Shown here: in pieces, positions 1 to 64,000 of the stretch
How the letters are laid out: the number at the start of each line of letters is the position of its first letter
How positions within the stretch are numbered: position 1 is the first letter of the stretch
From: Nanobdellota archaeon
GTDB lineage: Archaea > Nanobdellota > Nanobdellia > Pacearchaeales > GW2011-AR1
DNA length: 64,000 nt
NCBI GenBank assembly: GCA_030611805.1
Contig: JAUWPB010000002.1
Span: forward strand, 7,690-71,689
Reading direction: 5' to 3'
The notes under the pieces: model-generated
The model's database searches: none
The model's input: the letters and a program-made list of their open reading frames with translations, nothing else
What the model was told of the DNA's origin: nothing
Position numbers and translations under genes: made by a program

Positions 1-5
1 TTCTT

Positions 6-962
6 ATGAAATTTTCATTGGTAATTCCTGTAGCACCTGAAAGAGATGCAGAAATAATAGATTCTATCAGAAAATTAGACTATCCTAAATCAGAGTTTCA
101 TGTTTTAGTTGTTAGGGGAAAGAATCCCTCGGAAAACAGGAACAAAGGAGCGTCTAAAGCAAGAGGAGAGATAATAGTTTTTTTAGATGATGATGCCGTA
201 TTAGAAAAAGATTATCTAAAAAATGCTGAAGAATTTTTTGAAAGACATAAAGAAATAGATATTGTTGGGGGGCCTCAATTAACTCCAAAAGATGAAATTG
301 GTTTTGCACAGATTTCTGGTTATGCACTTAGTTCTAAATTTGGTGCATTTAGATTGGCCCATAGATATTCAATAAAAAAAGAAAACCTTAATGTTGATGA
401 AACTGCACTTACTTCTGCAAATCTTTTGTGCAGAAAAGAAGTTATGGAAAAAATAAAATTTGAGGCAAGATTATTTCCAGGTGAAGACCCAAAATTTATT
501 GAAGATGCAAAAAAACAAGGGTTTAAAGTTGCATATTCTCCAGATATAATCTTATACCACAGAAGAAGACCAACAATTAGGAGTATGGCAAAACAATTTT
601 TTAATTATGGAAAAGTAAGACCAAAAAAAGAATCTTTTATTAAAACCCTTGAAAAACCTTATTTTCTTGTCCCAAGTATTTTTTCAATTTATTTAATTAG
701 TTTATTGCTCATAATTATGATTAGTCCTTCAATAATTAGTAGTGTTAATAATTTGGAAAATATGAGGATAGATAATTCTGGGTTTTTATTTTTTATTCCA
801 TTATTTGTTTATATTATTCTTAATTTATTATTCTCAGCATATGATTCAATAAACAATAAAAACTATAAAGCAATTTTATTTCTGCCTTTTATCTATTTCA
901 CAATTCACTTTAGTTATGGTTTTGGCATGATTTATGGTTACTTGAGAAAGTTAAAAAAATGA
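6..962 (+). CDS. GT2-family glycosyltransferase with hydrophobic C-terminal anchor
   Basis: N-terminal 'FSLVIPVAP' and 'VFLDDDAVL' (DxD-like) motifs typical of GT-A/GT2. The C-terminal third is hydrophobic. Stop overlaps the next start (ATGA at 959-962). Confidence 0.75.
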   Translation: MKFSLVIPVAPERDAEIIDSIRKLDYPKSEFHVLVVRGKNPSENRNKGASKARGEIIVFLDDDAVLEKDYLKNAEEFFERHKEIDIVGGPQLTPKDEIGFAQISGYALSSKFGAFRLAHRYSIKKENLNVDETALTSANLLCRKEVMEKIKFEARLFPGEDPKFIEDAKKQGFKVAYSPDIILYHRRRPTIRSMAKQFFNYGKVRPKKESFIKTLEKPYFLVPSIFSIYLISLLLIIMISPSIISSVNNLENMRIDNSGFLFFIPLFVYIILNLLFSAYDSINNKNYKAILFLPFIYFTIHFSYGFGMIYGYLRKLKK

Positions 963-2419
963 AAATATTAATGGGTTATCCTCCGACAGAATCTGAAAAA
1001 GGAACTGCGACTCTTGGGCAAAATCGTCAGTTTCAGTGGTTTACAAATCCTTGTTTGATTTTCCCGGTTGTTCCTGCAAGTGCTGCTACTTTGTTAGATA
1101 AAAAGGGCCATAATGTTCAGTGGATTGATTGTATTGCTGAAAAAATAAACCGGAAAGATTTTATTAAAATAATTGAAAAAGAAAATCCAGATTTATTTGT
1201 TTTTGAAACAAAAACCCCTGTTGTAAAAATGCATTGGAAAATTATTGGTGATTTAAAAAAAAGATTTCCAAAAATAAAAATAGTCATTATGGGAGATCAT
1301 GTAACTTCTTTTCCTGAAGAAACAATGAAAAATTCTAAAGTTGATTTTGTTCTTTGTGGAGGAGATTTTGATTTCTTATTACTTGAATTAGTGAATTGGC
1401 TTGCAAAGAAAACAAAAAAAATTCCTAAAGGAATTTATTATAGGGGCAAAAATAAAATAATCAATAGTGGAAAATTTCAATTAAAACATAATTTAGATGA
1501 ATTACCTTTTATTAATCGGGAATTAGCAAAATGGCGTCTTTATGATAAAGAATATAATCTCATTGGAAGGCCTTTTTTTTATATTATGTCTGGAAGAGAT
1601 TGTTGGTGGAGGAGGTGCAAGTTTTGCGCATGGCCGAAGCTGTTCCCAAAATTCAGGGTTCGGAGTGTTGAAAATGTTTTAAATGAAATAAAAATGTTAA
1701 TTAATAAATATAATGCCAAAGAGATTTTTGATGATTCTGGAACTCTAATGATTGGAGAATGGCTAAAAGATTTGTGTAATGGATTGATAAAAAGAGGTTA
1801 TAATAAAAAAATAAAATATTCCTGCAATATGAGGTTTGGGGCATTAAAACAAGAAGATTATGATTTAATGAAAAAAGCCGGGTTTAGACTTTTGAAATTT
1901 GGGCTTGAATCAGCAAACCAAAAAACACTTGATAAATTGGATAAAGGAATAAAAGTTGAGGACATAATTAAAGGTTGTGAAATGGCTAAAAAATCAGGAT
2001 TGACAGTTCATTTAACAATGATTGTTGGTTATCCTTGGGAAACTAAACAAGATGCCTTGAAAACTTTTGAATTAGCTAAGAAATTAATGCAATCTGGCAA
2101 AGCTGATTTGTTGCAATCTACTGTTTTAATTCCTTATCCCGGAACACGTTTATGGAAAGAAGCAAAACAAAATAATTGGTTATTATTTAATGAAAAAGCT
2201 TATGAAAGATATGACCAAAGAGAACCTGTATTAAAAACAAAAAATTCCGAACCTGAAGAAATTGCAAGCATCTGTGGAAAAATTTACACTATTTTTTTGA
2301 CCCCTCAGTATATTTTCGCAAGATTGAAAAGCATAAAAAATTGGGACGATTTTAAATTTAATCTGCGAGGAGCCAAAGCTGTTTTAGGACATTTAAATGA
2401 TTTTTGGAAAGGAAAATGA
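959..2419 (+). CDS. B12-binding-domain radical SAM enzyme (atypical Cx4Cx2C triad)
   Basis: Rossmann-like N-terminal half ('IVIMGDHVT', 'VLCGGDFD'), then 'GRDCWWRRCKFCAW' and 'LKFGLESANQ'. The layout matches class-B rSAM, but Cys spacing is 4+2 rather than 3+2. Confidence 0.7.
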   Translation: MKILMGYPPTESEKGTATLGQNRQFQWFTNPCLIFPVVPASAATLLDKKGHNVQWIDCIAEKINRKDFIKIIEKENPDLFVFETKTPVVKMHWKIIGDLKKRFPKIKIVIMGDHVTSFPEETMKNSKVDFVLCGGDFDFLLLELVNWLAKKTKKIPKGIYYRGKNKIINSGKFQLKHNLDELPFINRELAKWRLYDKEYNLIGRPFFYIMSGRDCWWRRCKFCAWPKLFPKFRVRSVENVLNEIKMLINKYNAKEIFDDSGTLMIGEWLKDLCNGLIKRGYNKKIKYSCNMRFGALKQEDYDLMKKAGFRLLKFGLESANQKTLDKLDKGIKVEDIIKGCEMAKKSGLTVHLTMIVGYPWETKQDALKTFELAKKLMQSGKADLLQSTVLIPYPGTRLWKEAKQNNWLLFNEKAYERYDQREPVLKTKNSEPEEIASICGKIYTIFLTPQYIFARLKSIKNWDDFKFNLRGAKAVLGHLNDFWKGK

Positions 2420-3231
2420 GGAACATAAAAATAAATCCTTTAGTTTCAGTGGTAATTCCTACAAAAAATAGGGCCTATATTCTGGGAGAAACAATAGAGT
2501 CTTTGTTAAAACAAACTTATACAAACATAGAGATAATAGTAGTTGATGATTGTTCCACAGACAAAACCCAACAATTAGTTTATGAAATTCAAAAAAGAAG
2601 CGGAAAAAAGATTATCTTTTTACAAAATGAAAAGAATAAAGGTCCTGCAGCCTCAAGGAACAGAGGAGTAAAAGAATCAAAAGGAGAGATTATCTTTTTT
2701 ACAGATTCTGATTGTTTTGTTCCGAAAGATTGGCTTGAGAAGATAATTAAGGAATATAAAGATAAAGAAATTGTCGGTGTGGGGGGATACCTAAAACCAG
2801 ACACAAATAACTGGGTTGGAAAATTAGAAAATCTTCAAAACAAATACCTTCTCCACATAGGAAATAAAAAAATTAAAGGAAACGAAAAATGCCCGGTAGG
2901 ATATACAAATAGCATGACTTATAAAAAAGATGTTTTGGAAAAGGCAGGAGGATTTAATGAAAATTTCAAATTTCCCTCGGGAGAAGATATTGATTTAAAA
3001 AAGAGGATATGCTCTAAAGGGGCTAAATTGGTTTTTGTTCCAGCCCCAATAATGCATCTTGATGAATATAATTTAGACTATTTACTAAACAGATTTATAA
3101 TAAGAGGACTAAACAAAGATGTTCCAAAAAATAAAATTTTCAAAATATTTTATGTTTTATTTATGTTTCCTTTAATTGTTATAAAAATTATCATTAAAAT
3201 AATAAAATATAAATTGCAGAGGGTTATTTAG
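2416..3231 (+). CDS. GT2-family glycosyltransferase
   Basis: 'VSVVIPTKNRAYILGETIESLLKQTY..IEIIVVDDCSTD' and 'FTDSDC' motifs. ATG at 2416 forms an ATGA overlap with the upstream stop; the track start at 2404 is TTG. Confidence 0.8.
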   Translation: MRNIKINPLVSVVIPTKNRAYILGETIESLLKQTYTNIEIIVVDDCSTDKTQQLVYEIQKRSGKKIIFLQNEKNKGPAASRNRGVKESKGEIIFFTDSDCFVPKDWLEKIIKEYKDKEIVGVGGYLKPDTNNWVGKLENLQNKYLLHIGNKKIKGNEKCPVGYTNSMTYKKDVLEKAGGFNENFKFPSGEDIDLKKRICSKGAKLVFVPAPIMHLDEYNLDYLLNRFIIRGLNKDVPKNKIFKIFYVLFMFPLIVIKIIIKIIKYKLQRVI

Positions 3232-3239
3232 AGGATAAA

Positions 3240-4331
3240 ATGACTTATAAAAAAGTTATAAGAAAAATTTATTGGAAACATTCTTTTAAATTTTTTATGT
3301 GTGCATTATCATGTTTTCTATCCAAACCAAAAGCGATTTCATTTCCATTAAGAGTTGAGATTGAAAACGGTGCAGGATGTAATTTAAAGTGCAAAATGTG
3401 TGCTCTAAATAATATGAAAAGAAAAAGAGGGTTTCTGAATTTCAAAAACTTCAAAAAAATATATGACCAAGTAAAGCCCCCTTATTGCAATCTTTCAGGA
3501 TATACAGAAAGCTTCCTGAATAAAGATATTTTCAAGATGATAAAATATGCAAAAAGTCAGGGTTCTTTTGTGAAGTTAGATTCAAATGCAACGATTATGA
3601 ACAAACAAATTATAGAAAATATTATTGAGTCGGATTTAGATTCAATTTCAATTTCAATAGATGGCTCCACACAAAAAACATATGGAAAGGTACGAAGAGG
3701 AGGAAAATTAGATATAGTTTTATTAAATCTAAAAAAACTTATTAGACAAAAAAACAAAAAAAAATCCAATCTGATAATAGCAATAGCAATAGTTGTGCAA
3801 AAAGATAATCTTCAAGATTTAATGAATATTATTAAATTGCTTGATGAAATTGGGGTGAATGAAATAAATCCTGTCCCAATTACAGAATATGATATTGAAA
3901 AATATGACAAATTTACATTGAAGAACTGCATTGTAGAATTGGAAAAGTTTTGTAAAGAAAAATTAAAAACAAAAACAAAGGTAAATGTTGGTGCCTTAAA
4001 TAGATATTTAAAGGATTATGAAAAGAATAATTTACGGTATAAAAAAGAAGCATGCTACGCTCCGTGGTATGATTCATATATTACTTGGGAAGGAGATGTA
4101 GTTCCATGCTGTTATCATTATGACAAACAAGTCTGCTTTGGTAATGTTTTTAAGGAAGATTTTAAAAAAATTTGGAATAATAAAAAATACAAAGATTTTA
4201 GAAAAAAGATTGTTAAAAAAAGGGAATCTATGATTTGCCAAACATGTAGAAATCACGATACTTTTTTAGAAGATAAATTTAAAATATTGCGAAAAATCCC
4301 TTTTATAGGAGTTTTATCAAATAGAAATTAA
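3240..4331 (+). CDS. radical SAM enzyme with SPASM-like C-terminal Cys cluster
   Basis: 'GAGCNLKCKMCAL' CxxxCxxC triad. C-terminal 'CYAPW..GDVVPCCYHYD..CFGN..CQTCRN'. Confidence 0.8.
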   Translation: MTYKKVIRKIYWKHSFKFFMCALSCFLSKPKAISFPLRVEIENGAGCNLKCKMCALNNMKRKRGFLNFKNFKKIYDQVKPPYCNLSGYTESFLNKDIFKMIKYAKSQGSFVKLDSNATIMNKQIIENIIESDLDSISISIDGSTQKTYGKVRRGGKLDIVLLNLKKLIRQKNKKKSNLIIAIAIVVQKDNLQDLMNIIKLLDEIGVNEINPVPITEYDIEKYDKFTLKNCIVELEKFCKEKLKTKTKVNVGALNRYLKDYEKNNLRYKKEACYAPWYDSYITWEGDVVPCCYHYDKQVCFGNVFKEDFKKIWNNKKYKDFRKKIVKKRESMICQTCRNHDTFLEDKFKILRKIPFIGVLSNRN

Positions 4332-4332
4332 A

Positions 4333-4968
4333 ATGCAAAAATATTTTGGAAAAGAAAGAATATGTAGAGAATATATTGACAAAAATATAAAAGGAAAAAC
4401 ACTTAATATAGGGGCGGGAGAAGTTTTATGGATAGAAAATGAACTCTTTTTAAATAATCCTAAGTTTATCTCCTCTGATATTGAAGAAAAAAATTTGAGG
4501 AGTAAAAATTTTGCATTAAACAAAATTGAAATAGATGCTGTGAAAATACCATTTAAAGATGGCGAGATATCTCAAATAATTATTTTAGATGTTTTAGAAC
4601 ACATAAAACATGATCTAAAAGTTGTTGAAGAAATGAACAGAATATTGAAGAAAGGATGTGCAATAGTAATTTGTGTACCGAGTGAAAATTTCTGCAATAT
4701 TTTTAACCCAATAAAATATTTGCAACATAAACGGCATTATTCTATTGAAAATATAACTTCTCTTTTAACAAAAAATGGATTTAAAATAGAAAAAATCTTT
4801 TGTGGAGGGGGGTTTTTTGAATTACTTGATTTATACATTCATCTAATTATAAAACATACAACTGGAAAATTAGCTTGGTTCAATTTTTTAAAAAAGTTGA
4901 AAGATTGGGAATATAGAAAACATAATGAAAATGGAAATGAGATTATTATAAGGGCTATTAAAAAATAA
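4333..4968 (+). CDS. class I SAM-dependent methyltransferase (type 11-like)
   Basis: 'TLNIGAGE' glycine-rich SAM loop and 'IIILDVLEHI' motif. Confidence 0.7.
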   Translation: MQKYFGKERICREYIDKNIKGKTLNIGAGEVLWIENELFLNNPKFISSDIEEKNLRSKNFALNKIEIDAVKIPFKDGEISQIIILDVLEHIKHDLKVVEEMNRILKKGCAIVICVPSENFCNIFNPIKYLQHKRHYSIENITSLLTKNGFKIEKIFCGGGFFELLDLYIHLIIKHTTGKLAWFNFLKKLKDWEYRKHNENGNEIIIRAIKK

Positions 4969-5043
4969 TAGGAATTAAGATTTTCTAACAAGTATATTTT
5001 AGAAAGAAGATATATTTTTATATAGTTATTTTATCCTTAATCT

Positions 5044-6540
5044 ATGCTTAAAATATTGTTAATCAATCCATATCTTACTCATAAAACAAATGAGAGAAAA
5101 TATCCCATGGAACCATTAGGATTATTATCCCTTGCTACTTATTTAAACAGTAGAATAAAAAAAAATATTTTAGAGTTTGAAATTCAAATTCTTGATGCTC
5201 AACTTGAGGGGGCAGAAAAATGTATCAAAACAAAAAGAGGTTATAGATCTGGTTTAAGTGATGCTGAAATTGAAAATAAATTGAAAAAATATAATCCGGA
5301 TATAATTGGCATTACAAACAATTATACTGGTCACACAAGAGATGTTCTGGATTTTTCTAAAATAGCAAAAAAAGTTTGCCCAAAAATTAAACTGATTTTG
5401 GGAGGAGCCCATGCTACAATTGCCCATGAAGAAATTATCAAAGAAAAAGACATTGATGTGATTGTGAGGGGCGAGGGGGAAGAAACCTTTAAAGAAATCG
5501 TTCTTTCATTGAAGAACAAAACTAATCTTAAAGATATTTTATCTATAACTTATAAAGAAAAAAATAAGATAAAGATAAATCCAAAAAGACCCTTAATTGA
5601 AGACATAAACACTCTTCCAATTCCTGATCGTTCATTAATCCCTTACAAAAAGTACCTTGAAAAAACATCTATAAATTACTTTTTCACGATGAATAAACCT
5701 GTTGGAACACTTTTTACTTCAAGGGGCTGTCCTTTCAGGTGTATATTTTGTAGCACCAGTAAGGTATGGACAAATAAATGGAGAGGAAGAAGTGCGGAAA
5801 ATATAATTGAGGAAATAGAATATTTAAAAAGAATTTACAAGGTAAAGGAAATCTCTTTCATGGATGATCAATTCATGGGAAATAAAAAAAGAATTAAAAA
5901 ATTATGCAGATTAATTATAAAGAAAAAATTAGGAGTTAGTTTTATTTGTCCTCCAGGAATATCTCCTTCATTAGTTGATGAAGAAGCACTAAATTTAATG
6001 AAACAAGCAGGGTTTTACAGAATTTGTTTTTCAATTGATGTTGGGACTAATCTTGCAAGAGATTATGTGGGAAAACCAGTCAAATTAGAGGAAATGCGAG
6101 AGTTAATTAAAAATGCTAATTCAAAAGGTTTTTGGACATATGCACATTTTGTGATTGGATTTTTACATGAAAAGACCTCGGATATTCAAGAAACAATAAA
6201 GTATGCATATGGTCTAAAATTAGATTTTGCAAGATTCTTCATAGCCCAACCATATTTAGGTTCCAGACTCTATGATATTTATCTTGAAAAAGGCTTAATC
6301 AATAAAAATGATGTGGAAGATCATAATTCAATATATGAACCAGTTATTGGGACAGAGCATATTTCCTGCGAGAAACTTAAAACATTGAGAGACTCTGCAG
6401 AGTATGGTTATTCTAAATTTCATATAAAACATTTCATGAATCCTTTCTATATGATTAAAGAATTTCTTCCAAAAATATCCTCTTTTAAAAAATTCAATTA
6501 TTTTGTTGGATTGATATCTCACTATGGTGATAAGAAATAA
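5044..6540 (+). CDS. B12-binding-domain radical SAM enzyme
   Basis: 'ILLINPY', 'LILGGAHAT', 'VIVRGEGEETF' in the B12-like half, then 'SRGCPFRCIFCS'. Confidence 0.8.
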   Translation: MLKILLINPYLTHKTNERKYPMEPLGLLSLATYLNSRIKKNILEFEIQILDAQLEGAEKCIKTKRGYRSGLSDAEIENKLKKYNPDIIGITNNYTGHTRDVLDFSKIAKKVCPKIKLILGGAHATIAHEEIIKEKDIDVIVRGEGEETFKEIVLSLKNKTNLKDILSITYKEKNKIKINPKRPLIEDINTLPIPDRSLIPYKKYLEKTSINYFFTMNKPVGTLFTSRGCPFRCIFCSTSKVWTNKWRGRSAENIIEEIEYLKRIYKVKEISFMDDQFMGNKKRIKKLCRLIIKKKLGVSFICPPGISPSLVDEEALNLMKQAGFYRICFSIDVGTNLARDYVGKPVKLEEMRELIKNANSKGFWTYAHFVIGFLHEKTSDIQETIKYAYGLKLDFARFFIAQPYLGSRLYDIYLEKGLINKNDVEDHNSIYEPVIGTEHISCEKLKTLRDSAEYGYSKFHIKHFMNPFYMIKEFLPKISSFKKFNYFVGLISHYGDKK

Positions 6541-6569
6541 GAAAAAAGTAAATAAGAGATTTGGTAAAA

Positions 6570-7718
6570 ATGAAAAAGATAATAAAATCGCTTGGAAAAA
6601 ATAAGAATTTGGCAAAATGTTTAGAACACTTATATTGTAAAATTCCTTACTTATTTGGGAATGGCCAAGCGTTCAATCCTTTATCAGTTGTGCTCTTAGT
6701 TTCTTATAAATGTAATCTAAGATGTAAAATGTGTTTTTATTATAATGACTCTGAAAAAGATAATACTTGTAACTTGATTAAAAATAGAGCAAATGAAGAA
6801 TTAACTCTGGGACAAATATACAAATTAATTGATGATGCTTCTTATATGAAAGTTAAAATCCTGACAATACATGGAGGAGAACCTCTACTTTATCCAGATA
6901 TTTTTAAAATTTCTAATTATGCTTATGAGAAAGGATTGTTAGTAAATTTTATCACAAATGGCGCTCTTTTAAGTGAGAAAATTGCTAAAAAAATTGTTAA
7001 TGCTAAAATTAATCAAATAACATTTTCATTAGACGGTCCAGAAGCAATTCATGATAATGTTCGTAATGTTAAGGGGACATTTAAAAGATTAATGCTGGGA
7101 GTAAAGAATCTCAAAAATTTGGAGGAAAAAGGATATAAAATTCCTAATTTATGTATCTCCACATATATTTCTGCAATAAATCAAAATAAAATAAAAGATA
7201 TCATTGATGTGATTAAGAACATTGGAATAAAAGATTGGGGAGTTGGATTGATTACTCATAACGGAGAAAAATTAGCAATTGCTACTAGTAAAATACTAAA
7301 AATTAATAAAAATAAAAATCAGGGTAACTTGGAAAATTTGAAAGACGAAGTAAAAAACATTGATATAAATATATTAAAAAAACAGAGAGAAATCGTGAGC
7401 ACAAAAAATAAAAAATATCAATTAGAAATAATATTTCCATCAAAAAAAGCAATTGAAAATTATTACAATCCTGGTTTTAATGAAATGGATTATTGTCTGC
7501 TTCCCTGGTCAAGAATAGTTATCTCTCCTTATGGAGAAGTTTTTCCTTGTATTAATCTTTCTATGATTGGTTGTGTGCTTGGGAATATAAAAGAAAAATC
7601 CTTAAAAGACATATGGAATTCTCAGAGATATATTAATTTTAGGAAGAAATTGAAAAAGAATAAATTATTCCCGCTTTGCTCTAAATGTTGCCACATAAAT
7701 AATTTAAAGAAAATATAA
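6570..7718 (+). CDS. radical SAM enzyme with SPASM-like tail
   Basis: 'SYKCNLRCKMCFY', 'TIHGGEPLL'. C-terminal 'CLLPW..GEVFPC..CVLGN..CSKCCH'. ATG at 6570; the track start at 6561 is TTG. Confidence 0.8.
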   Translation: MKKIIKSLGKNKNLAKCLEHLYCKIPYLFGNGQAFNPLSVVLLVSYKCNLRCKMCFYYNDSEKDNTCNLIKNRANEELTLGQIYKLIDDASYMKVKILTIHGGEPLLYPDIFKISNYAYEKGLLVNFITNGALLSEKIAKKIVNAKINQITFSLDGPEAIHDNVRNVKGTFKRLMLGVKNLKNLEEKGYKIPNLCISTYISAINQNKIKDIIDVIKNIGIKDWGVGLITHNGEKLAIATSKILKINKNKNQGNLENLKDEVKNIDINILKKQREIVSTKNKKYQLEIIFPSKKAIENYYNPGFNEMDYCLLPWSRIVISPYGEVFPCINLSMIGCVLGNIKEKSLKDIWNSQRYINFRKKLKKNKLFPLCSKCCHINNLKKI

Positions 7719-7720
7719 TT

Positions 7721-9238
7721 TTATTGCTCATTAATTTTATAGATGATAACAGCGGGTTGTTTTTGTTCTTGATCAAAAAATACTGCGTTCACGGGGGAAA
7801 GTTTTGATGAAAGATTAATATTTACATAATCAAGAACTTCTACTGATTGGTGTTCAAAGCCATGGATAATTATATAATCTACACCTGACAAAGAACCTTG
7901 CAAATCAGTTTTATTCCAGTGAGCAATTCCTCTCTCTGCATAATAAATTGTGTAAGGATCTATTGCATCTCCCAAAAGAACTGCATCCTCTGGAGTATTT
8001 TCATTAATCCATAAAAAAGCCTGTTTCATCTGGAGATAAGATGTTTTTTTAGACTCAATCATGGTGTTCGCAAAACTTATTTGGGAATAAGCCCCGGTAA
8101 TTAAAACTAAAACCAACAAAACTACTGCTATGTTTTTGTTATATTTTTTTACAAGATTGTAGGGATAAGAAATCCCTCTTGAAACCAAGAAGATTATTGA
8201 AGGCAGACAAATAAATAGGTATCTATCTTCTGCTGCCTTTAGCCAAAAAATAAAAAATAAAAGAGGGACAAGAAGAAGTAAGAAAACAAATAAATCTGAT
8301 CTAAGACTTCTAATTTTTGAATAAAAACCAAAACTTAAAATAATTCTAAATAAAATAATTAAAAGACCCAAGATAAAAAATATTAATAAAAACTTCTGTA
8401 AAATATGAGGTATAAGATTGGACAATGTATAAAATGCATAAGAAGGTAGACTTTCTGCACCTTTAGAATAAGTTTCCACTGCTGGAAACAATGTTTCATA
8501 TACTAATATATTTCTAATAAAGAAGCTTATTAGAGGGATTATCCCGAGTATTCCTCCAATCCAAAAAGATTTATTTTTTAAAAAAGAAAATTTTTTTGTT
8601 GAAAATAAAAATAAAACATAAACAAACCCGACCAGACCAGAAGGATATCGCATTAAAACTGCCAAAGAAAGAAAAAATATGGATAATGCAAAATTTTTAA
8701 TTTCCATTTTTTTATCAAATTTTAAGAAAAAATAAATACTCATTAAAATAAGAGTTAAAGAGGGTACGCCGGTCAGCATTCTTACTGAATAAAAAAGATT
8801 TATCCATAGAACGGCCATAAAAAAAGAAGAAATCAAAGCAATTTTTTTATTAAATAATTGTTTTCCTATTAAGTAAATAAAAACAACTGAAAGAAATGAG
8901 GGGATTATCTGGAGTAAAAACATTGAAAAAAATTCAGAAAGATTCAACCTCATAAGAATAGACCACAAAAAAGGCAATAGTGGAGGTCTTATTATAAATT
9001 CATGTAAAAGAAATCCATTTTCAGACCAACGATGAAAAATAAATTCTTTAGCCATACTTCCATATGCCAAACTATCCCACCAGTGAGCTTGACCTTTTGT
9101 CAGGAAAAAATAATACATTCTAATAAAAAAAGAAAAAATTAAAATCCCTGCTAAAGCAAAATTGTGTGGTTTTTTTATCCAACTAAAAAATTGTTTTTTT
9201 AGTTTTTCTTTTCTTTTTTCGAGAAGAGCTTCTTCCAT
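7721..9238 (-). CDS. polytopic GT-C type glycosyltransferase (PMT_2/ArnT-like)
   Basis: More than 10 predicted hydrophobic helices, an N-terminal loop 'WWDSLAYGSMAKEF', and a soluble C-terminal ~100 aa. The architecture matches GT39/GT83-like enzymes that use polyprenyl-P-sugar donors. Confidence 0.6.
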   Translation of the reverse strand: MEEALLEKRKEKLKKQFFSWIKKPHNFALAGILIFSFFIRMYYFFLTKGQAHWWDSLAYGSMAKEFIFHRWSENGFLLHEFIIRPPLLPFLWSILMRLNLSEFFSMFLLQIIPSFLSVVFIYLIGKQLFNKKIALISSFFMAVLWINLFYSVRMLTGVPSLTLILMSIYFFLKFDKKMEIKNFALSIFFLSLAVLMRYPSGLVGFVYVLFLFSTKKFSFLKNKSFWIGGILGIIPLISFFIRNILVYETLFPAVETYSKGAESLPSYAFYTLSNLIPHILQKFLLIFFILGLLIILFRIILSFGFYSKIRSLRSDLFVFLLLLVPLLFFIFWLKAAEDRYLFICLPSIIFLVSRGISYPYNLVKKYNKNIAVVLLVLVLITGAYSQISFANTMIESKKTSYLQMKQAFLWINENTPEDAVLLGDAIDPYTIYYAERGIAHWNKTDLQGSLSGVDYIIIHGFEHQSVEVLDYVNINLSSKLSPVNAVFFDQEQKQPAVIIYKINEQ

Positions 9239-9274
9239 CTTAGTACTAAAAAATCTTCGTATATAAGATTTTTG

Positions 9275-10714
9275 TTATTGTCTTGTTATCTGTTTAATTA
9301 TTCTATTTAGATAATATCTTGGCTCTTTAAAAACTAAATTAATTGTCTGGAAGAAATTCTTAAATAAAAATCTTCTAATCAATCTGATTCTTAATTTTCT
9401 TAGTTTTTTTCTCCCTTTCAAAAAAACTCTATCAAATTCTTCCTTAGAAATTTCAGGATCTAAAAGCAATGGTTCTTGAATATTATGAAATCCCAAAAGA
9501 TCAAAATTCATATTATTGGAAACCTTGCCTCTTTCCAAAGCTGTGTTCCAAAAAGGCGTAGCGGGAAAAGGGGTTGCAATAAAACTCCATATGTTTAAGG
9601 CACCATTTTTAATACAAAAATCTATAAAGTCATTTGTTTTTTCCATATCTTCTATTGTTTCTGTAGGAGAGCCATAAATTAAACTACCATAAATATTAAA
9701 TTTATATTTTTTTCCAAGAATTATTGCCCTCTTATTCATTTCCACACTTGATCCTCCTGCTTTTAGATACTTCAACATTCTTTCAGAACCAGATTCAAAT
9801 CCAAAACTTATAGTACTAATCTTTATATCATTCATTATTTTGCAAAGTTCTTCACTCATAAGATTTGCTCTTACTGCACACACTATCCCCTTAATTTTAT
9901 TTAACAATCCTTTTTTATTCAATTCATTTTTTATAGATTTTAATCTTTCAGGGCTTATTGCAAATAAATCATCTAAAGCATATATATAATCTACATTGTA
10001 TTCTTTGATTAATCTTTCTACTAGTTTTGCAATATATTCTGGAGAATGGAACCTCATCTTCCCCCAAAATCTAGAGGTTGAACAAAATACACATCTGTAG
10101 GGACATCCTCTTGAAGAAAACAAATAACCTTTTATTCCGATGGAATTAATTCCAGGGATTTCTTCTTTCCTAAAATAATTTGGATGAGCGAATTTAAAAT
10201 CTGGAAAAGGAAGAGAATCTAATTCGAGAGCATCCCTAATTTTTGTAATATTTATCTTATCTCTTTCTTTGTAGATTACACTTCTTATTTTTTTCAAATC
10301 TTTCTTATCAAATTTCTCTTTTTTTAGATAAAGTTCAATTAACTCTTTTAAAGTTTCCTCACCCTCTCCTAAAATCCCAACATCAAAACATTTTTTCAAG
10401 GATTTTGGAAGAGTAGAAATATGAACCCCTCCAATAAGAATCTGAAAGTTTTTCCATCTTTTCATTTTTGATGCAAAATCAATAGCTTGCTGATAATTAA
10501 TTGTCATTGCACTAATCCCTATGATATGCGGATCAAAATTAATTGTTTCTTTCTCTATTTCAAAATAATTTTTATCGAATATTTTTATGTTCTCTTTCTT
10601 CAATCCAACCCTTTCTTTTAGATAAGTTGCAAGAAAAATTAATCCTGCTGGAGGAAGTCTCTCTGCATCTTGTTGAAAAGAAATCAAAGCGATTTTTAAT
10701 TTATTCTTGTCCAT
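9275..10714 (-). CDS. B12-binding-domain radical SAM enzyme
   Basis: 'ILIGGVHIS', 'VGILGEGEETL', 'SRGCPYRCVFCS', 'FGFESGSERML'. Confidence 0.8.
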   Translation of the reverse strand: MDKNKLKIALISFQQDAERLPPAGLIFLATYLKERVGLKKENIKIFDKNYFEIEKETINFDPHIIGISAMTINYQQAIDFASKMKRWKNFQILIGGVHISTLPKSLKKCFDVGILGEGEETLKELIELYLKKEKFDKKDLKKIRSVIYKERDKINITKIRDALELDSLPFPDFKFAHPNYFRKEEIPGINSIGIKGYLFSSRGCPYRCVFCSTSRFWGKMRFHSPEYIAKLVERLIKEYNVDYIYALDDLFAISPERLKSIKNELNKKGLLNKIKGIVCAVRANLMSEELCKIMNDIKISTISFGFESGSERMLKYLKAGGSSVEMNKRAIILGKKYKFNIYGSLIYGSPTETIEDMEKTNDFIDFCIKNGALNIWSFIATPFPATPFWNTALERGKVSNNMNFDLLGFHNIQEPLLLDPEISKEEFDRVFLKGRKKLRKLRIRLIRRFLFKNFFQTINLVFKEPRYYLNRIIKQITRQ

Positions 10715-10835
10715 TTTAATTTAGAAGTAATTTACTTTTTAAAGATTTATTTAGTGGATTTTGTTTGTGTGCTGTTTTATTTGTTTTGGAATTTTGTGAA
10801 ATTTCAAATTAAAAATTTTTACAGACTTCCTATCT

Positions 10836-12734
10836 TTATTTTGTACTCTTAACTCTTGCCCAACCATCATTATAATGTTTATTAAATATGTAAGTATCTA
10901 AAAAAAATTTAGCCCAGGTATAAAATCTTGCTAAAGCTAATTTAATTGTCCACAAAAGTTCTCTCAAATTTGAAGGATATTTCATTAACCAAAAAATTCC
11001 TTTAAATTCTGTTCTGAAAGATTTCACTTTTGGGGTTGTTTTAATATCAACATATTTTCCCAATTTTCCATGAGATTTATGAGTTCTTATTTTTTGTTGA
11101 ATCCAGTCTTTTAAATTCCCTGCGTTTTTTACATACACTTTTGCTGATTCTACATACCCTATTTTATATCCTTTCGCCCAAAAAATATGGGGTATGACTG
11201 TATCCTCTGCAACATCTACCGGAATTTTATTTATATTCTTTTTTCTAAATGCAAAAAGATACCCTGAACATTCTATAAATGAATTGGATTCGCCAGCTTT
11301 TTTCCTTATTCTATGCGCTGCATCAAACAAAAAATTTGCCCAATATCCATATTTATTCTTTCTAGTTTCTTGAGGGGCTGGCCTTCCTGATACACATCCT
11401 ATCTCTGGGTCTAGAAAACTATTAACTATATCTTCCACAGAATTTTCACTTATATAAACATCCCCATCAGTTAAAATTAAAATATCTGTTTTAATCTTAG
11501 AAAAAATTAAATTTAAGGCGTAACTTTTTCCTTTTCCTGGATCTTTAAAAATCTTTATTTTTTTATGTTTTTGTGCATATTTTTCCACAATATTTAATGT
11601 CTCTTTGTCTGGAACAGAAATAACAATCTCATAATCATATTTGGTTTTTTGATTTAATGCGGATTCAATTGCTTTTGAAATTTTTGGTTCTTTATATGCA
11701 GTTATTAAAAGGGTTATCTTCGGGGTTAATAATTTTTCAATTGGAGAGAGCACATCTTTTATGTTTATTTTTTCCATACTTTTGCAGTTGTTTTTATAGC
11801 AACAAACACAAGGAGATTTTGCTACAATTTTTTCTCCCAATTCATACATCCCAAGTTCAGAGGAGGATGTTGGACCAACTAAACAAATTACTTTTCTTTT
11901 TAATGCTAAAGCAACATGCAATCCTAAACTATCTGAAGTTATGAATAAATTACAAGCGCTGATTAATGCAGGAAATTCCACTAAATCATTTCCACAGCCA
12001 GTAAGGATTATAGGAGATTTTGTTAATCTTAATATTTCTCTATTTCTTTCTACCTCATTTGGGCCTCCAAAAAGAAGAATCTTTGCCTGAAAATTTTTAT
12101 AAAGTTCTTCTATTAATTGAACTGTTTTTTTAATTGAAAGACTTTTCAACCATCTATCTGCTGCACCAGTATTAATCCCAATAATTCTGTCACTTCTTGA
12201 AAGATTGTATCTCCTTAAAAAATCCTGAGCAAATTTTCTTTGGTGTAATGTTAATCTTAAAAAAGGTTCATATTTTTTAAAATTTTTAAGCCCTATAATT
12301 TCAGCCATTATTTGCCTGTGGGATTTTTTATTTTTTTTCTTTAAAATATCTGCTCTTTTCTTTCCGAATTTGCTTATCATAGACATATCAAACCAATACT
12401 TTGCTTCTTTAGTGTAATCTACTTGTCCCTCTTCATTAAGAAAAGCCCCAATTAATTTTTTATATTTTAAACAAGAAACAAACTTACAATTTTCTCTATC
12501 TTCTTCTAAATTAATTATAATATCAAATTTGATTTTTTTAAATTTGCTTTTATTCTCCTCACTTATCATAGAATCAATATAAAAATTATTAATAAAAAGA
12601 GGCTTAGCTTTTTTACTTGTAATCCAAAATATTTTTGGATTTTGCTTCTTATATTTATCTTTAAGTGCTTGGGCTAAAAAAGAGCATCGGACTACATCTC
12701 CTAAAGCTCCTGTTTTAATTATTAAAATATTCAT
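10836..12734 (-). CDS. fusion protein: GT9 (heptosyltransferase-like) N-terminal half + GT2 C-terminal half
   Basis: N-terminus 'MNILIIKTGALGDVVRCSFLAQALK' and 'ITSDSLGLHVALALKRKVICLVGPT' are GT9 hallmarks. From about residue 335, 'ITLLITAYKEP..', 'LTDGDV' and 'SGYLFAFR' are GT2-like. Confidence 0.7.
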   Translation of the reverse strand: MNILIIKTGALGDVVRCSFLAQALKDKYKKQNPKIFWITSKKAKPLFINNFYIDSMISEENKSKFKKIKFDIIINLEEDRENCKFVSCLKYKKLIGAFLNEEGQVDYTKEAKYWFDMSMISKFGKKRADILKKKNKKSHRQIMAEIIGLKNFKKYEPFLRLTLHQRKFAQDFLRRYNLSRSDRIIGINTGAADRWLKSLSIKKTVQLIEELYKNFQAKILLFGGPNEVERNREILRLTKSPIILTGCGNDLVEFPALISACNLFITSDSLGLHVALALKRKVICLVGPTSSSELGMYELGEKIVAKSPCVCCYKNNCKSMEKINIKDVLSPIEKLLTPKITLLITAYKEPKISKAIESALNQKTKYDYEIVISVPDKETLNIVEKYAQKHKKIKIFKDPGKGKSYALNLIFSKIKTDILILTDGDVYISENSVEDIVNSFLDPEIGCVSGRPAPQETRKNKYGYWANFLFDAAHRIRKKAGESNSFIECSGYLFAFRKKNINKIPVDVAEDTVIPHIFWAKGYKIGYVESAKVYVKNAGNLKDWIQQKIRTHKSHGKLGKYVDIKTTPKVKSFRTEFKGIFWLMKYPSNLRELLWTIKLALARFYTWAKFFLDTYIFNKHYNDGWARVKSTK

Positions 12735-12735
12735 T

Positions 12736-14268
12736 TTAAACTTTATACCTCACTTTATCATACCAAACTCTGAAACTTAAAGGCAGACTTCGATAGACTG
12801 GTTTTAATATTCTTTCTCTTATTAAATCTGAGAGGCTTACAATTTTTAATGCAATTAATGTTAAAAAAGGGTTTCTTAAATTGTATTTTACCCGTTTAGG
12901 TTTAAGAAGAAAATTAAGGATAAAGTTGGGCATAATCCCAAAGCGAGTTTCTGTTACACCTCCCCTCATTAAATTAACTATTAAATTCAAGTACATGTTT
13001 CTCTTTTTCAAAAGAATGTGTGCGCTCCTGTCCCAATAATTTAAATTTGATGCAGAATCTTTTTCTTTTTTTATGATTCCGTCTTTTTTTGCTTTATAAT
13101 ATAATGGGGTTGAAGTGAAAAAAACAAGATTATTTACTGAAAGAAAATAAGGTTTTGGAATTTTTTGTAAAAGTTTTATTAGATTAATTATATCTTCTGG
13201 TTTTTCATAAGGATTTGTCGTTATAACATCATACATAACTGTAAGTTTATCTTTATACTTGTTGACTATTTTTGCGGAATTTAAAACAGACTGGTTTGTC
13301 TGATTTCTATGATAAATTTCTTTATTGACTCTTTCTTCTCCCTGAATCCCGATTATAATATCTGTGCATCCTGCATTAACAATAGCTTTTATTTTTTCGT
13401 CAGAAGTTGTTTTTGGGTCTGTCAGGCATTTGAATCTCATATTAACTTTTTCCTTATATTGTTTGCAAAAATCTTTTATTTGCTCTGCACTCCTCATTGA
13501 AAAAGTGTCGTCTCTTATGTCAAAATATTTTAGAGTTTTGAATCTTTTCTTTAAATCAATAACACAATTAATTATATAATCCGGAGAATGCCACCTTAAA
13601 ATTTTTTTTCTTTTTCCCTGATAAAGTTTATTTAACAAATCATTACTGCAATAAGAACAGCCATAAGGACAACCTCTTCCTGTTAAAAAGAAAATCTGCC
13701 CTCCTAAATCATACTCTCTGAACCTGATTAGTTTAGTTTTATCCAAGATATAATGGTCCTGAATATCATAATCCACAGGAGGCAAAGAATCTAAATCATC
13801 AATTAAATTTCTTACGGGGTTTTTTATTACCCTACCTTGTTTTTTAATCCATAGATTTTTTATTTTGTCAATTGGTTTATTTTTTCCAATTGCTTTGGAT
13901 AAGTCTAAAATTGCTCCCTCTCCTTCTCCTACACAAACTATGTCGCAATGTCTAATGCATTTTTCAGGGCTGATGGTTGCATGAATTCCACCCCACACAA
14001 TTGGTTTATTTAACTTTTTTAAATGATTAATTATCTGGATTGCTCTTGGGGCGGTTGATGCAAATGAATTTATCCCAATTAAATCAGAACCTTTAGATAA
14101 TTGAAGTGTTTGCTCAAGAACTTTTTTTGGATAAAATTTTGTGTAATCTTCAAAATATGCTAAAAAAATTGTTTTGACATTATGTCCTGCTTTTTTTAAC
14201 ACAGAGGAAATTGTTCTTATTCCCTGGTCTGAAGGGAATGTTGCTGTTGAGATAAGTGTTATTTTCAT
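12736..14268 (-). CDS. B12-binding-domain radical SAM enzyme
   Basis: 'IVWGGIHAT', 'VCVGEGEGA', 'GRGCPYGCSYCS'. Confidence 0.8.
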   Translation of the reverse strand: MKITLISTATFPSDQGIRTISSVLKKAGHNVKTIFLAYFEDYTKFYPKKVLEQTLQLSKGSDLIGINSFASTAPRAIQIINHLKKLNKPIVWGGIHATISPEKCIRHCDIVCVGEGEGAILDLSKAIGKNKPIDKIKNLWIKKQGRVIKNPVRNLIDDLDSLPPVDYDIQDHYILDKTKLIRFREYDLGGQIFFLTGRGCPYGCSYCSNDLLNKLYQGKRKKILRWHSPDYIINCVIDLKKRFKTLKYFDIRDDTFSMRSAEQIKDFCKQYKEKVNMRFKCLTDPKTTSDEKIKAIVNAGCTDIIIGIQGEERVNKEIYHRNQTNQSVLNSAKIVNKYKDKLTVMYDVITTNPYEKPEDIINLIKLLQKIPKPYFLSVNNLVFFTSTPLYYKAKKDGIIKKEKDSASNLNYWDRSAHILLKKRNMYLNLIVNLMRGGVTETRFGIMPNFILNFLLKPKRVKYNLRNPFLTLIALKIVSLSDLIRERILKPVYRSLPLSFRVWYDKVRYKV

Positions 14269-15407
14269 TTTAATAATTTTTTATATTCCTCCATATATTT
14301 TTTATATATGATATCCCAATCATACTGCTGTGCTTTTTTAAAATTATTCTTTGACATTTTTTTTGCTAATTTTTGATTGTCTAAAATTTTTAAAATATTT
14401 TTTTCAAGAGATTTAATATCTCCATAATTTGAAAAAAAACCATTTTCTGGTTGTTTCATTTCATAAGGAATCCCATTTACAGGGGAAGCAACTATTGGAA
14501 GTCCTGACGCCATGGCCTCAAATAAAGTCAAGGGCAATCCTTCCCTATAACTTGGCAAAACATAAACATCTGCTGCCTGATACATTTCTGCGATTTTTTC
14601 TTTGCCCCTCATTGCCCCAAGATATTTCATATTTTTATAAGGCTTGATTAATTTTTTTAATTCTTCTGCTTTTCCTTCGTCCGGACCAACCCAGATAAAA
14701 GCTATGTCTTTTCTTTTTTTAGAAATACTTATAGCAGATAACGCCAACTTTTCTGGTCCTTTTGTAGGATTTAATCTTCCAAAAAATAAAACTAATTTTT
14801 TCTCTTTTATTTTATGTTCTTTCTTAAAATTGTTATCTCTTATTTTTTTATAAAAAATCTTATCCATGCCATTTGGAATAATTTTTATTTTTTCTTTTTC
14901 CACAAATTTTTTCAGAATATCAATTTCCCAGGGAGTTATTGCAATTACTTTATTAATTAAATCAAAAGATAACTTGTTAAAAATAATATCATTTAGAAAT
15001 AAAAAAGGTCTTAAAATTTTTGGTCTGAATGAAGAATCTGTCCAGGGGCAATGAGTTGTATGAATATGTCTGAATTTTTTTATTTTAGAAAGTAATCCTG
15101 CAAATAAAATATAGGCGTGTCCTGAAACATGGGTATGAACTATGTCAAAATCTCCTTTAAATCTCCATAATAATGAAGGCCAGATAAAAGTGTTCAAGGA
15201 TAACCTGAACCAATAAGGAAACCTGTGGACATGGATTCCTTCAATGATTTCCTCTTTTATTGCAATCCTTTTTTCTTTATCTGAATCACAGCAAAACACA
15301 TGAACTTCATGTCCTTCTTTTACTTGTCTTTTTGCAAGTTCATACATTACTTGTTCAACTCCTCCAAATGTTGGGAAGTAAAACATATTTATGTGGGCGA
15401 TTTTCAT
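14265..15407 (-). CDS. GT4-family (GT-B) glycosyltransferase
   Basis: 'GGVEQVMYELAK' N-terminus and C-terminal 'PSYREGLPLTLFEAMASGLPIV' (EX7E-type motif). Confidence 0.8.
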   Translation of the reverse strand: MKIAHINMFYFPTFGGVEQVMYELAKRQVKEGHEVHVFCCDSDKEKRIAIKEEIIEGIHVHRFPYWFRLSLNTFIWPSLLWRFKGDFDIVHTHVSGHAYILFAGLLSKIKKFRHIHTTHCPWTDSSFRPKILRPFLFLNDIIFNKLSFDLINKVIAITPWEIDILKKFVEKEKIKIIPNGMDKIFYKKIRDNNFKKEHKIKEKKLVLFFGRLNPTKGPEKLALSAISISKKRKDIAFIWVGPDEGKAEELKKLIKPYKNMKYLGAMRGKEKIAEMYQAADVYVLPSYREGLPLTLFEAMASGLPIVASPVNGIPYEMKQPENGFFSNYGDIKSLEKNILKILDNQKLAKKMSKNNFKKAQQYDWDIIYKKYMEEYKKLLK

Positions 15408-15555
15408 AAAAAACCGAGATTAAGGGGATTTATAAAGATTATAGAGGAGAAATAAAATTGTGGAAATCTCTTTTTAAAAACAACGATATTATGTTGAAAA
15501 TTTGTATACTCTTTAACACGAAAAAGCTTAAATATAAAAATTTCTCAGAAATACT

Positions 15556-16263
15556 ATGGATAAAATAAAAACTGCAGTTATTCTTGCCGGAGGGGCAGGT
15601 CTTAGAATGGGTAAAACAGATAGGCCCAAACCAATGATTGATCTAAAAGGTAAACCTCTCTTACATTGGACCTTAGAAAAATGGTTATCTGTATATGATA
15701 TTCAACATGTTGTGTTTGGAGTCGCATATAAAAAAGAAGTTGTTATTGATTATTTTACAAAAAATAATCTTGAGATGAAGATAGATTTTAGTGAGCACTC
15801 TATAGAAGGAGAAACTGGGGAAGGATTTAGAAAAGCTATTAGTAGATTTGTTGAAGAAGATACATTTCTCGCCATGAATGGGGATGAATTAACAAACCTG
15901 AACATTAATGAATTAGTCAATTTTCACCAGAGGGACAGAGGAATTGCGACAATAGTTACAACCCCTCTTAAAATACCTTATGGGGTTTTAACAATAGATC
16001 AAGCGAACAATATTACAAGTTTTAATGAAAAAAAAGTCATAAAGAATTTGCCTATAAGCACGGGAATTTATGTTTTTGAAAAAAAGATTCTTGATTATCT
16101 CCCTATAACTGGCAATATTGAAAAAACAACTTTTAATGTTCTTGCAAAAAAAAGCTTATTAAAATCTTATTCATTACCTGAAGATAAAAAATGGTATACT
16201 GTGAATAACCTAAAACAATTAGAAGTTGCAAGAAAAGAAATAAATAACTTATGGAAAAATTAA
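15556..16263 (+). CDS. sugar-1-phosphate nucleotidyltransferase
   Basis: 'AVILAGGAGLRMG..RPKPMIDLKGKPLL' signature of NDP-sugar pyrophosphorylases. Confidence 0.75.
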   Translation: MDKIKTAVILAGGAGLRMGKTDRPKPMIDLKGKPLLHWTLEKWLSVYDIQHVVFGVAYKKEVVIDYFTKNNLEMKIDFSEHSIEGETGEGFRKAISRFVEEDTFLAMNGDELTNLNINELVNFHQRDRGIATIVTTPLKIPYGVLTIDQANNITSFNEKKVIKNLPISTGIYVFEKKILDYLPITGNIEKTTFNVLAKKSLLKSYSLPEDKKWYTVNNLKQLEVARKEINNLWKN

Positions 16264-16264
16264 A

Positions 16265-17233
16265 ATGGAAAGAGTATTAATAACCGGGATAACTGGATTT
16301 ATTGGGGGAGAACTCGCCCATAGACTTGTTACTAATTATGATGTGCACGGAGTGGTAAAACAATGCAGATCAAGAAATATGAAATCTCTTCAAGATATTC
16401 AACACAAACTTACATTGCATGAAGCAGACATAACTGATTTTATGTCTCTTGAAAATTTGATGAATAAAATAAAACCAAATAAAATATTACATCTTGCGGC
16501 GATTTCTCCTGTTAGAGCTTCATTTGAACATCCTTTAGAATATAATGAAGTTAATGCAAAAGGCACCATTAATATTATGAGTGCACTACATAAACTTGAA
16601 GATTTTAAAGACCGGAGACTTGTTATTGCTTCAACAGCAGAAACATATGGGTTACAACCAAAAAAAGAGCCCTTTAAAGAAGATTTGCCTCTTATTCCTT
16701 CTAGCCCTTACGCCTGTACCAAAGCTTATTGTGATATGTATCTTAGAATGATGAATGAAGTGCATGATTTCAATGGAGTTATTTTAAGATGTGCAAATAC
16801 TTATGGAAGAAAATATGATAAAAGTTTTTATATAGAATATCTTGTTGATAAAATGCTAAAGAACGAAGAAGTATATATCGGTGCACCAAATTCAATTAGA
16901 GATTATATGTACATTGATAACCATGTAAATGCCTATGTTTTGGCCATGGAAAAGCCAGAAGCAAAAGGCGAGGTGTTTAATGCAGCAACCGGGATTGGGA
17001 TAAAAAATAGTGATCTTGCTTTAAAAATTGCAGACATAACAGGATATGACAAGCAAAAATTGCATTTAGGAGAATACCCTCCAAACTATCCTAAGAGACC
17101 AATTAGTTCTGATCAGCCTTACCTTGTTTTAAATTCAAGTAAAATCAAAAACATGCTTGGTTGGCCAGACCCTCTATCTCTCGATGAAGGCCTTAAAAGA
17201 ACTGTTGATTATTGGGAGAAAAATTTAAATTAA
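16265..17233 (+). CDS. NAD-dependent NDP-sugar epimerase/dehydratase (extended SDR)
   Basis: 'VLITGITGFIGGEL' Rossmann motif and 'SPYACTKAYCD' (YxxxK). Confidence 0.8.
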   Translation: MERVLITGITGFIGGELAHRLVTNYDVHGVVKQCRSRNMKSLQDIQHKLTLHEADITDFMSLENLMNKIKPNKILHLAAISPVRASFEHPLEYNEVNAKGTINIMSALHKLEDFKDRRLVIASTAETYGLQPKKEPFKEDLPLIPSSPYACTKAYCDMYLRMMNEVHDFNGVILRCANTYGRKYDKSFYIEYLVDKMLKNEEVYIGAPNSIRDYMYIDNHVNAYVLAMEKPEAKGEVFNAATGIGIKNSDLALKIADITGYDKQKLHLGEYPPNYPKRPISSDQPYLVLNSSKIKNMLGWPDPLSLDEGLKRTVDYWEKNLN

Positions 17234-17234
17234 T

Positions 17235-18320
17235 TTACAAATTCTTTTCTGTTGCTTTTATAATCAATTTTTCAAATTTAGGAAGCATTTGTTTCCATTC
17301 CCATGTTTTAATATAATTTTTTGCTTTTAATCCCATACTCTTAGCGATTTTTTTGTTATCAACCAAGTAATTGATTTTCTCTGCTATTTTTTCCGGGGTA
17401 ACATCCTCAATTAAAAACCCTGTTTTGCCATCAACAATTGTTTCTTTTAATCCTCCTTCATTGACCCCAATTGTTAGTTTTCCTGAAGCTCCTGCTTCTA
17501 AAGGAATAAGCCCCCAATCTTCATTTATAGGAACAAACACTACTGCCAGACAGTTTGCATAAGGATCAACAAGTTTTTCACCTTTTATATTGTCTAAAAT
17601 TATGACATTGGGATATTTTTTAGAAAGAGTTTTCAGATTTTCTTTCTCACTTCCATCTCCAAATACATAAAGTTTTATTTTTTTATTTTTAACAAACCCC
17701 ATGCTCTTTATAACCAAGTCCACTCTTTTTGGTTTTTCAAGTCTTGAAACACACAAGAGATAATCTTCATAATTGCCTTGTTTATAATCTTTAAAATTAA
17801 TTCCGCAGTAAAAAATATCTGGGGCTTTTATATTATAAAATTTTTTAACTCTTTCTCTGACATTTTTACTAATAGGAAGAATAAGTCTGCATTTTTTTGC
17901 AGAGAGCACATCTATTTTTTTGAATAAAAATATTTTAAGAAATAAATAAATCTTCTTAAAAAAAGAAGAATTTTTTAAAGTATATTCTTTAAGGTCAAAA
18001 AAATCTCTTTTTGGAGAGAAACAAATCCAAACAACATTATTGTTTTTTAGACTTGCGAAATGAGTTGGCCAATCATTAGCAATTATAATATCAAAATCTT
18101 TGAATTTTCTATTAAAATTAAAAACAGAGAAGAATTTTGATTTAGATTTTAACAGATTAATTTTTATTTGTTTGAATTTGTGATAAGGGGTTTTACCTTT
18201 TCTTTGTGTAAAAATTTCCACGTCATGACCTTTTGATTTTAAATAAAAGGCATACTCTGCAATTACTTTTTGGGCCCCTCCAATCCCTTCAATGTATGGC
18301 TCAAGTATTGCGATTCTCAT
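17235..18320 (-). CDS. GT4-family (GT-B) glycosyltransferase
   Basis: 'MRIAILEPYIEGIGGAQKV' and C-terminal 'NEDWGLIPLEAGASGKLTIG' motif. Confidence 0.75.
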   Translation of the reverse strand: MRIAILEPYIEGIGGAQKVIAEYAFYLKSKGHDVEIFTQRKGKTPYHKFKQIKINLLKSKSKFFSVFNFNRKFKDFDIIIANDWPTHFASLKNNNVVWICFSPKRDFFDLKEYTLKNSSFFKKIYLFLKIFLFKKIDVLSAKKCRLILPISKNVRERVKKFYNIKAPDIFYCGINFKDYKQGNYEDYLLCVSRLEKPKRVDLVIKSMGFVKNKKIKLYVFGDGSEKENLKTLSKKYPNVIILDNIKGEKLVDPYANCLAVVFVPINEDWGLIPLEAGASGKLTIGVNEGGLKETIVDGKTGFLIEDVTPEKIAEKINYLVDNKKIAKSMGLKAKNYIKTWEWKQMLPKFEKLIIKATEKNL

Positions 18321-18370
18321 GTTAGAAGTTATGAATAAACATTTTTAAAGAATACCTTTTTGTGAAAGGT

Positions 18371-19513
18371 ATGAAATCCACATATACTCAAATCAGGGAG
18401 AAGACTAAAAATCTTTTTCTTATATCAGATTATCTCTTGTGGTTGTTATTAGATTTATCTAAATTTAAGAGAATCAAAAAAGAAAAAATAAAGAAGGTTT
18501 TAATAATTCATTTGGGAGCTATCGGCGAACTTTTAGTTACAACTCCTTTATTTCCTGCACTCAAAAAAACACTAAAGTGTGACATCAGTTTTATGGTCAG
18601 CAAGGGAAGAGAAGAAATATTTAAAAATAATCCACATCTTTCAGAAATCATAACTTATGAAGATAATTTTAAAAAAAATATTAAAATATTAAAAAATAAA
18701 GATTTTGATTTGGCAATTATTCTTTTTCCGGGTTCAATACAGCTCTCTTTAATGTGTCTGCTTGCCGGAATAAAATACAGAATAGGTTGTTTTAGCGGAT
18801 TAAAAAAAGGTCCTGCACTTTTTTTTACCAGAAGGGTTTTTCCGATTTTCCAAAAAAATAAAAGGCATGCCCTTGAAAAAAATTTAAGCATGATTAAGCA
18901 AATTGGCATTGAAAATAAAAACCCCAAGATAGAAGTTTATGTAACAAAAAAGGAAAAACAAAGTGTAAAAAATAAATTAAAAAAGTTAAAAGTCAAAGAT
19001 TATATTATTGTTCATCCTGGATTTGGTTTTTCAACAAAACATAAATATCCTTCAAGATTATGGCCATTAGATAGGTATGCCAAAGTTATAGATCATATTG
19101 TTAAAAATTATCCTGTTAAAGTTTTACTAACCGGAAGTGCAGATGAAAAAATATTTGCAGAGAAGATAAAAGAAAAAGTAAAGGATAAAAGAAAAGTGAT
19201 TATTACTAATGGTTTGTTTGACCTGATGGAAATATCTTATCTTATTTCTAAAGCCAGATTATTAATCGGGCCAAGCACTTCAGTGATTCATATCGCAACA
19301 GCATTTGACACTCCTCTTATACTGCTTGGAGGGGAAGAACTCCAAGATGTGTGGTATCCTCAAATGACTAAAGAAAAATATAAAGTTTTATTTCATCCAG
19401 AAGTCTGCACTGAATGTGATAAAGATTATTGTAGGAAAAAAACAATTGAATGCATGAATGCTATAACAACTGAAGAGGTTATAGAATCTTCTATATCTTT
19501 ATTAAATAATTGA
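18371..19513 (+). CDS. GT9-family (heptosyltransferase-like) glycosyltransferase
   Basis: 'KKVLIIHLGAIGELLVTTPLFPALKK' and 'GPSTSVIHIATAFDTPLILLGG'. ATG at 18371; the track start at 18362 is GTG. Confidence 0.7.
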   Translation: MKSTYTQIREKTKNLFLISDYLLWLLLDLSKFKRIKKEKIKKVLIIHLGAIGELLVTTPLFPALKKTLKCDISFMVSKGREEIFKNNPHLSEIITYEDNFKKNIKILKNKDFDLAIILFPGSIQLSLMCLLAGIKYRIGCFSGLKKGPALFFTRRVFPIFQKNKRHALEKNLSMIKQIGIENKNPKIEVYVTKKEKQSVKNKLKKLKVKDYIIVHPGFGFSTKHKYPSRLWPLDRYAKVIDHIVKNYPVKVLLTGSADEKIFAEKIKEKVKDKRKVIITNGLFDLMEISYLISKARLLIGPSTSVIHIATAFDTPLILLGGEELQDVWYPQMTKEKYKVLFHPEVCTECDKDYCRKKTIECMNAITTEEVIESSISLLNN

Positions 19514-19553
19514 CCACAATTATATTTATAAATATCCTATTTTTAAATTTTCA

Positions 19554-20801
19554 ATGAGTCCTAAAAAACAAAGGGAAAAATTAGTGCCAATGCATGATTT
19601 TAGTACAAAACTAAGACAACCCTCAATAATAAATGTTCTTAAAGATTATGTAAAATGGCAGATTAAAATTCGTGATTCTAATAACAGCCAATCTGCTCTT
19701 GAACAAGGGCCTGACCATAGTCCAATTTCTGTTAATTTGGATTTGACGACTTCTTGTAATTTTCGCTGTGGTCATTGTGTAGATATGCAAATCCTTAACA
19801 AAAAAGATTTTTATAATTATAAAGATTTGAAAAATTCATTTAAACTTCTGGGTGAAAAAGGTCTTAAATCTGCAATTATCATTGGCGGGGGAGAGCCCAC
19901 AATGTATCCCAAATTTGAAGAAATTGTTGGTGTTTTGAAAGATGAAAAAATTAATGTGGCGGTGGTGACTAATGGTAGTCATATGAAAAAAATAAAAAAA
20001 GTAGCTCATTTATTTGGTCCAAAAGATTGGGTGCGTCTTTCAATTGATGCAGGAACAAATTCCACTTTCCAAAAAATGCATAATCCAAGAAAATCTATAA
20101 AGCTTGAACAAATTTGCCATGAAGTTTATGGAACAAAAAAAGAGTTTCCAAATCTCCAAATAGGATTTTCTTATATGGTAACCTGGAAAGGGGCTCAGAT
20201 AAATGATATTAATATTTGTGAAAATATAGAAGAGATCGTGTTAGCTACCAAACTCGCACGTGATAATTTATTTGATTATATTTCAATTAAGCCATTTCTT
20301 GAACGCTCTCCTGAAAATAACGCAGAACTTGTGAGTATTGATGAATCGCATAGAGATTATCAAAAAACAATAAGGAGTATTTGTGAAAGTGTTAATAAAT
20401 CAAAAGAATTGGAAACTAAAACATTCAAAGTGGTTGAGAGCACTAATATGGGGGCTTTGACAGATAAAAAGAATTATGATTATACACTCCAACCAAAGAA
20501 TTGCCATATGCAATTTTTCCGCCAGATACTTAGCCCTTTAGGTGTTTTTAATTGCCCTGCATATAGAAATGTGGAAAAAGCCAAAATTGGAAAAAAAGAT
20601 GCATATGCTTCTCCTGAAAAGATGTTTGCAACTAAATTAAACACAGCGAAAATGATTCAAGAATTTAATGCTTCGTATGAATGCAGGGGAGTGAGCTGTC
20701 TTTATAATGGAGTTAACTGGTTTATAGAAGACTTGATTCAAAACCATAAAAAAATTAATCAATTGGAAGCTGTTCCAGAACAGAGAGATTATTTTTTATA
20801 A
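19554..20801 (+). CDS. radical SAM enzyme
   Basis: 'DLTTSCNFRCGHCVD' triad and 'IIGGGEPTMYP' SAM-binding GGE motif. Confidence 0.7.
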   Translation: MSPKKQREKLVPMHDFSTKLRQPSIINVLKDYVKWQIKIRDSNNSQSALEQGPDHSPISVNLDLTTSCNFRCGHCVDMQILNKKDFYNYKDLKNSFKLLGEKGLKSAIIIGGGEPTMYPKFEEIVGVLKDEKINVAVVTNGSHMKKIKKVAHLFGPKDWVRLSIDAGTNSTFQKMHNPRKSIKLEQICHEVYGTKKEFPNLQIGFSYMVTWKGAQINDINICENIEEIVLATKLARDNLFDYISIKPFLERSPENNAELVSIDESHRDYQKTIRSICESVNKSKELETKTFKVVESTNMGALTDKKNYDYTLQPKNCHMQFFRQILSPLGVFNCPAYRNVEKAKIGKKDAYASPEKMFATKLNTAKMIQEFNASYECRGVSCLYNGVNWFIEDLIQNHKKINQLEAVPEQRDYFL

Positions 20802-20803
20802 AA

Positions 20804-21736
20804 TTAATTTGAAGAGGTCGTGAGTTCTCCACTTTTATAATAGTCTTCAATGGCTTTTCTAAAATTAAATTTTGAGACAAATCCTATTTTTTCTTTTGTT
20901 TTTCTCATATCCAGTTCTGTATGTTTTTGAAAAAAAGATTTGTAAGGATTTTCTATATAAACGATTTTTTGATTGGTTCCTAATACTTCATTTAGTGTTT
21001 TAACCATCTCATTAAAACTTGTGGCTTTTCCAGAACCGCAATTTAATACACAACTCTCTTGTGCATTTAATGATAATAAGTTTGCGGTGAGAACATCTTT
21101 GATATAGATTTCATCTCTTTTTTGTTCACCATATTTAAAGAGTTTAGGTTTATCGTGCAAAATTTGCTTGGCAAGTTGATAAACCATATTTGCCATTTTT
21201 CCTTTATGGCTTTCTCCGGGACCAAAGACATTACCATAACGCAGACCCACAATTGTTACTTCAGGGAATTTTTTTGCCAGAGCCATTGCTCTTTCGTCCA
21301 AAAGAAGTTTTGATTTTCCATAAGCATTTAATGGTTTTTCGCTCTTTCCCTCAATAAATGGGACTGGACTATTTCCATATACTGCCATTGAAGAAGCATA
21401 GATTATTTTTTTACATCCATGAGAAATAGCTTCTCTAAATAACTTAATTGGTGCTTTAGAATTAACAAAAAACATCTTTTTTTCATCAGTAATGGTAGTA
21501 TTATTAATTGCAGCCTGATGAAATAAAATATCAATATCTCCAATAAGATTCCAGTCTAATTCATAAAAAGAAGATTTTATAATTCTCTTGCAAAATTTCC
21601 CCATATTATTTTTCCCGCTTCTTCCAACAGCAATAACATTGTATTTTTTTTTATGAAGTTCTTTAACTAAATTTGAACCAATAAATCCTGTTGCTCCTGT
21701 GACTAATACTTTTGTATCTAGATTTTTCATGTCCAA
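20804..21736 (-). CDS. hldD: ADP-L-glycero-D-manno-heptose 6-epimerase-like SDR (HldD/RfaD-like)
   Basis: 'VLVTGATGFIGSNLV'. 'EKPLNAYGKSKLLLDE', 'VGLRYGNVFGPGESHKGKMANMV' and 'PKLFKYGEQKRDEIYIKDV' line up with E. coli HldD blocks as I recall them (EKPLNVYGYSK, FRYFNVYGPRE.HKG.MAS, PKLFEGSENFKRDFVYV). Confidence 0.65.
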   Translation of the reverse strand: MDMKNLDTKVLVTGATGFIGSNLVKELHKKKYNVIAVGRSGKNNMGKFCKRIIKSSFYELDWNLIGDIDILFHQAAINNTTITDEKKMFFVNSKAPIKLFREAISHGCKKIIYASSMAVYGNSPVPFIEGKSEKPLNAYGKSKLLLDERAMALAKKFPEVTIVGLRYGNVFGPGESHKGKMANMVYQLAKQILHDKPKLFKYGEQKRDEIYIKDVLTANLLSLNAQESCVLNCGSGKATSFNEMVKTLNEVLGTNQKIVYIENPYKSFFQKHTELDMRKTKEKIGFVSKFNFRKAIEDYYKSGELTTSSN

Positions 21737-21825
21737 ACTTAATAATCTTTATTTATAGTTTTTTCTGTGTGAAGGAAAACAAAAGAAATAAAAGCAAAGA
21801 AAATTAAAATAACTTAAGGAATAAA

Positions 21826-22818
21826 ATGATAAAATTTAAAGTAATAAAAAATGAGATTCTTAAAAAGATTTCTTATACTTTTAAACTGGAAAAGAATCTT
21901 GGGAAACCAATTATACGGCAATTAGAACCCACAAATGCCTGTATGATGAATTGTATTATGTGTCCCCGTAAGAACATGAAAAGAAAGATAAAATATATGG
22001 ATATTGAATTTTTTAAAAAAATAATTGACCAGGCAAAATGGAATTATCAGATGTTTCTGCATCATTTCGGAGACCCTTTGATGCATCCAAAGATAGATGA
22101 AATGATAAAGTATGTTGCAAAAAAAGGAATAAAAGCCCAAATTTCGGTTAACCCAAAACTACTTTCAGAAAAAATGTCTGAAAAATTAATTGATTCTGGT
22201 TTAGATATGATTATGATTTCTATAGATGGTATTGACGACAAAACTTACAAATATTTCAGAGGAAAAAACGCAGACTATGAAGAAGCTGTAGAAAATATAA
22301 ATAACTTTTTGCGGATAAAAAATAAAAAAAATAGTAGTGTAAAAGTGATTATTTCGCTTGTCAGGATGAAGGCAAACAAAAAAGATGTTGAGAAATTTGA
22401 AAAAATGTGGAAGAAAAAAGGGGTTAATCAGGTATTGATTAAACAGTTTACAACTTTTGACGGTTCTGACAAAGTGATTATGGAACAGGGAGATAAAGAT
22501 ACGCTTACAGACCAGTTTAAGACAAATAAAAGGCAATATTGTTCAGAGCCATGGATGGGGATTACAATTACTGCAGAGGGAAATGTTGTTCCTTGTTGTT
22601 ATGATTATGATGAAAAATATATAATTGGAAATTTGAAAAAAGAGTCGCTGGAACAAATTTGGAATAATGAAAAAATGAGGCTTTTGAGAAGACAGGTTAA
22701 AACCAAAACTTTATATAAAAATCCTCTTTGTAAAACCTGCCATGAAACAAGAAACGAAGGTATGCTAAGATATATTTTAGATAAGTTTTCATTAATAATC
22801 TCTTCTTTTAAATCTTGA
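21826..22818 (+). CDS. radical SAM enzyme with SPASM-like tail
   Basis: 'PTNACMMNCIMCPR'. C-terminal 'CSEPW..GNVVPCCYDYD..IIGN..CKTCHE'. Paralog of 3240 and 6570. Confidence 0.8.
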   Translation: MIKFKVIKNEILKKISYTFKLEKNLGKPIIRQLEPTNACMMNCIMCPRKNMKRKIKYMDIEFFKKIIDQAKWNYQMFLHHFGDPLMHPKIDEMIKYVAKKGIKAQISVNPKLLSEKMSEKLIDSGLDMIMISIDGIDDKTYKYFRGKNADYEEAVENINNFLRIKNKKNSSVKVIISLVRMKANKKDVEKFEKMWKKKGVNQVLIKQFTTFDGSDKVIMEQGDKDTLTDQFKTNKRQYCSEPWMGITITAEGNVVPCCYDYDEKYIIGNLKKESLEQIWNNEKMRLLRRQVKTKTLYKNPLCKTCHETRNEGMLRYILDKFSLIISSFKS

Positions 22819-22838
22819 ATAAATTGGTTTAAATTATT

Positions 22839-22855
22839 ACCGAAGAAATTATAAA
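22839..22855 (+). promoter_or_regulatory. BRE/TATA-like promoter motif ACCGAAGAAATTATAAA
   Basis: The 17-nt string is identical to 23376-23392. The TATA-like part lies about 25 nt upstream of the ATG at 22878, which suggests a near-leaderless mRNA. Confidence 0.5.
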
Positions 22856-22877
22856 TACTGTTGGAGATTTATTAAAA

Positions 22878-23360
22878 ATGAAAAAACTTAATTTAGGATG
22901 TGGAAAAGATATAAAAAAAGGTTATCTTAATGTAGATTTTGAAAAATTTAACGGAGTAGATAAAATTTTCAATTTAAATAAAGTTCCTTATCCATTTAAA
23001 AATAATTCTGTTGAAGAGATTTTAATGTATAATATTTTAGAACATTTAAATGACCCTTATGGAATTATGAAGGAAGTTTGCAGAATAATGAAAATTAATG
23101 CAATAATTCATATTCAAGTTCCACATTTTTCAAGTAATAGTGTTTGGGGAGATATCCAACATAAAAGAGGTTTTAGTTCAGGAACATTTACTCATGATAA
23201 TATTTTAAGCATGTTTAAATTAAAAAAACAAAGAATTGTTTTTTCTCGTTATGGATTTTTAATGGAAATTTTTGCAAATAAATTTCCAAGAATTTATGAA
23301 AAACTTTTTGCATATATTTTCCCTGCATCTTATTTAGACATAATTTTAATAAAAAAATAA
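22878..23360 (+). CDS. class I SAM-dependent methyltransferase (type 11-like, short)
   Basis: 'LNLGCGKD' and 'MYNILEHLNDP'. Clear paralog of 35198-35704. Confidence 0.7.
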   Translation: MKKLNLGCGKDIKKGYLNVDFEKFNGVDKIFNLNKVPYPFKNNSVEEILMYNILEHLNDPYGIMKEVCRIMKINAIIHIQVPHFSSNSVWGDIQHKRGFSSGTFTHDNILSMFKLKKQRIVFSRYGFLMEIFANKFPRIYEKLFAYIFPASYLDIILIKK

Positions 23361-23375
23361 TCAATTTTTTCAATC

Positions 23376-23392
23376 ACCGAAGAAATTATAAA
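23376..23392 (+). promoter_or_regulatory. BRE/TATA-like promoter motif ACCGAAGAAATTATAAA (second copy)
   Basis: Identical 17-mer ending 28 nt upstream of the ATG at 23420. Confidence 0.5.
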
Positions 23393-23419
23393 GGTTCTCA
23401 AAACTTATAAAAATATAAA

Positions 23420-24850
23420 ATGAAAATATTATTTATTAATCCTCCTTCAGAAACACCTTTTAAAAAAGATGACCCTTACTATCCTCTTGGACTTTTATAT
23501 TTAGCAAGAATATTAGAAAAAGAAGGCCATAAAGTTTTAGTTAAAGATTATTATAGATATTCTTTAAATGAAAAGAAAAAGGAAATTATAAAAATTATAA
23601 AAAATTCTTCTCCGGATATTGTGGGTTTAACTTGTGTAACAATGAATCGGTTATCTAACTATGAATTAATAAAAATTATCAAAAAAATAAATCCAAAAAT
23701 AAAAATTATTATGGGAGGGATCCATGCAACATCAATGTATGAACAAATTTTACTTAATTATCCTGTGGATGCAATTGTATTGGGAGAAGGGGAAATTAGT
23801 ACGCCAAAACTTATCAAAGCATTAGGAGAGAGAAAATCTTTAAAAAAAATAAAAGGAATTGCATTTAAAGATAAGGAAAAAGTTCATTTTACAGGTCTTG
23901 AAAAATATATAGAAAATCTTGATGAATTGCCTTTTCCTAAACATGAACTTTGTGAAAAGCTCATTAAAAAAACTAAAACAGCAATAGTAATTACTTCGCG
24001 GGGCTGTCCTTATAATTGTATATTTTGTTCAACAGCAGGGTATTGGGGAAGGAAGTGGAGGGCAAGAAGTGCAAAAAATGTTGTTGATGAAATAGAATAT
24101 CTTATTAAAAAATTCCCTTATTTAAAAACAATAGTATTTCCTGACGATACTTCTACCCTTAATAATCAAAGGATGATTGATATTTGTGAGGACATAATAA
24201 AGAGAAAAATAAAAATTGAATGGATCTGCTCTGGAAGACTAGATGTGATTTCTGAAAAAATGCTTTGTAAGATGAAAGAAGCAGGATGTAAATTTTTAGC
24301 ATATGGAATAGAATCTGGTTCATCGAAAATGTTGAAAACAATAAAAAAAGGAATTACCAGAGAGCAGATAGAAAAAACAATTAAATTAACAAATAAAGTT
24401 GGGTTGGATTATGGGGCTTATTTAATGGTTGGGAATCCTGGTGAAACATGGGAAACTGTAAAAGAAACTGTCTTATTTATTAAAAAATTAAAAAATATTA
24501 ATTTTTGGAGTGTGGGAAGATTAGAGATTTATCCAAATACAGAAGTATATGAAATCGCTAAAAGACAGGGAATTATAGATGATTCTTACTGGTTAACAGA
24601 TAAAAAAATCCCTCATTACACTTTTGAACATTCTGAAGATGAATTAACAAAAATGGCATACTACATTGTGGCCCAACATCAATTACATAAAGGTCTGCCT
24701 AATTTTATTATTTTTTGTTTTAAATTCTTTCTTGAAAAACCAAAAAAAGCAATTAGATATGGTCTCTTGAAATTAAGGGTTTTAGGGCAGGGGAATGTTG
24801 AGAAAGATATGAAAAATAAAAGTAAAGGAAAGAAAATTAAATTATTATAA
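23420..24850 (+). CDS. B12-binding-domain radical SAM enzyme
   Basis: 'ILFINPP', 'IIMGGIHAT', 'IVLGEGEIS', 'SRGCPYNCIFCS', 'YGIESGSSKML'. Confidence 0.8.
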   Translation: MKILFINPPSETPFKKDDPYYPLGLLYLARILEKEGHKVLVKDYYRYSLNEKKKEIIKIIKNSSPDIVGLTCVTMNRLSNYELIKIIKKINPKIKIIMGGIHATSMYEQILLNYPVDAIVLGEGEISTPKLIKALGERKSLKKIKGIAFKDKEKVHFTGLEKYIENLDELPFPKHELCEKLIKKTKTAIVITSRGCPYNCIFCSTAGYWGRKWRARSAKNVVDEIEYLIKKFPYLKTIVFPDDTSTLNNQRMIDICEDIIKRKIKIEWICSGRLDVISEKMLCKMKEAGCKFLAYGIESGSSKMLKTIKKGITREQIEKTIKLTNKVGLDYGAYLMVGNPGETWETVKETVLFIKKLKNINFWSVGRLEIYPNTEVYEIAKRQGIIDDSYWLTDKKIPHYTFEHSEDELTKMAYYIVAQHQLHKGLPNFIIFCFKFFLEKPKKAIRYGLLKLRVLGQGNVEKDMKNKSKGKKIKLL

Positions 24851-24900
24851 TATTGATTTAATATAACTATCTTTATAAATATAATTTTTTTGTATTTAAG

Positions 24901-25851
24901 ATGGACAAAAAAGAAAAGGTCTTGATAATTAAAACAGGGTATAACGAATTTCTTGAATACGAAAATAATAGCAAGATTGTAAGTTTAGGGGATGTTTTAA
25001 GAACAACGCCTTTGTTACATCTTTATAAAAATGATTATGTTACATGGGTAAGTGATAAATATGCTTTTCCATTACTCGAACAAACTCCCTATATTGATAA
25101 ATTATTACCTCTTAATTTTATAACAACTATGCAAATATTAGATGAAGAATTTGATACTCTTATAAATCTTGAAAAAAATCATGATATTTGCAAGTTATCT
25201 CATAGAATAGATGCTTGGAGAAAATATGGGTTTAGGTTTGATAAAGAGCATAAAAAAGCAGAAGCTTATGATAGAGCACATGATATCTTAGCAGTTAGTG
25301 CTGACAAAATATTGAAAAAAGAAAACCAAAAAACTTCCCAAGAGCTTTTATTTGAAATGGTTGGTGCAAAATGGAATGGAGAAAAATATATTTTAGGATA
25401 TAAACCAAAAACAAAAGAAATTTATGATATTGGGTTGAATATGATGATTGGAAAAAAATGGCCAACAAAAGCATGGCCTTCTAAAAATTGGGACATATTA
25501 GAAAAAAAATTGCTCAAGGATGGATTTAAGATAAGCAGACAAGATGATAAACGACACCCAGAAATAGTGGAGAATATTTATTCTTACATGGATTGGATAA
25601 ATTCTTCTAAGCTTATTATCACAAGTGATAGTTTAGGGCTTCATTTGGCTCTTGCATTAAATAAAAATGTCTTAGGATTATTCGGACCAACTCCCAATAA
25701 AGAAGTTTATTTTTATGGAAGAGGAAAAGCAATTCTTCCAGAGACAATCCCTGAGTGCATAACTTGTTTTAAAGGATTTTGTGAAAGAGGAAAAAATTGT
25801 ATGGAAGATATATCAGTAGAAAGAGTTTATGAAGAAGTAAAAAATACATAA
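24901..25851 (+). CDS. GT9-family (heptosyltransferase-like) glycosyltransferase
   Basis: 'VLIIKTG..LGDVLRTTPLLHLYK' and 'ITSDSLGLHLALALNKNVLGLFGPT'. Confidence 0.7.
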   Translation: MDKKEKVLIIKTGYNEFLEYENNSKIVSLGDVLRTTPLLHLYKNDYVTWVSDKYAFPLLEQTPYIDKLLPLNFITTMQILDEEFDTLINLEKNHDICKLSHRIDAWRKYGFRFDKEHKKAEAYDRAHDILAVSADKILKKENQKTSQELLFEMVGAKWNGEKYILGYKPKTKEIYDIGLNMMIGKKWPTKAWPSKNWDILEKKLLKDGFKISRQDDKRHPEIVENIYSYMDWINSSKLIITSDSLGLHLALALNKNVLGLFGPTPNKEVYFYGRGKAILPETIPECITCFKGFCERGKNCMEDISVERVYEEVKNT

Positions 25852-25967
25852 ATTCTGTGGAGTAATTTGAAATATTATCAATATTCCTCTTTTATTTTCC
25901 ATATCACATAGTTATATTTTATTACATAAATTCTTTTAAATAAATTTTTAATTAGAGAAATATTAAA

Positions 25968-27026
25968 ATGCCAGAATCAAATATAGATCACCACAAGTTA
26001 ATGTATCATCCAGAGAGAATTTCTGAATGGTTTAATAAAGGAGACTGTGCCCCAATTTATGTTGAAATTGGATTGACAGATTATTGTAATCATAAATGTG
26101 TTTTTTGTGCATTAGATTTTTTAGAATATGATAAAAACTTTATTGAGAAGGATGTTATGATGTCGGCGTTAGAAGACATGGCAAGTTCTGGTGTGAAATC
26201 TATTATGTTTGCTGGAGAAGGCGAACCTCTTTCACATAAAAATATTGGTTTGTTTACTCAAACTGCAAAAAAATATGGATTAGATATTTCTATTACAACT
26301 AATGGGATTTTGTTTTCGGAAACTAAAATAGAACAATGTTTACCAAATCTTTCCTGGATAAGATTTAGTATTGACTCTGGAAGTTCTGAAAATTATGCGT
26401 TGATTCATGGAACAAAACCAAAAGATTTTTCAAAATTAATAAAAAATATAGAAAACACTGTGAAATTTAAAACTAAAAATAAATTAGAAACAACAATTGG
26501 AACTCAGTTTTTAGCAATACATCAAAATCTGGATGAAGCAATAAAATTAGCTAAAATATTAAGAGACATTGGAGTAAACAATCTTCAAATTAAACCTTAT
26601 TCTCATCATCCAAAAAGTTCACACCAAGATCTTTCAGTGGATTCAAATCAATATAACAAGATTGGAGAACAATTAAAAGAATTTAATTCAAATGATTTTA
26701 AAATAATTTTTAGAGAAGTCACAGCCAAGAGAATTGAAGAAGGAGTTAGTTATCCTAAATGTTATGGCTTGCCTTTTATTACTTTGATAGATTCAAAAGC
26801 GAATATAATTCCTTGTAATTTATTTTATGGAAGAGAAAAATTTACTTATGGGAATCTTTCTAAAGAAAGTTTTAAGGATATATGGAAAGGAGACACAAGA
26901 AAAAAAGTATTAAAAAATATGAACAGGCAAGGAACTGAAGATTGCAGAAAGGGTTGTAGACTTGACCCAAGCAATAGATACTTACATAGATTAAAAAACC
27001 CTGAATCTCAGGATAATTTTATATAA
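25968..27026 (+). CDS. radical SAM enzyme (tandem paralog A)
   Basis: 'HHKLMYHPERISEW' leader, 'LTDYCNHKCVFCA' triad, 'FAGEGEPL'. C-terminus '..DNFI'. Confidence 0.7.
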   Translation: MPESNIDHHKLMYHPERISEWFNKGDCAPIYVEIGLTDYCNHKCVFCALDFLEYDKNFIEKDVMMSALEDMASSGVKSIMFAGEGEPLSHKNIGLFTQTAKKYGLDISITTNGILFSETKIEQCLPNLSWIRFSIDSGSSENYALIHGTKPKDFSKLIKNIENTVKFKTKNKLETTIGTQFLAIHQNLDEAIKLAKILRDIGVNNLQIKPYSHHPKSSHQDLSVDSNQYNKIGEQLKEFNSNDFKIIFREVTAKRIEEGVSYPKCYGLPFITLIDSKANIIPCNLFYGREKFTYGNLSKESFKDIWKGDTRKKVLKNMNRQGTEDCRKGCRLDPSNRYLHRLKNPESQDNFI

Positions 27027-27028
27027 AA

Positions 27029-28150
27029 ATGGAAGAAGAAAAACCAAATCAAAATTTAATACTTGATGGACATAAATTAGCCTGGCATAAGGATAGAGTT
27101 AATGCTTGGTTATCTGGAGAAAGAATAGCACCTATTACAATTGATTGTGCATTGACGAGAAAATGTAATTACAGATGTGTGTATTGTTATGGACAATTAC
27201 AAGCAAATGATGGGAAAAAAATGACTAAAGATGTGATTTTTAGATTTCTTGATGATGCAGCAGAAATAGGAGTAAAAGCCATTAGTTTTGTGAGTGATGG
27301 GGAAAGCACTTGTTCACCCCATTTATATGATGCGATAAAACATGGAAAAGAAAACGGGCTTGATATGGCTCTTGGAACAAATGGGGCTTTGTTAAAAAAC
27401 CAAAAACTTGAAGAAATGTTAAAAAATTTGACCTATCTTAGGTTTAATATCTCTGCAGGAGAATCTAAAAGATATTCTCAAATTCATGGTTGTAGAGAAA
27501 AAGATTTTTATAAAGTTAAGAATATAATTAGCGAGTGCACTAAAATAAAAAAACAAAATGATTTAGATGTAACAATTGGTTTACAAATGGTTTTAATGCC
27601 TAATTTTAAAGATCAACTCCTTCCTCTTACAAAATTAGGGAAAGAGCTTGGAGTGAATTATTTAGTTATTAAACATTGCAGTGATGATGCTTCACAAAGT
27701 TTGGGAGTAGATTACTCAAAATATTTTGATTTGATTGATATTTTAAAAGAAGCTGAATCACACGCCACAAAAAATTACTTGGTTAAAGCAAAATGGTCAA
27801 AAATATTAAGTGGAGGAAAAAGGAGTTATACAAAATGTTATGGTGCTCCATTTATGCCACAATTGTCTGGTTCTGGATTAGTTGCTCCTTGCGGCATGCT
27901 TTTTAATAGAAAATTTAAGAGATACCATATCGGGAATATAGCAGACACCTCTTTTAAAGAACTTTGGAAAAGTGATAAATATTGGGAAGTTATGAATTTT
28001 ATAGTTTCTGATAAGTTTAAATTAGAAAAAACATGTGCAACATTGTGCTTACAACACAAAGTAAATGAGTATTTGTGGGATTTGAAACAAAAGAAAATTA
28101 AGTTAAAAAATACTCTGGGAGAGTCCCCACAACATATAAATTTTATTTAA
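27029..28150 (+). CDS. radical SAM enzyme (tandem paralog B)
   Basis: 'GHKLAWHKDRVNAW' leader, 'LTRKCNYRCVYCYG' triad, 'VSDGEST'. C-terminus '..INFI'. Same layout as the upstream gene. Confidence 0.7.
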   Translation: MEEEKPNQNLILDGHKLAWHKDRVNAWLSGERIAPITIDCALTRKCNYRCVYCYGQLQANDGKKMTKDVIFRFLDDAAEIGVKAISFVSDGESTCSPHLYDAIKHGKENGLDMALGTNGALLKNQKLEEMLKNLTYLRFNISAGESKRYSQIHGCREKDFYKVKNIISECTKIKKQNDLDVTIGLQMVLMPNFKDQLLPLTKLGKELGVNYLVIKHCSDDASQSLGVDYSKYFDLIDILKEAESHATKNYLVKAKWSKILSGGKRSYTKCYGAPFMPQLSGSGLVAPCGMLFNRKFKRYHIGNIADTSFKELWKSDKYWEVMNFIVSDKFKLEKTCATLCLQHKVNEYLWDLKQKKIKLKNTLGESPQHINFI

Positions 28151-28151
28151 A

Positions 28152-28883
28152 ATGATTAGTTTACAAGAAAAAGCTAAGAAATTGAGAAGAAACACTTTAG
28201 AAATCTGTAGAGAAACAAATGATGCTCATTTGGGTTCCTCTTTTTCAGAAATAGAAATTTTAATATCTTTATATGATTCTGTATTAAAGGAAAATGATAA
28301 ATTCATTTTGAGTAAAGGACATGCTCCTTATCCATTATATCTTCTTTTAAGAGAAAGGGGCTATGATCCAAAAATAACTTCTCACCCAGACATAGATGAA
28401 AAAAATGGAATCTATTGCACAACTGGAAGTCTTGGACACGGTCTGCCAATAGCAACAGGTATGGCTCTTGCAAGGAAAATACAAAATAAACAAGGAAGAA
28501 TTTATGTTTTAATGGGAGATTGTGAGTGTTATGAAGGAACGCTTTGGGAATCTTCAAATATAACCAGACATTTTAAATTAGATAATCTCGTTTTGATAGT
28601 AGATAATAATAAATTTGGGGCCTTGGATAGTATAGAAAATATTCTTGGATTTGGAGATTTGGAAAAAACCTTTGAAGCTTTTGGATATGATGTTTCTAGA
28701 ATAAATGGGCATAATTTTCAAGAAATAATTCCTGCTTTAAAAAAAAATAGTTATGAAAAGCCAAGAGTGATTATTGCAGATACAATAAAAGGCAAGGGAG
28801 TAAGTTTTATGCAACATCCAAAATGGCATGCAAGGATGCCAACCGAAGAAGAATTTAAAATAGCTTATGATGAATTAAAATGA
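28152..28883 (+). CDS. transketolase, N-terminal (thiamine-PP-binding) subunit
   Basis: 'GHLGSSFS', 'LSKGHA', 'GSLGHGLPIATGMA', 'GDCECYEGTLWES' (the GDG..EG..WE ThDP motif). Confidence 0.8.
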   Translation: MISLQEKAKKLRRNTLEICRETNDAHLGSSFSEIEILISLYDSVLKENDKFILSKGHAPYPLYLLLRERGYDPKITSHPDIDEKNGIYCTTGSLGHGLPIATGMALARKIQNKQGRIYVLMGDCECYEGTLWESSNITRHFKLDNLVLIVDNNKFGALDSIENILGFGDLEKTFEAFGYDVSRINGHNFQEIIPALKKNSYEKPRVIIADTIKGKGVSFMQHPKWHARMPTEEEFKIAYDELK

Positions 28884-28889
28884 CTTCCT

Positions 28890-29007
28890 CCGCACACTAA
28901 AGTGCGCGGTTTCCTTCCGTCTTAAACGAACAAAACAAAATGCAGAGAAATACAAAACAAAGAACTAAATTAAGGAACGCAATTCCCCTACTAGCTAAAG
29001 CTAGTAG
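28890..29007 (+). other. two GC-containing hairpins with TAAA loops in the transketolase N/C spacer
   Basis: CCGCACAC-TAAA-GTGCGCGG (28890-28909, one mismatch) and CTACTAGC-TAAA-GCTAGTAG (28988-29007, perfect 8 bp). The local GC content is clearly above the surroundings. Confidence 0.5.
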
Positions 29008-29023
29008 TATCCTTGCTAGTTAA

Positions 29024-29500
29024 ATGAGAAAACAATTTGGAGAAACTTTATTTAAGCTGGCAAAAAAAGACCCTCTTATTTATTTGGTGGTGGGGGATAT
29101 AGGTTACGGGACATTTGACAAGTTTAAAGAAAAATTTCCAGATAGATTTTATAATATAGGTGTTTGTGAACAAAGCATGGTGGGAATAGCTGCAGGAATG
29201 GCTTTAGAAGGTCTCAAACCATGGGTTTATACTATAACACCATTTCTTATTGAAAGAGCGTTTGAGCAAATAAAAATTGATGTTGATGCCATGAAAACAA
29301 ATGTAAAACTAATTGGTTATGCTGATTACCCTCAACATGGTTTAACACATGCAGAATTAGATGCAAAAAATCTTATGGGTTTATTAAAAAATATTAGGTG
29401 CTATTTTCCAAAAAATTCAGAGGAAACTAATCAGGTCGTAAATGATTCTTATAATTTTGTGGGTCCAAATTTTATAAGTTTAAAGAAAAATTCATTGTAA
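29024..29500 (+). CDS. transketolase C-terminal-subunit homolog, pyrimidine-binding domain only (short)
   Basis: 'VGDIGYG', 'FYNIGVCEQSMVGIAAGMALEG', 'TITPFL..RAFEQI'. At 158 aa it lacks the usual C-terminal domain of ~300-aa subunits. Confidence 0.7.
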   Translation: MRKQFGETLFKLAKKDPLIYLVVGDIGYGTFDKFKEKFPDRFYNIGVCEQSMVGIAAGMALEGLKPWVYTITPFLIERAFEQIKIDVDAMKTNVKLIGYADYPQHGLTHAELDAKNLMGLLKNIRCYFPKNSEETNQVVNDSYNFVGPNFISLKKNSL

Positions 29501-29536
29501 CAACCTTTTAAAAGCCATAAATACTAAGTTAAGAAA

Positions 29537-30499
29537 ATGAACAAAATTATAAAAAATAAAAAGATAATTGCATGGGGTGTTGGCAATGCTTTTATCAATT
29601 TTGTAAGAAAATATACTTCTGTAAAAATTGAATATGCTGTGGATGATTTTACATATAATTGTGAAGTCGCCGGTACAAAAGTATATCGTCCAGAGAAATT
29701 ACTTCAGGAGAATAAAGAAGAAGTTTTTGTATTAATTTTTACTCTTTCATCTAATATTTATCAAACCATCTCCAAAAAATTACAAGAGAGAGGTTTTATT
29801 ATTAACAAACATTTTTCAGATTATTCTTTTATAATAAAAGATCAATTTGCTTCTGAAATGCGTCAATATGGAATTGAATTAAAGGATGAATGGTATTCGG
29901 TAGTTAAAAGCTTATTTTCTAATTTAACTATCCCAAATCATTCTTCTTTGTTAGGTACTTGGCTTATATATGGACTTCTTTTTAAAAGTAAAAATATTTC
30001 GGGGGATATTGTTGAATTGGGTGTTTACAAAGGGGGGAATGCGTTTTGTTCTGCCTTGTTTATAAATCTTATGGGAGATAAAAGAAAACAAATTTTAGTG
30101 GATAGTTTTGAGGGTTTTGGAAAGTTATCTGAACATGATCCTGTAGAACATAAAAATTTATTCAAAGATGTTTCTTATGAAGAAGTATCTAACTATTTTT
30201 CTGATTTTAATAATACACAAATTCTTAAAGGGCATATACCAAAAATATTGAATTCACTTCACAATAAAAATTATTCTTTTGTTTATTATGACTGTGATCT
30301 TTATGAGCCAACATTAGATTCATTAAATTATTTTTTTCCAAAAATATCTGAGGGGGGTTTTTTTTTAATTGATGATTATTGTGTTACAAAAGATTTTTTG
30401 GGTGTTCAAAAAGCAGTCAAACAATTTTGTAAGGAGCATAAACTTGATATAATAGAAATCCCTGAAACAACTCAAGGTCTCATCATAAAAAAGAAGTAA
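29537..30499 (+). CDS. TylF/MycF-like SAM-dependent (O-)methyltransferase with extra N-terminal Rossmann-like domain
   Basis: 'GDIVELGVYKGGNA' and 'YYDCDLYEPTLDSLNYFFPKISEGGFFLIDDY', as in the macrocin-O-methyltransferase family. Confidence 0.7.
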   Translation: MNKIIKNKKIIAWGVGNAFINFVRKYTSVKIEYAVDDFTYNCEVAGTKVYRPEKLLQENKEEVFVLIFTLSSNIYQTISKKLQERGFIINKHFSDYSFIIKDQFASEMRQYGIELKDEWYSVVKSLFSNLTIPNHSSLLGTWLIYGLLFKSKNISGDIVELGVYKGGNAFCSALFINLMGDKRKQILVDSFEGFGKLSEHDPVEHKNLFKDVSYEEVSNYFSDFNNTQILKGHIPKILNSLHNKNYSFVYYDCDLYEPTLDSLNYFFPKISEGGFFLIDDYCVTKDFLGVQKAVKQFCKEHKLDIIEIPETTQGLIIKKK

Positions 30500-30511
30500 T
30501 TTCAAAATAAA

Positions 30512-31516
30512 ATGTACTCAGAAAAACCAAAATTATATGCACGAGAAAAGTTGTATAATAAATTAGAGCTTAAATCCATCAGCCTTGATGTTACATCAAG
30601 ATGCAATATGGAGTGTTCTCATTGTTATGCTAAAACATTTGCAAAGGTTGAACCAATTGGACTTGACATATTAAAGAAAGCTTTGGATGAATTATATGAA
30701 ATGGGGGTTTTCCATTATATTTTACAAGGAGGGGAAGCAATTACAGACCCAGAGAGATTAGAAGCAATAATTAATATGATTTACCCAGATGAAACATATA
30801 TTAATATTTCATCTAATGGTTGGGATATGACTTATGATAAAATACTCTGGTTAAAAAAATTAAAAGTGGATAAGATTTCTTTTAGCCTTGATTCTGGCAT
30901 TGAAAAAGAACATGATACAAATAGATTATCAGGCTCATTTAGAAGAACACTTAAAGCTATTGATAATGTTATAAAAGAAGGTTTAGATGTCTCATTTCAA
31001 ACCACTATTACACATGATTCTTTAAAGTCTGATGGTTTTAAAAAAGCTTATGAGTTTGCAAGGAAAAAGGGGATTAGAATGGAGGCCCAAATAGCTGAAC
31101 CTGTTGGAGCGTGGGATGGAAGAAAAGATTTATTAATTACTTCGGAAGATGCAAGGTTCATAAAAGAATTGTGTTTGAATTCTCCCAAAACAAGAGATGG
31201 AAGAGAAATGGTGAAAAGGGATTTATACAGGGGCGATGAAGATTATTGTCCTGCTGGCAAGGAATTTATGGCAATAGCATCAAATGGAGAATTTCTTCCT
31301 TGTAATTTTCTGCAGTTTAGTTTAGGAAATATAAAAAATAAATCAATAAAGGAAATGAGGGATGCACTATTGACAAATAAGTGGTTTAATAAAAAATACG
31401 CTCATTGTCTTGTTGGAGAAAATGAAGAATTTATTAATAGCCATGTAATGCCTTATGTAAGGGAACAAAAACCCCTTAATGCAAACAAAATATTTAAATT
31501 GGAGGAAAAAGAATGA
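30512..31516 (+). CDS. radical SAM enzyme
   Basis: 'DVTSRCNMECSHCYA', 'ILQGGEAITDP'. C-terminal 'CPAGKEF..NGEFLPCNF' (partial SPASM/twitch-like). Confidence 0.7.
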   Translation: MYSEKPKLYAREKLYNKLELKSISLDVTSRCNMECSHCYAKTFAKVEPIGLDILKKALDELYEMGVFHYILQGGEAITDPERLEAIINMIYPDETYINISSNGWDMTYDKILWLKKLKVDKISFSLDSGIEKEHDTNRLSGSFRRTLKAIDNVIKEGLDVSFQTTITHDSLKSDGFKKAYEFARKKGIRMEAQIAEPVGAWDGRKDLLITSEDARFIKELCLNSPKTRDGREMVKRDLYRGDEDYCPAGKEFMAIASNGEFLPCNFLQFSLGNIKNKSIKEMRDALLTNKWFNKKYAHCLVGENEEFINSHVMPYVREQKPLNANKIFKLEEKE

Positions 31517-32277
31517 AAAAAGAATTTGATGGTTTTAAAAAAACAGGTATTGATAATCAAATTGAGAGTAAGATAGAAAAACATTGTAAAAACTATAATA
31601 TTAATCCTTTGAATGCTATAAAACTATTTCCTGTACTTGCACGTCGTCAACTACTTAAAAGATTTCTTGCACATACAGAATTATTTAAAAGAACATTAGA
31701 TATTCCAGGGGATATTGTGGAATTAGGTGTTTTTAGGGGAGGGGACTTGATGACTTGGGCAAATTTACTAGAAGTATATAGTATTGGGAATCGCACTAAA
31801 ATTGTATATGGATTTGATAATTGGGAGGGATTTACTAAATTATCTCCTGAAGATGGCAAAGTTGATAATTCTGTCCAAAAAAAGGTTGGAGGTTATTCTC
31901 CAGCAAATTATTTTGAAGAATTAAAATCAGCCATTAAAATTTATGATGAAGATAGATTTATTCCTTGGAAAGATCGTGTGAAATTAATTAAAGGAAATAT
32001 TGAAGAAACTGCACATACATTTATTAAAGAAAATCCTGGAGTAAGATTCTCATTAGTTCATTGTGATTGTGATTTATATGAACCAACAAAAGCCGCATTA
32101 GAATGTTTTTGGCCACATTTATCTCGTGGAGGGATTATGTTATTTGATGAATATGCACTACATGAGTGGTCAGGGGAAACAAAGGCTGTTGATGAATATT
32201 TTGCAGATAAACCAAATATAAAGATTAAAACTCTAACTTGGACTAATGCTCCTGCAGCTTATATTATAAAAGAATAA
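31513..32277 (+). CDS. TylF/MycF-like SAM-dependent methyltransferase
   Basis: 'GDIVELGVFRGGD' and 'HCDCDLYEPTKAALECFWPHLSRGGIMLFDEY'. ATGA overlap with the upstream stop. Confidence 0.75.
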   Translation: MKKEFDGFKKTGIDNQIESKIEKHCKNYNINPLNAIKLFPVLARRQLLKRFLAHTELFKRTLDIPGDIVELGVFRGGDLMTWANLLEVYSIGNRTKIVYGFDNWEGFTKLSPEDGKVDNSVQKKVGGYSPANYFEELKSAIKIYDEDRFIPWKDRVKLIKGNIEETAHTFIKENPGVRFSLVHCDCDLYEPTKAALECFWPHLSRGGIMLFDEYALHEWSGETKAVDEYFADKPNIKIKTLTWTNAPAAYIIKE

Positions 32278-32364
32278 AAGATTTAAAATGAATGGCTCTT
32301 TTAAATGGAAAGGTATCAAAATAAAAAATGTTAAAACTAACAAACCTCAGGTTAAGGAGAAGTA

Positions 32365-32760
32365 ATGAAAAAAGCATCAAAAATTATTTTAATTAATCCT
32401 AAAAAAGAAATTTTATTGTATTTAAGAGATAATAAACCGACAATATCACACCCTGATTATTGGGATTTTATTGGGGGAGAGGGGGAAAAAGGAGAAACTT
32501 CTTTACAAACGATTCAAAGAGAAATAAAAGAAGAGATAAATTCTAGAGTCAGCGAAATTAAAATTTTGAATAGTGAAATATATAACCCTTTAAATACAAA
32601 TGTAACTTTTTTCAAAGGGAAAATTAATGAAAATATAGAAAACATTAATTTAACAGAAGGGCAAAAATTAGGATTTTTTAAATTATTAAATTTACCTTCA
32701 AAATTCCCTTTCTTTTATAGAGATTTTATTCATAAAAATAAACATAAGATCTTTGATTAA
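32365..32760 (+). CDS. Nudix hydrolase
   Basis: Nudix box 'GGEGEKGETSLQTIQREIKEEI' (GX5EX7REUXEE). Confidence 0.7.
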   Translation: MKKASKIILINPKKEILLYLRDNKPTISHPDYWDFIGGEGEKGETSLQTIQREIKEEINSRVSEIKILNSEIYNPLNTNVTFFKGKINENIENINLTEGQKLGFFKLLNLPSKFPFFYRDFIHKNKHKIFD

Positions 32761-32814
32761 AATATATTTTTTTGTATAGCAATTATTTTAAACTGAATAT
32801 TTATCATACTTTCT

Positions 32815-33702
32815 ATGGGCAAAGAGATAAAAATCCCAGACACATATAAGTACATATCTGCATTTTTAACAATGAGATGTAATCTTAATTGCAGTTTTTG
32901 TTTAAATGCTTTTGATAAAAATTTTAACAGAAAAAGTTTTGAAGAAATTTCTGGGGAGCAATGGGTTGAAGCATTAAATAAAATAGAATCAAGGTCTGAT
33001 GTCCCAATTACTCTCACTGGAGGAGAGCCTTCATTACATAAAGATTTTATTTATATTATAAATAATCTAAAACCAGAACTCAATATAGACTTCTTAACAA
33101 ATCTTTCTTGGGGGAAAAAAGGTTTGGAGAAGTTTATTTTAAAAGTTGATCCGAATAGAATTAAAAGAGATGCGCCTTATGCTTCTATCCGTGTTTCTTA
33201 CCATCCAGAACAGATGGGGAATGGAATCAAACTTGCTGAAAATGCGAAAAAATTGCAGGATGCAGGTTTTAGTATTGGAATATGGTCTGTCTTATATCCA
33301 AGTCAACAACAATTGTCTGCAATTAACCAGATGCAATTTGTATGCAAGGACGCGAAAATTGATTTCAGAATTAAAGAATTTACAGGAGAATATAAAGGAG
33401 AGATATATGGAAATTATTCTAAATTTCCTGGCTCGGCCTTTAATTCTAAAGAGACCTTACAAGGGATGTGTAAAACAACAGAACTATTAATGGGCCCATG
33501 TGGTGATGTTTATAGATGTCATAGGGATGCGTTTGCAGGAGAGAATCCTGTTGGAAACATAACTTCTCCATACTTTAAAATCAAAGATATTTTTAGACCT
33601 TGTGATAAATACGGACAGTGCCATCCATGTGATGTTAAAGTCAAAACAAATTATAAACAAGAATTAGGACATACAAGTGTTGAAATAAAAAATGTTAAAT
33701 AA
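32815..33702 (+). CDS. radical SAM enzyme
   Basis: 'LTMRCNLNCSFCLN', 'TLTGGEPSLH'. Cys-rich C-terminus 'CGDVYRCH..CDKYGQCHPCD'. Confidence 0.7.
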   Translation: MGKEIKIPDTYKYISAFLTMRCNLNCSFCLNAFDKNFNRKSFEEISGEQWVEALNKIESRSDVPITLTGGEPSLHKDFIYIINNLKPELNIDFLTNLSWGKKGLEKFILKVDPNRIKRDAPYASIRVSYHPEQMGNGIKLAENAKKLQDAGFSIGIWSVLYPSQQQLSAINQMQFVCKDAKIDFRIKEFTGEYKGEIYGNYSKFPGSAFNSKETLQGMCKTTELLMGPCGDVYRCHRDAFAGENPVGNITSPYFKIKDIFRPCDKYGQCHPCDVKVKTNYKQELGHTSVEIKNVK

Positions 33703-34849
33703 AAAACAAATTGTTTTTGTAGAATCTTTTTTTAATGTGCCCACTTTTAACATGGCCTATGCACTAAAAAAAACAAAAAAATATGAAACTGTTTTAATTT
33801 TACTTGCTAAACATGATAAAAAAATATTTGAAAAAGCTTTTGATAAAATCTTTATTTTTGATTTAAAATTTAATCTTACTCCAAAAGGATTGATTAATTT
33901 TTTTAAAAAAATAAAAAGTAAAGAAGGAAAAAAATTTCTTGCAAAAATAAAAAAAATTAATCCTCATGTTTTCCAGATAACTGGTCCTGACTTAGTTACT
34001 TTATGGTTCATGCATTTTTTAAAGAAGAAAGTAAAAGTATACTATGCTTATGATATATGGAAGTTTTATGACAAAAAATTCTCCTTTAAAAAAAATTCAG
34101 GAATAATGCAATTTTTTCATAAATATACTGAAAGAATTTGCTTTAAAATGGCAGACGGAATTTTGCATAAATGTTCTCCAAAAATGATTAATTTATTAAA
34201 ATTAAAGAGTAAAACCCCAGAACTATCTTTTTTACCATGTTGTTTGGATGAATGGAATTATTCTATAAAAGAAAAGCGAAAAAATAAAGAATTGCATATA
34301 GTCTATGCTGGGAGATTTTGGGATAAATGGAAAGGTCATATTTCTTTTCCTAAAATAATTAAAGATATAATTTCCCAAAAAATTCATTTTCATATCTATG
34401 ATTTATTGACAAAAGAATTTAAAGAAAATCTTAAAAATATAAATAAAAAATATTTACATTTGCATAAATTAGTATCTATAGATAAATTAAATAAGGAAAT
34501 TTCAAAATATGATTATGGGTATTGTATGGATTTCACAGATGATTCAATAGTAAATCCCTTATGGAGGAAAGCGGGCATAGCAAATAAATTATTTAGTTAT
34601 ATTGGGGCAGGACTACCGACTATAGCGAATGAACAACTAGAATATATAGCTAAAATAGTTCGGGATAATAATATTGGAATTACAATAAAAGATTTTAAAG
34701 ACCTAAAAAACCTAAGAAAAATTCTTGAAAAACAAAATTATGGGCAATTACAAAAAAATGTCAGAAAAGCCCAGGAGAAATTTAAATTGAGCAAGAATAT
34801 AGAAAAATTAGAAAGATTTTATGAGAAAGTTGTTGAGATGAAAAGGTGA
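33692..34849 (+). CDS. putative GT-B glycosyltransferase (GT4/GT1-like)
   Basis: Two-lobed size. 'LHIVYAGRF' starts the C-lobe and 'NKLFSYIGAGLPTIANE' follows. Motifs are weaker than in the other GT4 genes. Confidence 0.45.
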   Translation: MLNKKQIVFVESFFNVPTFNMAYALKKTKKYETVLILLAKHDKKIFEKAFDKIFIFDLKFNLTPKGLINFFKKIKSKEGKKFLAKIKKINPHVFQITGPDLVTLWFMHFLKKKVKVYYAYDIWKFYDKKFSFKKNSGIMQFFHKYTERICFKMADGILHKCSPKMINLLKLKSKTPELSFLPCCLDEWNYSIKEKRKNKELHIVYAGRFWDKWKGHISFPKIIKDIISQKIHFHIYDLLTKEFKENLKNINKKYLHLHKLVSIDKLNKEISKYDYGYCMDFTDDSIVNPLWRKAGIANKLFSYIGAGLPTIANEQLEYIAKIVRDNNIGITIKDFKDLKNLRKILEKQNYGQLQKNVRKAQEKFKLSKNIEKLERFYEKVVEMKR

Positions 34850-35105
34850 GTATAATAAAACTTGGTTTTTCTTGGATTATTTTTTTAAAAAGTAATTCTT
34901 TGATATTTTTTGGTCCATAATCCAATCTTTTTTTCTTTAAATCAAAAAAGATTGTTTTTTTAAATGATTTTCCGATTGGGAGACACCAATTTTGATATCC
35001 ATCGCCATCTTTATTTTCACAGTCCCAAAAACAAAACATAATTTTCTTATTTTTAAGTTTCTTCTCTAATTCTTTTAAATTAAGATCTTTAGATTCTTTA
35101 TTCAT
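34782..35105 (-). pseudogene. possible N-terminal remnant of a CgeB-like/GT-B protein
   Basis: 'KIMFCFWDCENKDGDGYQNWCLPIGKSF..FFDLKKK..DYGP..' resembles only the first ~85 aa of GT-B proteins. The last ~22 codons run antisense into the 3' end of 33692-34849. Confidence 0.25.
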
Positions 35106-35197
35106 TTTAAATGTTAATTATTTTGCATATTAAAAAAACTTTTTAATTTTATCTATAGTCAAACATCATCTTTTAAAAGCATCATAAAATTTAAAAA

Positions 35198-35704
35198 TTA
35201 TTTTACCACTTTTAACTCTACATCAATCTTTGAAAGAAAACCATTTATAAATAAAGATAATTTTTCTCTGACATATTTAGGAAAAAATTTACCCGCAATA
35301 GTTGGGGTTATTTTTAATTTAATTATTTCGAATTCCTTTTTTAAATTTATTTTATTTACTTGCTTTTCTAAATGTATAAAACAATCTTCATTAAAAAAAC
35401 GTTTATGTTCCAAGCTAGAGTAAGCTCCTTTATTTGTATAGTGGGGAACAACTATTCTTATAATTCCGTTATCTTTTGCAATTCGCCATAATTCTTGAAC
35501 TACTTTATCTGGTTCTTTTAAATGTTCCAAAACATTATCTGTATAAATATAATCATAAGTATTATCTTTAATAGGATATGGAAATATATTAAAATCAAAA
35601 CTCTTTGTAACCTTCTTATCTTTTTGTATATCTACATTATCCCATCCTTCTCTTATATCATCCCCACATCCTAAATTGAGTTTTTTAATTTTCTTTTTTA
35701 CCAT
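35198..35704 (-). CDS. class I SAM-dependent methyltransferase (type 11-like, short)
   Basis: 'LNLGCGDD', 'TDNVLEHLKEP', 'IVVPHY'. Paralog of 22878-23360. Confidence 0.7.
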   Translation of the reverse strand: MVKKKIKKLNLGCGDDIREGWDNVDIQKDKKVTKSFDFNIFPYPIKDNTYDYIYTDNVLEHLKEPDKVVQELWRIAKDNGIIRIVVPHYTNKGAYSSLEHKRFFNEDCFIHLEKQVNKINLKKEFEIIKLKITPTIAGKFFPKYVREKLSLFINGFLSKIDVELKVVK

Positions 35705-35763
35705 TTTGTTTGTACTAGATTATATCTCCTATCTTGAATTAATCTTAAAGATATTTATAAAGA

Positions 35764-37320
35764 TTATTGTGGATAAATTTTCCTCTTGATACTTCTTAAA
35801 ATCATAAAATCATTTTTATCAAGACATTTAGTAAGAAATATTAAAAGGGTGTAAGATGTAATAAATAAAAAAGTTAATAATATTATACTTATTATGTTAA
35901 TAATGACTAATTCTCTGGCACAAATTAATAACAGCAAAGGGATAATTGAAATTGCTCCTATCTTAATCATCTTTCTTCTTAGGGGAATAAAAGAAAAATA
36001 ATGTTTTGTTTGGAATGCAAAGAGAATATTAAGAGAAATATATGAAATCATTGTTGCTATTGCTGCCCCATTTATTCCAAGACTATTTTCTATAAAAAAG
36101 ATTTGTTTCATAGGAATCAAAAGATAATTTAAAATTATATTCACAAGGGCTATAAAAAACAAGTCTTTTAAGAGGAGTCTTGATTTTCCTGCCACCAAAA
36201 TTAATTTAGAAGAGATTATAAATATTGAAGAAACGAATGCTCCTATTGCAAGGATTCGCAATGAATTTTCAGCAGCCAAATAATTCCCTCCAAATAAAAT
36301 GTTTATAAAAACTCCTGGAAACAAAATTAAAAATATAAAAATAGGGAGGTTAATCATAAATATCCATTTTACAATTTGCTTGCTTGTTTCCTGGATAGTT
36401 TTAAAATTTTTTGCTGAATATTGTTTAATAATCAACGGGAAAAATAAAGTTATAAACAATGAAGGGGCAATTAATAGAAGGAGTGCTATTGGAACGGCAG
36501 CATTATACAAACCAACTTCAAATACACTTTTTAAATATCCTATAAAAAAAGAATCTGTCCAGTAAAAAATATTCCCAATTAGCCCTACAAACATAATTGG
36601 CCAGGAATATGAAAGAATTTTATTTTTTATTTTAACTGCTTCTTGTTCTTTTAATTTATATTTCTTAAAAATCTCTGGAAAACCATATTTACACAATAAA
36701 AAAGATGTTATTAAAACAATTAAAAATCCTAAAACATAAGAAAAAATAATTGCACTAGTTTTAAATCCCAAAACAAGAAGAAAAATAAGAGATATTACCT
36801 TAATAGCATTTAACAAAATATTATCTATAAAAGAGTACCAGGAAATCTTTTCAAATGCTCTTATGACTGAAAGGAAAATATTTGAAATGACATATAGAGG
36901 GATAACAAAACTAAAAATCTTGAGGAAAATTATTAAATCTGTATTATGAAAAAAGTTTATTGAAATAAACTCTGAAAAAAAGAAGAGGATAATTCCGGAA
37001 ATCATGCTTAAGAAAAATGAAATTGTTAAGGAAAATTTAAACAGATATCTTATTTTTTGTCTTTCTTTTTTTCCCCGATAAAGAGAGATATATCTTAAAA
37101 GTCCTTCTGACAAACCCAAGGAAGAAAAAGCTACAAAAAAACCCAAAATCATTATTGCCAAAGAAAATAAACCATATACTTCCGGACCAAAATTCCTTGC
37201 AATTATTATTCTATAAACATAGTTAAAAATCTTAGCAAAAAAAATCCCTGCAAAAACAATAATGGAAGATTTGGCTAATAGTTTCAAATCTTTATCAATT
37301 TCTTTTTGTTCGTTTTTCAT
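35764..37320 (-). CDS. Wzx/RfbX-type oligosaccharide flippase (MOP superfamily)
   Basis: About 14 hydrophobic segments. N-terminus 'LLAKSSIIVFAGIFFAKIFNYVYRIIIARNFGPEVYGLFSLA' is typical of polysaccharide-biosynthesis flippases. Confidence 0.75.
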   Translation of the reverse strand: MKNEQKEIDKDLKLLAKSSIIVFAGIFFAKIFNYVYRIIIARNFGPEVYGLFSLAIMILGFFVAFSSLGLSEGLLRYISLYRGKKERQKIRYLFKFSLTISFFLSMISGIILFFFSEFISINFFHNTDLIIFLKIFSFVIPLYVISNIFLSVIRAFEKISWYSFIDNILLNAIKVISLIFLLVLGFKTSAIIFSYVLGFLIVLITSFLLCKYGFPEIFKKYKLKEQEAVKIKNKILSYSWPIMFVGLIGNIFYWTDSFFIGYLKSVFEVGLYNAAVPIALLLLIAPSLFITLFFPLIIKQYSAKNFKTIQETSKQIVKWIFMINLPIFIFLILFPGVFINILFGGNYLAAENSLRILAIGAFVSSIFIISSKLILVAGKSRLLLKDLFFIALVNIILNYLLIPMKQIFFIENSLGINGAAIATMISYISLNILFAFQTKHYFSFIPLRRKMIKIGAISIIPLLLLICARELVIINIISIILLTFLFITSYTLLIFLTKCLDKNDFMILRSIKRKIYPQ

Positions 37321-37369
37321 CTAAATAATAAAAATAAAGGGCTTTTAAACTTTCATTAAGTGTCCTCTA

Positions 37370-37426
37370 TTCACTCAAAAACCTTCAACTTCTTAAACTT
37401 TATAAAATCATATATCAGAGAAAATT
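37370..37426. repeat. 57-bp direct repeat, copy A
   Basis: TTCACTCAAAAACCTTCAACTTCTTAAACTTTATAAAATCATATATCAGAGAAAATT is identical to 38682-38738. The flanking bases differ on both sides. Confidence 0.95.
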
Positions 37427-37496
37427 AAAAATATTCACTTAAAAGATTTCTAATACTAAAAATAAAAAAAACATTTTTAATTATATAGGAAGGTCA

Positions 37497-38243
37497 TTAT
37501 TTTTGTTTAATATTAAGAGGGGTCTTCCAAACCACAAGATTAAGTTTGACAAATTTCTTTGCAATTGATTTTGGAATAAAGATTTTTAAAAATGATTTAA
37601 GTTTTGGGCGGAAAATAACAAAATTATGTAAATTATTTAAAATTTTAGATTTTGGTTTATAACTTTTCCCACGAAGAGGAAAATCTTCTTTGCCATCATA
37701 TTTACATTTTAAAAATTTAAGGACTCTTTGATAAACTTTTTTTGTATTTTTTGTAAAATCTTTAAAGTCTATTAATAAAATCTGATTAGACGGAAAAACT
37801 TTCTTAAATCTATCAATATTAATTTTATGATTATATATCTCCCAATAAAGCACATCATCCCGTATATCTCCCCTTAGAAGAAGGGTTTTAAAAAGAGAAA
37901 GAAGCCCTTCATTAGGGTCTCTTACCATGATGATTATTTTTGCTTTTGGATTAAATTTATATAATTTTTTAGGAGCATTTGGAGAAGAGATATACCATGG
38001 AGTAGATTCCCCAATTATTCTTTCATTTTTTACATCTTTAAATAATTTTTGATACTCTTTCAATGTTTTTACAACTTGTGTTGATTTAAAATCTGAAAAA
38101 AATCCTGGTTCTTTTAATTCAGACATAAAAATTTCTAGATGTTCCCCCAAATAATTATGTAAACTTGTTGTTCCTGACCTTTGGGGCCCCACAATAAATA
38201 AATTTGGTTTTTTCATTTTTAATACTTTAAAAGATTTTTTCAT
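37497..38243 (-). CDS. PAPS-dependent sulfotransferase
   Basis: 5'-PSB-like 'FIVGPQRSGTTSL' and 'IIIMVRDP' (3'-PB region). Confidence 0.75.
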   Translation of the reverse strand: MKKSFKVLKMKKPNLFIVGPQRSGTTSLHNYLGEHLEIFMSELKEPGFFSDFKSTQVVKTLKEYQKLFKDVKNERIIGESTPWYISSPNAPKKLYKFNPKAKIIIMVRDPNEGLLSLFKTLLLRGDIRDDVLYWEIYNHKINIDRFKKVFPSNQILLIDFKDFTKNTKKVYQRVLKFLKCKYDGKEDFPLRGKSYKPKSKILNNLHNFVIFRPKLKSFLKIFIPKSIAKKFVKLNLVVWKTPLNIKQK

Positions 38244-38246
38244 CTT

Positions 38247-38681
38247 TTAAATGTTCTCCTTGTTTAAAAAGATTTTTATTAATTCTACGCTTTTATCCAA
38301 AGATATTGTGTCATTGTCAACCATTAAAGAATAATTTTTTGGTTCTTCATAAAAATGCCCTTCTCTTTTCTCCAATGTTTTTTTAAGATATATCCATTTT
38401 GGATTACAAATTTTATCTACTTCATTTCTAATTTCCACCGTAGGAGCAATAACAGAAACAATTACATTTGTCTGTTTTGACAAGATTTTTGCTAATCTTG
38501 CTACTCGCAAATTGTGCTCCATTCTATCTTGTCTTGAAAAGCCTGTATTCAAAGAAATACTTTCCCTCATTTCATCTCCATCTAAAACAACGGCATTAAA
38601 CTCTTTTCTTAAACCATACGCTAAAGATGTTTTTCCTGATTCACTCTGCCCAGTTAACCAAATTATTTTATTTTTTTCCAT
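38247..38681 (-). CDS. cysC: adenylyl-sulfate (APS) kinase, short form
   Basis: 'IIWLTGQSESGKTSLA', 'VLDGDEMRE', 'GFSRQDRMEHNLRVARLAKIL'. The ATG at 38681 directly abuts repeat copy B; the track start at 38690 is TTG. Confidence 0.8.
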   Translation of the reverse strand: MEKNKIIWLTGQSESGKTSLAYGLRKEFNAVVLDGDEMRESISLNTGFSRQDRMEHNLRVARLAKILSKQTNVIVSVIAPTVEIRNEVDKICNPKWIYLKKTLEKREGHFYEEPKNYSLMVDNDTISLDKSVELIKIFLNKENI

Positions 38682-38738
38682 TTCACTCAAAAACCTTCAA
38701 CTTCTTAAACTTTATAAAATCATATATCAGAGAAAATT
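38682..38738. repeat. 57-bp direct repeat, copy B (contains the last 17 sense codons and the stop codon of 38683-39138)
   Basis: Identical to 37370-37426. On the minus strand it also contains TTTTATAAAG about 29 nt upstream of the APS-kinase ATG. Confidence 0.95.
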
Positions 38739-39138
38739 TATCTATTCTGTCCCAATCAATTGTTTGGTCAACTGAATCCAAAAGCAAATGAAATGCAACT
38801 CCTATGAAAATAAAGAAAAAATATTTTGAAAAAAAACTAAATAAAAATAAAATTATCAAAACCTCTATTCCATGTAAAAAATAAAAACCACGATAAAATC
38901 CATTTCTTTGTTTTCTGGGCAAAGAGAGAAATATTTTTTTATTTTTGGTAAACCAGTTATAAGCATTTTTTAAGCTTAAATCTTTTTTCTTATAAACAGA
39001 ATATAAATAATGGTCAACATCAATTAAAAAACTTGATAAAAAAACTATGAAAAATCCAATTAAACCTATTTGTGGAAATAAGAAAAACAAAGAGGCTGAA
39101 AAAATAATTCCAAAAATTATGTGTTGTTTTGGGTACAT
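38683..39138 (-). CDS. small membrane protein, DUF457/YdjM-like putative metal-dependent hydrolase
   Basis: Four hydrophobic helices with 'IDVDHYL' and 'LHG..' His/Asp positions. Confidence 0.45.
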   Translation of the reverse strand: MYPKQHIIFGIIFSASLFFLFPQIGLIGFFIVFLSSFLIDVDHYLYSVYKKKDLSLKNAYNWFTKNKKIFLSLPRKQRNGFYRGFYFLHGIEVLIILFLFSFFSKYFFFIFIGVAFHLLLDSVDQTIDWDRIDKFSLIYDFIKFKKLKVFE

Positions 39139-39199
39139 TCTAAGGACAAAGAATTTTTATTTTTAAAGCTTATGTAGTTTATTTCTTTTTTTCAAAATT

Positions 39200-40723
39200 T
39201 CATTCCTCAATTCTTTTTATCATATCTGTGAAAGCAGGTCTTGTAATTAAAACCCCTGCAGTAATTCCTATGATTGTTGTGATTGCAAATCCTTTTAACA
39301 AACCTGCGCCTGCCCACATTAAAGGAAGCAATGCAACAACTGCTGTGAAATATGCCCCCAAAATAATTGTAAATGCTCTTTTCATTCTTTGTTTGATACT
39401 TAAGAAAGTGCTTTGCCTTGCCTCGTCTAAAATAATAATCTGCTGGTCTATTCCTGTGCCTATTGTCGCTAAAATCCCTGCAATACTCGGCAGGTCAATA
39501 TTCCATTCTATAAAAGATGCAATTCCCAAAATTATGATTACTTCAGAAACACTTGTAATTAACAAAGCAATTGAAGATTTGAATTTTTTATATCTAAAGA
39601 AAATAATTATTGAAACTGCGAGAAGTGCGACCAAACCTGCCAGTAAAATTGACTTGATAAATTCTTTCCCAAGTATCGGAGAGATTGTATCTAATTTAAC
39701 TATCTCTAATTTATATGGAAGACTTCCGGTAATTAAAATTGTCTGAAGTTTATTCATTGACTCTTCTGCAAAATCATATGCTTCTTCCTGGGTTTTTCCG
39801 TTTTCAGAACCTGAGATTGCTATTTGTGTTGTTACTCTTCCTTTAAGCCCTTCTCCAATTAAAAGACTATCAACAAGAATGTCATCTACATACAGATTTA
39901 ATTTTTCAGAAAGATAATCCCCCTGAGAAGTTGAATTTACATCAAGTTTATCTGTTATTTCTGCGTGTTGTTTTGCAGCATCCTCGCTTAAATAAATTGT
40001 AAATCTAAACTTGCAAAAATATCCTGTTTCAGATTTCTGACAAGTTTCTATTCCTGCACAAGTTGCATCATTCCTGCAAACAGAAGCAATATCTTTTTCC
40101 CCCCCAACAAACACGGTCTCATTTCCTATCCTTGCTTCAAACTTTCCTTGTTCAGAAATTAATTCTTTCAAATCTTTTGGTGTTGCCCCTGCAATTTCAA
40201 TTAACATAAAATGGTTTCCGGTCATATCTAAAACAGGGCGAATTTTCATATCTGCAATTCCATAAACATTTAATCTATTGGTTATCACATCAACTAAATC
40301 ATTTATTTCTGAAGACGTCAGTTTTTTCCCCTGTGCCTGGACCAACGCTCTTGAGCCACCTGCTAAATCCAAACCCATTTTAATATTTGTCTTTGGTATT
40401 TCTGATACAGTTATATTTGGGGCGTAGTTTGAGAATAAAATTATTTCAAAATCTTTTGTCTTGAAAATAGTTTTTACATCTTCATTAGAATTAAATTTTC
40501 CTTTCATAACATTTGAAAAATCCTCTATAGTTGTTATTTTTTGTGAATCAATTTCTGTAATTATCTGACCCTGCCTTAGTCCTTGCTCAAATGCTGTTGA
40601 ATTTGATTCAACACTTGTAACTAAAACTCCTTTTTGAAAAAAGGTGGGAGGCAATCCAAAAATAGACAGCAAAGACAAGGACACTATAATTATCAAAAGC
40701 CATATTTTCCAGCTTAATTTCAT
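39200..40723 (-). CDS. secD: protein-export membrane protein SecD
   Basis: N-terminal TM helix, large periplasmic-type domain, and a C-terminal 6-TM block 'GLDLAGGS..', 'ILGIASF..PSIAGILATIGTGIDQQI'. The ATG at 40723 makes an ATGA overlap with the secF stop. Confidence 0.8.
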   Translation of the reverse strand: MKLSWKIWLLIIIVSLSLLSIFGLPPTFFQKGVLVTSVESNSTAFEQGLRQGQIITEIDSQKITTIEDFSNVMKGKFNSNEDVKTIFKTKDFEIILFSNYAPNITVSEIPKTNIKMGLDLAGGSRALVQAQGKKLTSSEINDLVDVITNRLNVYGIADMKIRPVLDMTGNHFMLIEIAGATPKDLKELISEQGKFEARIGNETVFVGGEKDIASVCRNDATCAGIETCQKSETGYFCKFRFTIYLSEDAAKQHAEITDKLDVNSTSQGDYLSEKLNLYVDDILVDSLLIGEGLKGRVTTQIAISGSENGKTQEEAYDFAEESMNKLQTILITGSLPYKLEIVKLDTISPILGKEFIKSILLAGLVALLAVSIIIFFRYKKFKSSIALLITSVSEVIIILGIASFIEWNIDLPSIAGILATIGTGIDQQIIILDEARQSTFLSIKQRMKRAFTIILGAYFTAVVALLPLMWAGAGLLKGFAITTIIGITAGVLITRPAFTDMIKRIEE

Positions 40724-41595
40724 CCTCTCTTCTCCACATACCATTTAAGTATTGAAACATTAGTTATCCATGTATTGAGAAGGTCAAACCCCAACCCAAT
40801 AATTAGTATTGTAAAAATTTGGCTTAGAACTACTGAAAAAGATTTCACGACGATTAAAGCAAACGCCACAGCCAATATAGAAGTTAAAGTCATTGTCATC
40901 CCTGTTTTAAATGCTCCTAAAATTCTTTGGTTTAACGAACCTTCTTTTCTCTTTAAGATTCTTGTTGTGAGCAAGATATCTGTGTCTACTGAATAACCAA
41001 TTAACATTAAAAACGCAATAATGCCTGCACTTGACATTTTCATCCCCAAGAGATTCACAAAAACAAGAGTCATCAAAATATCTGCGAAAACAGCAAGGAT
41101 AACTGCAAGAGAAGGGATAAATGTCCGAAAAATAATAAAGACAACTATTGCCATAAAAATAAAAGCAAACAAAATTGCGATTAAAAGCTGCCTGTAAAAA
41201 CTCTCGCTTAAAGCAGAACCAGTAAATTCAAAACTGCTATTTTCTGTATTTAATTCATAGCCAAGATAATCTTCTAAAATTTGTTTTATCTCTTCTCCTG
41301 AAGATTTTGTTTCAATAATTACTGCTTTTTGCTCTCTTGTGATTAAATCATATATTTTTCTTGTATTAACCTCTTCTAATTTTTCCGAAAGTGCCTGCTC
41401 TAAATCTGTTATATCAATCTCTCCATAAATTGTTACAGAAGTTCCTCCTGTCAAAGAAATGTCTTTGTAAATAAAATCCTGGTTATTAGAATAAAATATT
41501 CCCATGTAAACTAAAGAAAAAAGCACGAGTGAAATTGGAATTAGCAAGAGTAATTTGTAATACTTGTCGTGCCAGTTTTTTTGTTGTGTTTCCAT
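40720..41595 (-). CDS. secF: protein-export membrane protein SecF
   Basis: 'SAGIIAFLMLIGYSVDTDILLTTRILKR' and the 6-TM layout typical of SecF. Confidence 0.8.
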   Translation of the reverse strand: METQQKNWHDKYYKLLLLIPISLVLFSLVYMGIFYSNNQDFIYKDISLTGGTSVTIYGEIDITDLEQALSEKLEEVNTRKIYDLITREQKAVIIETKSSGEEIKQILEDYLGYELNTENSSFEFTGSALSESFYRQLLIAILFAFIFMAIVVFIIFRTFIPSLAVILAVFADILMTLVFVNLLGMKMSSAGIIAFLMLIGYSVDTDILLTTRILKRKEGSLNQRILGAFKTGMTMTLTSILAVAFALIVVKSFSVVLSQIFTILIIGLGFDLLNTWITNVSILKWYVEKRG

Positions 41596-41604
41596 TTTAA
41601 ATCA

Positions 41605-41692
41605 TGCGCGGACTGGGATTCGAACCCAGATCATTTGGTTTCTTCAAAAATTAATTTGGAAGCCAAAGATTCTGCCATTGAACTATCCACGC
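41605..41692 (-). tRNA. tRNA-Gly (anticodon UCC) with 17-nt canonical intron after position 37
   Basis: Hand-folded cloverleaf: acceptor GCGTGGA/TCCGCGC, T-arm CTGGG-TTCGAAT-CCCAG, anticodon stem TTTGG/CCAAA. Intron AATTAATTTTTGAAGAA; its GAAG pairs with CTTC of the anticodon loop (BHB-like). No encoded CCA. Confidence 0.85.
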
Positions 41693-41743
41693 TTATTATA
41701 ACATCTTAATATTGTTTAATAAAGTTTACTATGTTTTTGCAAA

Positions 41744-41816
41744 CGCCCGAGGTAGGATTTGAACCTACGACCTCGTCCTTAGGAGGGACGCATTCTATCC
41801 GCTGAACTACTCGGGC
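41744..41816 (-). tRNA. tRNA-Arg (anticodon CCU)
   Basis: Cloverleaf GCCCGAG-TA-GTTC..GAAT-G-CGTCC-CTCCTAA-GGACG-AGGTC-GTAGG-TTCAAAT-CCTAC-CTCGGGC-G. Confidence 0.9.
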
Positions 41817-41856
41817 TTACTGATATATTTTTAAAGAGCATTTTGATTTAAAAAAC

Positions 41857-42129
41857 ATGTTGGTTAAAATACTTGGAATAATTGACCTGATTGCGGGGTT
41901 GATTTTGATATTTGGGGCAAGTATAAACCTTCCGAACCAAATCTTTATGGTTTTTGGTGTGGTTTTATTAGTTAAATCTTCTTTAGGATTATTAAAAGAT
42001 TTTGCAAGCTGGATTGATTTTTTATGTGGGATAATTTTTCTTATATCAGCAACAATCTCAGTTCCAGAAATAATTAGTTTAATCTTTGGATTATTGATTA
42101 TTCAGAAAGGGCTTTTTAGTTTTTTGTGA
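41857..42129 (+). CDS. small membrane protein (3 hydrophobic helices)
   Basis: ORF with a strongly hydrophobic, helix-length periodic sequence. No recognised family. Confidence 0.4.
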   Translation: MLVKILGIIDLIAGLILIFGASINLPNQIFMVFGVVLLVKSSLGLLKDFASWIDFLCGIIFLISATISVPEIISLIFGLLIIQKGLFSFL

Positions 42130-42130
42130 A

Positions 42131-42206
42131 TGCGGAAGAAAGGATTCGAGGCCTCGAAGAGGTCATCCCCTTGTGGGAAACCCGTAGGGTGAGAATCAAA
42201 TTTATA
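42131..42206 (-). repeat. tRNA-Leu 3' trailer element A (GC-rich core + copy of tRNA 3' end)
   Basis: Minus strand reads TATAAATT-TGATTCTCACCCTACGGGTTTCCCACAAGGGGATGACCTCTTCGAGGCC-TCGAATCCTTTCTTCCGCA. The last 19 nt repeat the 3' end of the adjacent tRNA. The core is nearly identical to 53218-53267. Confidence 0.85.
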
Positions 42207-42290
42207 TGCGGAAGAAAGGATTCGAACCCTCGCAGGCACTAAGCCACTGGAGCCTTAATCCAGCCCGTTTGACCACTCCGGCACTTCCGC
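42207..42290 (-). tRNA. tRNA-Leu, type II; anticodon reads AAG
   Basis: GCGGAAG-TG-CCG..CGG-G-CTGGA-TTAAGGC-TCCAG-long variable arm-GAGGG-TTCGAAT-CCTTT-CTTCCGC-A. It is in perfect register with the tRNA-Leu(CAA) at 53125, and G37 fits the CUN-Leu family. Confidence 0.8.
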
Positions 42291-42315
42291 ATAGAATTAG
42301 AGGATATTTTGAATA

Positions 42316-42331
42316 TAAAAAGTTTTATAAA
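42316..42331 (+). promoter_or_regulatory. promoter (TATA box) of 5S rRNA: TAAAAAGTTTTATAAA
   Basis: The TATA centre lies about 25 nt upstream of the 5S 5' end. The 16-mer is identical to the one at 53296-53311. Confidence 0.6.
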
Positions 42332-42352
42332 TACAGATAATCATGAAATTTT

Positions 42353-42467
42353 GAAGACAGCCATAATAGGTTGGAAACACCTGGTCTCATTCCGAACCCA
42401 GAAGTTAAGCTTCCTATGTTGATGGCAGTAGTTTCCTACAAGAAGCCAAACCATTAAGCTGTCTTTC
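42353..42467 (+). rRNA. 5S rRNA (ends approximate)
   Basis: Contains 'CACCTGGTCTCATTCCGAACCCAGAAGTTAAGC', matching the conserved archaeal 5S core. Terminal helix AAGACAGC/GCTGTCTT. No 16S or 23S nearby. Confidence 0.85.
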
Positions 42468-42502
42468 ACTATTTTTATAAAAGATGTTTGAGTGATTGTT
42501 TA

Positions 42503-42766
42503 ATGAAATCCAACTTATCTAAAAAAGAAATTCAAATAAAAATTCTTGAATTTTTTAAAGATATTAAAAATCAAACCCCAAAAGAAGTTAAAAAAATAAA
42601 AAAACTTGCAATGAGCAAGAATATCTCTCTTGGGGGATTAAGAAAAAAATTTTGCAAAAAATGTTTAACTCCCTATAAGAGCCCTAAAATAAGGATTAAA
42701 AATAAAATAAAATCTGTAGTTTGCGAAGAATGTGATTATGTTGCTAGATGGAAGTTAAAACTCTAG
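42503..42766 (+). CDS. rnp4: RNase P protein component 4 (Rpr2/Rpp21-like zinc ribbon)
   Basis: 'KKLAMSKNISL..LRKKFCKKCLTPY..IRIKNK..VVCEECDY' matches the Rpr2 layout. ATG at 42503. Confidence 0.6.
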   Translation: MKSNLSKKEIQIKILEFFKDIKNQTPKEVKKIKKLAMSKNISLGGLRKKFCKKCLTPYKSPKIRIKNKIKSVVCEECDYVARWKLKL

Positions 42767-42796
42767 TATTAATTTTTTAAAAGTAAAAAGACAGGA

Positions 42797-42994
42797 TTAA
42801 CTCTTCTTAAACTTGCCAACTAACTCAATCAAATCAGTTTGCCCTAAAAAAGCAGACCTGCAACAGTATCTTTCTAATCCAAGCTCGTCTAAAACTTTTT
42901 TAGAATTTTCTCCTTCTTTCACAAGTTTCTTAAATTCTTCCCATAAATGAGCTATTGGTTTTCCACAACTAAAGCATCTGACTGGTATTATCAT
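42797..42994 (-). CDS. rpoN: DNA-directed RNA polymerase subunit N (Rpb10)
   Basis: 'MIIPVRCFSCGKPI..W..F' and 'YCCR' motifs; 65 aa. Confidence 0.9.
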   Translation of the reverse strand: MIIPVRCFSCGKPIAHLWEEFKKLVKEGENSKKVLDELGLERYCCRSAFLGQTDLIELVGKFKKS

Positions 42995-43107
42995 ATTATT
43001 AATTCTTGAAATCAGTTTAAAAAACTTGTGATAGGTAAATTTAAATAATAAAGACCTCTAACAATATAGAGGTGTGGTGCCTCAGAGCCTAATTCTGGGA
43101 AATTAAG

Positions 43108-43578
43108 ATGGAAAATATTGATAGTAATTTAATAAAAAAAGTTTTAGAGTTATATAAACCGAAATATAGGTGGCTTAAAACTGCTAGTGAACAATATCCT
43201 ATTTTTAATGCCATTTTTAAAGTTCAGCAAGGAACTTATAGTATACTCCCTTTTGAGCATTTAACAAATACAGAAACAGAATTATGTCTTAATCAATTAG
43301 CTTATGTTTCTATTGCACATATGGTTCAAAGTTCGCATGAAAAATTTAAAGAATATCCTTTGAAAAAATTTTATGAATTACAAAAAGAGGGAGCATGGGT
43401 TTTTGAATCTAATAAAAGATTTAATAAAATTATTGATAATGGTAAAAAATTTCACGGAAAGTTAATATTTAAGAATATTAAAAGAATGAAAAATTTATTA
43501 ATCATTAAAACAGATTTTGAATTTGAAAATAAAAGTTATTTTGGAACCTTCGGATTAGCAAGTAAAATCAACTATTAA
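43108..43578 (+). CDS. hypothetical protein (possibly hotdog/FcoT-like fold)
   Basis: The ORF has a plausible start. 'LPFEHLTNTETELCLNQLAYVS' is weakly reminiscent of FcoT-type thioesterases. Confidence 0.3.
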   Translation: MENIDSNLIKKVLELYKPKYRWLKTASEQYPIFNAIFKVQQGTYSILPFEHLTNTETELCLNQLAYVSIAHMVQSSHEKFKEYPLKKFYELQKEGAWVFESNKRFNKIIDNGKKFHGKLIFKNIKRMKNLLIIKTDFEFENKSYFGTFGLASKINY

Positions 43579-43587
43579 GAATAGAAT

Positions 43588-45792
43588 ATGAAACAAAAAA
43601 CAATAATCAAATTGGATAATGTAAAAAAACATTACTTGATGGGAGATAGCATAGTCCGGGCTTTAGATGGAGTTGATGTACAAATAAATAACGGGGATTT
43701 TGTGGTGATTATTGGTCCCAGTGGTTCTGGGAAATGTGTTTCTGGCGATACAGAATTAATATCAACCAAAGGCATACCAATTCAAATTAAAAATCTTAAA
43801 AAAGATAAAACAAAAATTTTTGCTATGTCTAAAAAAAGTGGGAAGATAATTCCTTTTTTATTCTCAAATTTTTATAAAAGAAAAGTTAAGAGTTTCTTGG
43901 AAATAAAAACGAGCAGTGGAAAATCAATTGAAGTAACTGAAGAACACCCTTTTTTCACATTAGATGAAAAAGGTTTTTCTGAGATTAAAGCCATGTCCCT
44001 CAAAAATAAAATGTTTATAGCCACTCTAAGGAAATTGAATTTTAAAGGATTGCCTCAAGATTTAAATTCATTAAAAAAATTAGGGAAAGATAAATCCTTG
44101 GTTGTATATGATTCCTTACAATTAATTAAAGAATTAAAAAAAGGAATTTCAAGAGGGAAAATTTGTAAAGAATTTGGTTTTAATCAAGTAACTTATGATT
44201 CTTGGTCAAATAAAAATAATATTAAATTACATAATTTTATTAAAATCATCAATGAATGCGGGAGAGATTTAAATGAGTATGAAGGAAAACTAAAACTAAC
44301 AGCACTTTCTTCTCGGATTTCTGTTAAAATTCCTCAGCATACAAGTCCCGAATTAATGGAGCTTTACGGATATTTAACCGGAGATGGCAATCTTGACGGA
44401 CATGGTTTAAAAATAACAAATATCGATAAAGAAATAATAAATGAAGTTAAATCTTTAGTAAGGAAAATTTTTGAGATCGATTGCAAAAAATTTATTGAAA
44501 AAAGAATTGATTGCAACACCAGGGTATTAAGAAGTTTTTTTAATTTAATATTTGAAGTACCGTTGATTAAAAAATCGCGCAATATCGATCTCCCAGATTT
44601 TGTATTTAAGTGCTCTAATAAAGAAATAGCAGGGTTTCTTAAAGGATTATTTGACTGCGATTCTTATATTTCAAAAGATAAAAAAGAGATTATAATAACT
44701 CTTGCTAGTAAAAACTTGATTAAACAACTAAATTATCTTTTATTAAGATTTGGTATTATTTCAAGATATTCGGAAAAAATAAAATGGGCAAGTAATACTA
44801 AACAAAAGATAAAAAGAAAGTATTATAGTTTATCTATCTCTGGTTTTGATAATCTGAAAATTTATGATGAAAAAATAGGTTTTAATTCTAAGAAAAAAAA
44901 TAAAAGATTAAAGAAACATTTGTCGGAAAATAAAAACACAAATGTTGATGTTGTCCCATGCGGAAAATTATTAAGAAATATAAGAAGGGGTTCAGGCATT
45001 TCACTGCCAAAAAAAATTCATAAAATATTATGGCCTTATGAAAAAGAAAAAATAAACCCTTCTTATGAAAAATTAAAAAAAATCATAAGGATATTAAAAA
45101 ACAATAAAATTAATGTTAAGGTGCTTGAAGAGATTATGAAAAAAAAGATATTTTGGGATAGGATAATTTCTATTAAAAAAATAAATAGAGAAATCCAGGT
45201 TTATGATATAACAGTTCCTGGAGCAGACAATTTTATTGCAAATGGATTTATAATTCATAATTCAACAATGATGAATATGGTTGGAGCATTGGATTTGCCG
45301 ACAGAAGGAGAGATTTATCTTGATGAACAAAATATTGCAAGTCTTGAGGAATCAGAGTTGGCGCAGATTAGAGGGAACAAAATAGGATTTGTGTTTCAGA
45401 CTTTTAATTTAATTCCTACTTTAACAACTTTAGAAAATATTGCACTTCCAATGATTTTTCAGGGCGTGAGTAAAGAAGAGAGAATTAAGAGAGCGGAAAA
45501 GATTTTAGAAGATGTTAAATTAACCCATAGAAAAAATCATCTGTCAAATGAGCTTTCTGGAGGGGAAAGACAGAGGGTTGCAATTGGAAGAGCATTAGCA
45601 AATAATCCGGATGTCATCTTAGCTGACGAGCCAACAGGAAATTTGGACACAAAAACAGGTTTGGAAATTATGAGATTATTTGTTGAATTAAATAAAAAAG
45701 GAAGAACAATAATTCTTGTTACTCACGATTTAAGTCTTGTAAAATATGCAAACAAGGTTTTAAAATTACAAGACGGAAAGATTGTGAAGTAA
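43588..45792 (+). CDS. ABC transporter ATP-binding protein (MacB/LolD-like) interrupted by an intein
   Basis: The exteins join to 'GPSGSGK|STMMNMVGALD', a complete Walker A. Downstream lie the Q-loop, 'LSGGERQRVAIGRAL' signature and 'ILADEPTGNLD' Walker B. Confidence 0.85.
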   Translation: MKQKTIIKLDNVKKHYLMGDSIVRALDGVDVQINNGDFVVIIGPSGSGKCVSGDTELISTKGIPIQIKNLKKDKTKIFAMSKKSGKIIPFLFSNFYKRKVKSFLEIKTSSGKSIEVTEEHPFFTLDEKGFSEIKAMSLKNKMFIATLRKLNFKGLPQDLNSLKKLGKDKSLVVYDSLQLIKELKKGISRGKICKEFGFNQVTYDSWSNKNNIKLHNFIKIINECGRDLNEYEGKLKLTALSSRISVKIPQHTSPELMELYGYLTGDGNLDGHGLKITNIDKEIINEVKSLVRKIFEIDCKKFIEKRIDCNTRVLRSFFNLIFEVPLIKKSRNIDLPDFVFKCSNKEIAGFLKGLFDCDSYISKDKKEIIITLASKNLIKQLNYLLLRFGIISRYSEKIKWASNTKQKIKRKYYSLSISGFDNLKIYDEKIGFNSKKKNKRLKKHLSENKNTNVDVVPCGKLLRNIRRGSGISLPKKIHKILWPYEKEKINPSYEKLKKIIRILKNNKINVKVLEEIMKKKIFWDRIISIKKINREIQVYDITVPGADNFIANGFIIHNSTMMNMVGALDLPTEGEIYLDEQNIASLEESELAQIRGNKIGFVFQTFNLIPTLTTLENIALPMIFQGVSKEERIKRAEKILEDVKLTHRKNHLSNELSGGERQRVAIGRALANNPDVILADEPTGNLDTKTGLEIMRLFVELNKKGRTIILVTHDLSLVKYANKVLKLQDGKIVK
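43735..45261 (+). mobile_element. 509-aa intein with LAGLIDADG homing-endonuclease domain
   Basis: Begins 'CVSGDTELI' and ends 'FIIHN', followed by +1 Ser. LAGLIDADG blocks 'LYGYLTGDGNL' and 'FLKGLFDCDSYI'. Inserted between the Lys and Ser of GxxGxGKS. Confidence 0.85.
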
Positions 45793-45862
45793 GTGTATTA
45801 ATTATTTAGAAGTAACAAGCTAAAGATTTATAAATAATGGGGGTTAAGGAATAAGACAGAAA

Positions 45863-46228
45863 ATGAAAAATCAATCTAAACAACCAGGAATGAGAAAAAA
45901 GCAAATACTTAAAGGTCTTGCTTTAATTACTACAACTGTTGCTATAAATTTTTTTACTCATTTTGAAGGAGTTGTGCGAGCAAATGTTAAAACCGCAGAA
46001 TTTCCATTATTTCGAAGAACCGCAGAGGTTCAAATACTTATGAATTATCAAGGGCAGTGTCTTGATGAATGTTTAAGTTATTGGTTGGTTGTCCCAGGAA
46101 GTGCTATATGGAGACAACATAAATTTCCAGAAGTAGGTGACCCTTCTAAATATTACCAATTAAATAAACCCTATCAAGAAAAAAGGCACCCAAAAAGATA
46201 TAATCCTTCAAAAATTTTTAAAATTTAA
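45863..46228 (+). CDS. hypothetical protein with N-terminal hydrophobic segment
   Basis: ORF only; no motif recognised. Confidence 0.3.
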   Translation: MKNQSKQPGMRKKQILKGLALITTTVAINFFTHFEGVVRANVKTAEFPLFRRTAEVQILMNYQGQCLDECLSYWLVVPGSAIWRQHKFPEVGDPSKYYQLNKPYQEKRHPKRYNPSKIFKI

Positions 46229-46240
46229 TAAATACAAAAA

Positions 46241-47119
46241 ATGAAAACACAGACTAAACTTATAATTACAAGCATATTTATTTTTTTATTTAGTTTAAAC
46301 TTTATCTCAGCAGTTTCAATTACAGATGTTTCAAGTTCGCCTCAGGAAGTGGTTCCAGGGGAAATCGTGAATATTATTATTGAAATAGAAAATATTTTTG
46401 AGTATGATGTGCAAAACTTAAATGTTAAACTAGATTTATCTGGAGAAGATGTTCCTTTTGCACCTTATCAATCAAGCTCTGAAAAGTTCCTGGATGAATT
46501 AGATGATGGGGATGAAGAAGATTTTAAATTTAAGTTAATAGTTTTGCCTGAGACAAGTTCCGGGATTTACAAGATTCCTGTAGAGATTAGTTATGAAGAT
46601 GACGAGGAAGATACTTGTACAAAAAATGAACTAATCAGTGTGACAGTTAATTCAGAGCCAGAGCTAAAAGTCTCGTTGGTTGATTCAGAGGTTTTAATTA
46701 AGGGTAGTGAAAATGTTTTTTCAATTAAAATAATTAATTCTGGTTTGGCAGATGTTAAGTTTGTTTATTTGGGTGTGAGTGATTCTAAGGGAATTAAAAT
46801 TCTTTCTGAAAAAGAACAATATATTGGAGACATAGACAGCGATGATTTTGATAGTGTGGAATATAGAATATATATTAATGAAGATGCTTCAGGCACAATA
46901 AACCTGCCAGTGATTTTAAAATTCAGGGACGCGACAAACAAGGAATTTACAGAAAGTAAAAATCTTATATTAAAAACTTATTCGCTAAAACAAGCTCAGG
47001 ATTTAGGGCTTGTGAAAAAAACAAATTACACAATTTACATTATAATTGGAATTTTAGTTCTTGGTTATATTGGTTATAGAATTAGGAAGAAAAGAAAAAA
47101 GAATAGAGGGAGGATTTGA
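46241..47119 (+). CDS. secreted, C-terminally anchored S-layer-like/CARDB-type (COG1361-like) protein
   Basis: Signal-like N-terminus, repeated beta-rich segments ('PGEIVNIIIEIEN', 'FSIKIINSG'), and a C-terminal TM helix plus 'RKKRKKNRGR' tail. This class often accompanies archaeal MacB-type ABC systems. Confidence 0.5.
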   Translation: MKTQTKLIITSIFIFLFSLNFISAVSITDVSSSPQEVVPGEIVNIIIEIENIFEYDVQNLNVKLDLSGEDVPFAPYQSSSEKFLDELDDGDEEDFKFKLIVLPETSSGIYKIPVEISYEDDEEDTCTKNELISVTVNSEPELKVSLVDSEVLIKGSENVFSIKIINSGLADVKFVYLGVSDSKGIKILSEKEQYIGDIDSDDFDSVEYRIYINEDASGTINLPVILKFRDATNKEFTESKNLILKTYSLKQAQDLGLVKKTNYTIYIIIGILVLGYIGYRIRKKRKKNRGRI

Positions 47120-47454
47120 AGATGAGTGAAAAATGTAAACAAGGGATTGAATATGGTTGCCCTTATAAAACAGAATGCGGGAGTAATCACCCCCTAAATA
47201 TTAGTATAACAGACCCAAATAATCCACATTTAATCTATTCTCGTTCAAAAGATTGGTCAGACACCACTTTAACTTGGGTAGATAACGAAAGCCTTTATGC
47301 TTGCCACCCTGAAAATTTAATGAGGAAAAGAAATATAGAAATGATGTTTGGAGAAACTTTTTATGAAAAAGATGCCAAACAAATTAGAGAAAAAGTGATA
47401 GAAGAAGTGCAAGAAACAATTAATGGATTAAAAAAGAATAGAGGGGGAATTTGA
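47116..47454 (+). CDS. hypothetical protein
   Basis: ORF with a 4-nt start/stop overlap at each end (ATTTGA at 47114-47119, with a non-ATG TTG start at 47116, and ATTTGAAG around 47451) inside the ABC operon. Confidence 0.3.
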   Translation: MKMSEKCKQGIEYGCPYKTECGSNHPLNISITDPNNPHLIYSRSKDWSDTTLTWVDNESLYACHPENLMRKRNIEMMFGETFYEKDAKQIREKVIEEVQETINGLKKNRGGI

Positions 47455-47843
47455 AGGTGGTCCCCAGAAATATAATCAAAAGAAAAGAAAGAAATTATAG
47501 AAAAAAAAGAAAATTTAATCGTTTGAGCAGGGATGGTAAAAACAAACATTGGGCAAATCATACAGGAATATTTAGAGATGAAGAATTTAGAAAAGGTCCG
47601 AAATACTGGCATGGACAAAAACCAATAAGAAATTTTAATCCAATAAAAAATCATAAAGATTTGATGTGTGCATTAAACCTTATAAGTACTGGAGGAAAAA
47701 ATCATGATCATTATAGAAATATTAGTGGGTTGTATAGAGAAAGATTAAGGACCGCACAATCGCTTAGAGACAGGAACGCAAATGTGAATATTAACTATAT
47801 TGCAAAAGCAGGATATTTTGAATTAAATCGGATGGTAGCATAA
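47451..47843 (+). CDS. hypothetical, very basic protein
   Basis: ORF rich in Lys/Arg/His; no motif recognised. Confidence 0.3.
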   Translation: MKVVPRNIIKRKERNYRKKRKFNRLSRDGKNKHWANHTGIFRDEEFRKGPKYWHGQKPIRNFNPIKNHKDLMCALNLISTGGKNHDHYRNISGLYRERLRTAQSLRDRNANVNINYIAKAGYFELNRMVA

Positions 47844-47851
47844 TCTCAAAA

Positions 47852-49069
47852 ATGAAGGCTCATTTTTCTCTTGCATTTAACAATCTTAGAAGAAGAAAAC
47901 TTAGAAGCTGGCTGACTATGATTGGAATTTTTATTGGGATCGCAGCAGTTGTTGCCTTGATTTCTCTGGGTCAGGGTCTGCAAAATGCTATTAGTGAACA
48001 GTTTGAAACTCTTGGAGCAGACAAAATAACAATTATTGGAAAAGCAGGTTTTATTGTTTCTCCAATTGCATCTGAACTTTCATCAAAACCATTGACAGAA
48101 AAAGATGTTGAAATTATTGAAAAAATTCAGGGTGTTAAAATTGCTTCTGGGTTTTTAATAAAATCTCTGGAAGTAGAATTTAAAAAAGAAAAGAAAGACG
48201 TGCTTATTTCCGGGATAGAACCTGATGAATATCAAAAAATGTTTGAAGGAACTTATGAAATTTATAATGGAAAAGATTTAAAATCAAAAGACAAGAGCAA
48301 AATAATAATCGGATATAATACAGCAAATAAAGACTTTGAGAAAAAAATAATTATTGGAAATAAACTTGTAATTTCTGGAAAAGATTTCGAGGTTATTGGA
48401 ATTATGGAAAAAATCGGCTCTCCTCCTGATGACAGCTCAATAATTATAAATATAAATTCTTTAAGAGAATTAACAAATGAACCAGAAATTATCTCAATGA
48501 TTTTTGCCAAAGTTAAAATAGGTATTGAGGTGGAGGAAGTTGCAGAAAATATTGAAAAAGACTTAAAAAAATACAGAAATGAAAAATTAAAGGAACCCCC
48601 TAAAACTTTTTCTGTTTCAACATCTGAACAATTATTAGAAACATTTGGAAATATTTTAGGAGTTGTGCAGGCAGTTTTAGTCGGGATAGCCGCCATCTCT
48701 CTTTTAGTTGGAGGAATTGGGATAATGAACACAATGTATACTGCGGTTATAGAAAGAACAAAAGAGATTGGAACCATGAAAGCTGTTGGTGCAAAAAATT
48801 CAGATATTTTATTTATTTTCTTATTTGAGTCTGGTTTATTAGGATTAGTTGGAGGAGCCATTGGAATTGGGATAGGGATAGGATTAAGCAAGGGTGCAGA
48901 ATATCTTGCCACGATGGCTCTGGGGACGAATTTATTGCAAGCAGATACAGGTATGACTTTAATTGGAGGGGCCTTGATGTTTTCTTTTTTAATCGGTGCA
49001 GCTTCAGGAGTTTTGCCAGCAATGCAGGCAGCAAAGTTAAAACCTGCGGATGCACTGAGGTATGAATAA
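47852..49069 (+). CDS. ABC transporter permease, FtsX/MacB family
   Basis: 'LAFNNLRRRKLRSWLTMIGIFIGIAAVVA', a large extracytoplasmic loop, and a C-terminal FtsX 3-TM block 'GGIGIMNTM..ERTKEIGTMKAVGA'. Confidence 0.8.
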   Translation: MKAHFSLAFNNLRRRKLRSWLTMIGIFIGIAAVVALISLGQGLQNAISEQFETLGADKITIIGKAGFIVSPIASELSSKPLTEKDVEIIEKIQGVKIASGFLIKSLEVEFKKEKKDVLISGIEPDEYQKMFEGTYEIYNGKDLKSKDKSKIIIGYNTANKDFEKKIIIGNKLVISGKDFEVIGIMEKIGSPPDDSSIIININSLRELTNEPEIISMIFAKVKIGIEVEEVAENIEKDLKKYRNEKLKEPPKTFSVSTSEQLLETFGNILGVVQAVLVGIAAISLLVGGIGIMNTMYTAVIERTKEIGTMKAVGAKNSDILFIFLFESGLLGLVGGAIGIGIGIGLSKGAEYLATMALGTNLLQADTGMTLIGGALMFSFLIGAASGVLPAMQAAKLKPADALRYE

Positions 49070-49126
49070 AAAGTCCATACAAAAATTTATAAACTAATTT
49101 TATTTTTATTCATAGTTAAAAAGAAA

Positions 49127-49333
49127 ATGGTGAAAAAATGTATTTATTGCGGGACTGAAGTTTCTGACTCCAGTGTAATAGATTTTTGCGAGAAATGCGG
49201 GAAAGGTGTTTGGGGCGAAAAGATGTTTAATGCAATAGTTCAAAACATGGAACAGGCAAGGGAAAATGGAGACCTTTGTCATACCAGCCCGATTACAGAG
49301 ATGCCCATAGATTCAGAGGGGTTTAAGCAGTAA
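49127..49333 (+). CDS. small zinc-ribbon protein
   Basis: 'CIYCG..(13)..CEKCG' CxxC pairs. Confidence 0.4.
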
Positions 49334-49417
49334 AAGATAGTTTTTTAAATAAAATATTTCTGGGTAAGTTATGAAGAAAATTGAAATTCGTTAATTCGTA
49401 TTTCAGGAAAAATTCAA

Positions 49418-49675
49418 ATGAAAAAAAAATCAATTAGAACCAAGGGAAAATTACAACTTAGCAGGTATTTCCAAGAGTTGAAAAAAGGCGACTATGTTGC
49501 AGTTGCAAGAGAATGTGCTGTGCAATCAAGCTTTCCTACAAGGCTTCAGGGAGGAACAGGAATTATAGAAGGCAAAAGAGGAAAAGCATATATTATTAAA
49601 TTAAAAGATAACAACAAAGAAAAGACCTTTTTAATTGAGCCAATACATTTAAAAAAAATAAAAGTCAAGCAATAA
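49418..49675 (+). CDS. rpl21e: 50S ribosomal protein L21e
   Basis: 'RTKGKL.LSRYFQELKKGDYVAV' and 'GGTGIIEGKRGKAYIIKL' match the L21e pattern. Canonical position upstream of rpoF. Confidence 0.8.
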   Translation: MKKKSIRTKGKLQLSRYFQELKKGDYVAVARECAVQSSFPTRLQGGTGIIEGKRGKAYIIKLKDNNKEKTFLIEPIHLKKIKVKQ

Positions 49676-49676
49676 G

Positions 49677-49982
49677 ATGATAAAAAATAATAAACTTTTA
49701 AGCATGAGTGAAGTTATTGAATACCTTAAGAAAACTGAAAATAGTGGAACAGACATAGCTAAATTTATAAAAAAATTTGCAAAATTAACCCCTAAAGAAG
49801 CTAAAGAATTAAGGAAGAAGATTGAAGAATTAGATTTAATGAAAGTGAGAGAAGAACACATAGTAAAAATAATTGATTTAATGCCGGAAAACCCAGAAGA
49901 TTTAAATAAGATTTTTGTTGGTGTTGGCTTAGATGAAAATGAAACAAAAAAAATACTTGAAACAATTAAAGAATTTAAATAA
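49677..49982 (+). CDS. rpoF: RNA polymerase subunit F (Rpb4-like)
   Basis: Size, helical composition, and the conserved archaeal gene order L21e-RpoF-DUF655. Confidence 0.55.
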   Translation: MIKNNKLLSMSEVIEYLKKTENSGTDIAKFIKKFAKLTPKEAKELRKKIEELDLMKVREEHIVKIIDLMPENPEDLNKIFVGVGLDENETKKILETIKEFK

Positions 49983-50134
49983 GAAAAATGAAAGCAAATA
50001 TAAAATTTTCATTCATCCAAATAAAAATAGGAAGGATTATCTAAATGAAAGTAAATCAACACTACTCAGTGTACCTCAGATATCTGGGGGCAAGATTTTC
50101 ATGCATCCAAAAAAAGTATCGGGGGTTATTTTGA

Positions 50135-50668
50135 ATGAAAGAAGAACATGCAATAATTTTAGAATATTTACCAAATGGGTATCCGTTAGAGGGAAAAATG
50201 ATGCCAATAGTTCAGGCTATAGGAGAAACAAACTTAACACTTTTGGAATTAGTTCCCAGGAAAGATACAACATTGGAAATGGGGGAGAAGGTTTATATTG
50301 GTGAGGGAAAAAGACCTAAAATATATTATATTCTTGGAAGACTTCATAGAGAAAAATTAACTGAGTCTGCTAAATCCCATTTACAGGAATTTATAAAAAA
50401 AATCGTTAAGGAAAGAGAGCCGAAATTTGTTGAATTTTTTAACAAAGCAGATGCAATAAATAAGAGAATTCACCAAATAGAATTAGTCCCCGGATTAGGT
50501 AAAAAACATATGAAAGAAATTTTAAGGCAAAGAAAAGAAAAAGAATTTGAATCTTTTGAAGACATGAAAAAAAGAATCCAAAATTTGCCAGACCCTGAAA
50601 AAGCAGTTGAAAAAAGAATAATCAAAGAATTAACAACTATTGAAAGATATAATTTATTTGTGCGTTAA
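50135..50668 (+). CDS. DUF655-family protein (OB + helix-hairpin-helix, putative RNA/DNA-binding)
   Basis: 'EEHAIILEYLPNGYP' N-terminus and 'LVPGLGKKHMKEIL' HhH, as in archaeal DUF655 proteins. Conserved neighbour of rpoF. Confidence 0.6.
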   Translation: MKEEHAIILEYLPNGYPLEGKMMPIVQAIGETNLTLLELVPRKDTTLEMGEKVYIGEGKRPKIYYILGRLHREKLTESAKSHLQEFIKKIVKEREPKFVEFFNKADAINKRIHQIELVPGLGKKHMKEILRQRKEKEFESFEDMKKRIQNLPDPEKAVEKRIIKELTTIERYNLFVR

Positions 50669-50669
50669 A

Positions 50670-51137
50670 ATGGAAACAAACTTAGATCAAAAATATGAAG
50701 AACGAGTGGTCAGAATCCTCTCGAAAGACATAGAGGGCGGTATGAAAATTTATCCAGGATTGACAAAAGTAAAAGGAATTTCATGGAGCATGTCCAATGC
50801 TCTTTGTAAAATATTAAAAATTGACAAAAACCGGAAAATTGGTTCTTTGACAAATCAAGAAATAGAAAAATTATCTGAATTCATGAAAAACCCAAAAATT
50901 CCAAAACACATGAGTAATCGAAAAAGCGACTTTGAAACAGGGGAAGACAAACATTTAATTGGAAGTGATTTAGAATTCAAAAAAGAGTTTGATATTAAAC
51001 GATTGAAAAAAATTAAAAGTTATAGGGGTTTTAGGCACATGGCAGGCCTTCCTACAAGAGGACAAAGAACAAAAAGTAATTTTAGAAAAAATAAAGCCAA
51101 AGGTGCTGGAATTAAAAAGAAAGGAAAGAAAAAATAA
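50670..51137 (+). CDS. rps13: 30S ribosomal protein S13 (uS13)
   Basis: 'VRILSKDIEG', 'LTKVKGIS', 'YRGFRHMAGLPTRGQRTK'. ATG at 50670; the track start is TTG. Confidence 0.85.
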   Translation: METNLDQKYEERVVRILSKDIEGGMKIYPGLTKVKGISWSMSNALCKILKIDKNRKIGSLTNQEIEKLSEFMKNPKIPKHMSNRKSDFETGEDKHLIGSDLEFKKEFDIKRLKKIKSYRGFRHMAGLPTRGQRTKSNFRKNKAKGAGIKKKGKKK

Positions 51138-51151
51138 GGGAATTTATTCAA

Positions 51152-51655
51152 ATGAAACGAAAACATAAAACATATTCAAAACCAAAAAGGCCTTTTGATA
51201 AAGCCAGGCTTGACGAAGAAGCAGGGATAAAAAAAGAGTTTGGGCTGAAAAATAAAAAGGAAATCTGGAAAGCAGAAGCCAGAATTAAGTCAATAAGGGA
51301 GAAGGCAAAGAAGCTGATTTCTTCAAGTGCAGAAGAACAGCAGGCGTTGTTTGATAGATTGAAAAAAATAGGTTTGGAAGTTAATTCAATTTCCGATGTT
51401 TTATCGTTGGACAAGAAAGATTATCTAAAAAGAAAACTTCAGACAATTGTTGTCAGTCAAAAAATTGCCACAACCCAAAAAAGTGCAAGGCAATTAATTG
51501 TTCATAAAAAGATTTTGGTTGATGGGAAAGTTGTTAATGCCCCTTCATATATTGTTCCTATAAAATTAGAAAATAAAATTTCATTAAAAAAGAAAAGAGA
51601 GAAGAAAATTAAATTAAAAGAAGGACCTAAATCAGAGGAAAATAAAAATGAGTGA
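51152..51655 (+). CDS. rps4: 30S ribosomal protein S4 (uS4)
   Basis: 'KTYSKPKRPFDKARLDEE..KEFGLKNKKEIW' and a C-terminal S4 domain 'ARQLIVHKKILVDGKVVNAPSYIV'. Confidence 0.85.
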   Translation: MKRKHKTYSKPKRPFDKARLDEEAGIKKEFGLKNKKEIWKAEARIKSIREKAKKLISSSAEEQQALFDRLKKIGLEVNSISDVLSLDKKDYLKRKLQTIVVSQKIATTQKSARQLIVHKKILVDGKVVNAPSYIVPIKLENKISLKKKREKKIKLKEGPKSEENKNE

Positions 51656-52085
51656 AGAAAAAACTAGAGAAATTCAGGGAGAGAAGGTAAAAAAACCAAA
51701 AGAAGATAAAAAATCTTATGAAGCAGTGGTTAATATTTATACATCTTTTAATAACACAATTGTTCATATTACAGACATGTCTGGAAAAACTATAACCAAA
51801 GTTACTGGAGGAATGGTTACAAAACACAGCAGACTTAAAGCCAACCCAACAATAGCAATGTTCATCGCAAAAAGGGTCTCGGAAAACATAAAAGATTTAG
51901 GAATTAAATCGTTATATTTTAGGATAAGGGCAAAAACAAGGAATCCTGCACCAGGACCTGGAGCAAATGCAATAATAAAAAGTTTGTCAAGAGAGGGTTT
52001 TAAAATATTAAATATTCTTGACACTACAAGGATCCCACGAGGAGGGCCAAAAAAGAAAGGCGGAAGACGTGGGAGAAGACCATAA
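51648..52085 (+). CDS. rps11: 30S ribosomal protein S11 (uS11)
   Basis: 'VNIYTSFNNTIVHITD' and 'GPGANAIIKSL..GFKI..I.DTTRIPRGG'. Confidence 0.9.
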   Translation: MSEEKTREIQGEKVKKPKEDKKSYEAVVNIYTSFNNTIVHITDMSGKTITKVTGGMVTKHSRLKANPTIAMFIAKRVSENIKDLGIKSLYFRIRAKTRNPAPGPGANAIIKSLSREGFKILNILDTTRIPRGGPKKKGGRRGRRP

Positions 52086-52115
52086 GTTTAAAAGTAAAGA
52101 AAATTAAAAAATAAA

Positions 52116-52361
52116 ATGACAGAAGGAATAAAAAAAATGAGAATAGGATTGAAATTATTAATAGAGGGCATAATAGAAGATAATTTAGAGTTAAAAGAAG
52201 ACAAGGACATACCTCAAGTAAGAGGTGTTATTGAAATGCGAAATAATGAGGTAAAGGAGTACTTTAGAATCGCTGAGGAAAAATATCTAATCCCCGAAGA
52301 AGAATTATTACCTCTTAAATTTAAATATGCTTCAATGAAAGCAAATTTAGGATTAAAATGA
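52116..52361 (+). CDS. hypothetical 81-aa protein inserted between rps11 and rpoD
   Basis: ORF with an ATGA overlap onto the rpoD start. No motif recognised. Confidence 0.3.
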   Translation: MTEGIKKMRIGLKLLIEGIIEDNLELKEDKDIPQVRGVIEMRNNEVKEYFRIAEEKYLIPEEELLPLKFKYASMKANLGLK

Positions 52362-53077
52362 AAATAATAAATAAAAAAAATAACCAAATTACATTTACAG
52401 CAGAAATAGAAGAAAGTCTGGCAAATGCAGTAAGAAGGTGTGTGAATCAGGTTCCGGTACTTGCTATTGACGAGGTGGAAATTTTAAAAAATGACTCTCC
52501 CTTATACGATGAAACAATTTCTCACAGAATGGGGTTAATTCCTTTAACAATGGATAAACCAGTAAATGAAAAAACAGTTGCTAAATTAAAATTAAGTACA
52601 AAAAAAGAAGGGATGGTTTGTTCTGAGCTATTGGTTGGAGATGTAAAAGTTGTTTATGATAAAATCCCTATAACTTCTCTAAAAAAAGGACAAGAATTAG
52701 AAATTGTTGCGACTGCAAAGGTTGGCAAGGGAATTGAACATGCAAGGTTCTCCCCTGGATTAATGTTTTATAGAAATATTATTGAGCTAAAAATAGACAA
52801 AGATTGCTCAAAAGAAGTTGTTGATGTTTGTCCTCAAAAAATTTTAAAAACAGAAAATGGAAAGATAATTGTTGAAGATAATTATAAATGTGATATGTGT
52901 GAAGCTTGCGTAGACTTATGTGAAAAACAAGGGAAAGATTCAATAAAACTTATTCCAACAAAAGAATTGACAATTACTTTAGAATCTTTTGGGCAGTTAA
53001 GTGTCGAAGAAATCTTCAAAAAGTCTATTGAGGTTTTGAAAAAAGATCTTAAAGAAGTTTCAAAAAAAATTAAGTAA
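52358..53077 (+). CDS. rpoD: DNA-directed RNA polymerase subunit D (Rpb3-like) with Cys-rich insert
   Basis: 'ANAVRRCVNQVPVLAIDEVEI..NDS.LYDE.ISHRMGLIPL' and 'CPQKIL..CDMCEACVDLC'. Confidence 0.85.
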   Translation: MKIINKKNNQITFTAEIEESLANAVRRCVNQVPVLAIDEVEILKNDSPLYDETISHRMGLIPLTMDKPVNEKTVAKLKLSTKKEGMVCSELLVGDVKVVYDKIPITSLKKGQELEIVATAKVGKGIEHARFSPGLMFYRNIIELKIDKDCSKEVVDVCPQKILKTENGKIIVEDNYKCDMCEACVDLCEKQGKDSIKLIPTKELTITLESFGQLSVEEIFKKSIEVLKKDLKEVSKKIK

Positions 53078-53092
53078 TTCTGAATTCTAAAG

Positions 53093-53103
53093 ATTTTTAT
53101 ATC
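53093..53103 (+). promoter_or_regulatory. TATA-like box upstream of tRNA-Leu(CAA)
   Basis: ATTTTTATATC is centred about 27 nt upstream of the tRNA 5' end. Confidence 0.45.
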
Positions 53104-53124
53104 TAAAATTTGTCCTAACTTTAA

Positions 53125-53208
53125 GCGGATGTGCCGGAGTGGTCAAACGGGACAGACTCAAAATCTGTTAGCTTAGTGCTTACGTGGGTTCGAATCCTTC
53201 CATCCGCA
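53125..53208 (+). tRNA. tRNA-Leu (anticodon CAA), type II
   Basis: GCGGATG-TG-CCG..CGG-G-ACAGA-CTCAAAA-TCTGT-variable arm-GTGGG-TTCGAAT-CCTTC-CATCCGC-A. One T:T mismatch in the T stem. Confidence 0.85.
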
Positions 53209-53286
53209 TCTGTATTTTTGATTCTCACCCTACGGGTTTCCCACAAGGGGATGACCTCTACGAGGCCGCGAATCCTTCCATCCGCA
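53209..53286 (+). repeat. tRNA-Leu 3' trailer element B (GC-rich core + copy of tRNA 3' end)
   Basis: TCTGTATTTT-TGATTCTCACCCTACGGGTTTCCCACAAGGGGATGACCTCTACGAGGCC-GCGAATCCTTCCATCCGCA. The last 18 nt repeat this tRNA's own 3' end. Confidence 0.85.
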
Positions 53287-53295
53287 TTTTTTCTT

Positions 53296-53311
53296 TAAAA
53301 AGTTTTATAAA
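53296..53311 (+). promoter_or_regulatory. promoter (TATA box) of the L18e-L13-S9 operon: TAAAAAGTTTTATAAA
   Basis: Identical 16-mer to the 5S promoter. It lies about 80 nt upstream of the ATG, implying a ~50-nt leader. Confidence 0.55.
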
Positions 53312-53388
53312 CCCATATCTTTTCAAATTTATACCTGCGAGTGAATCGCGTTAGCGGGAAGATAATACTTCTCGTTTAACAATAAAAA

Positions 53389-53778
53389 ATGAAAACAAAA
53401 TCTTTAATTGAAAAACAGGCACAAAGAAAGAATAATTCAAAGTTAGTCAAGACTATAATTGCTGCCAAGAAAAATAAAAATTGGTTTAAGATAGCTGAAA
53501 TTCTTTCGAGTCCAAGGAGAAAAAGGATTGATATGAATCTTGAAGATATAGATAAAAAAACAAAGGAAGAAAAAATTGTTTTAATTCCCGGCAAAGTTCT
53601 TTCACAAGGAGAAATAAATAAAAAGATAAAAGTTGTTGCTTTGAGTTTTTCTGAAAAAGCAAAAGAAAAATTATTAAAGGCTAATTGTCAAATTTCAAAC
53701 ATAGACGAAGAAATTAAAAAAAATCCTGAAGCCAAAGGAATAAAAATTTTAAAAAATTTAACATTGGAGACTTACTAA
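53389..53778 (+). CDS. rpl18e: 50S ribosomal protein L18e
   Basis: 'W..IAEILS.PRRKR', 'VLIPGKVLSQGEI', 'VVALSFSEKAKEKL'. Confidence 0.8.
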   Translation: MKTKSLIEKQAQRKNNSKLVKTIIAAKKNKNWFKIAEILSSPRRKRIDMNLEDIDKKTKEEKIVLIPGKVLSQGEINKKIKVVALSFSEKAKEKLLKANCQISNIDEEIKKNPEAKGIKILKNLTLETY

Positions 53779-53779
53779 A

Positions 53780-54175
53780 ATGACAAAAATCATCGACGGA
53801 AAAAACGCTGTTTTGGGACGATTGGCTAGTTATGCTGCTAAAGAATCTTTGAAAGGAGAAGAAATCGTTATTTTAAATTGTGAACAAATAATAATCACAG
53901 GTAATAAAAAAAATATTGAAAAAGAATTTCAGGAAAAAAGAAGCAGATTTGGAAGCAGTCAAAAAGGTCCAAAACATCCTAAAACAAGTGAAAAAATAGT
54001 GAAGAGGGTTATTAGAGGTATGTTACCAGACCATAGAAAAGGACGAGGAAAGATTGCCTTCAGGAAAATAAAATGTTATGTTGGGATTCCAAAAGAATTT
54101 CAAGATGTTAAAAAAATTATTGCCGGAAAAGAGAAAACATGTAAATTTTCTCAGGTAAAGGAGTTTGTAAAGTAA
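53780..54175 (+). CDS. rpl13: 50S ribosomal protein L13 (uL13)
   Basis: 'IIDGKNAVLGRLAS.AAK', 'IVILNCEQIIITG', 'RVIRGMLP'. Confidence 0.85.
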   Translation: MTKIIDGKNAVLGRLASYAAKESLKGEEIVILNCEQIIITGNKKNIEKEFQEKRSRFGSSQKGPKHPKTSEKIVKRVIRGMLPDHRKGRGKIAFRKIKCYVGIPKEFQDVKKIIAGKEKTCKFSQVKEFVK

Positions 54176-54227
54176 AATGGCAAGAAAAGACATCCCCTTG
54201 GGATCACCCTTGAAGGGCGTAAATAAA

Positions 54228-54644
54228 ATGGCTGAAAATAAATTAAAAAGAATAATTGTTTCAGGGAAAAGAAAAACAGCAATTGCAAAAGCTGTTCTTG
54301 TAGAAGGGACTGGAAAAATTAGTGTAAATAAAAAAAATTATAAAAATTTGCAAATGTTTGACAGGTTTAAAATTGAAGAACCAATAAGACTTGCTGAGAA
54401 TATTCTTGGAAAAATAAATTTTGATGTAGCAATTAGTGTGAAAGGTGGCGGGGAAAAAGGCCAGATTGAAGCCGCCAGACTTGCATTGGCAAAGGCAATT
54501 GTTGAGTTTTCAAAATCTGAAGAATTAACAAAAGCATTTTTAGCCTATGACAGAAATTTGCTTGTTGCAGATGTTAGAAGAAAGGAAGCCTACAAGCCAG
54601 GAGATAGTAAAGCGAGGAAGAAAAGGCAGAGTTCTAAGAGATGA
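54228..54644 (+). CDS. rps9: 30S ribosomal protein S9 (uS9)
   Basis: 'SGKRKTAIAKAV', 'GGGEKGQIEAARLALAKA', and a C-terminal basic tail ending KR. Start set at ATG 54228, because the 17-codon upstream extension is a GC-rich hairpin region. Confidence 0.85.
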   Translation: MAENKLKRIIVSGKRKTAIAKAVLVEGTGKISVNKKNYKNLQMFDRFKIEEPIRLAENILGKINFDVAISVKGGGEKGQIEAARLALAKAIVEFSKSEELTKAFLAYDRNLLVADVRRKEAYKPGDSKARKKRQSSKR

Positions 54645-54817
54645 TTGAAAATTGAAGTAATTATAAAAGGGTAACAGAGAGTAAGGTTTATATAGCAAAA
54701 AATTAAGGTAAATTCATGACAAAAATATTAGAGCTTAGATACTCTTCCCCTCTTCCAGAAGAAGAGAATAAAAACAGAGAATGGATTGGTTCAGTATTAG
54801 AAAATATGGGTTACTAA

Positions 54818-55051
54818 ATGATTCCACTTAAAGGGGGACTCTTGGGGAGAAGAGAGATAGATGGGGAAACTTATAGTTTTGGGGAACTTTTTTATACGCC
54901 AAAAAATAGAAAAAATTTAGAATTGTCTGTAAAAGAAGTAGAACAAATTAAAGAAAGAACTTCTCATCTAATTACCCATATTAAAACTTATGACCTTCAC
55001 CAAGATCTCACAAGTTCCGCAGTGGAATTACTTTTAAAATCCAAAAAATAG
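54818..55051 (+). CDS. hypothetical protein
   Basis: ORF only. It is preceded by a 33-codon ORF (54717-54818) with a TAAATG junction. Confidence 0.25.
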   Translation: MIPLKGGLLGRREIDGETYSFGELFYTPKNRKNLELSVKEVEQIKERTSHLITHIKTYDLHQDLTSSAVELLLKSKK

Positions 55052-55068
55052 TATAAAATAATCATTAA

Positions 55069-55704
55069 TCATTTTCCCCTCTTCAACCCCTCTAACTTAT
55101 TCTGGACATGATTAAATAAAGTTGAAGAAAGAAGTGGCTGGTGATTGCCTTGGTGTGTCTGGCCGTCAAATTTAATTTTTCCAAGATAGGTTTGATTTGA
55201 AAGAACTTTTTTTAGCCCGTTTACAGAAAACCCATATTTTTTTGCTAACTTTGTTAAACTAATTTTTTGATTTAAAAAATCCTGAAAAATTTCCTGAACA
55301 ATGTATGAATTTTCAGACGGAATTATTTTTTTATTTTCTAATTTATAACCAAACGCCGCCCTTGTGACAATGTTTCCTTTATTAAACTTTAAAACCATTC
55401 CTTTTTTTGTTCTCTTGGAAATGGATTTTTGAGATTTTCTGAAAGTCTCCAAAAGATCCCCATCAATTTTTTCAGAAATATAGACCTCAAATTCTTTCTC
55501 ATCATCCGGAGCATAATAATGGCAGATAGAACATAAAGTTACTAAATTATTAATACTATCTTCTCCTCCTTTAACCTTCATTTTTATGTGATGTACTTCC
55601 AAGTCATCTAATAGTGCATAAAACCCACATTTTTGGCACTTAAATTTATCTCTGCTAAATACTTCTGATTTTATTTTAAAAGAGACTGTTAATCTTTTTG
55701 ACAT
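55069..55704 (-). CDS. HNH endonuclease domain fused to a serine-recombinase-type 'Recombinase' DNA-binding domain (no resolvase catalytic domain)
   Basis: N-terminus 'CQKCG..LEVHHI..GGEDSINNLVTLCSICH'. C-terminus 'AFGYKLENKK..YIVQEIFQDFLN.KISLTKLAKKY..VLSNQTYLGKI..HQPLLSSTLFNHVQ' resembles the domain that follows the resolvase core in large serine recombinases. Confidence 0.55.
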   Translation of the reverse strand: MSKRLTVSFKIKSEVFSRDKFKCQKCGFYALLDDLEVHHIKMKVKGGEDSINNLVTLCSICHYYAPDDEKEFEVYISEKIDGDLLETFRKSQKSISKRTKKGMVLKFNKGNIVTRAAFGYKLENKKIIPSENSYIVQEIFQDFLNQKISLTKLAKKYGFSVNGLKKVLSNQTYLGKIKFDGQTHQGNHQPLLSSTLFNHVQNKLEGLKRGK

Positions 55705-55705
55705 T

Positions 55706-56542
55706 TTATATTCCCATCATATGATCTAATGGATTTTTTATTTTTTTTAATTCTTCGGTTGAAACGTGTGTGTATATTTGAGTTGTTGAAAGATCTGCAT
55801 GCCCCAACAATTCTTGTATTTTTCTTATGTCCACATTATTTTCTAAAAGATGGGTGGCAAAACTATGCCTAAGAGTATGAGGAGAAACTTTTTTATTGAT
55901 TTTAGCCTTTTTTGCAGCATTTCTTACGATTTTTTGTATATTCCTATCAGATAATTTTCCTTTTGGACCAGTAAATAAATACTCCTCCTCATTTTCTTGT
56001 TGTTTTCTCGCCTGTTTTTTTAAATTTTTTAATAAAAATTGAGGAATATTAAAGATTCTATCTTTTTTTCCTTTTGCTTGTCGTAAATACCCAATCATTT
56101 CCTCAAAATCTAAATCAGAAATTTTAAGATTAACCAACTCTGATACCCTAAAACCTGATGCATAAATTAACCATGTCATTAATTTGCTCTTTTTTGTGGG
56201 AACATGCTCAAGAAGTTTAATTACTTCATTTTTGGTTAAAACTGCTGGAAGTTTTTTCTCTTTTTTTGGGCGTTTTATTCCCATTGTTACATCTCTCTTT
56301 AAAATGGTAGAAAAGGAAAATCTTAATGCAGATAAAAAAACAATAATTGTTGCAGCCGCATTTTCTGTTAGTTTTTCTGCCATATAGAATTTAATGTCAT
56401 CTGATGTGATATTATCTGGCTCTTTTTCCAGGAAATTAAATATTTTTTTATTAACATCTAAATAGTTGCGAATAGTATATTTAGAATTTTTAGAAATCTT
56501 TAATTCAATCTCTAACTTCTTCAAAAATTCCTCTTTTTTCAT
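55706..56542 (-). CDS. xerA: tyrosine recombinase, XerA/XerC/D-like
   Basis: 'SPHTLRHSFATHLLENNVDIRKIQELLGHADLSTTQIYTHV' (R..H..R/H..Y catalytic set) plus a SAM-like N-domain. Confidence 0.8.
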   Translation of the reverse strand: MKKEEFLKKLEIELKISKNSKYTIRNYLDVNKKIFNFLEKEPDNITSDDIKFYMAEKLTENAAATIIVFLSALRFSFSTILKRDVTMGIKRPKKEKKLPAVLTKNEVIKLLEHVPTKKSKLMTWLIYASGFRVSELVNLKISDLDFEEMIGYLRQAKGKKDRIFNIPQFLLKNLKKQARKQQENEEEYLFTGPKGKLSDRNIQKIVRNAAKKAKINKKVSPHTLRHSFATHLLENNVDIRKIQELLGHADLSTTQIYTHVSTEELKKIKNPLDHMMGI

Positions 56543-56700
56543 AAAAATGATTGTAAGAACTTGTTTATAAATTTTAGTTATAATTTAAAGGTTGTTACAA
56601 TATACATTATACGAAGTTTTGATAAATAAAACTTCTTTTATTCACTAAGGTTGCCTAAGTTAATGGATTTTAAATATAAATAAGAAAATCGTGTTAAAAT

Positions 56701-57024
56701 TCATTTCTTTTCTTTTAAAAAATAGGCTGTAATATAGATTAATAAAATACTAATTATTGTGATAAATATTGAGGTCAAAATGCTTGAAAAAGATGAGCTT
56801 TGGATGTGAATAAAAAAATTAACAAAAGACTGAGACAAATCAAAAATTGTTTGTCGCCATGTAAATGCAATAGTAAGTCCCAATGTAATTACAATTAACA
56901 TCCTTAATTGTCTTTTAAATTCGCTTTCAAAATTCCTGCCTTTAATAAAAAATCTATATAATTTCTTTTTCATTTTTTCAAAAGTTAAATTAAGTTTATA
57001 AAATGTTTTGAAATTTGGTAGCAA
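56701..57024 (-). CDS. small membrane protein (2 TM)
   Basis: ORF with two hydrophobic helices. The real start is probably the internal Met ('MKKKLYRFF', about 56973). Confidence 0.3.
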   Translation of the reverse strand: MLPNFKTFYKLNLTFEKMKKKLYRFFIKGRNFESEFKRQLRMLIVITLGLTIAFTWRQTIFDLSQSFVNFFIHIQSSSFSSILTSIFITIISILLIYITAYFLKEKK

Positions 57025-57108
57025 ATTTTTTAATTTATTTTGGTTTTTGGCAGATGTTGTGCACTTAGGTTGGCTTAGTTCATATTAATTAAATAATTTT
57101 TGTGGCAA

Positions 57109-57257
57109 GGGTGTTTAAACAGGCTGTTTGTTGTATTTTATAGACGGGAAAAAATTAATTTTTCAAAAAATTAAACAGCTTGTTTAAAATTAGTCTGGGT
57201 GTTTAAGGGTGTTTAAACAGGCTGTTTAAGGGTGTTTTTTTAATTAAACAGCTGTTT
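57109..57257. repeat. iteron-like array: GGGTGTTT(AA) x4 and TTAAACAG(G/-/T)CTGTTT x4
   Basis: GGGTGTTT at 57109, 57197, 57207, 57230. AAACAGGCTGTTT at 57116 and 57214, AAACAGCTTGTTT at 57173, and perfect palindrome AAACAGCTGTTT at 57246. Confidence 0.85.
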
Positions 57258-57361
57258 TTTTATGATTTTTAACAAATAAATATTAAAGTTTATCATTAGT
57301 AAAAAATAATTTATACCGACGAAAACAAAAGATTTTTAAAGATAATTTCATAAAAGATATT

Positions 57362-58024
57362 ATGTTTGGTTGGTTTTTTAAAAATAAAGAGGTTGAGAAG
57401 GTTAAAGAAGAAACAAAAAAAGGTTTTGAATCTGTGAAAAAAGATATAACTTCTGTAAGTGGTTGGATTAAACACCTTGATTCTGAGAAAAATATTCAAA
57501 AAAAAGAAATAGGGGAGCTAAAAGAAGTTTTATCGTCGATACAAAATGAAATTGAAGGATTAAAAAATGTTTTTTCTATTACAAATGAATTAAAACCAAA
57601 TACCAGATTTAAAAATTCTAAACAGCTGTTTGGACAACCAACAGCTGTTTATGCTGTTCAAACAGCTGTTCAAACAGCTGTTCAAACACCAAATTTAAGC
57701 CAATTTTCAATAACTGAAAAAGCAATATTATGGATATTGTTAAATACAGATATGAAACTAAGTTATGATGATTTGGCATCTATGTTAGGAAAAGAAAAAT
57801 CTACCATTAGAGGGCAAATAAATACTATAAAACAGAAAAGTGAGAATATAATAGAGGAACTAATTGAACAAAATGGTAAAAAAAGACTATATATCCCTGA
57901 AAATGTTAAAGAAAAAATGTTGAAAAGGTCGAAAGTGAGTGTTAAAACCAATAAAAACTTAAAAAATAAGGAAAAACGCAGTTTAAAAAATAAAAAAGAG
58001 AGGGTTAGGATTACAAAAACTTAA
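57362..58024 (+). CDS. coiled-coil + winged-helix DNA-binding protein with AVQT x3 linker
   Basis: N-terminal heptad-like region, 'AVQTAVQTAVQT' encoded by 12-nt tandem repeats, wHTH-like 'ITEKAILWILLN..LSYDDLASMLGKEKSTIRGQI', and a basic tail. Confidence 0.45.
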   Translation: MFGWFFKNKEVEKVKEETKKGFESVKKDITSVSGWIKHLDSEKNIQKKEIGELKEVLSSIQNEIEGLKNVFSITNELKPNTRFKNSKQLFGQPTAVYAVQTAVQTAVQTPNLSQFSITEKAILWILLNTDMKLSYDDLASMLGKEKSTIRGQINTIKQKSENIIEELIEQNGKKRLYIPENVKEKMLKRSKVSVKTNKNLKNKEKRSLKNKKERVRITKT

Positions 58025-58142
58025 AAAAAGATAATAAAAATAACTTAAAAACCAAAAAAAGAGAGATTTAATATTATTAAACTTAAAAAACAAATACGGG
58101 GTGATAAGTTATCCTATTAACAGGACAAGTTTTTTTATACGT

Positions 58143-58862
<720 letters not shown>

Positions 58863-58909
58863 AATAAAAATAAAACTCAGGAGTATAAAAACTTTAAGAT
58901 ACTGTAATA

Positions 58910-59191
58910 TCAAAAAGATTTAATGTTTTGGTGGTGTTTGTAGATTTGGTATGTGGGGTCGCTTAATTTCCATCTTGATCTTCTTATATAAGGTATTCCA
59001 TTGGGATTTTTCTTTATTTCAACCACTAAGTTCTTGTTTTTTAACTCTAATAAAAGTTTTTTAATAAACTCTTCGTCCCGGGCTATTTCCTGAGCTATGT
59101 GTAATGTAAAAAGGGGTTTTGGTGTAATTGAATAAAGTAAGGCAAGAATCTGTTCAAAAATTTTTTCCTTTTTCTTTGTTGAAATTTTCAT
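58910..59191 (-). CDS. small winged-helix protein
   Basis: 'IFEQILALLYS..PLFTLHIAQEIARDEEFIKKLLLELKNKNLV' has a wHTH-like pattern. It lies immediately upstream of 58143-58862 on the same strand. Confidence 0.4.
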   Translation of the reverse strand: MKISTKKKEKIFEQILALLYSITPKPLFTLHIAQEIARDEEFIKKLLLELKNKNLVVEIKKNPNGIPYIRRSRWKLSDPTYQIYKHHQNIKSF

Positions 59192-59277
59192 AACTTAAAA
59201 GAGAAAAAAGATTTATTTAAAGGTTTCTTGAAGCCCAAAAATTAGAAAATAATTTATAATTAATTATAAAAGAAAAA

Positions 59278-59703
59278 TTATTCTTTTTTCTCTTCAGATT
59301 TCTGCTTTTTTAAAGACGGTAAAGATATATGTAAAGGTAAATTCACTTCATCTTCCAATTGCAAAGCCTTTAAATTAGATTTTCTTAAAATAATATTAAA
59401 CAAAGGTAATTTAAAATCTTCTGGAACTTTTTTATCTTTCCATTGTTTTAAAATATTTTTTGCTATTTTTGGATCAACTGCAAAAAGAACATTCCCAATA
59501 AATTCTATTTTAGCAAAATTAGGGTCATAAATTATATCATAACTAAATTTAATACTAATAAATTCTTCTTTTGCTTTGAAAAAATCAGACTTGACTTCAT
59601 TTATTTCTAAAATATTGATATTTGTGTTAATTTTTAAATTTTCAATTTTATCAGAAAATTTTTCTACATTTATTTTAACAAAGTTAAATCCAACTAATCT
59701 CAT
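59278..59703 (-). CDS. hypothetical protein
   Basis: ORF only. The beta-rich pattern is faintly SecB-like, but this is not supportable by eye. Confidence 0.3.
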   Translation of the reverse strand: MRLVGFNFVKINVEKFSDKIENLKINTNINILEINEVKSDFFKAKEEFISIKFSYDIIYDPNFAKIEFIGNVLFAVDPKIAKNILKQWKDKKVPEDFKLPLFNIILRKSNLKALQLEDEVNLPLHISLPSLKKQKSEEKKE

Positions 59704-59758
59704 TTTATTCTTAAAAAAATTGTATTTTTAAATATTTAGATGATATAAAAAGGGTTGA

Positions 59759-60019
59759 TTAAATTAAATCTTCTTCTGAAACAATAACAAAATCTCCAAT
59801 AGCAATAATTGCGCTATAAGGTATTAAGAGTTCGTTTAAACTTGTTCTTTCTAAATTAAGATTTTTTATATAAGGTGTTGAATCTTTTATAACAAGATTA
59901 ATGAGTTCTCCTGACCTTGTTTCAAAAGTTATATCTTTAACAAAACCTAATCTTTTTCCTTCTTTAGTTACAATCATTTTTCCTACAACTGTACTAAATA
60001 AATTTTTATTATTTTGCAT
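59759..60019 (-). CDS. PRC-barrel domain protein
   Basis: 'VVGKMIVTKEGKRLGFVKDITFETRSGELINLVI' and 'LIPYSAIIAIGDFVIV'. Start set at ATG 60019. The GTG-initiated extension to 60115 is low-complexity and ends at the edge of ORB1 (60113-60141), overlapping it by only 3 nt. Confidence 0.55.
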   Translation of the reverse strand: MQNNKNLFSTVVGKMIVTKEGKRLGFVKDITFETRSGELINLVIKDSTPYIKNLNLERTSLNELLIPYSAIIAIGDFVIVSEEDLI

Positions 60020-60112
60020 GTTTAAATTAAGATAATATAATTTTATAAACTTTTCTGTGGAGAAAAATAGATTTAGAAGTATATAATAAATCAATTTTAT
60101 TTGGTAATTGGG

Positions 60113-60141
60113 CACAGACCCCTTGGTTTCTTATAGAAAGC
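60113..60141 (-). promoter_or_regulatory. origin recognition box (ORB)-like element 1, inverted
   Basis: Minus strand reads GCTTTCTATAAGAAACCAAGGGGTCTGTG: the dyad TTTCTATAAGAAA followed by a G-string. Confidence 0.6.
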
Positions 60142-60200
60142 TTTAAAAAGAAATTTTTAATTTTTGGAGTTTTTATTTTATTTATAAAAATTTATATTAT

Positions 60201-60273
60201 ATAATATATATAATAAGTGTAATAATATATATAATAAGTGTAATAATATATATAATAAGTGTAATAATATAAT
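60201..60273. repeat. 21-bp tandem repeat x3 (TAATAAGTGTAATAATATATA)
   Basis: Copies at 60211-60231, 60232-60252 and 60253-60273 (the last 2 nt diverge), with a partial unit before them. Confidence 0.9.
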
Positions 60274-60527
60274 TAATAAGTAATAAGTAATAAATAATAA
60301 TATACATAAAATAAAAAGTATAAGATTTTATATTAAAACAGAATTTTTTGAAATTAAATAAGATTAATAATTTAATAATAAATTTAATAAATAATAATTT
60401 TAATATTTTAATAAATAATAGTATTTTTAATCTTAATATTTCAAAAATAATTAATGGTTTTTTGTGTTTTTAATTACTAAAAATATATAAATAAAAATTC
60501 AAAATTATCTACACTTTAAAATTAGTT

Positions 60528-60550
60528 ATTTCCATTAGAAGTAAAGGTGT
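60528..60550 (+). promoter_or_regulatory. ORB-like element 2
   Basis: TTTCCATTAGAAGTAAAGGTGT shares TTTCCAT.AGAA..A..GTG with element 3. Confidence 0.5.
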
Positions 60551-60626
60551 ATTTCTTTTTTAGTAGTTATAATGATTTATATAATAAAAATATTTCTTAT
60601 CGTTGTAATATTTAAATTTACTATAA

Positions 60627-60651
60627 TTTCCATAGGAAATACAAGTGTGGG
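60627..60651 (+). promoter_or_regulatory. ORB-like element 3
   Basis: TTTCCATAGGAAATACAAGTGTGGG: dyad TTTCCATAGGAAA plus a G-string, resembling the archaeal ORB consensus. Confidence 0.6.
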
Positions 60652-60686
60652 AATAAGTTATTTAATAAATATTCAGGAAATTTAAA

Positions 60687-61928
60687 ATGACAACAGAACT
60701 TGATGAGATTTTTGAATCTTTTGATAAAAATATTATTTTTAAAGATAAATCTATATTACAAACAAGATATCAACCAGAAGAAATTCCTCATAGAATTGAA
60801 CAGATAAAACAAATTGGCTCAATACTTGCGCCGGTTTTAAGAGGTGAAAGAACAAGTAATTTATTTCTTTATGGGAAAACAGGAACAGGTAAAACTCTTT
60901 CAATCCAACATGTTAGTGATAAACTTTTGAAAAGAGTTAGTAAAAATGAAGGGTTTAAATTAAGAATTGAGTATTTGAATTGTAAATTAAAAAAAGTTTC
61001 TGATACTGAATATAGAATTTTAGCAGAACTTATTAAAAAATTAGGTGGAAGTGTACCTGCTACTGGATTGCCAACACAAGCCGTGTATAGTAAATTTATT
61101 GAGATTATTGATTCTGAGAAACAGTTGATTGTTTTAATTCTTGATGAGATTGATCAGACTGTTAAAAAAATTTCTAATGATTTTTTATATAATTTAACAA
61201 GGCTTAACTCTGAACTTTCTAAAACCCAAATATGTATTGTAGGAATTAGTAATAATTTAACTTTTTTAGATGAACTTGACCCAAGGGTGAGGAGTTCGCT
61301 TTCAGAGGAAGAGATTGTTTTCCCTCCTTATAATGCATTACAGTTGCAGGAAATTTTAAATAAAAGGGCAAAAGGGGTGTTTAAAGAAGGAGTCCTTCAA
61401 GATGGTGTTGTTGCTAAGTGTGCTGCTTTTGCTGCAAGAGAACATGGAGATGCAAGAAGAGCTTTAGATTTATTAAGGATTGCTGGGGAGTTAGCAGAGA
61501 GAGACGGTTCTAAAAAAGTTTTGTTAAAATATATTGATGAAGCCAATAATAAAATTGAAAGAGATAAAATTTTAGATGTTATTAAATCAGAACCAAGACA
61601 ATTTCAGCTTGTTTTGTATTCTATAATTCATTTGTCTGAGAGAAAAATAAAAAATTCTAAAAACAAGACAGGACAAACTAATGATTCTATTTTTACAGGA
61701 GATGTGTATAATTTTTATCAGGATTTGTGTGTTCAAAATAAATTAGAGGTTTTAACACAAAGAAGGGTGAGTGATATTATTCAGGAATTTGATATGCTTG
61801 GGATTATTAATGTCAGAGTTATTTCAAAAGGCAGAGGAGGGAGAATGAGAGAAATAAAATTAGCAATCTCAAAGAATATCCTTCAAAAAGCAAAAGAAAT
61901 TATTGAAGATTCTTTGAGTTATGGTTGA
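60687..61928 (+). CDS. cdc6: Orc1/Cdc6 replication initiator
   Basis: 'LFLYGKTGTGKT' Walker A, 'VLILDEID' Walker B, 'GDARRALDLLRIAGELAE' sensor region, and a C-terminal winged helix. Confidence 0.9.
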   Translation: MTTELDEIFESFDKNIIFKDKSILQTRYQPEEIPHRIEQIKQIGSILAPVLRGERTSNLFLYGKTGTGKTLSIQHVSDKLLKRVSKNEGFKLRIEYLNCKLKKVSDTEYRILAELIKKLGGSVPATGLPTQAVYSKFIEIIDSEKQLIVLILDEIDQTVKKISNDFLYNLTRLNSELSKTQICIVGISNNLTFLDELDPRVRSSLSEEEIVFPPYNALQLQEILNKRAKGVFKEGVLQDGVVAKCAAFAAREHGDARRALDLLRIAGELAERDGSKKVLLKYIDEANNKIERDKILDVIKSEPRQFQLVLYSIIHLSERKIKNSKNKTGQTNDSIFTGDVYNFYQDLCVQNKLEVLTQRRVSDIIQEFDMLGIINVRVISKGRGGRMREIKLAISKNILQKAKEIIEDSLSYG

Positions 61929-62011
61929 TTAAAAAACACAGACGTATTTTTTAAATAAAAGATTAAAAAACACAGCCGCATTTTTAATTAAATAAAAGAT
62001 CAAAAAACACT

Positions 62012-63577
62012 ATGGAACAAAAAGATATTTTAAAGTTTTGTTTGACTAAAGGACTTTTGTTGGATAAAGAAGTTTTAAGTTTATTTAGTGAAACAAATGA
62101 TTTTGAATCTGTAAAGTTAATTGTTGAAAAAATTAAAAATAATAGTCAACAGAGAATTATAACTAAAGGCATTTTTTATCAAAATAAAGAGGATGTTAAT
62201 CAAATTTTTTCTGGTCTTCCTGAAGAAAATCAAAAAATACTTGAAAAAATAAAAATTAAACTTGGATTAAGTATTGAAATATCAAAGGAGAAAGAAATTA
62301 TACCTTCTTTTCAAAACGAAAAAGAAAAAATTAATGAAATCAATGATGTAAGAATTACTTCCAAGAATCTTAGTTTTAATAAAAAAATAGAAGTTAAAGA
62401 TTTTGTTAAGTATTTTAGAAACAGGTTCGTTGAAATGAAAAATGTTTTGCAGGAACACCAAGAATTGAATAATTTGGTTTCAATAAATAAGATTTCAGGG
62501 AACAGACAAGGCATTTCTATAATTGGTCTTGTCTCTGATAAAAAAGTTACTAAGAATAAAAATATGTTGCTTGAGATAGAAGACCTGACAGGAAAAATCA
62601 AGGTTTTGATAAATCAGAACAAGTCAGAACTTTATAAAAAAGCAGAGGAGATAACTTTAGATTCTGTGATTGGGTTTAATGTTTCGGGAAATCGAGAAAT
62701 AGTTTTTGTAAATAATCTTTTTTTCCCGGATTCAATGATTGTTGAAAGAAAGAGGTCTTCTGTTGAAGAGTATGCTTTATTTATCGGAGATTTACATTTT
62801 GGAAGCAAATTATTTTTAGAAGAGAATTTTTTAAAATTTATTAATTATCTTAATGGAGAAGTTCCAAATACACCAGAGGTTGAGAAAATAAAGTATTTGT
62901 TTATTGTAGGGGATTTAATTACTGGTGTTGGGAATTATCCGAATCAGGAAAAGGATTTAGAAGTGGTTGACCTTGAAGAGCAATTTGAAAAGATTGCTGG
63001 GTTGCTAGGTAAGATAAGAAAAGACATTAAAATAATAATTTCTCCAGGGAATCACGATGGCGTGAGATTAATGGAGCCACAACCAGTATTTGATGAAAAA
63101 TATGCCTGGTCTTTATATAATATGAAGAATGTGATTTTGACAGAAAACCCCTGTAACTTAAATATTGGGGCAAAAGAAAATTTTTCTGGATTTGATGTCC
63201 TGACTTATCATGGGTTTTCTTTTCCTTTTTATGCAAATAATGTTTCTAAATTAATGTTGAAGAGAGCAATGAATTGTCCCGAGGAAATTATGAAGTATCT
63301 TTTAAAGAACAGGCATCTGGCCCCGACACATGCTTCTGCACAGTATTTTCCTTTAGAAGAAGATGCGTTAATGATACGGAAAACTCCGGATATTTTTGTT
63401 GCAGCCCATACACATAAAAGCGGGATTTCTTATTACAATAATATTTTAGTTATTTCAACTTCATGCTGGGAGAGTATGACTCCTTATCAGGAGAAATTTG
63501 GAAATGAACCAGATCATTGCAAGGTTCCGATGTTTAATTTAAAAACAAGGGCAGTAAAAATACTTGATTTTGAATAA
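62012..63577 (+). CDS. DNA polymerase II (PolD) small subunit DP1
   Basis: OB-fold middle region and calcineurin-like phosphoesterase motifs 'FIGDLHFGS', 'FIVGDL', 'PGNHDG', 'HGF', 'AAHTH'. Classic position next to cdc6. Confidence 0.85.
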   Translation: MEQKDILKFCLTKGLLLDKEVLSLFSETNDFESVKLIVEKIKNNSQQRIITKGIFYQNKEDVNQIFSGLPEENQKILEKIKIKLGLSIEISKEKEIIPSFQNEKEKINEINDVRITSKNLSFNKKIEVKDFVKYFRNRFVEMKNVLQEHQELNNLVSINKISGNRQGISIIGLVSDKKVTKNKNMLLEIEDLTGKIKVLINQNKSELYKKAEEITLDSVIGFNVSGNREIVFVNNLFFPDSMIVERKRSSVEEYALFIGDLHFGSKLFLEENFLKFINYLNGEVPNTPEVEKIKYLFIVGDLITGVGNYPNQEKDLEVVDLEEQFEKIAGLLGKIRKDIKIIISPGNHDGVRLMEPQPVFDEKYAWSLYNMKNVILTENPCNLNIGAKENFSGFDVLTYHGFSFPFYANNVSKLMLKRAMNCPEEIMKYLLKNRHLAPTHASAQYFPLEEDALMIRKTPDIFVAAHTHKSGISYYNNILVISTSCWESMTPYQEKFGNEPDHCKVPMFNLKTRAVKILDFE

Positions 63578-63629
63578 ATGTATTTTAATTTACATAAATA
63601 AATAAAAAGAAAAAAAGATTTTTTATGAA

Positions 63630-64000
63630 ATGAAAATTAAGGCTGTTTTGGCGGACATGGACGGATGTGTACTTACTTATAAGAATGAACCTTATAATTC
63701 TAGTTGGGATGCTATATCTGAAGCCCTTTTATGCAACAAAGAATGGATAAAAATGAGGGATTTTTATGTTGGGAAAAAAGACAAATATGCTGAATGGTTT
63801 GAAAAACAAGTAGGAATGTTAGAAGGGTTGTCTGTCAAAGAAGCCAGCAGAGTTTTATTCCCTGTTCCTTATTCAAGAGGAGCGGTGGCTTTTTTTAATT
63901 CATTAGATGGAAATTATGTAAAAGGTTTAGTTTCTTCTGGGATAAATATTGTTGCTGAAAAAGTTAGAGAAGATTTAAATTTAGATTTCCAAGTTTCTAA
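63630..64000 (+). CDS. HAD-superfamily hydrolase (partial, runs off window)
   Basis: 'AVLADMDGCV' HAD motif I (DxDG). The ORF is open to the window end and is not in the supplied track. Confidence 0.55.
   Translation, partial: MKIKAVLADMDGCVLTYKNEPYNSSWDAISEALLCNKEWIKMRDFYVGKKDKYAEWFEKQVGMLEGLSVKEASRVLFPVPYSRGAVAFFNSLDGNYVKGLVSSGINIVAEKVREDLNLDFQVS

Follow-up and report, generated by a model that had tools for sequence, protein, structure and literature searches.

The 64,000-nucleotide stretch analysed here (the window) contains a cell-surface sugar-assembly locus of about 41 kb, which extends from about 2 kb upstream of window position 1 to 38,690, and in which 13 of 36 genes (counted in 1-38,738) encode radical-SAM enzymes. 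A sequence-only reading had already ended the cluster at about 38.7 kb, but the start proved to lie upstream of the window. The genes are as follows.

Within about 2 kb before position 1, outside the window: a Wzx-like gene (408 aa) and a GT2 gene (258 aa)
6-962, plus: GT2 glycosyltransferase, 318 aa (PF13641/PF00535)
959-2419, plus: B12-binding radical-SAM enzyme with variant CX4CX2C (PF02310, PF04055; best model HpnJ, sub-threshold)
2404-3231, plus: GT2 glycosyltransferase (PF00535, 137 bits)
3240-4331, plus: radical-SAM enzyme; auxiliary domain of Twitch type with Cys 272/290/333/336 (PF04055, PF13186; C-terminal match to BtrN)
4333-4968, plus: SAM methyltransferase (PF08241)
5044-6540, plus: B12-binding radical-SAM enzyme, SRGCPFRCIFCS (PF02310, PF04055; the top-scoring models, Sden_1168 and BchE, miss their cut-offs)
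6561-7718, plus: radical-SAM enzyme; auxiliary domain of Twitch type with Cys 312/330/373/376 (PF04055, PF13186; top PDB sequence matches BlsE and BtrN)
7721-9238, minus: GT-C glycosyltransferase (PMT_2/ArnT-like), candidate extracytoplasmic transferase (PF13231, 68.9 bits)
9275-10714, minus: B12-binding radical-SAM enzyme (PF02310, PF04055, PF19864)
10836-12734, minus: GT9-GT2 fusion glycosyltransferase (PF01075, PF00535; 60.7 bits to the heptosyltransferase II model, short of its cut-off)
12736-14268, minus: B12-binding radical-SAM enzyme (PF02310, PF04055; 64% identical homologue in related locus L097)
14265-15407, minus: GT4 glycosyltransferase (PF00534/PF13439; 71% identical homologue in L097)
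15556-16263, plus: sugar-1-phosphate nucleotidyltransferase (PF00483; the top-scoring models, G1P cytidylyltransferase and HddC, miss their cut-offs)
16265-17233, plus: NDP-sugar 4,6-dehydratase-like SDR (PF16363, 212 bits; dTDP-glucose 4,6-dehydratase model 154 vs 365)
17235-18320, minus: GT4 glycosyltransferase (PF00534)
18362-19513, plus: GT9 (heptosyltransferase-family) glycosyltransferase (PF01075, 79.5 bits; heptosyltransferase III/II models below cut-off)
19554-20801, plus: radical-SAM enzyme (PF04055); its family is widespread (1631 homologues) and repeatedly found together with GT9 genes
20804-21736, minus: ADP-glyceromanno-heptose 6-epimerase-like SDR (TIGR02197, full length, 243.6 bits vs cut-off 274.6)
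21826-22818, plus: BtrN-like Twitch radical-SAM enzyme (PF04055, PF13186; BtrN E=8e-18)
22878-23360, plus: small methyltransferase-like protein (PF08241, weak)
23420-24850, plus: B12-binding radical-SAM enzyme (PF02310, 78.6 bits; PF04055, 95.6 bits)
24901-25851, plus: GT9-family glycosyltransferase (PF01075)
25968-27026, plus: Twitch radical-SAM enzyme whose family is typical of Pacearchaeota, with cysteines 40/44/47 and 265/283/326/330 invariant
27029-28150, plus: Twitch radical-SAM enzyme, paralogue of 25968 (33% identity)
28152-29500, plus: short ThDP enzyme split into a 243-aa transketolase-N part and a 158-aa Transket_pyr part, without C-terminal domain
29537-30499, plus: TylF-family (sugar O-)methyltransferase (PF05711, 80.5 bits)
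30512-31516, plus: radical-SAM enzyme; SPASM/Twitch domain partial, with Cys 246/264/299 (PF04055, PF13186)
31513-32277, plus: TylF-family methyltransferase (PF05711, 65.1 bits)
32365-32760, plus: NUDIX hydrolase, candidate nucleotide-sugar hydrolase (PF00293)
32815-33702, plus: short radical-SAM enzyme, 295 aa, with C-terminal Cys cluster (PF04055, 38.5 bits)
33692-34849, plus: weak GT4-like protein (PF13692, 21.8 bits, below gathering score)
35198-35704, minus: SAM methyltransferase (PF08241)
35764-37320, minus: Wzx-type flippase, the island anchor gene (PF01943/PF13440)
37497-38690, minus: sulfotransferase and APS kinase (PF13469/PF00685 and PF01583)
38683-41595, minus: YdjM-SecD-SecF flank, the right island boundary (gene order kept in related locus L090 at 56-59% identity)

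All 13 ORFs first named as radical-SAM enzymes exceed the Pfam gathering score for PF04055. The N-proximal Cys triad ascribed to them takes the form CX3CX2C in 12; ORF 959 differs in having CX4CX2C (CWWRRCKFC, where its closest homologues keep CW[WY]G[KR]CTFC). The density first noted holds: when only ORFs of at least 100 aa are counted, they make up 13 of 36 in 1-38,738 and none in 38.7-64 kb (Fisher's exact test, p = 9e-5), with a binomial probability of 2e-11 if a background of 3% is assumed. Pairwise identity among the 13 is at most 33%, and none of them reaches the cut-off of a curated NCBIfam family; therefore, as also anticipated, known pathways do not reveal their chemistry.

The B12-binding domain PF02310 was found on the five ORFs predicted to carry it (959, 5044, 9275, 12736 and 23420), four of which share the motif [SG]RGCPxxCxxCS. 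Going by this domain match, the five enzymes may use or require cobalamin. ORF 959 scored 199.5 bits against the HpnJ model (cut-off 577.6), and ORF 9275 is the only one of the locus paralogues with a DxHxxG motif (DPHIIG). The closest relative of ORF 23420 (44% identity) lies in a Nanoarchaeota MAG locus with the same architecture, and the solved structures nearest to it and its B12-type paralogues are OxsB, AprD4, CysS and TokK. The models that score best for this group, HpnJ, Sden_1168 and BchE, fall in the class-B methylase cluster together with MoeK5, GenK and Fms7 (PMC9204698).

Pfam places a SPASM domain (PF13186) on six ORFs (3240, 6561, 21826, 25968, 27029 and 30512), the last three of which are additions to the three SPASM-like tails first counted. 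The full SPASM motif CX2CX5CX3C occurs in none of these six; their cysteines instead follow a four-Cys, BtrN-like Twitch pattern, and in ORF 21826 the cysteines at 239/257/302/305 line up with the C-terminal four of BtrN. Five extra cysteines (188/317/334/377/382) are invariant in the alignment of the ORF 19554 family, which suggests an auxiliary cluster there too. This family adjoins GT9 genes in the window, in locus L005 and in the LPS-core locus of a gammaproteobacterium (contexts L005 and L101). DesII, an NDP-sugar enzyme, is the top fold for the AlphaFold models of both the 19554 family (pLDDT 88.3) and the 25968 family (pLDDT 94.9; TM 0.68), with BlsE also matched by each, and members of the latter family are fused to Transket_pyr (P0367) and to a methyltransferase. 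Homologues of ORF 32815 at 64-65% identity occur in L097 and L100.

Pfam also bore out the remaining inventory of the locus: three GT2, two to three GT4, three GT9 and one GT-C (PMT_2) domains, five methyltransferases, an NTP-transferase, two SDR enzymes, Wzx, an APS kinase and a sulfotransferase. Homologues of the small methyltransferase-like ORF 22878 adjoin radical-SAM genes in L023, L037 and L020. No initiating phosphoglycosyltransferase, Wzy, AglB/STT3, GmhA, HldE or GmhB was found within the window; the related locus L105 includes HldE-like and GmhB-like genes.

Because its Cdc6 is 79-90% identical to homologues in Pacearchaeota and Nanoarchaeota MAGs, the host is by sequence a Pacearchaeota-type DPANN archaeon of the small-genome type that had been proposed, and of a symbiotic type. 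GC content is even across the region, and 24 kb of the locus recur with 0 mismatches in an independent Logan assembly. The SecF-SecD-YdjM-Wzx boundary is kept in relatives, which is evidence against a chimera. SecDF also adjoins a Wzx/GT2/B12-radical-SAM locus in Aenigmatarchaeota L016. Around this conserved anchor the radical-SAM content varies: homologues of the Wzx at 35764 were found in 12 metagenome loci at 44-55% identity and in Nanoarchaeota L023 at 50%, and eight of the 12 have B12 or Twitch radical-SAM genes, in differing orders. The sulfotransferase/APS kinase pair, inserted between YdjM and Wzx, is absent in L089 and L090. On this comparison, and with its even GC content, the island is best read as native to the chromosome, strain-variable and adjoining SecDF-YdjM.

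The locus does not stand alone. Glycosyltransferase-linked loci of a comparable kind (4-9 radical-SAM genes per 8-21 kb) are frequent in Pacearchaeota, and there are others in Nanoarchaeota, Aenigmatarchaeota, Patescibacteria and Omnitrophota; those of the last two also have DegT, SDR, GHMP kinase, GT2 and PMT_2. The module of radical-SAM (25968 family), split ThDP, NUDIX and methyltransferase genes is kept in L103 and L104, and a NUDIX gene adjoins the radical-SAM/ThDP module in L103-L105. Our literature search found no paper describing such radical-SAM-dense glycan loci, and the word "radical" is absent from a 2024 review on archaeal N-glycosylation; they are apparently an undescribed kind.

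It is probable that this is a variable island for a cell-surface glycan (or glycolipid), in which sugars bound to nucleotides or lipids are tailored by the radical-SAM enzymes. The earlier observation stands, and its interpretation does in part. We infer the substrates, the types of reaction, the use of cobalamin and the number of products (one or several). The nucleotidyltransferase, the 4,6-dehydratase-like and heptose-6-epimerase-like SDRs and the split ThDP enzyme would supply sugar nucleotides, and the GT2, GT4 and GT9 enzymes would assemble sugars on a lipid carrier. Decoration would fall to the five SAM methyltransferases and the PAPS-dependent sulfotransferase, the two Wzx paralogues would flip the products, and their transfer on the outer side of the membrane may be the work of the GT-C enzyme. 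The 13 mutually distant radical-SAM enzymes would form the tailoring set. Eight, with Twitch-like auxiliary clusters, may act by hydrogen abstraction on sugars linked to nucleotides or lipids, leading to oxidation, deoxygenation/deamination, epimerisation, decarboxylation or C-C chemistry, as with DesII, BlsE and BtrN; the five B12-domain enzymes may methylate unactivated sugar carbons (compare GenK, Fms7 and MoeK5) or rearrange rings (compare HpnJ and OxsB).

Context and predicted fold lead us to favour sugars over peptides as substrates, because the auxiliary domains are of Twitch type, the nearest structures are DesII, BlsE and BtrN, precursor ORFs are lacking and the genes are linked or fused to those of sugar enzymes. 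The matches to sugar enzymes are weak, at 13-18% identity, and the peptide maturases SuiB, SkfB and anSME score nearly as high in fold and sequence searches. We considered whether the SPASM- and B12-type enzymes mature, through thioether links, epimerisation or C-methylation, a RiPP or a surface protein (such as an S-layer protein or pilin) that neighbouring glycosyltransferases later glycosylate. The six Pfam SPASM matches, best sub-threshold NCBIfam models that are cofactor or peptide maturases, SkfB, YydG and PqqE as top PDB sequence matches for ORFs 30512 and 32815, and the high rank of SuiB and anSME in fold searches would fit. Yet none of the nine intergenic gaps of at least 60 bp holds a precursor-like ORF, the motif of the eight non-B12 enzymes starts at residues 22-68 and so leaves no space for an N-terminal RRE domain, and no SPASM-positive ORF has the two-cluster motif. 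With DesII and BlsE as top folds, fusions to Transket_pyr and methyltransferase in the family, and NUDIX, ThDP and SDR enzymes as conserved neighbours, we regard peptide maturation as very unlikely. Modification of isoprenoids, either the dolichol/polyprenol carrier or host membrane lipids that the cell scavenges, is also unlikely, if slightly less so; here methylation, cyclisation or cross-linking would proceed as with Gmm, GrsA/B, Gms and Tes, and the role of the glycosyltransferases would be limited to adding head groups. The B12-domain radical-SAM enzymes GrsA/B, Gmm and HpnR do act on lipids, which counts against the sugar reading. GrsA/B and Gmm are B12-binding and Gms is SPASM/Twitch, their genes are clustered in archaeal genomes, and DPANN are reported to have six homologues of Gmm (PMC11214058). 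Many archaeal loci matched through ORF 23420 (Thermoplasmata, Bathyarchaeia, Nitrososphaeria) pair one B12 enzyme with one or two SPASM enzymes, HpnJ, HpnR and ladderane B12 models are among the sub-threshold matches, and the head groups of glycolipids are substrates of HpnJ and Cds. However, those archaeal homologues of ORF 23420 (31-39% identity) are no closer than bacterial ones, the Tes match is weak (E 1e-4 to 1e-7), and glycosyltransferase and NDP-sugar genes lie among the radical-SAM genes and are translationally coupled to them, besides the known Transket_pyr fusion. The same dense architecture, again with sugar enzymes, recurs in Patescibacteria and Omnitrophota, which are not known to have GDGT lipids.

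A more serious contender, though still short of an even chance, is a mosaic of at least two glycan cassettes that are independent of each other (one might make an N-/O-glycan, another a glycolipid or capsule-like polymer) and were brought together at a recombination hot spot. The two Wzx paralogues are only 26% identical and transcription changes direction at least five times within the locus, which suggests more than the single glycan first envisaged. In addition, relatives combine the same parts in other orders, the sulfation pair is present only here, and the radical-SAM/ThDP/NUDIX module moves as a unit. If so, the count of 13 overstates the modification of any single product. Against this stands the uniform GC content, and since each sub-block has radical-SAM genes, every putative cassette would still be unusually rich in them; a mosaic would refine, not replace, the tailoring of surface sugars that we prefer. 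The recurrence of such loci in relatives and in other ultra-small microbes points to surface sugars of uncharacterised chemistry.

We found 36 non-overlapping ORFs of at least 100 aa between positions 1 and 38,738 of the window (referred to here as the locus; ORFs are named by their start coordinates), with a coding fraction of approximately 96%. When every ORF was scanned against Pfam, the radical-SAM domain (PF04055) exceeded its gathering score on exactly the 13 ORFs that had been proposed in the sequence-only reading, and no radical-SAM gene was found in the other 25 kb of the window. The enrichment of the locus over the rest of the window was significant (Fisher's exact test, p = 9e-5), and the binomial probability of the observed count is 2e-11, assuming a background of 3%. 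Pairwise identity among the 13 proteins is at most 33%, indicating that these are 13 different enzymes and not the result of a recent amplification. Recent tandem duplication of radical-SAM genes was rejected, since no pair of paralogues exceeds that value.

The accompanying genes bear out the glycan-assembly context that had been proposed. They include three GT2 domains, three GT9 domains (one fused to GT2), one GT-C enzyme of PMT_2 type, and two clear GT4 genes plus a weak one, in line with the two to three expected. Five methyltransferases were confirmed, two of them belonging to the TylF family, as were the sugar-nucleotide enzymes (a nucleotidyltransferase and two SDRs), and Pfam detected the Wzx flippase together with the APS kinase and sulfotransferase of the claimed sulfation module. 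Also inside the locus are a NUDIX hydrolase and a ThDP enzyme that resembles transketolase but is short and split. No Wzy or initiating phosphoglycosyltransferase domain was found by Pfam among window ORFs of at least 100 aa, and AglB/STT3 had no match in the window, where the sole GT-C enzyme is the PMT_2 protein; AglB may be encoded elsewhere in the genome. The locus has a single non-coding stretch of any size (34,850-35,197); a 107-aa ORF there (34782-35105, minus strand) runs into the end of the weak GT4-like gene and could be assigned to no family.

Five of the radical-SAM enzymes (ORFs 959, 5044, 9275, 12736 and 23420) had been taken to be of B12 type, and PF02310 scored above its gathering threshold on all five. 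In each, the radical-SAM core is preceded by a fused B12-binding Rossmann domain (class B architecture), and four do share the motif [SG]RGCPxxCxxCS, as had been noticed. The cluster motif is CX3CX2C in 12 of the 13 enzymes and CX4CX2C (CWWRRCKFC) in ORF 959, whose closest homologues keep CW[WY]G[KR]CTFC; the longer spacing is thus a real subfamily trait. Among the five B12-domain paralogues the DxHxxG motif occurs only in ORF 9275 (9275-10714, minus strand), as DPHIIG at residues 61-66. At this position the other four read xPD[IL][IFV]G, a hint that they may bind cobalamin in a different mode. Presence or absence of DxHxxG does not decide the question of cobalamin use, because among class-B enzymes of known structure most bind B12 with no His ligand (PMC9204698). 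B12 dependence, for which the domain match is the evidence, is plausible and would be interesting for a reduced genome.

Three ORFs had been described as having SPASM-like tails, a count that did not hold: PF13186 was found on six (3240, 6561, 21826, 25968, 27029 and 30512), and ORFs 19554 and 32815 matched only the core radical-SAM domain in Pfam. The CX2CX5CX3C half of the seven-Cys SPASM signature is absent from all six. A Twitch-like pattern, C-X17-C-X42-47-C-X2-3-C, is found in 3240, 6561, 21826, 25968 and 27029 and partially in 30512, and judging from this four-Cys spacing the predicted arrangement is the single-cluster Twitch domain. ORF 21826 can be aligned with BtrN, the aminoglycoside 2-deoxy-scyllo-inosamine dehydrogenase (E=8e-18), and its four cysteines pair with the four C-terminal cysteines of BtrN, which we take to be the ligands of its auxiliary cluster. 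In family alignments, the same four Twitch cysteines are invariant across homologues of ORF 25968 (the 25968 family), and homologues of ORF 19554 (the 19554 family) have five further invariant cysteines, suggesting a similar auxiliary cluster that escapes Pfam.

None of the 13 enzymes reached the whole-protein cut-off of a curated NCBIfam radical-SAM family, the comparison including HpnJ, BchE, HpnR, PhpK, AprD4, BlsE, DesII, AhbD, NirJ, PqqE, anSME, MoaA and viperin. Naming them by NCBIfam equivalog therefore failed for all, with scores far below the cut-offs, the best ratios being 199.5 vs 577.6 for ORF 959 (best model HpnJ), 196 vs 481 for ORF 23420 (BchE), 196 vs 575 for ORF 5044 (Sden_1168) and 127 vs 380 for ORF 21826 (tungsten-cofactor maturase). 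In sequence comparisons with solved structures, the closest to ORFs 25968, 6561, 3240 and 21826 were BlsE, BtrN and DesII; the B12-type enzymes came nearest to OxsB, AprD4, CysS and TokK, and ORFs 30512 and 32815 to SkfB, YydG and PqqE. Family alignments gave confident AlphaFold models, with pLDDT values of 94.9 (25968) and 88.3 (19554). The NDP-sugar enzyme DesII ranked first in fold searches with both models (TM 0.68 for 25968 and 0.55 for 19554), with SuiB, BlsE, viperins and MoaA close behind. The modelled structures thus lean towards nucleotide-sugar substrates without discriminating sharply.

The gene neighbours and fusions of two families also involve sugar enzymes. The 25968 family occurs fused to a transketolase pyrimidine-binding domain and to a methyltransferase, and in two related contigs (L103 and L104) it is accompanied by a split ThDP enzyme, NUDIX and methyltransferases. 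The transketolase-like pair of the window (28152-29500) is unusually short (243 + 158 aa) and lacks the transketolase C-terminal domain, and in other genomes the Transket_pyr half is fused to a 25968-family radical-SAM enzyme (protein P0367). Given these features, the pair may not be a pentose-phosphate transketolase but a ThDP enzyme of sugar branching. For the 19554 family 1631 homologues were found, most of them bacterial and 50-58% identical. ORF 19554 directly follows a GT9 gene, the locus L005 reads GT9 / cytidylyltransferase-like / radical-SAM / SDR / PMT_2, and in a gammaproteobacterial LPS-core locus the family member lies beside GT9, WaaA and Kdo kinase genes. Homologues in Planctomycetota stand alone, paired with a Gfo/Idh/MocA oxidoreductase outside glycan clusters, which limits what the neighbourhood of this family can tell. 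The Gfo/Idh/MocA gene consistently precedes the 19554-family gene (L101, 7018-10369; L003, 8893-11254; L102, 6550-8974), both in Planctomycetota and in a gammaproteobacterium, where the pair is inside the LPS-core locus. The pair looks like a two-gene unit, widespread among bacteria and so far uncharacterised.

Heptose-type sugars are suggested by an HldD-like SDR, the three GT9 domains and the transketolase-like enzyme. SDR 20804 scored 243.6 bits over its full length against the ADP-glyceromanno-heptose 6-epimerase (HldD) model (cut-off 274.6); the HddC model scored 96.5 against a cut-off of 300 for the nucleotidyltransferase (ORF 15556), and all NCBIfam heptosyltransferase models were below cut-off for the window GT9 proteins. 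GmhA, HldE and GmhB are absent from the window, and HldE-like and GmhB-like genes are present in the related contig L105.

We also searched for related loci. A genome scan used ORF 23420 as query against one genome per GTDB species, with flanks annotated against the proteins of the window, and three long contigs carrying the 25968 family were inspected. The loci recovered are as follows.

Radical-SAM-rich loci related to the window
L023, Nanoarchaeota MAG: 15 kb of the same architecture, with four B12-type and two SPASM-type radical-SAM genes
L022, Omnitrophota: nine radical-SAM genes in 21 kb
L037, Patescibacteria: five radical-SAM genes in 11 kb
L020, Patescibacteria: four radical-SAM genes in 8 kb
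L021, gammaproteobacterium: a dense radical-SAM set
L103, contig with the 25968 family: radical-SAM 9 of 20 genes, with ALS-like ThDP enzymes, a split E1/transketolase, NUDIX and DegT
L104, contig with the 25968 family: radical-SAM 6 of 23 genes, with C-methyltransferase-like genes and a module common to the window
L105, contig with the 25968 family: radical-SAM 4 of 15 genes, with the HldE-like and GmhB-like heptose genes and Wzx

The Nanoarchaeota locus also holds a Wzx (50% identical to that of the window), GT4, GT2, PMT_2 and a small methyltransferase. GHMP kinase, SDR, DegT aminotransferase, GT2, PMT_2 and methyltransferases were detected by Pfam in the Omnitrophota and Patescibacteria loci, which are thus sugar loci too. 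The module of L104 has the same order as that of the window: TK-N / TK-pyr / radical-SAM / NUDIX / short radical-SAM. When metagenomes were scanned with Wzx, 12 loci came up at 44-55% identity, and in eight of these, B12 or Twitch radical-SAM genes lie no more than a few kb away, in differing gene orders. L097 has counterparts of ORF 14265 (GT4, 71% identity) and ORF 12736 (B12 enzyme, 64% identity), in an arrangement that differs from the window. For the 25968 family, 1015 proteins were found at E <= 1e-5; among the best 120 clusters listed, identity is 55-83%, and those with a name belong to Pacearchaeota or Nanoarchaeota. Gene content, gene order, taxonomy and recurrence are direct observations. 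They point to a variable and recurrent type of radical-SAM-rich glycan island, of which the window has a large representative and which is typical of the lineage, not unique to this genome. In a Candidatus Jordarchaeum MAG (L030, 2946-15468), five B12-binding radical-SAM paralogues of 524-550 aa lie within 12.5 kb, four of them in direct tandem, and a BLAST screen found no glycosyltransferases nearby.

An independent assembly of the same sample (Logan, SRR12623521) places the left end of the locus about 2 kb outside the window, adding a second Wzx (26% identity to the first) and another GT2, with a YdjM-like gene beyond; the Wzx count is therefore two. The two flanking YdjM proteins have no significant similarity, and a duplication marking an inserted island was rejected. 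The right end is the APS kinase (38,690), followed by YdjM, SecD, SecF, three tRNAs and 5S rRNA, and then by the archaeal genes Orc1/Cdc6, DNA polymerase D small subunit and an Rpb3-type RNA polymerase subunit. With MAGs labelled Candidatus Pacearchaeota, Nanoarchaeota or Nanoarchaeia, the Cdc6 protein shares 79-90% identity, which places the host in this group of DPANN archaea. GC content stays between 24 and 33% throughout, without a step at the locus edges, and three Logan contigs agree with 24 kb of the locus with zero mismatches. The Logan contig carrying the sulfotransferase is only 1.3 kb long, and the right-hand junction is not spanned by an independent contig. Continuity there is supported by the uniform GC, the 24-kb agreement and the conserved order in relatives: the metagenome contig L090 has SecF-SecD-YdjM-Wzx in the same order at 55-59% identity, and in an Aenigmatarchaeota MAG SecDF adjoins Wzx, GT2 and three B12-radical-SAM genes. 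A chimeric contig is thus unlikely.

The APS kinase and sulfotransferase both exceeded Pfam thresholds (the APS kinase scored 75.6 vs 138.7 in NCBIfam), and ATP sulfurylase is absent from the window. The pair (37397-38711) sits between YdjM and Wzx, which are directly adjacent in two related loci (L089 and L090), and is an insertion specific to this genome. The same-sample Logan contig breaks at both of its edges, which may reflect strain heterogeneity for the insertion. Three further features lie outside the locus.

Features of the window outside the locus
41605-42467: directly after SecF, an 88-nt tRNA-Gly(tcc), whose length suggests an intron, together with tRNA-Arg, tRNA-Leu and a stand-alone 5S rRNA
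43588-45792 (plus strand), with 47852-49069: ABC-transporter ATPase gene split by an intein that contains a LAGLIDADG homing endonuclease (PF14890, PF14528), then a MacB/FtsX-type permease
53125-56542: tRNA-Leu(caa), then an HNH/recombinase-domain gene and a tyrosine integrase, which may be an integrated mobile element

From this gene content we infer substrates, reaction types and cobalamin use. The most likely product of the locus is one or more lipid-linked surface glycans. Cytoplasmic enzymes would supply NDP-sugars, including a 4-keto-6-deoxy intermediate and possibly heptoses. The Twitch enzymes would take hydrogen from NDP-sugars or from the growing lipid-linked oligosaccharide, giving oxidised, deoxygenated, epimerised, decarboxylated or C-C-modified units, and the B12-type enzymes would place methyl groups on unactivated carbons or rearrange rings. 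TylF-type and other methyltransferases would carry out O-/N-methylation, GT2, GT4 and GT9 enzymes would assemble the chains, and the two Wzx proteins would flip the products. The PMT_2 enzyme may transfer sugars outside the membrane, and the sulfotransferase would add sulfate.

The most serious alternative is that the radical-SAM enzymes modify lipids, as the archaeal lipid enzymes GrsA/B and Gmm are of B12 type and Gms is of SPASM/Twitch type (PMC11214058; PMC13459092). However, the archaeal homologues share no more than 31-39% identity. The architecture also recurs, together with sugar enzymes, in Patescibacteria and Omnitrophota, bacteria that are not known to have GDGT lipids. Maturation of peptides or proteins is disfavoured by the fusions, by clusters of Twitch rather than SPASM type and by the missing precursors, no plausible precursor peptide ORF having been found in any intergenic gap of the locus. 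In the eight non-B12 enzymes the cluster motif starts at residues 22-68, leaving no room for an N-terminal peptide-recognition (RRE) domain. A RiPP maturase system is therefore not indicated, with no plausible precursor gene adjacent and no such domain in these eight enzymes, although a precursor elsewhere is conceivable. It is quite possible that the region is a mosaic of several glycan cassettes, which would refine the surface-glycan reading and not contradict it.

Aminoglycoside and orthosomycin clusters belong to actinomycete secondary metabolism and contain one to three radical-SAM genes. In these pathways (the B12-radical-SAM C-methylases GenK/GenD1/Fms7, and BtrN, AprD4, DesII and BlsE), radical-SAM enzymes act directly on sugars or nucleotide-sugars beside GTs, SDRs and O-methyltransferases. 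The window resembles them in having BtrN, DesII, BlsE, AprD4 and OxsB as nearest structures, as well as a TylF-type methyltransferase and a ThDP enzyme. In contrast to antibiotic clusters, it combines 13 radical-SAM genes with a Wzx-type surface-glycan locus in a DPANN archaeon, and its proteins reach no cut-off of the antibiotic sugar-tailoring families. With archaeal Agl/Wzx-dependent loci the locus has in common Wzx, GT2/GT4, NDP-sugar enzymes and predicted methylation and sulfation, and it is likewise a variable island adjoining conserved genes, but AglB/STT3, an initiating phosphoglycosyltransferase and Wzy were not found in the window. Archaeal N-glycans include heptose and sulfated and methylated sugars, and a 2024 review of characterised archaeal N-glycosylation mentions no radical-SAM enzyme (PMC11407970). 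Likeness to the LPS inner-core heptose system lies in the three GT9 domains, the near-cut-off HldD-like SDR, the 19554-family gene of the gammaproteobacterial LPS-core locus and the HldE-/GmhB-like genes of L105; unlike that system, the window has an archaeal host and no GmhA, HldE, GmhB or Kdo genes.

HpnJ and the calditol synthase Cds carry out radical-SAM ring contraction of glycolipid head-group sugars (PMC13459092). HpnJ is the best model for ORF 959, but it is sub-threshold and the window has no hopanoid or GDGT context. Radical-SAM lipid genes with B12-binding and SPASM/Twitch domains (GrsA/B, Gmm, Gms, Tes) also cluster in archaeal genomes (PMC11214058), but each such cluster comprises two or three radical-SAM genes without GTs, and similarity to these lipid enzymes is no higher than to other class-B enzymes. 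By analogy, the closest functional counterparts would be the antibiotic sugar-tailoring radical-SAM enzymes, HpnJ and Cds, and the organisation would be that of Wzx-type/Agl loci. The locus departs from these systems in the number and diversity of its radical-SAM enzymes, which are members of none of their families. Full-text searches of an open-access library turned up no paper on loci of this kind in DPANN, CPR or Omnitrophota.

In conclusion, we describe a probable surface-glycan locus with an unprecedented load of putative radical-SAM tailoring enzymes. Characterised surface-glycan pathways have few or no such enzymes; here they account for one gene in three, none of them in a curated family. 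As a tentative and somewhat doubtful extension, DPANN archaea (including Pacearchaeota), Patescibacteria and Omnitrophota, as ultra-small episymbiotic lineages of the two domains, might share an unrecognised, horizontally exchanged toolkit, with dozens of radical-SAM families building C-methyl, C-branched, deoxy or carbocyclic surface sugars by reactions some of which would be unprecedented; the hypervariable and chemically exotic glycans would mediate host attachment or phage/host evasion, and the B12-type enzymes would tie surface biogenesis to host or community cobalamin. Should sugars be their substrates, the radical-SAM enzymes of the locus and its many relatives would amount to a large and so far untapped source of catalysts for C-H functionalisation of carbohydrates, including C-methylases, epimerases, deoxygenases and ring-rearranging enzymes. 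Experiments could start from two well-defined points, the conserved anchor SecDF-YdjM-Wzx and the mobile module in which radical-SAM genes are combined with split ThDP, NUDIX and methyltransferase genes. With five B12-type enzymes, a reduced genome would have a concrete cofactor dependency. DPANN and CPR organisms depend on attachment to a host, so their surface chemistry is central to their biology yet barely known, and their cell surface would be chemically unlike any glycocalyx studied.

Follow-up and report, generated by a model that had tools for sequence, protein, structure and literature searches.

In an uncultivated DPANN archaeon of the Pacearchaeota/Woesearchaeota/Nanoarchaeota kind, two adjacent genes at the border of a surface-glycan island lie between identical copies of a 57-nt sequence. 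Two histories may explain this arrangement. The genes could have arrived recently by att-like, site-specific insertion, as an earlier reading of the DNA (the sequence-only reading) proposed. Alternatively, the insertion may be old, and its repeats may have been made identical again by gene conversion.

An exact repeat pair around two genes

Two exact copies of the 57-mer TTCACTCAAAAACCTTCAACTTCTTAAACTTTATAAAATCATATATCAGAGAAAATT are present in the window (the whole 64-kb stretch of DNA that we analyzed), at 37370-37426 (copy A) and 38682-38738 (copy B), with a period of 1312. No third copy is present in the window with up to three mismatches allowed, a second copy of a 57-mer arose in 0 of 100 shuffles, and the pair is the only long perfect dispersed direct repeat of the window. 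On both the left and the right, the bases next to the 57-mer are unlike between the copies. Relative to a minus-strand open reading frame (ORF) at 38683-39138, copy B comprises 1 nt past the stop, the TGA itself, the final 17 codons, and 2 nt of the codon before them; the ATG of a kinase gene, at 38681, directly adjoins it. The locus is organized as follows.

1..37320, no strand assigned: hypervariable glycan-biosynthesis island of at least 37 kb, continuing past the window start (Pfam and poor collinearity)
35764..37320, minus: MOP/Polysacc_synt flippase gene, the island's first gene in empty-site genomes (profile matches)
37321..37369, minus: native intergenic sequence from the orphan membrane-gene copy to the flippase, conserved in empty-site relatives
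37370..37426, minus: repeat copy A, an orphaned 3' remnant of a second, decayed membrane-protein gene (identity to copy B, 100%)
37427..37496, minus: spacer from the sulfotransferase stop to copy A, homologous to part of the spacer in a relative (L005)
37497..38243, minus: sulfotransferase gene, cargo gene 2, 248 aa (Pfam Sulfotransfer_3/_1)
38247..38681, minus: short APS-kinase-like gene, cargo gene 1, 144 aa from the ATG at 38681 (Pfam APS_kinase)
38682..38738, minus: repeat copy B, the 3' end of the live membrane-protein gene (exact repeat match)
38683..39138, minus: conserved membrane-protein gene, 151 aa, the anchor at the island's left border (homologues in related loci)
39200-40744, minus: SecD (Pfam), conserved core flank (39200..41595)
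40720-41595, minus: SecF (Pfam), same conserved core flank

A Logan contig (k = 31) from run SRR12623521 is identical to the window. Its 1315 bp consist of 1255 unique cassette bases plus 30 nt (k - 1) of repeat at each end. Since this identical contig stops within the repeat, both copies and all four junctions are present in the raw data. The sequence-only reading had described the repeats accurately: their positions and period are confirmed in the window and in this contig, their boundaries are sharp, and the content of copy B and the abutting ATG agree with a sequence check.

The insert encodes a putative sulfation module

The kinase and sulfotransferase genes are the only ORFs within the 1255-bp insert, which, as previously claimed, contains no recombinase gene. 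The kinase scores 69.8 bits against Pfam PF01583 (APS_kinase; cut-off, 21.1), with a match to the CysC family profile that takes in the P-loop and the downstream conserved region, and lies below the NCBIfam equivalog cut-offs (75 vs 138.7 bits). Among solved structures, its closest match is the APS kinase of Methanothermococcus thermolithotrophicus (8a8h; E = 4e-17), to which residues 4-106 align, covering GQSESGKT, LDGD, and FSRQDR; the kinase is ~20 residues shorter than this enzyme. Between the window and L005, its dN/dS is 0.25. The sulfotransferase matches Sulfotransfer_3 (65 bits) and Sulfotransfer_1 (49.7 bits), including the 5'-phosphosulfate and 3'-phosphate binding regions that characterize PAPS-dependent enzymes. 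The solved structures nearest to it are 3rnl and those of the heparan sulfate 3-O-sulfotransferases, and the alignment to 3rnl spans GPQRSGTTSL and VRDPNEG. These profile scores uphold the earlier assignment of both genes, and together with the solved relatives they make a PAPS-dependent sulfation module plausible. As predicted from its sequence, the module would probably add sulfate to the surface glycan.

In this regard, the pair resembles known PAPS-dependent carbohydrate sulfation modules, which combine a CysC-type kinase with a sulfotransferase in bacterial polysaccharide and Nod-factor loci: the Pfam families are the same, the closest structures are an archaeal APS kinase and carbohydrate sulfotransferases, and the setting is a glycan locus. 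Unlike in those modules, the kinase here is short and below the equivalog cut-offs, the function is predicted, and no ATP sulfurylase was found among the ORFs scanned in the 64-kb window (all those of at least 130-150 aa and those around the cassette). The pair is also rare. Among 5.8 billion protein clusters, only two relatives of the sulfotransferase exceed 50% identity, and the cassette was not found there beyond the window strain and L005.

The motif TTTTATAAAG, a putative TATA box according to the sequence-only reading, lies on the minus strand with its 3' end 29 nt before the kinase ATG. It falls within the conserved codons D-F-I-K-F of the membrane gene, and it is degenerate in the orphan copy upstream of the L005 flippase. 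Because the kinase starts 1 nt past the upstream stop codon, the arrangement would fit co-transcription of the kinase with the membrane gene.

The insert marks the border of a variable glycan island

Close relatives have an empty site. In L002 (ENA) and L003 (Logan, SRR12623520), whose flanks are 95-99.8% identical to the window, the membrane gene is followed by 50 nt and the flippase, with one copy of the 57-mer region; L007 likewise has a single copy and no insert. The L002/L003 junction aligns with the left flank of copy B joined to the right flank of copy A. Compared with L002, the window flank is 99.8% identical over 4.8 kb and 94.9% identical up to base 38682, where left-flank homology stops exactly; homology returns at 37426, at only 69%. 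The two genes are therefore supported as an insertion relative to close relatives, as had been proposed.

The flippase itself is 69% identical to that of L002 at the DNA level, against 95-99.8% for the other flank. Beyond it, the island encodes glycosyltransferases, many radical-SAM/B12/SPASM enzymes, methyltransferases, and NDP-sugar enzymes (Pfam), with little collinearity with L002 or L004. SecF, SecD, and the 151-aa membrane protein form its left border, and its content varies among close relatives. The membrane gene is preceded directly by SecD in 88 of 123 related loci, whereas what follows it varies, with the flippase adjacent in only 30 of 127. In another lineage (L169), a third, unrelated gene begins 1 nt past the same membrane-gene stop codon. 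Divergence increases toward this border: identity to L002 falls from 99.8% at 45-50 kb to about 95% and then to 92-94% in the last 450 nt, and dS rises from 0.15 in SecD to 0.24 in the membrane gene. The locus thus combines conserved flanks, differing content, and more divergent border genes, as flexible glycan islands do, and the stop codon of the membrane gene is the island's left border.

The membrane protein itself is weakly YdjM-like, under the Pfam cut-off. No record was returned for the membrane protein, flippase, or SecD of the window in exact-protein look-ups, and the membrane gene is probably cut at the repeat in Logan k = 31 contigs. A conserved intergenic 26-mer gave 0 matches in pattern scans of GTDB genomes and JGI metagenomes; thus, the window's species is absent from those scanned.

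A probable old insertion with duplication of a whole gene

Only two cassette-bearing sequences were found, the window strain and L005, a 2-kb contig from SRR22936148 on which the live membrane gene is missing its 5' end. Window and L005 are collinear, at 83.5% identity, through the membrane gene, kinase, sulfotransferase, spacer, orphan, and flippase. L005 carries the same two genes at the same junctions, a module that is missing from close relatives. Copy A is orthologous to a diverged orphan at about 1646-1701 of L005, in agreement with the earlier view that it is an orphan of the membrane gene's 3' end. In addition, the 37 nt upstream of the orphan are common to both, indicating the same junction.

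The cassette has diverged together with its flanks between the two loci, at a dS of about 0.3 (kinase, 0.32; sulfotransferase, 0.27; membrane gene, 0.42). The repeats of L005 differ at 14 of 57 positions, and those of the window at 0 of 57. Given the co-divergence of cassette and flanks, the perfect identity of the window repeats requires gene conversion. The left-flank tree places the window with the empty-site L002 and not with the cassette-bearing L005, so that an extra loss or an island swap must be invoked.

What was duplicated is best preserved in L005. Its spacer matches the membrane gene's upstream region and first 33 nt (local score, 65-77; shuffle maximum, 45; 0/1000 shuffles). The stretch after the module in L005 is, accordingly, what remains of a second membrane gene: its upstream region, 33 nt of its 5' end, and its final ~57 nt. 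A whole gene was thus duplicated, in a unit of at least about 484 nt, and has since decayed. The window spacer has by now no significant similarity to the membrane gene, and the 5' remnant seen in the L005 spacer has been deleted in the window. Deletion by AATT microhomology would be a candidate origin of the left border of the 57-mer, with the preceding spacer derived from gene positions ~80-113; in a comparison with the membrane gene, however, the middle of this spacer resembled no part of it significantly (p = 0.08-0.7).

Signs of gene conversion between the copies

Only three sites of the window repeat are derived, and all three are also derived in the L005 orphan, which has 9 such sites (hypergeometric P = 0.0036); all other copies of the gene read CTTGTGTATGA. 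From this pattern we infer that the live gene received a patch, repeat positions 11-14, from the orphan. Aside from these positions, the window repeat resembles the gene and not the orphan, and this account has to assume that conversion took place several times or ran both ways. Conversion over the full 57-nt homology to its very edges, as the sequences would imply, would be unusual.

Other insertions at the anchor gene

One further insertion with a duplication was found at this junction. In L045, which belongs to an unrelated lineage, DNA self-comparison detected an RmlD-family gene accompanied by a 112-nt duplication, 96% identical, that reaches 13 nt into the next gene; the related L151 and L051 lack the inserted gene. 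A protein-level search for second copies in 80 related loci found none. Overall, only 2 independent insertion events are seen at the anchor in about 145 lineages. An orphan 3' fragment lies downstream of the inserted module in the window (copy A), in L005, and in L045, as in 3'-end displacement. Candidate junction microhomologies, AATT in the window and AAAAAAG in L045, are indistinguishable from chance given the AT-rich sequence and the decayed spacer.

Two kinds of mobile DNA can be set aside. The 57-mer contains no hairpin, folding no better than shuffled sequences (z = +1.4), and no integron integrase was found in the window; an integron gene cassette was rejected. Target-site duplications of transposons and insertion sequences typically measure 2-15 bp. 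Here, 57 nt are duplicated (at least 484 nt in the original event), no inverted repeats occur at the insert ends, and no transposase is present, so that such an insertion was also rejected.

A model for the origin of the repeats, and its rivals

We consider it probable that the locus reflects an old insertion with duplication of the whole anchor gene, decay of one copy, and re-homogenization of the remainder by gene conversion. A single old event would have put the module in place, leaving two whole membrane genes and their upstream region (at least about 484 nt). We infer the mechanism of this founding event from its end products alone; the most likely route would be recombination, either illegitimate or homologous and one-sided, with the conserved gene as its anchor, as island variants were exchanged. 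The logic would be that of rhs and T6SS loci, in which 3'-end displacement leaves orphaned 3' fragments behind. The redundant downstream copy would then have decayed by deletion, until the window lineage retained only its last 57 nt. Identity would have been restored by conversion, in which this fragment and the live gene's 3' end were partners, with at least one patch (repeat positions 11-14) moving from orphan to live gene and changing the otherwise conserved SLVYDF to SLIYDF. The sharp repeat borders would be the ends of the remaining homology: on one side a junction internal to the pseudogene, and on the other the position 1 nt past the stop, where island variants diverge.

One rival is the explanation with which we began, now in the form of a non-autonomous mobile cassette whose recombinase is encoded elsewhere, with the 3' end of the membrane gene as its att site and the 57-mers as attL and attR. 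Such elements are classically recognized by repeats equal to the end of a target gene, together with one-copy empty sites in relatives, and both were found. In addition, another gene with a long duplication occupies the same junction in a second lineage (L045), and a tyrosine recombinase gene lies 17 kb away (55706-56542), although it is the nearest one and no integrase lies within or next to the element. Yet the diverged repeats and 5' remnant of L005 indicate that the duplicated unit was the whole gene rather than an att core. Since the L045 duplication has different boundaries (112 nt, with 13 nt in the next gene), the two insertions share no core. The 57-mer has neither inverted repeats nor a hairpin. 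Co-diverged cassette and flanks at the same locus in the only two carriers indicate vertical inheritance; the cassette is absent elsewhere in 5.8 billion protein clusters, and only two independent events were seen in about 145 lineages. We therefore regard this explanation as decidedly improbable, and the recent att-like insertion favored by the sequence-only reading is not supported: given the pseudogene remnant in L005, the repeat ends so sharply because a decayed fragment stops there on one side and the conserved anchor gene on the other. That reading had also named, as evidence against itself, a fixed structure with diverged repeats. This is borne out in part: diverged repeats do exist, in L005, but the arrangement is polymorphic rather than fixed.

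Recent loss and re-entry could bring about near-identical repeats without classical gene conversion, if the old cassette, excised as a circle through recombination of its diverged repeats, or DNA taken up from a cassette-bearing cell, entered an empty-site genome of the window's population by a single crossover. Such Campbell-type integration yields direct repeats that are exactly the shared homology. Cassette-bearing and empty-site genomes occur in the neighboring runs SRR12623521 and SRR12623520, and the left flank is nearest to the empty-site L002 while the cassette is shared with the more distant L005, which fits import into an L002-like background. However, a single crossover between non-identical repeats produces two reciprocal hybrids, not identical copies, so that mismatch correction, itself a form of conversion, would still be required; and the junction upstream of copy A is the same as in L005, which means that the structure was inherited or imported whole. 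Nor was a circular form observed. On balance, this route seems unlikely. There is, finally, only a slight chance that the arrangement is an assembly artifact, in which the chromosomal site is empty and a cassette from another molecule or strain sharing the 57-mer was threaded in as a loop. In a k = 31 graph, X-R-Y-R-Z looks the same as X-R-Z with an additional circle R-Y, and the repeat is where the Logan unitig ends. Moreover, 57 nt is barely above 55, the largest default k of one widely used metagenome assembler. Default k values of assemblers are 21/33/55, 21-141 in MEGAHIT steps, and 31; to our knowledge, 57 is no default k of the common assemblers, and it is neither the k-mer nor the k - 1 length of those listed. 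The L005 contig, from another sample and with diverged repeats, runs unbroken from membrane gene to flippase, showing that the integrated order is real in a relative, and the window's spacer/copy A junction is orthologous to it. In addition, 8 positions separate the window 57-mer from its counterpart in the known empty-site strain. The artifact, which the sequence-only reading had named as a possible refutation, is rejected on the L005 contig and the k-mer arithmetic.

An old insertion, re-homogenized by conversion, carries several implications. At this locus, the growth of a surface-glycan island in an uncultivated DPANN archaeon can be followed to the base, through addition of a rare sulfation pair at a conserved anchor. 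In the proposed account, conversion between a pseudogene fragment and a live gene rewrote the last codons of the latter. It also calls for caution, in that perfect, sharp direct repeats around a cargo need not mean recent or site-specific insertion. The identical repeats are a present substrate for clean loss of the module through recombination. If the sulfation is real, strains of a host-attached, virus-exposed organism would differ at their cell surface. One could go further and propose that a regular, recombinase-independent route adds genes at this anchor, duplicating tens to hundreds of bases, and that re-homogenized repeats keep the module reversibly excisable and re-insertable, making glycan sulfation switchable or shareable in the population; we find this rather hard to credit.

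Relationship to known systems

Integrative elements that use gene 3' ends, usually of tRNA genes, leave attL and attR repeats of tens of bases that equal the target's 3' end, keep the target intact, and have empty sites in relatives, and in these respects our locus is alike. It is unlike them in that the insert is a two-gene cargo with no integrase in or next to it, a whole gene with its upstream region was duplicated, there is no common core, and inheritance was vertical.

Cell-surface glycan islands (O-antigen, capsule, and glycosylation) of the replacement or additive flexible type are exchanged via homologous recombination in conserved flanking genes (PMC4033161). Similarly, SecF, SecD, and the membrane gene flank a large glycan cluster that differs among genomes otherwise 95-99.8% identical, and the gene pair is one further presence/absence difference at its border. 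The present case differs in that it concerns DPANN archaea and in its base-exact border, 1 nt past a stop codon. It also left a duplicated anchor gene, and simple double-crossover replacement gives none.

In rhs, CDI, and T6SS effector-immunity loci, displacement of 3' (C-terminal) ends, with orphaned 3' fragments, has been attributed to homology-facilitated illegitimate recombination (PMC5361080 and references in it). Unlike in those loci, no toxin or immunity function is involved here, the displaced piece was originally a whole gene rather than a variable tip, the re-homogenized orphan is an extra feature, and the mechanism is read from structure. The likeness is nevertheless close in outline: a module sits next to a conserved upstream gene, the former 3' part has been pushed downstream and persists as a homologous orphan, and the homology between orphan and live gene can later drive recombination between the copies.

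The putative sulfation cassette lies between two exact repeats at a site that is empty in relatives

A 57-mer occurs in two exact copies in the window, copy A (37370-37426) and copy B (38682-38738), with a period of 1312 bp. It is the sole long perfect dispersed direct repeat of the 64 kb; no third copy was found in this stretch even allowing three mismatches, and none is expected by chance. Copy B consists of the end of a membrane-protein gene plus one base, with the kinase ATG directly next to it.

Features around the two copies
40720-41595, minus: SecF
39200-40744, minus: SecD
38683-39138, minus: membrane protein, 151 aa, weakly YdjM-like
38247-38681, minus: APS-kinase-like protein, 144 aa
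37497-38243, minus: sulfotransferase, 248 aa
between sulfotransferase and copy A, minus: spacer, 70 nt
between copy A and flippase, minus: intergenic stretch, 49 nt
35764-37320, minus: MOP-family flippase

An independent assembly of run SRR12623521 provided a Logan contig of 1315 bp that is identical to the window and comprises 1255 unique cassette bases flanked on either side by exactly 30 bases (k-1) of the repeat. Both repeat copies and all four junctions are therefore present in the raw reads, and the exact duplication described in the sequence-only reading is confirmed.

The alignment of the kinase to 8a8h, the APS kinase of Methanothermococcus thermolithotrophicus, takes in the P-loop, LDGD, and FSRQDR regions. 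The window's kinase is short and scores under the NCBIfam equivalog cut-offs. The sulfotransferase aligns to 3rnl and to heparan sulfate 3-O-sulfotransferases, both PAPS-binding regions included. No ATP sulfurylase was found among the scanned window ORFs (all those of at least 130-150 aa and the ORFs around the cassette). Only 1 nt separates the membrane-gene stop codon from the kinase ATG, which suggests co-transcription of these genes. Many of the closest kinase homologues (~60-66% identical) are ~245-250 aa long and have the APS-kinase domain fused to a cytidylyltransferase-like domain (PF01467). These apparently uncharacterised fusions may represent a compact two-step nucleotide-sugar or sulfate-activating enzyme.

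The membrane protein has its closest relative, at 91% identity, on ENA contig L002 and Logan contig L003 (SRR12623520), both of which have the order SecF-SecD-membrane gene-50 nt-flippase and lack the kinase and the sulfotransferase. Aligned with this empty site, the window left of copy B matches its left side, and the window right of copy A matches its right side. The window matches L002 at 99.8% identity along a 4.8-kb segment and at 94.9% as far as base 38682, the end of the alignment; from 37426 the match restarts with only 69% identity through the flippase, beyond which the L002 island has no collinearity to the window. A further relative, L007, also has an empty site. Given these alleles and their matching flanks, the cassette is an insertion, as had been proposed.

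The cassette is old, and the orphan copy is a gene remnant

In a set of 5.8 billion protein clusters, only two relatives of the sulfotransferase exceed 50% identity, and one relative of the kinase exceeds 66%. On L005, a Logan contig of 2 kb that stems from another study, a 73%-identical sulfotransferase and an 88%-identical kinase occur together, and collinearity with the window extends from the membrane gene through kinase, sulfotransferase, spacer, and orphan to the flippase (83.5% DNA identity). The 37 nt directly upstream of the orphan are common to both, indicating the same junction and one common event. When the window is compared with L005, synonymous divergence (dS) has a similar magnitude in the kinase (0.32), sulfotransferase (0.27), and membrane-protein (0.42) genes, a pattern compatible with vertical co-inheritance of cassette and membrane gene; dN/dS values of 0.25 for the kinase and 0.57 for the sulfotransferase fit purifying selection on the former and weaker constraint on the latter. 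The cassette is old: L005 has the same junctions, and its repeat copies differ at 14 of 57 positions, which does not agree with a recent att-type insertion.

The L005 spacer contains ~28 nt of the membrane-gene upstream region followed by the gene's first 33 nt (ATGTACCCAAAACAACACTTAATTTTTGCAATT), with local alignment scores of 65-77 against a maximum of 45 in 1000 shuffles. This 5′ remnant implies that at least ~484 nt, the whole gene together with its upstream region, were duplicated in the founding event. The interior of the downstream copy would later have been lost; the window lacks the 5′ remnant too, and the 57-nt tail alone is recognisable there. The orphan is a membrane-gene remnant and not an att core.

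Probable gene conversion in the window

The L005 copies differ at 14 positions and the window copies at none. With a dS of ~0.3 between the lineages, several substitutions would be expected in an unconstrained 57-nt fragment, and we infer that the window copies became identical through gene conversion. The sequence GTGTATGA (conserved SLVYDF) is present in every gene copy examined (L002, L004, L005, L007, and L008), and CTTGTGTATGA is present in four of these five; CTGATATATGA occurs only in the window's two copies, and the L005 orphan has TTAATATATTG. Each of the window's three derived sites falls on a derived site of the L005 orphan, which has 9 such sites among 53 comparable positions (hypergeometric P = 0.0036), so at least this patch appears to have been copied from the pseudogene fragment into the live gene. 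Since the rest of the window repeat is gene-like, conversion probably ran in both directions. The sharp repeat borders are the limits of remaining homology. The putative TATA box of the repeat lies within conserved codons and is degenerate in the L005 orphan.

The membrane gene borders a variable glycan island

From base 1 to the flippase, the window carries a glycan-biosynthesis cluster of glycosyltransferases, radical-SAM/B12/SPASM enzymes, methyltransferases, and NDP-sugar enzymes. Its radical-SAM load is unusually large, with 14 ORFs matching Radical_SAM in 1-34849, of which six have a B12-binding domain and six a SPASM domain. Split transketolase-like genes and TylF-type methyltransferases lie in the same interval, and this enzyme set suggests heavily modified sugars.

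In a survey of GTDB genomes and JGI metagenomes that covered 160 related loci, 88 of 123 informative loci have SecD as the immediate upstream neighbour of the membrane gene. The flippase is the next gene downstream in only 30 of 127, sits farther away on that side in 31, and went undetected in 66. In L169, a close relative (92% DNA identity in the membrane gene), an unrelated 298-aa gene begins one base past the stop codon. This downstream variation indicates that island variants diverge exactly at the repeat end.

DNA self-comparison of 141 loci gave one other strong duplicate, an independent case, in L045, in which an RmlD-family gene lies between membrane gene and flippase. It is flanked by a 112-nt duplication (96% identical) comprising the last 91 nt of the membrane gene, an 8-nt spacer, and a 13-nt start shared by insert and flippase; its ~87% identical relatives L151 and L051 lack the inserted gene. 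The L045 borders are unlike the window's, and thus there is no common core.

The L169 gene (no Pfam match) starts with ATGGAA one base after the stop, as the kinase does (L169 689-700 versus window 38676-38685), and the L045 insert and flippase have their first 13 nt in common. Such shared first codons among unrelated genes may reflect microhomology junctions or chance. In L051 (~6395-6500), the last ~40 nt of the membrane gene have a diverged tandem duplicate without cargo: an atypical tail (SLIFDFVKKINEKF) immediately precedes the canonical one (SLVYDFIKLRT*) in diverged form. Between them lies TTTCTTTA, a direct repeat of 8 nt, at the codon position where the window 57-mer starts. An earlier insertion at this hotspot, since lost, may have left this scar.

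Other features of the window

All homologues of the membrane protein belong to MAGs of Pacearchaeota, Woesearchaeota, or Nanoarchaeota, and the window also encodes Cdc6/Orc1, the PolD small subunit, archaeal RNA polymerase subunits, and four tRNAs, two of them tRNA-Leu. In the intervals 53125-53296 (plus) and 42130-42291 (minus), each tRNA-Leu gene is followed by the same conserved ~45-nt sequence (GATTCTCACCCTACGGGTTTCCCACAAGGGGATGACCTCT). The T-arm and acceptor 3′ end of the tRNA then recur in a second, diverged copy at a distance of 76-78 nt, which could be an att remnant, an unrecognised intron/3′-end arrangement, or a small RNA. The interval 55069-56542 (minus), ~2 kb from tRNA-Leu(caa), holds a gene for a tyrosine recombinase (278 aa, Phage_integrase) next to one with HNH and Recombinase domains; the former may encode XerA or belong to an integrated element, and we found no link between it and the 57-mer. 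An ABC-transporter ATPase gene (43588-45792, plus) contains an intein of ~510 aa with a LAGLIDADG homing-endonuclease domain (insert at ~43735-45264). The 99.8% identical L002 has this gene without the intein (225 aa), a case of very closely related genomes that differ in the presence of an intein. At 60201-60284, ~400 nt upstream of cdc6/orc1 (60687-61928), a 21-nt unit (ATAATATATATAATAAGTGTA) is repeated three times in tandem; these may be replication-origin repeats.

Origin of the cassette

The perfect repeats with sharp borders had been read as the mark of a site-specific element. Such an element is unlikely, given that the insert holds only kinase and sulfotransferase and, as previously stated, no recombinase gene, that the repeat has no hairpin and no shared core, and that no mobility was seen. 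An assembly artefact is also unlikely because L005 runs through the whole structure. What survives of the sequence-only reading is the observation and the insertion, and not the recent, att-like interpretation. For this old, recurrent kind of insertion polymorphism at an island border, we favor recombination that used the conserved gene as its anchor and had an illegitimate second junction. A kinase- and sulfotransferase-first island variant would have been joined to a flippase-first variant, pushing a second anchor copy downstream. Microhomology was sought at the founding-event junctions and was not demonstrated. The event is of an ordinary kind, an indel at a flexible glycan island border; the instructive twist is that the decayed anchor-gene duplicate would have been re-homogenised by gene conversion.

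Divergence from L002 climbs toward the border. Such a rise has been described for replacement glycan islands (PMC4033161), which the window border resembles. The logic of the proposed origin is that put forward for the orphaned 3′ fragments in rhs and T6SS loci (PMC5361080), to which we liken the mechanism read here from structure.

Follow-up and report, generated by a model that had tools for sequence, protein, structure and literature searches.

Integrases with a crossover in the T loop of tRNA genes classically have an identity block that runs from within this loop through the end of the tRNA. Folded single-strand sites such as integron attC, the attP(+) of CTX phage and the REP/PATE hairpins may also resemble the unit described below, which is comparable in size to attC. 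Common traits would be a structure better conserved than the sequence in part of the element, insertion beside a fixed site that gives rise to arrays, and inverted copies of the target with unpaired central bases beside the regenerated target. We know of no attC-, CTX attP(+)- or REP-type system that uses tRNA T loops in archaea. In Prochlorococcus, tycheposons leave arrays of partial tRNA genes behind after successive integrations (bioRxiv 10.1101/2020.12.28.424599). The casposons of M. mazei and A. boonei are found at the 3′ ends of tRNA-Leu or tRNA-Pro genes, where they duplicate 14–15 bp made up of the last 4 bp of the tRNA (CGCA) and 10 bp downstream (PMC6977970).

The stretch of DNA analysed here, referred to as the window, is 64,000 nucleotides long. 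Its two tRNA-Leu genes are each followed by an AT spacer, then by a 48-nt core and lastly by a second copy of the tRNA's own 3′ end. The hosts of this element are Pacearchaeota-like DPANN archaea. The features of the two loci, A and B, are as follows.

42207–42290, minus strand: tRNA-Leu(AAG), complete gene (ARAGORN; Rfam tRNA score of 52.8 bits).
42198–42206, minus strand: AT spacer TATAAATTT, 9 nt, between tRNA-Leu(AAG) and core A.
42150–42197, minus strand: core A, GATTCTCACCCTACGGGTTTCCCACAAGGGGATGACCTCTTCGAGGCC, 48 nt, GC-rich, member of a conserved family.
42131–42149, minus strand: distal copy TCGAATCCTTTCTTCCGCA of tRNA positions 55–73, from the T loop to the discriminator.
42129–42292, no strand assigned: 164-bp unit (tRNA and element), inverted in place relative to L082.
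53125–53208, plus strand: tRNA-Leu(CAA), complete gene, between rpoD and the L18e gene.
53209–53219, plus strand: AT spacer TCTGTATTTTT, 11 nt.
53220–53267, plus strand: core B, 48 nt, the second copy.
53268–53286, plus strand: distal copy GCGAATCCTTCCATCCGCA.

At locus A, the acceptor stem of tRNA-Leu(AAG) contains 0 mismatches, and this functional copy precedes the element. A sequence-only reading of the window had counted 8 nt in the spacer, which is in fact 9 nt long. The exact 19-nt repeat of the tRNA end that it described was recovered (19 of 19 positions of TCGAATCCTTTCTTCCGCA are identical to the 3′ end of tRNA-Leu(AAG)), as was the excess of GC over the surroundings (58.3% in core A vs 28.7% in the whole window). 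We read the distal copy at 42131–42149 as a duplicated target. The ends of the 164-bp unit are an inverted repeat of the acceptor stem (TGCGGAAG/CTTCCGCA), and its inversion was seen by BLAST comparison of window positions 41781–42520 with positions 1731–2480 of L082, a relative with 97% RpoD identity. The near-identical unit reported behind the other tRNA-Leu is present at 53209–53286 on the plus strand (locus B). There, tRNA-Leu(CAA) has an Rfam score of 56.5 bits, the spacer TCTGTATTTTT includes a run of five T, and core B differs from core A by a single base in the loop of hairpin 3 (TAC for TTC). GCGAATCCTTCCATCCGCA consists of a G and 18 nt identical to positions 56–73 of tRNA-Leu(CAA). 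The 3′ ends of the two tRNAs differ, and each unit copies that of its own host. Only 57–59 bp lie between the repeats at the two loci. A 40-nt core pattern matched the window twice (0.00 matches expected) and a tRNA 3′-end pattern four times (0.08 expected). These counts are so far above expectation that chance is excluded for the core and for the 3′-end copies.

The order of parts is that of att repeats and tycheposons: a complete tRNA, an insert, then a partial 3′-end copy that begins in the T loop. As in these systems, new inserts adjoin the complete tRNA and displace older ones outward, and partial copies gather changes with time. The direct repeat expected of integrase att sites, 18–19 nt from position 55/56 to 73, was found in the whole family, and no integrase or element genes lie between the repeats. 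However, the insert is here just 55–70 bp long, codes for nothing and has no linked integrase; its boundaries are constant, its structure is conserved and covarying, the proximal copy invariably agrees with the acceptor stem of the host and no free element is known. Casposons likewise insert right at the 3′ terminus of an archaeal tRNA-Leu gene and cause a long target duplication involving CGCA. Unlike theirs, the present duplication covers positions 55/56–73 and ends at the discriminator, with nothing beyond one T duplicated, and the insert measures 60 bp rather than kilobases. Of the marks of casposons, no terminal inverted repeats were seen by eye, and neither Cas1 nor PolB was found in the window. 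The lack of terminal inverted repeats, the ends TATAAATTTGATTC... and ...CTTCGAGGCC not being inverted repeats, also sets the element apart from MITEs, as does its duplication of 18–19 bp compared with 2–10 bp for MITEs.

Non-canonical archaeal tRNA introns of the bulge-helix-bulge (BHB) type, and the intron transposition proposed in Thermoproteales, also involve a small insert tied to the T-arm region, nearly the same copy recurring in several tRNA genes of a genome; here, in contrast, no BHB is present and the insert, placed beyond a complete tRNA, has duplicated exon sequence on either side. Compared with attC, CTX and REP sites, no IntI, Xer or HUH enzyme is linked to the element and its stems are short (3–6 bp). 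Finally, guide RNAs found at transposon ends, such as TnpB omega-RNAs and the delocalised homing crRNAs of type V-K CAST (the latter beside tRNA genes), also combine a structured scaffold with a 17–20-nt same-sense copy of the tRNA-gene attachment site at the 3′ side. However, no TnpB or Cas12 was found in the window or related loci, the scaffold would be far shorter than known omega-RNAs, and a guide of this kind would match the resident tRNA gene too.

Fifteen copies of the core were found, each directly behind a tRNA-Leu gene (CAA, AAG or TAG). Two are in the window and two in L082, the others being in L084, L085/86, L047 and L087–L094. The RpoD proteins of the hosts are 97, 85, 83, 64, 60, 57 and 55% identical to that of the window. 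Empty sites were observed in relatives at 77–79% RpoD identity (L002, L003, L140–L144) and in most of 80 GTDB species. In these the tRNA is directly abutted by the promoter flank TTTATAAAC, which at filled sites comes after the distal repeat instead. The hosts have acceptor stems of seven different sequences, and each time the distal copy matches its own tRNA, being identical to it in 8 of 12 members and carrying 1–2 changes in the rest. The proximal, upstream tRNA copy is complete, with a perfect acceptor stem, in all members. Within one genome, near-identical cores stand behind several isoacceptor genes with different repeats, as at loci A and B of the window and in L089 and L094, which share one 217-kb contig. 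The left boundary of the core is constant in the 15 copies, that is in at least seven lineages and three isoacceptor genes. The spacer varies from 2 to 12 nt, and in sequence as well; those of the window, L084 and L085 are not alignable, whereas their flanks are. A looser 22-mer of the core, ATTCTCACCYTACRGGTTTCCC, matched 8 metagenome loci and none of the viral contigs of IMG/VR; neither a free nor a viral core turned up there. The exact 21-mer GGGTTTCCCACAAGGGGATGA gave 0 matches in viral, genome and metagenome collections, and patterns for two other insert families gave 0 viral matches. A 16-base gapped core pattern was discarded, its 45 viral matches all being due to chance. A covariance model (R1) run on 654 kb of relatives retrieved no diverged members, the weak matches being 3′ halves of tRNA-Leu. 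Exact-protein look-ups with L18e, L13 and ORF90, aimed at strain-level polymorphism between filled and empty sites, returned 0 entries.

The core is composed mostly of T-arm pieces, inverted and direct. Its parts are the following.

Core 1–12: GATTCTCACCCT, complement of T-arm positions 50–61 with a 2-nt central mismatch.
Core 8–18 (42180–42190, minus strand): hairpin 1, ACCC-TAC-GGGT.
Core 15–19: GGGTT, direct copy of tRNA positions 51–55.
Core 19–32: possible hairpin 2.
Core 27–35: AAGGGGATGA, complementary to the 3′ half of the T arm.
Core 36–46 (42152–42162, minus strand): hairpin 3, CCTC-TTC-GAGG.
Core 47–48: CC.

Three hairpins closed into a miniature cloverleaf had been proposed from the window alone. 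All three can form, and comparison among members backs hairpins 1 and 3 but not hairpin 2; the closing GATTC/GAATC of the cloverleaf is disrupted in 3 of 13 members and lacks covariation. The closing pair of hairpin 1 is U-A in 7 members and C-G in 6, and is broken in 0. Moreover, the C/U of its ACCY strand covaries with position 51 of the host tRNA, all 12 members compared fitting the G51/A51 of the T stem. Hairpin 3 has a conserved CTC/GAG base and a distal part that differs in length and sequence with pairing kept (CTCTTT-TTC-AAAGAG, CTCAAC-TTT-GTTGAG, CTC-AGGAA-GAG, CTC-GGGAA-GAG), two pairs having compensatory changes on both sides. The first 30 nt at the 5′ end of the core are nearly invariant among hosts with 55–64% RpoD identity to the window. 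The shared part that does not correspond to tRNA measures 28–36 nt (TCCC..GGGATGA-hairpin 3-CC).

The predicted folding energies do not differ significantly from those of shuffled sequences (z = −0.5 and −0.1). An alternative nested fold given by RNAalifold had almost no covariation (−0.44), and hairpins 1 and 3 were preferred. A putative L7Ae-binding kink-turn can be drawn from GGGATGA, hairpin 3, CCKC and GAATCC(T), with an NC helix that is 90% paired and without covariation; its bulge would be 4 nt instead of 3, and the canonical form was therefore set aside. Rfam 15, searched with 42100–42300 at E values up to 10, returned the tRNA itself as sole match, and on the 15 related loci it returned tRNA and 5S matches alone, with no sRNA or small-ribozyme family. 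Nothing beyond these two families appeared at the gathering threshold either. By eye, the element contains neither the C box and D box pair of a C/D box sRNA nor the CUGANGA...GAAA core of a hammerhead ribozyme. An H/ACA pocket, a reverse-strand tRNA fragment and a retroelement primer-binding site were weighed by hand and dropped, as was a CTX-type forked hairpin, the stem being merely 4 bp. A search for a split-tRNA partner of the Nanoarchaeum type revealed no complement of at least 10 nt to the unit elsewhere within the 64-kb window.

An insertion could be followed in a before/after pair. The tRNA-Leu(CAA) genes of L034 and L088/L090 are 100% identical. In L034 (before), an older insert starting with TTGGAAGATTCGAAC abuts the tRNA; in L088 (after), TG, the core and the repeat lie between the tRNA and the remnant TTGGAAGGATTTGAAC. 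This single pair reveals a discrete insertion event of about 66 bp next to the tRNA, and its comparison indicates that the core arrived ready-made. Stacked inserts, each delimited by a 3′-end copy, are present in L087, L091 and L041. The distal copies of L087, L088 and L090 carry one substitution each, and that of L091 two changes relative to the 3′-end copy preceding its core. Pairing ability is retained for 4 of these 5 substitutions, and the change in L088 breaks an acceptor pair. The distal copy of L034 does not fit its tRNA. In L085/L086 (two samples), an AAG-type repeat stands behind the CAA gene and is followed by the flank of locus A, an arrangement produced by two inverted cores recombining with each other. 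An 11-kb segment is inverted in a relative via core-core recombination, and two rearrangements arising from these repeats were seen among close relatives. The tRNA-Leu(CAA) of L084 carries an acceptor and T arm of AAG type. Such gene conversion among tRNA-Leu isoacceptors means that spread between paralogues need not be transposition.

Inserts of the same design and of unrelated sequence were found at 22 of 137 sampled tRNA genes of relatives (Leu 17 of 81, Gly 3 of 22, Arg 2 of 24). Each of these 22 inserts begins with an inverted T-arm match of 5 nt or more, whereas the match is at most 4 nt in 86 of the 115 tRNAs without a distal copy. As read by eye, the inverted copies depart from a perfect complement through micro-inversions of 2 nt (GA to TC or TC to GA). 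The sampled loci hold 26 second copies of tRNA ends, all at most 300 nt away.

The unit is most probably one of an undescribed family of miniature elements that insert at tRNA genes, rather than an intron or second exon. More precisely, we estimate at about one half the probability that it is a non-autonomous insertion element that duplicates its target, one of a 55–70-bp family at the 3′ end/T loop of tRNA-Leu. Of the three candidates put forward in the sequence-only reading, the best fit is a miniature mobile element targeting tRNA genes, or an att relic, because the distribution is patchy, three isoacceptors share the core while each has a copy of its own 3′ end, an insertion pair and stacking are observed, and copies recombine with each other. 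Insertion would spare the tRNA, with the segment from the T loop (55/56) to the discriminator then flanking the insert on both sides. The working tRNA would be the upstream, complete copy, and the downstream 18–19-nt copy would be a by-product, whether target duplication or att-type direct repeat, free to decay or be swapped. The core, with its inverted and direct T-arm segments and its two hairpins under compensatory change, is the conserved part of the element, which would be able to move as a unit. Its T-arm mimicry may be what an enzyme or other trans-acting machinery recognises, with a folded single strand of nucleic acid as the probable substrate. The element is probably transcribed along with the tRNA, and RNase Z would then cut it off with the 3′ trailer. 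Its copies act as substrates of recombination, through which the chromosome has been rearranged.

No transposase or integrase linked to the element is encoded in the window or the fetched loci, and a Pfam scan of 34 window ORFs (most of the larger ones) retrieved no transposase, TnpB or Cas gene. An integrase gene (55706–56542) and HNH/recombinase genes 2 kb downstream were set aside, their synteny being the same at filled and empty loci. Several points besides the lack of a linked enzyme, of terminal inverted repeats and of a free or viral core count against insertion. The variability of the spacer that separates the core from the proximal repeat is unexpected for a simple staggered-cut duplication, and a double-stranded DNA circle of about 70 bp is implausible as a recombination substrate. 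No single population yielded both filled and empty sites. Patchiness could also result from frequent precise loss via recombination between the two repeats. Selection on an RNA that has to match the tRNA is also compatible with the way the distal copy follows it in seven lineages, and with the four of five substitutions in distal copies that preserve pairing.

In a rather unlikely alternative, the element would be a functional RNA acting in cis, either as a structured 3′ trailer on pre-tRNA-Leu or as a small RNA that RNase Z sets free from it. The segments complementary to the T arm and the tRNA-matching 3′ tail would pair with that arm and with the 5′ acceptor strand, and thereby control the folding, processing or quality control of tRNA-Leu. 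Spacers of 2–3 nt leave no room for a promoter, so that in those members the element must be co-transcribed; since transcription of the element as a 3′ trailer together with the tRNA is probable in general, the RNase Z-released small RNA suggested earlier remains compatible with the data. The compensatory changes that keep hairpins 1 and 3, the RNA-like variation in length of hairpin 3, the covariation of ACCY with T-stem position 51 in 12 of 12 members, the near invariance of the 5′ 30 nt across hosts at 55–64% RpoD identity and the fit of the distal copy to seven different acceptor stems all argue for a function of this kind. However, the element is absent from most relatives, including those at 77–79% RpoD identity, and is thus dispensable. 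A foreign distal copy is tolerated in L085/L086, an acceptor pair is broken in L088, the fold is no more stable than those of shuffled sequences and no Rfam family is matched. The unrelated Gly and Arg inserts and the stacked arrays resemble repeated insertions rather than an adapted processing signal, and in silico the element is a competitor of the tRNA fold rather than an aid to it. The minimum free energy (MFE) structure of the full transcript uses the distal end and lies 7–10 kcal/mol below the sum of the parts. As this structure pairs the 5′ end with the distal copy, it also speaks for an intron or alternative 3′ exon, in which the acceptor stem would be made with the distal copy and an endonuclease would remove the proximal copy, the spacer and the core. 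Splicing between equivalent positions of the repeats would indeed yield a normal tRNA, and a broad specificity has been reported for DPANN splicing endonucleases (PMC5829648). This candidate of the sequence-only reading is nonetheless very improbable. The BHB search across the duplicated segments was negative: the hBHBh′ motif (two 3-nt bulges set apart by a 4-bp helix) is absent from all tRNA-regenerating registers scanned in nine members, the best cases being a 4-bp UCGA/UCGA helix with 0 flanking bp, or a helix with 3 of 4 bp formed plus the outer T stem alone. Moreover, the upstream tRNA is always complete without splicing, and the distal copies are altered, to the point of misfitting the tRNA in L085/L086 and L034.

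The duplication could also have been left by a larger integrative element, a virus or plasmid with a T-loop tyrosine integrase, whose attL and attR would be the direct repeats. Almost all of that element would later have been deleted, the core being the arm beside attR. The repeat extends from the T loop to the end of the tRNA like the identity block of T-loop integrases, partial-tRNA arrays from successive integrations at one tRNA are known, e.g. for tycheposons, and the core contains, as in attP, a tRNA-Leu-like sequence upstream of the crossover (CYTAC-RGGTT, similar to positions 44–55). We consider this scar unlikely: a left core boundary that is constant in 15 copies would not be produced by independent deletions, no kb-scale repeat-flanked element was found in the sampled loci (most with flanks of just 3 kb), and no core was found among IMG/VR viral contigs. 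A crossover in the T loop predicts a proximal 3′ part derived from the element, yet this part fits perfectly seven 5′ acceptor strands, and the T-arm-like half-site and the distal repeat are 28–36 nt apart. A quite improbable origin that involves no mobility is template switching at palindromic T-loop DNA (TTCGAA), giving a local inverted and direct partial tRNA duplication that would be inherited vertically, reach tRNA-Leu paralogues through gene conversion and disappear through deletion between the repeats. Inverted and direct copies of the host's T arm make up the inserts like a patchwork, L084 shows gene conversion between tRNA-Leu isoacceptors, and the 2-nt micro-inversions and the 5′-end counterpart in L143/L144 point the same way. 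However, independent events would not yield the same 28–36-nt non-tRNA part at 55% RpoD identity, the core arrived ready-made in L088 as compared with L034, and the compensatory evolution of hairpins 1 and 3 indicates selection on the sequence after its origin.

Within the preferred reading of a target-duplicating insertion element, a more specific and tentative proposal, which we judge doubtful, is a new class of gene-less, miniature tRNA-parasitic elements without terminal inverted repeats. These would spread by T-arm mimicry, either hijacking a host enzyme of the T loop or tRNA end or employing the 3′ target copy as a guide, and would regenerate the tRNA through duplication of 55/56–73. Their T-arm modules, with deliberately unpaired central bases, would fold in single-stranded DNA or RNA, and the outcome would be stacked, array-like loci at about 1/6 of the tRNA genes of the DPANN clade. 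If the insertion reading is true, reduced DPANN genomes bear an unnoticed layer of tiny structured tRNA-gene insertions (22 of 137 sampled), whose partial tRNA copies may mislead annotation and searches for introns and split tRNAs, and whose repeats drive inversion of chromosome segments. How a 60-bp sequence devoid of a transposase inserts with an 18–19-bp target duplication would then be a puzzle, for which T-arm mimicry and its covariation with the host T stem offer a concrete experimental handle. If the trailer RNA were functional instead, it would represent a new kind of tRNA-linked regulatory RNA in archaea.

Each of the two tRNA-Leu genes is followed by a unit made of an AT spacer, a GC-rich core and a distal copy of the 3′ end of the host tRNA, at locus A on the minus strand and at locus B on the plus strand.

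Components of the two units in the window
42207-42290, minus: tRNA-Leu(AAG) (ARAGORN; Rfam, 52.8 bits)
42198-42206, minus: locus A spacer TATAAATTT, 9 nt
42150-42197, minus: locus A core GATTCTCACCCTACGGGTTTCCCACAAGGGGATGACCTCTTCGAGGCC, 48 nt
42131-42149, minus: locus A distal copy TCGAATCCTTTCTTCCGCA, identical to the last 19 nt of tRNA-Leu(AAG)
53125-53208, plus: tRNA-Leu(CAA)
directly behind tRNA-Leu(CAA), plus: locus B spacer, 11 nt
53220-53267, plus: locus B core, the locus A core with one loop base different
53268-53286, plus: locus B distal copy GCGAATCCTTCCATCCGCA, whose last 18 nt are the 3′ end of tRNA-Leu(CAA)

The exact 19-nt repeat, the GC-rich core (58.3% GC versus 28.7% for the window) and the near-identical unit behind the other tRNA-Leu had all been noticed in the sequence-only reading and were recovered here; the locus A spacer, given there as 8 nt, measures 9 nt. 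Pattern counts place both the core repeat and the 3′-end repeat far above chance expectation. The 3′ ends of the two tRNAs differ and each distal copy matches its host; the unit therefore carries the end of its own tRNA, which is the single most informative fact about it.

A 21-mer of the core had no match in three collections (viral, genome and metagenome). Relatives were reached through orthologous rpoD loci (80 GTDB species and the closest relatives) and, in metagenomes, with the looser pattern ATTCTCACCYTACRGGTTTCCC; the material covered comprised the 64-kb window and flanks of up to 20 kb. Fifteen core copies were obtained: two in the window, two in L082, and one each in the related loci L084, L085/86, L047 and L087-L094. 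A search of 654 kb with a covariance model added no more diverged members, and no Rfam family, small ribozymes included, matched the core. The family is specific to tRNA-Leu: all 15 cores sit 2-12 nt behind such a gene (anticodon CAA, AAG or TAG), and every complete copy ends in a copy of tRNA positions 55/56-73. Element-bearing hosts have RpoD proteins 97, 85, 83, 64, 60, 57 and 55% identical to that of the window. Sites are empty at 77-79% identity (L002, L003, L140-L144), as in nearly all other sampled species. The promoter flank TAAAAAGTTTTATAAAC directly follows the tRNA in empty sites and the distal repeat in filled ones. In L009 the flank right after tRNA-Leu(CAA) starts with TGAATCCTTTTTTC, resembling a degenerate partial 3′-end copy abutting the tRNA, possibly all that is left of an insert once present there.

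The order conserved across the family begins with a variable AT spacer and continues with (G)ATTCTCACCYTACRGGTTTCCC(AC)A(A)GGG(G)ATGA, a variable-length hairpin (hairpin 3) whose CTC/GAG base is constant, CC, T or G, and CGAATCC... to the discriminator. Within the core, GATTC-TC-ACCY is the complement of tRNA positions 51-61 except for its two central bases, (C)YTAC-RGGTT copies positions 44-48 and 51-55, and AAGGGAT-GA is complementary to positions 59-65. Much of the core is thus derived from the T arm. The repeat really covers about 30 nt of tRNA, starting where the variable arm ends and running to position 73, and is split between positions 55 and 56 by a 28-36-nt insertion.

Covariation was assessed on 13 distinct, phylogenetically related sequences. 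Hairpin 1 (ACCY/RGGT) contains a U-A pair in seven members and C-G in six and is broken in none; the distribution of other core characters (loop 2, hairpin 3 type) suggests that this switch arose at least twice. The pair type coincides with G or A at host T-stem position 51 in 12 of 12 members. In hairpin 3, two pairs are altered on both sides, and there are length variants such as CTCTTT/AAAGAG and CTCAAC/GTTGAG. Hairpins 1 and 3 are thus under structural selection, and to that extent the miniature cloverleaf proposed earlier stands; hairpin 2 is invariant among the members compared, and the closing GATTC/GAATC helix shows no covariation and is broken in 3 of the 13. The fold energies of the core are by themselves unremarkable. 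Absence from close relatives combined with a lack of compensatory changes had been named as grounds for abandoning the element: absence is seen at 77-79% RpoD identity; compensatory changes are present in hairpins 1 and 3.

One insertion event is captured by two related loci. The tRNA-Leu(CAA) gene is 100% identical in L034 and L088/L090, with flanks 83-89% identical. In L034 an 84-nt insert beginning TTGGAAGATTCGAAC lies directly behind the discriminator; in L088, TG, core and repeat precede TTGGAAGGATTTGAAC. In L088, therefore, a complete unit of about 66 bp has come to lie between the tRNA and an insert that was already there. Inserts also stack: L087, L091 and L041 carry two or three in series, each followed by a 3′-end copy, which is the pattern of successive integrations at tRNA genes (bioRxiv 10.1101/2020.12.28.424599). 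At positions 3972-4260 of L041, a 144-nt insert unit with its 3′-end copy occurs twice in tandem behind tRNA-Leu(CAA); L045 holds a related insert. Near-identical cores with their own, differing repeats occupy at least two isoacceptor genes of a single genome in two cases (window loci A and B; L089 and L094, on one contig). Flanks of the window, L084 and L085 can be aligned; their spacers cannot. Seven different acceptor stems occur, and in each case the distal copy matches its own stem, as a functionless copy from one ancient event would not. In L084 (4929-5012), a tRNA-Leu(CAA) has a CAA anticodon arm but shares its acceptor stem, variable arm and T arm with tRNA-Leu(AAG) of the window, which indicates gene conversion between isoacceptor genes.

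The units also recombine. The 164-bp unit of tRNA-Leu(AAG) and element (42129-42292) is inverted relative to L082 (RpoD 97%), with the inverted repeats of the acceptor stem as its exact limits; the former promoter segment is absent. Behind the CAA gene of L085/L086 come the core, an AAG-type repeat and the locus A flank, the arrangement expected if the two inverted cores of a genome like that of the window recombined and the 11 kb between them was inverted.

On the basis of the insertion pair, stacking, own-target copies and recombination, we favour, with a probability of about 0.5, a non-autonomous insertion element directed at tRNA-Leu genes, at their T loop or 3′ end, with duplication of positions 55/56-73; a miniature tRNA-targeting mobile element was already among the earlier candidates. 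Insertion would spare the tRNA, with the distal copy as a by-product, and the unit would move as such. T-arm mimicry would serve as the recognition feature, probably as a folded single strand; its unpaired central dinucleotides fall exactly on the 55/56 repeat boundary. Elements with spacers of only 2-3 nt must, judging from that distance, be co-transcribed with the tRNA, and the element RNA would be a trailer that RNase Z cuts off. Neither the window genes scanned nor the relatives' loci showed a transposase, TnpB, Cas1 or element-linked integrase. A tyrosine recombinase (278 aa) adjoins an HNH and 'Recombinase'-domain protein (211 aa) at 55069-56542 (minus strand); the pair is syntenic downstream of the S9 gene in many relatives, with or without the element, and is probably housekeeping and Xer-like.

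In behaviour the unit most resembles att-bounded insertions at tRNA genes, although it has no genes, integrase or free form and therefore cannot be classed as an integrated element. The duplication of casposons lies elsewhere (PMC6977970). MITEs have terminal inverted repeats and BHB introns their motif, both absent from the unit. Possible resemblances to integron attC, CTX attP(+) and transposon guide RNAs are leads.

A functional trailer RNA would be in keeping with the strong core conservation and the covariation with the host T stem; the element is, however, dispensable and tolerates mismatches, and we consider this explanation unlikely. Slightly less likely again is the att scar of a larger integrative element, against which stand the constant core boundaries and the failure to find a full-length or viral copy in the sampled loci and IMG/VR. 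A local, non-mobile template-switch duplication appears improbable. The intron or alternative 3′ exon of the sequence-only reading is the least credible and was rejected: a BHB scan of every tRNA-regenerating splice register in nine members, which required a 4-bp helix and 3-nt bulges each cut behind the second base, gave nothing but a UCGA/UCGA palindrome that lacks flanking helices; the upstream tRNA is complete in every case, and some distal copies misfit their tRNA, being foreign in L085/86 and L034 and carrying a pair-breaking change in L088.

More widely, 22 of 137 tRNA genes in non-redundant loci have, no more than 300 nt downstream, a repeat of their own last 13 nt with ≤1 mismatch (Leu 17/81, Gly 3/22, Arg 2/24); no distal copies lay farther away in the loci scanned for them. 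The inserts belong to several unrelated families with one common design: an inverted copy of the own T arm near the insert start and, further along, positions ~44/48-55 copied directly. In every case the distal copy has a T loop damaged by an insertion, deletion or small duplication. All 22 tRNAs with a distal copy show inverted T-arm matches of 5 nt or more within the first 40 nt of the insert; in 86 of the 115 without a distal copy the matches are 4 nt or shorter. Targeted full-text literature searches found no description of the core family or the general pattern in DPANN archaea. A 5′-side counterpart is present in L143 and L144, ~45-150 nt downstream of rpoD: GCGGAGTTGCCGGAG (tRNA-Leu positions 1-15), an 88-nt insert containing the T-arm-like pieces TCAAATCCTTG and GAAGGTTTCG, and a complete tRNA-Leu. 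In the window genome, tRNA-Gly(TCC) (41605-41692, minus strand) and the adjoining tRNA-Arg(CCT) (41744-41816) lack the 3′ inserts of orthologues in other relatives. This tRNA-Gly(TCC) is 88 nt long and probably has a 17-nt intron, since one is reported at the canonical position in its L082 orthologue, also of 88 nt.

The window comes from a DPANN archaeon near MAGs labelled Pacearchaeota, Woesearchaeota or Nanoarchaeota. Locus B sits within the conserved cluster S13-S4-S11-rpoD-tRNA-Leu-L18e-L13-S9, and locus A is flanked by a small conserved ORF and a 5S rRNA gene. Both tRNA-Leu genes share a TTTTTATAT box; because it ends 23-24 nt upstream of base 1, their transcripts would be nearly leaderless. 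An A at position 34 is unusual among archaeal tRNAs. The AAG gene (42207-42290, minus strand) recurs in L007, L048, L070, L089, L090 and L093, and its anticodon is therefore no sequencing error. Between a TTTATAAAC promoter and the L18e start codon lies a conserved leader, ACCTGCGAGT..CGCGTTAGCGGGAAG....CTTCTCG (53329-53375, plus strand), recognisable in many related loci and matched by no Rfam family, which may serve a ribosomal-protein operon. The product of an ABC-type ATPase gene (43588-45792, plus strand; 734 aa) is split by an intein that contains a LAGLIDADG homing-endonuclease domain, and its orthologue in L082, the 97% relative, is intein-free (225 aa). Genes for Orc1/Cdc6 and then the DNA polymerase D small subunit (60687-63577, plus strand) follow an AT-rich stretch at 56-60 kb that is the GC minimum of the window (0.25); a replication origin may lie in this region, near the segment inverted in relatives. 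Positions 1-37320 hold a large cluster in which many B12-binding radical-SAM and SPASM proteins are found among glycosyltransferases and a polysaccharide flippase-like gene.
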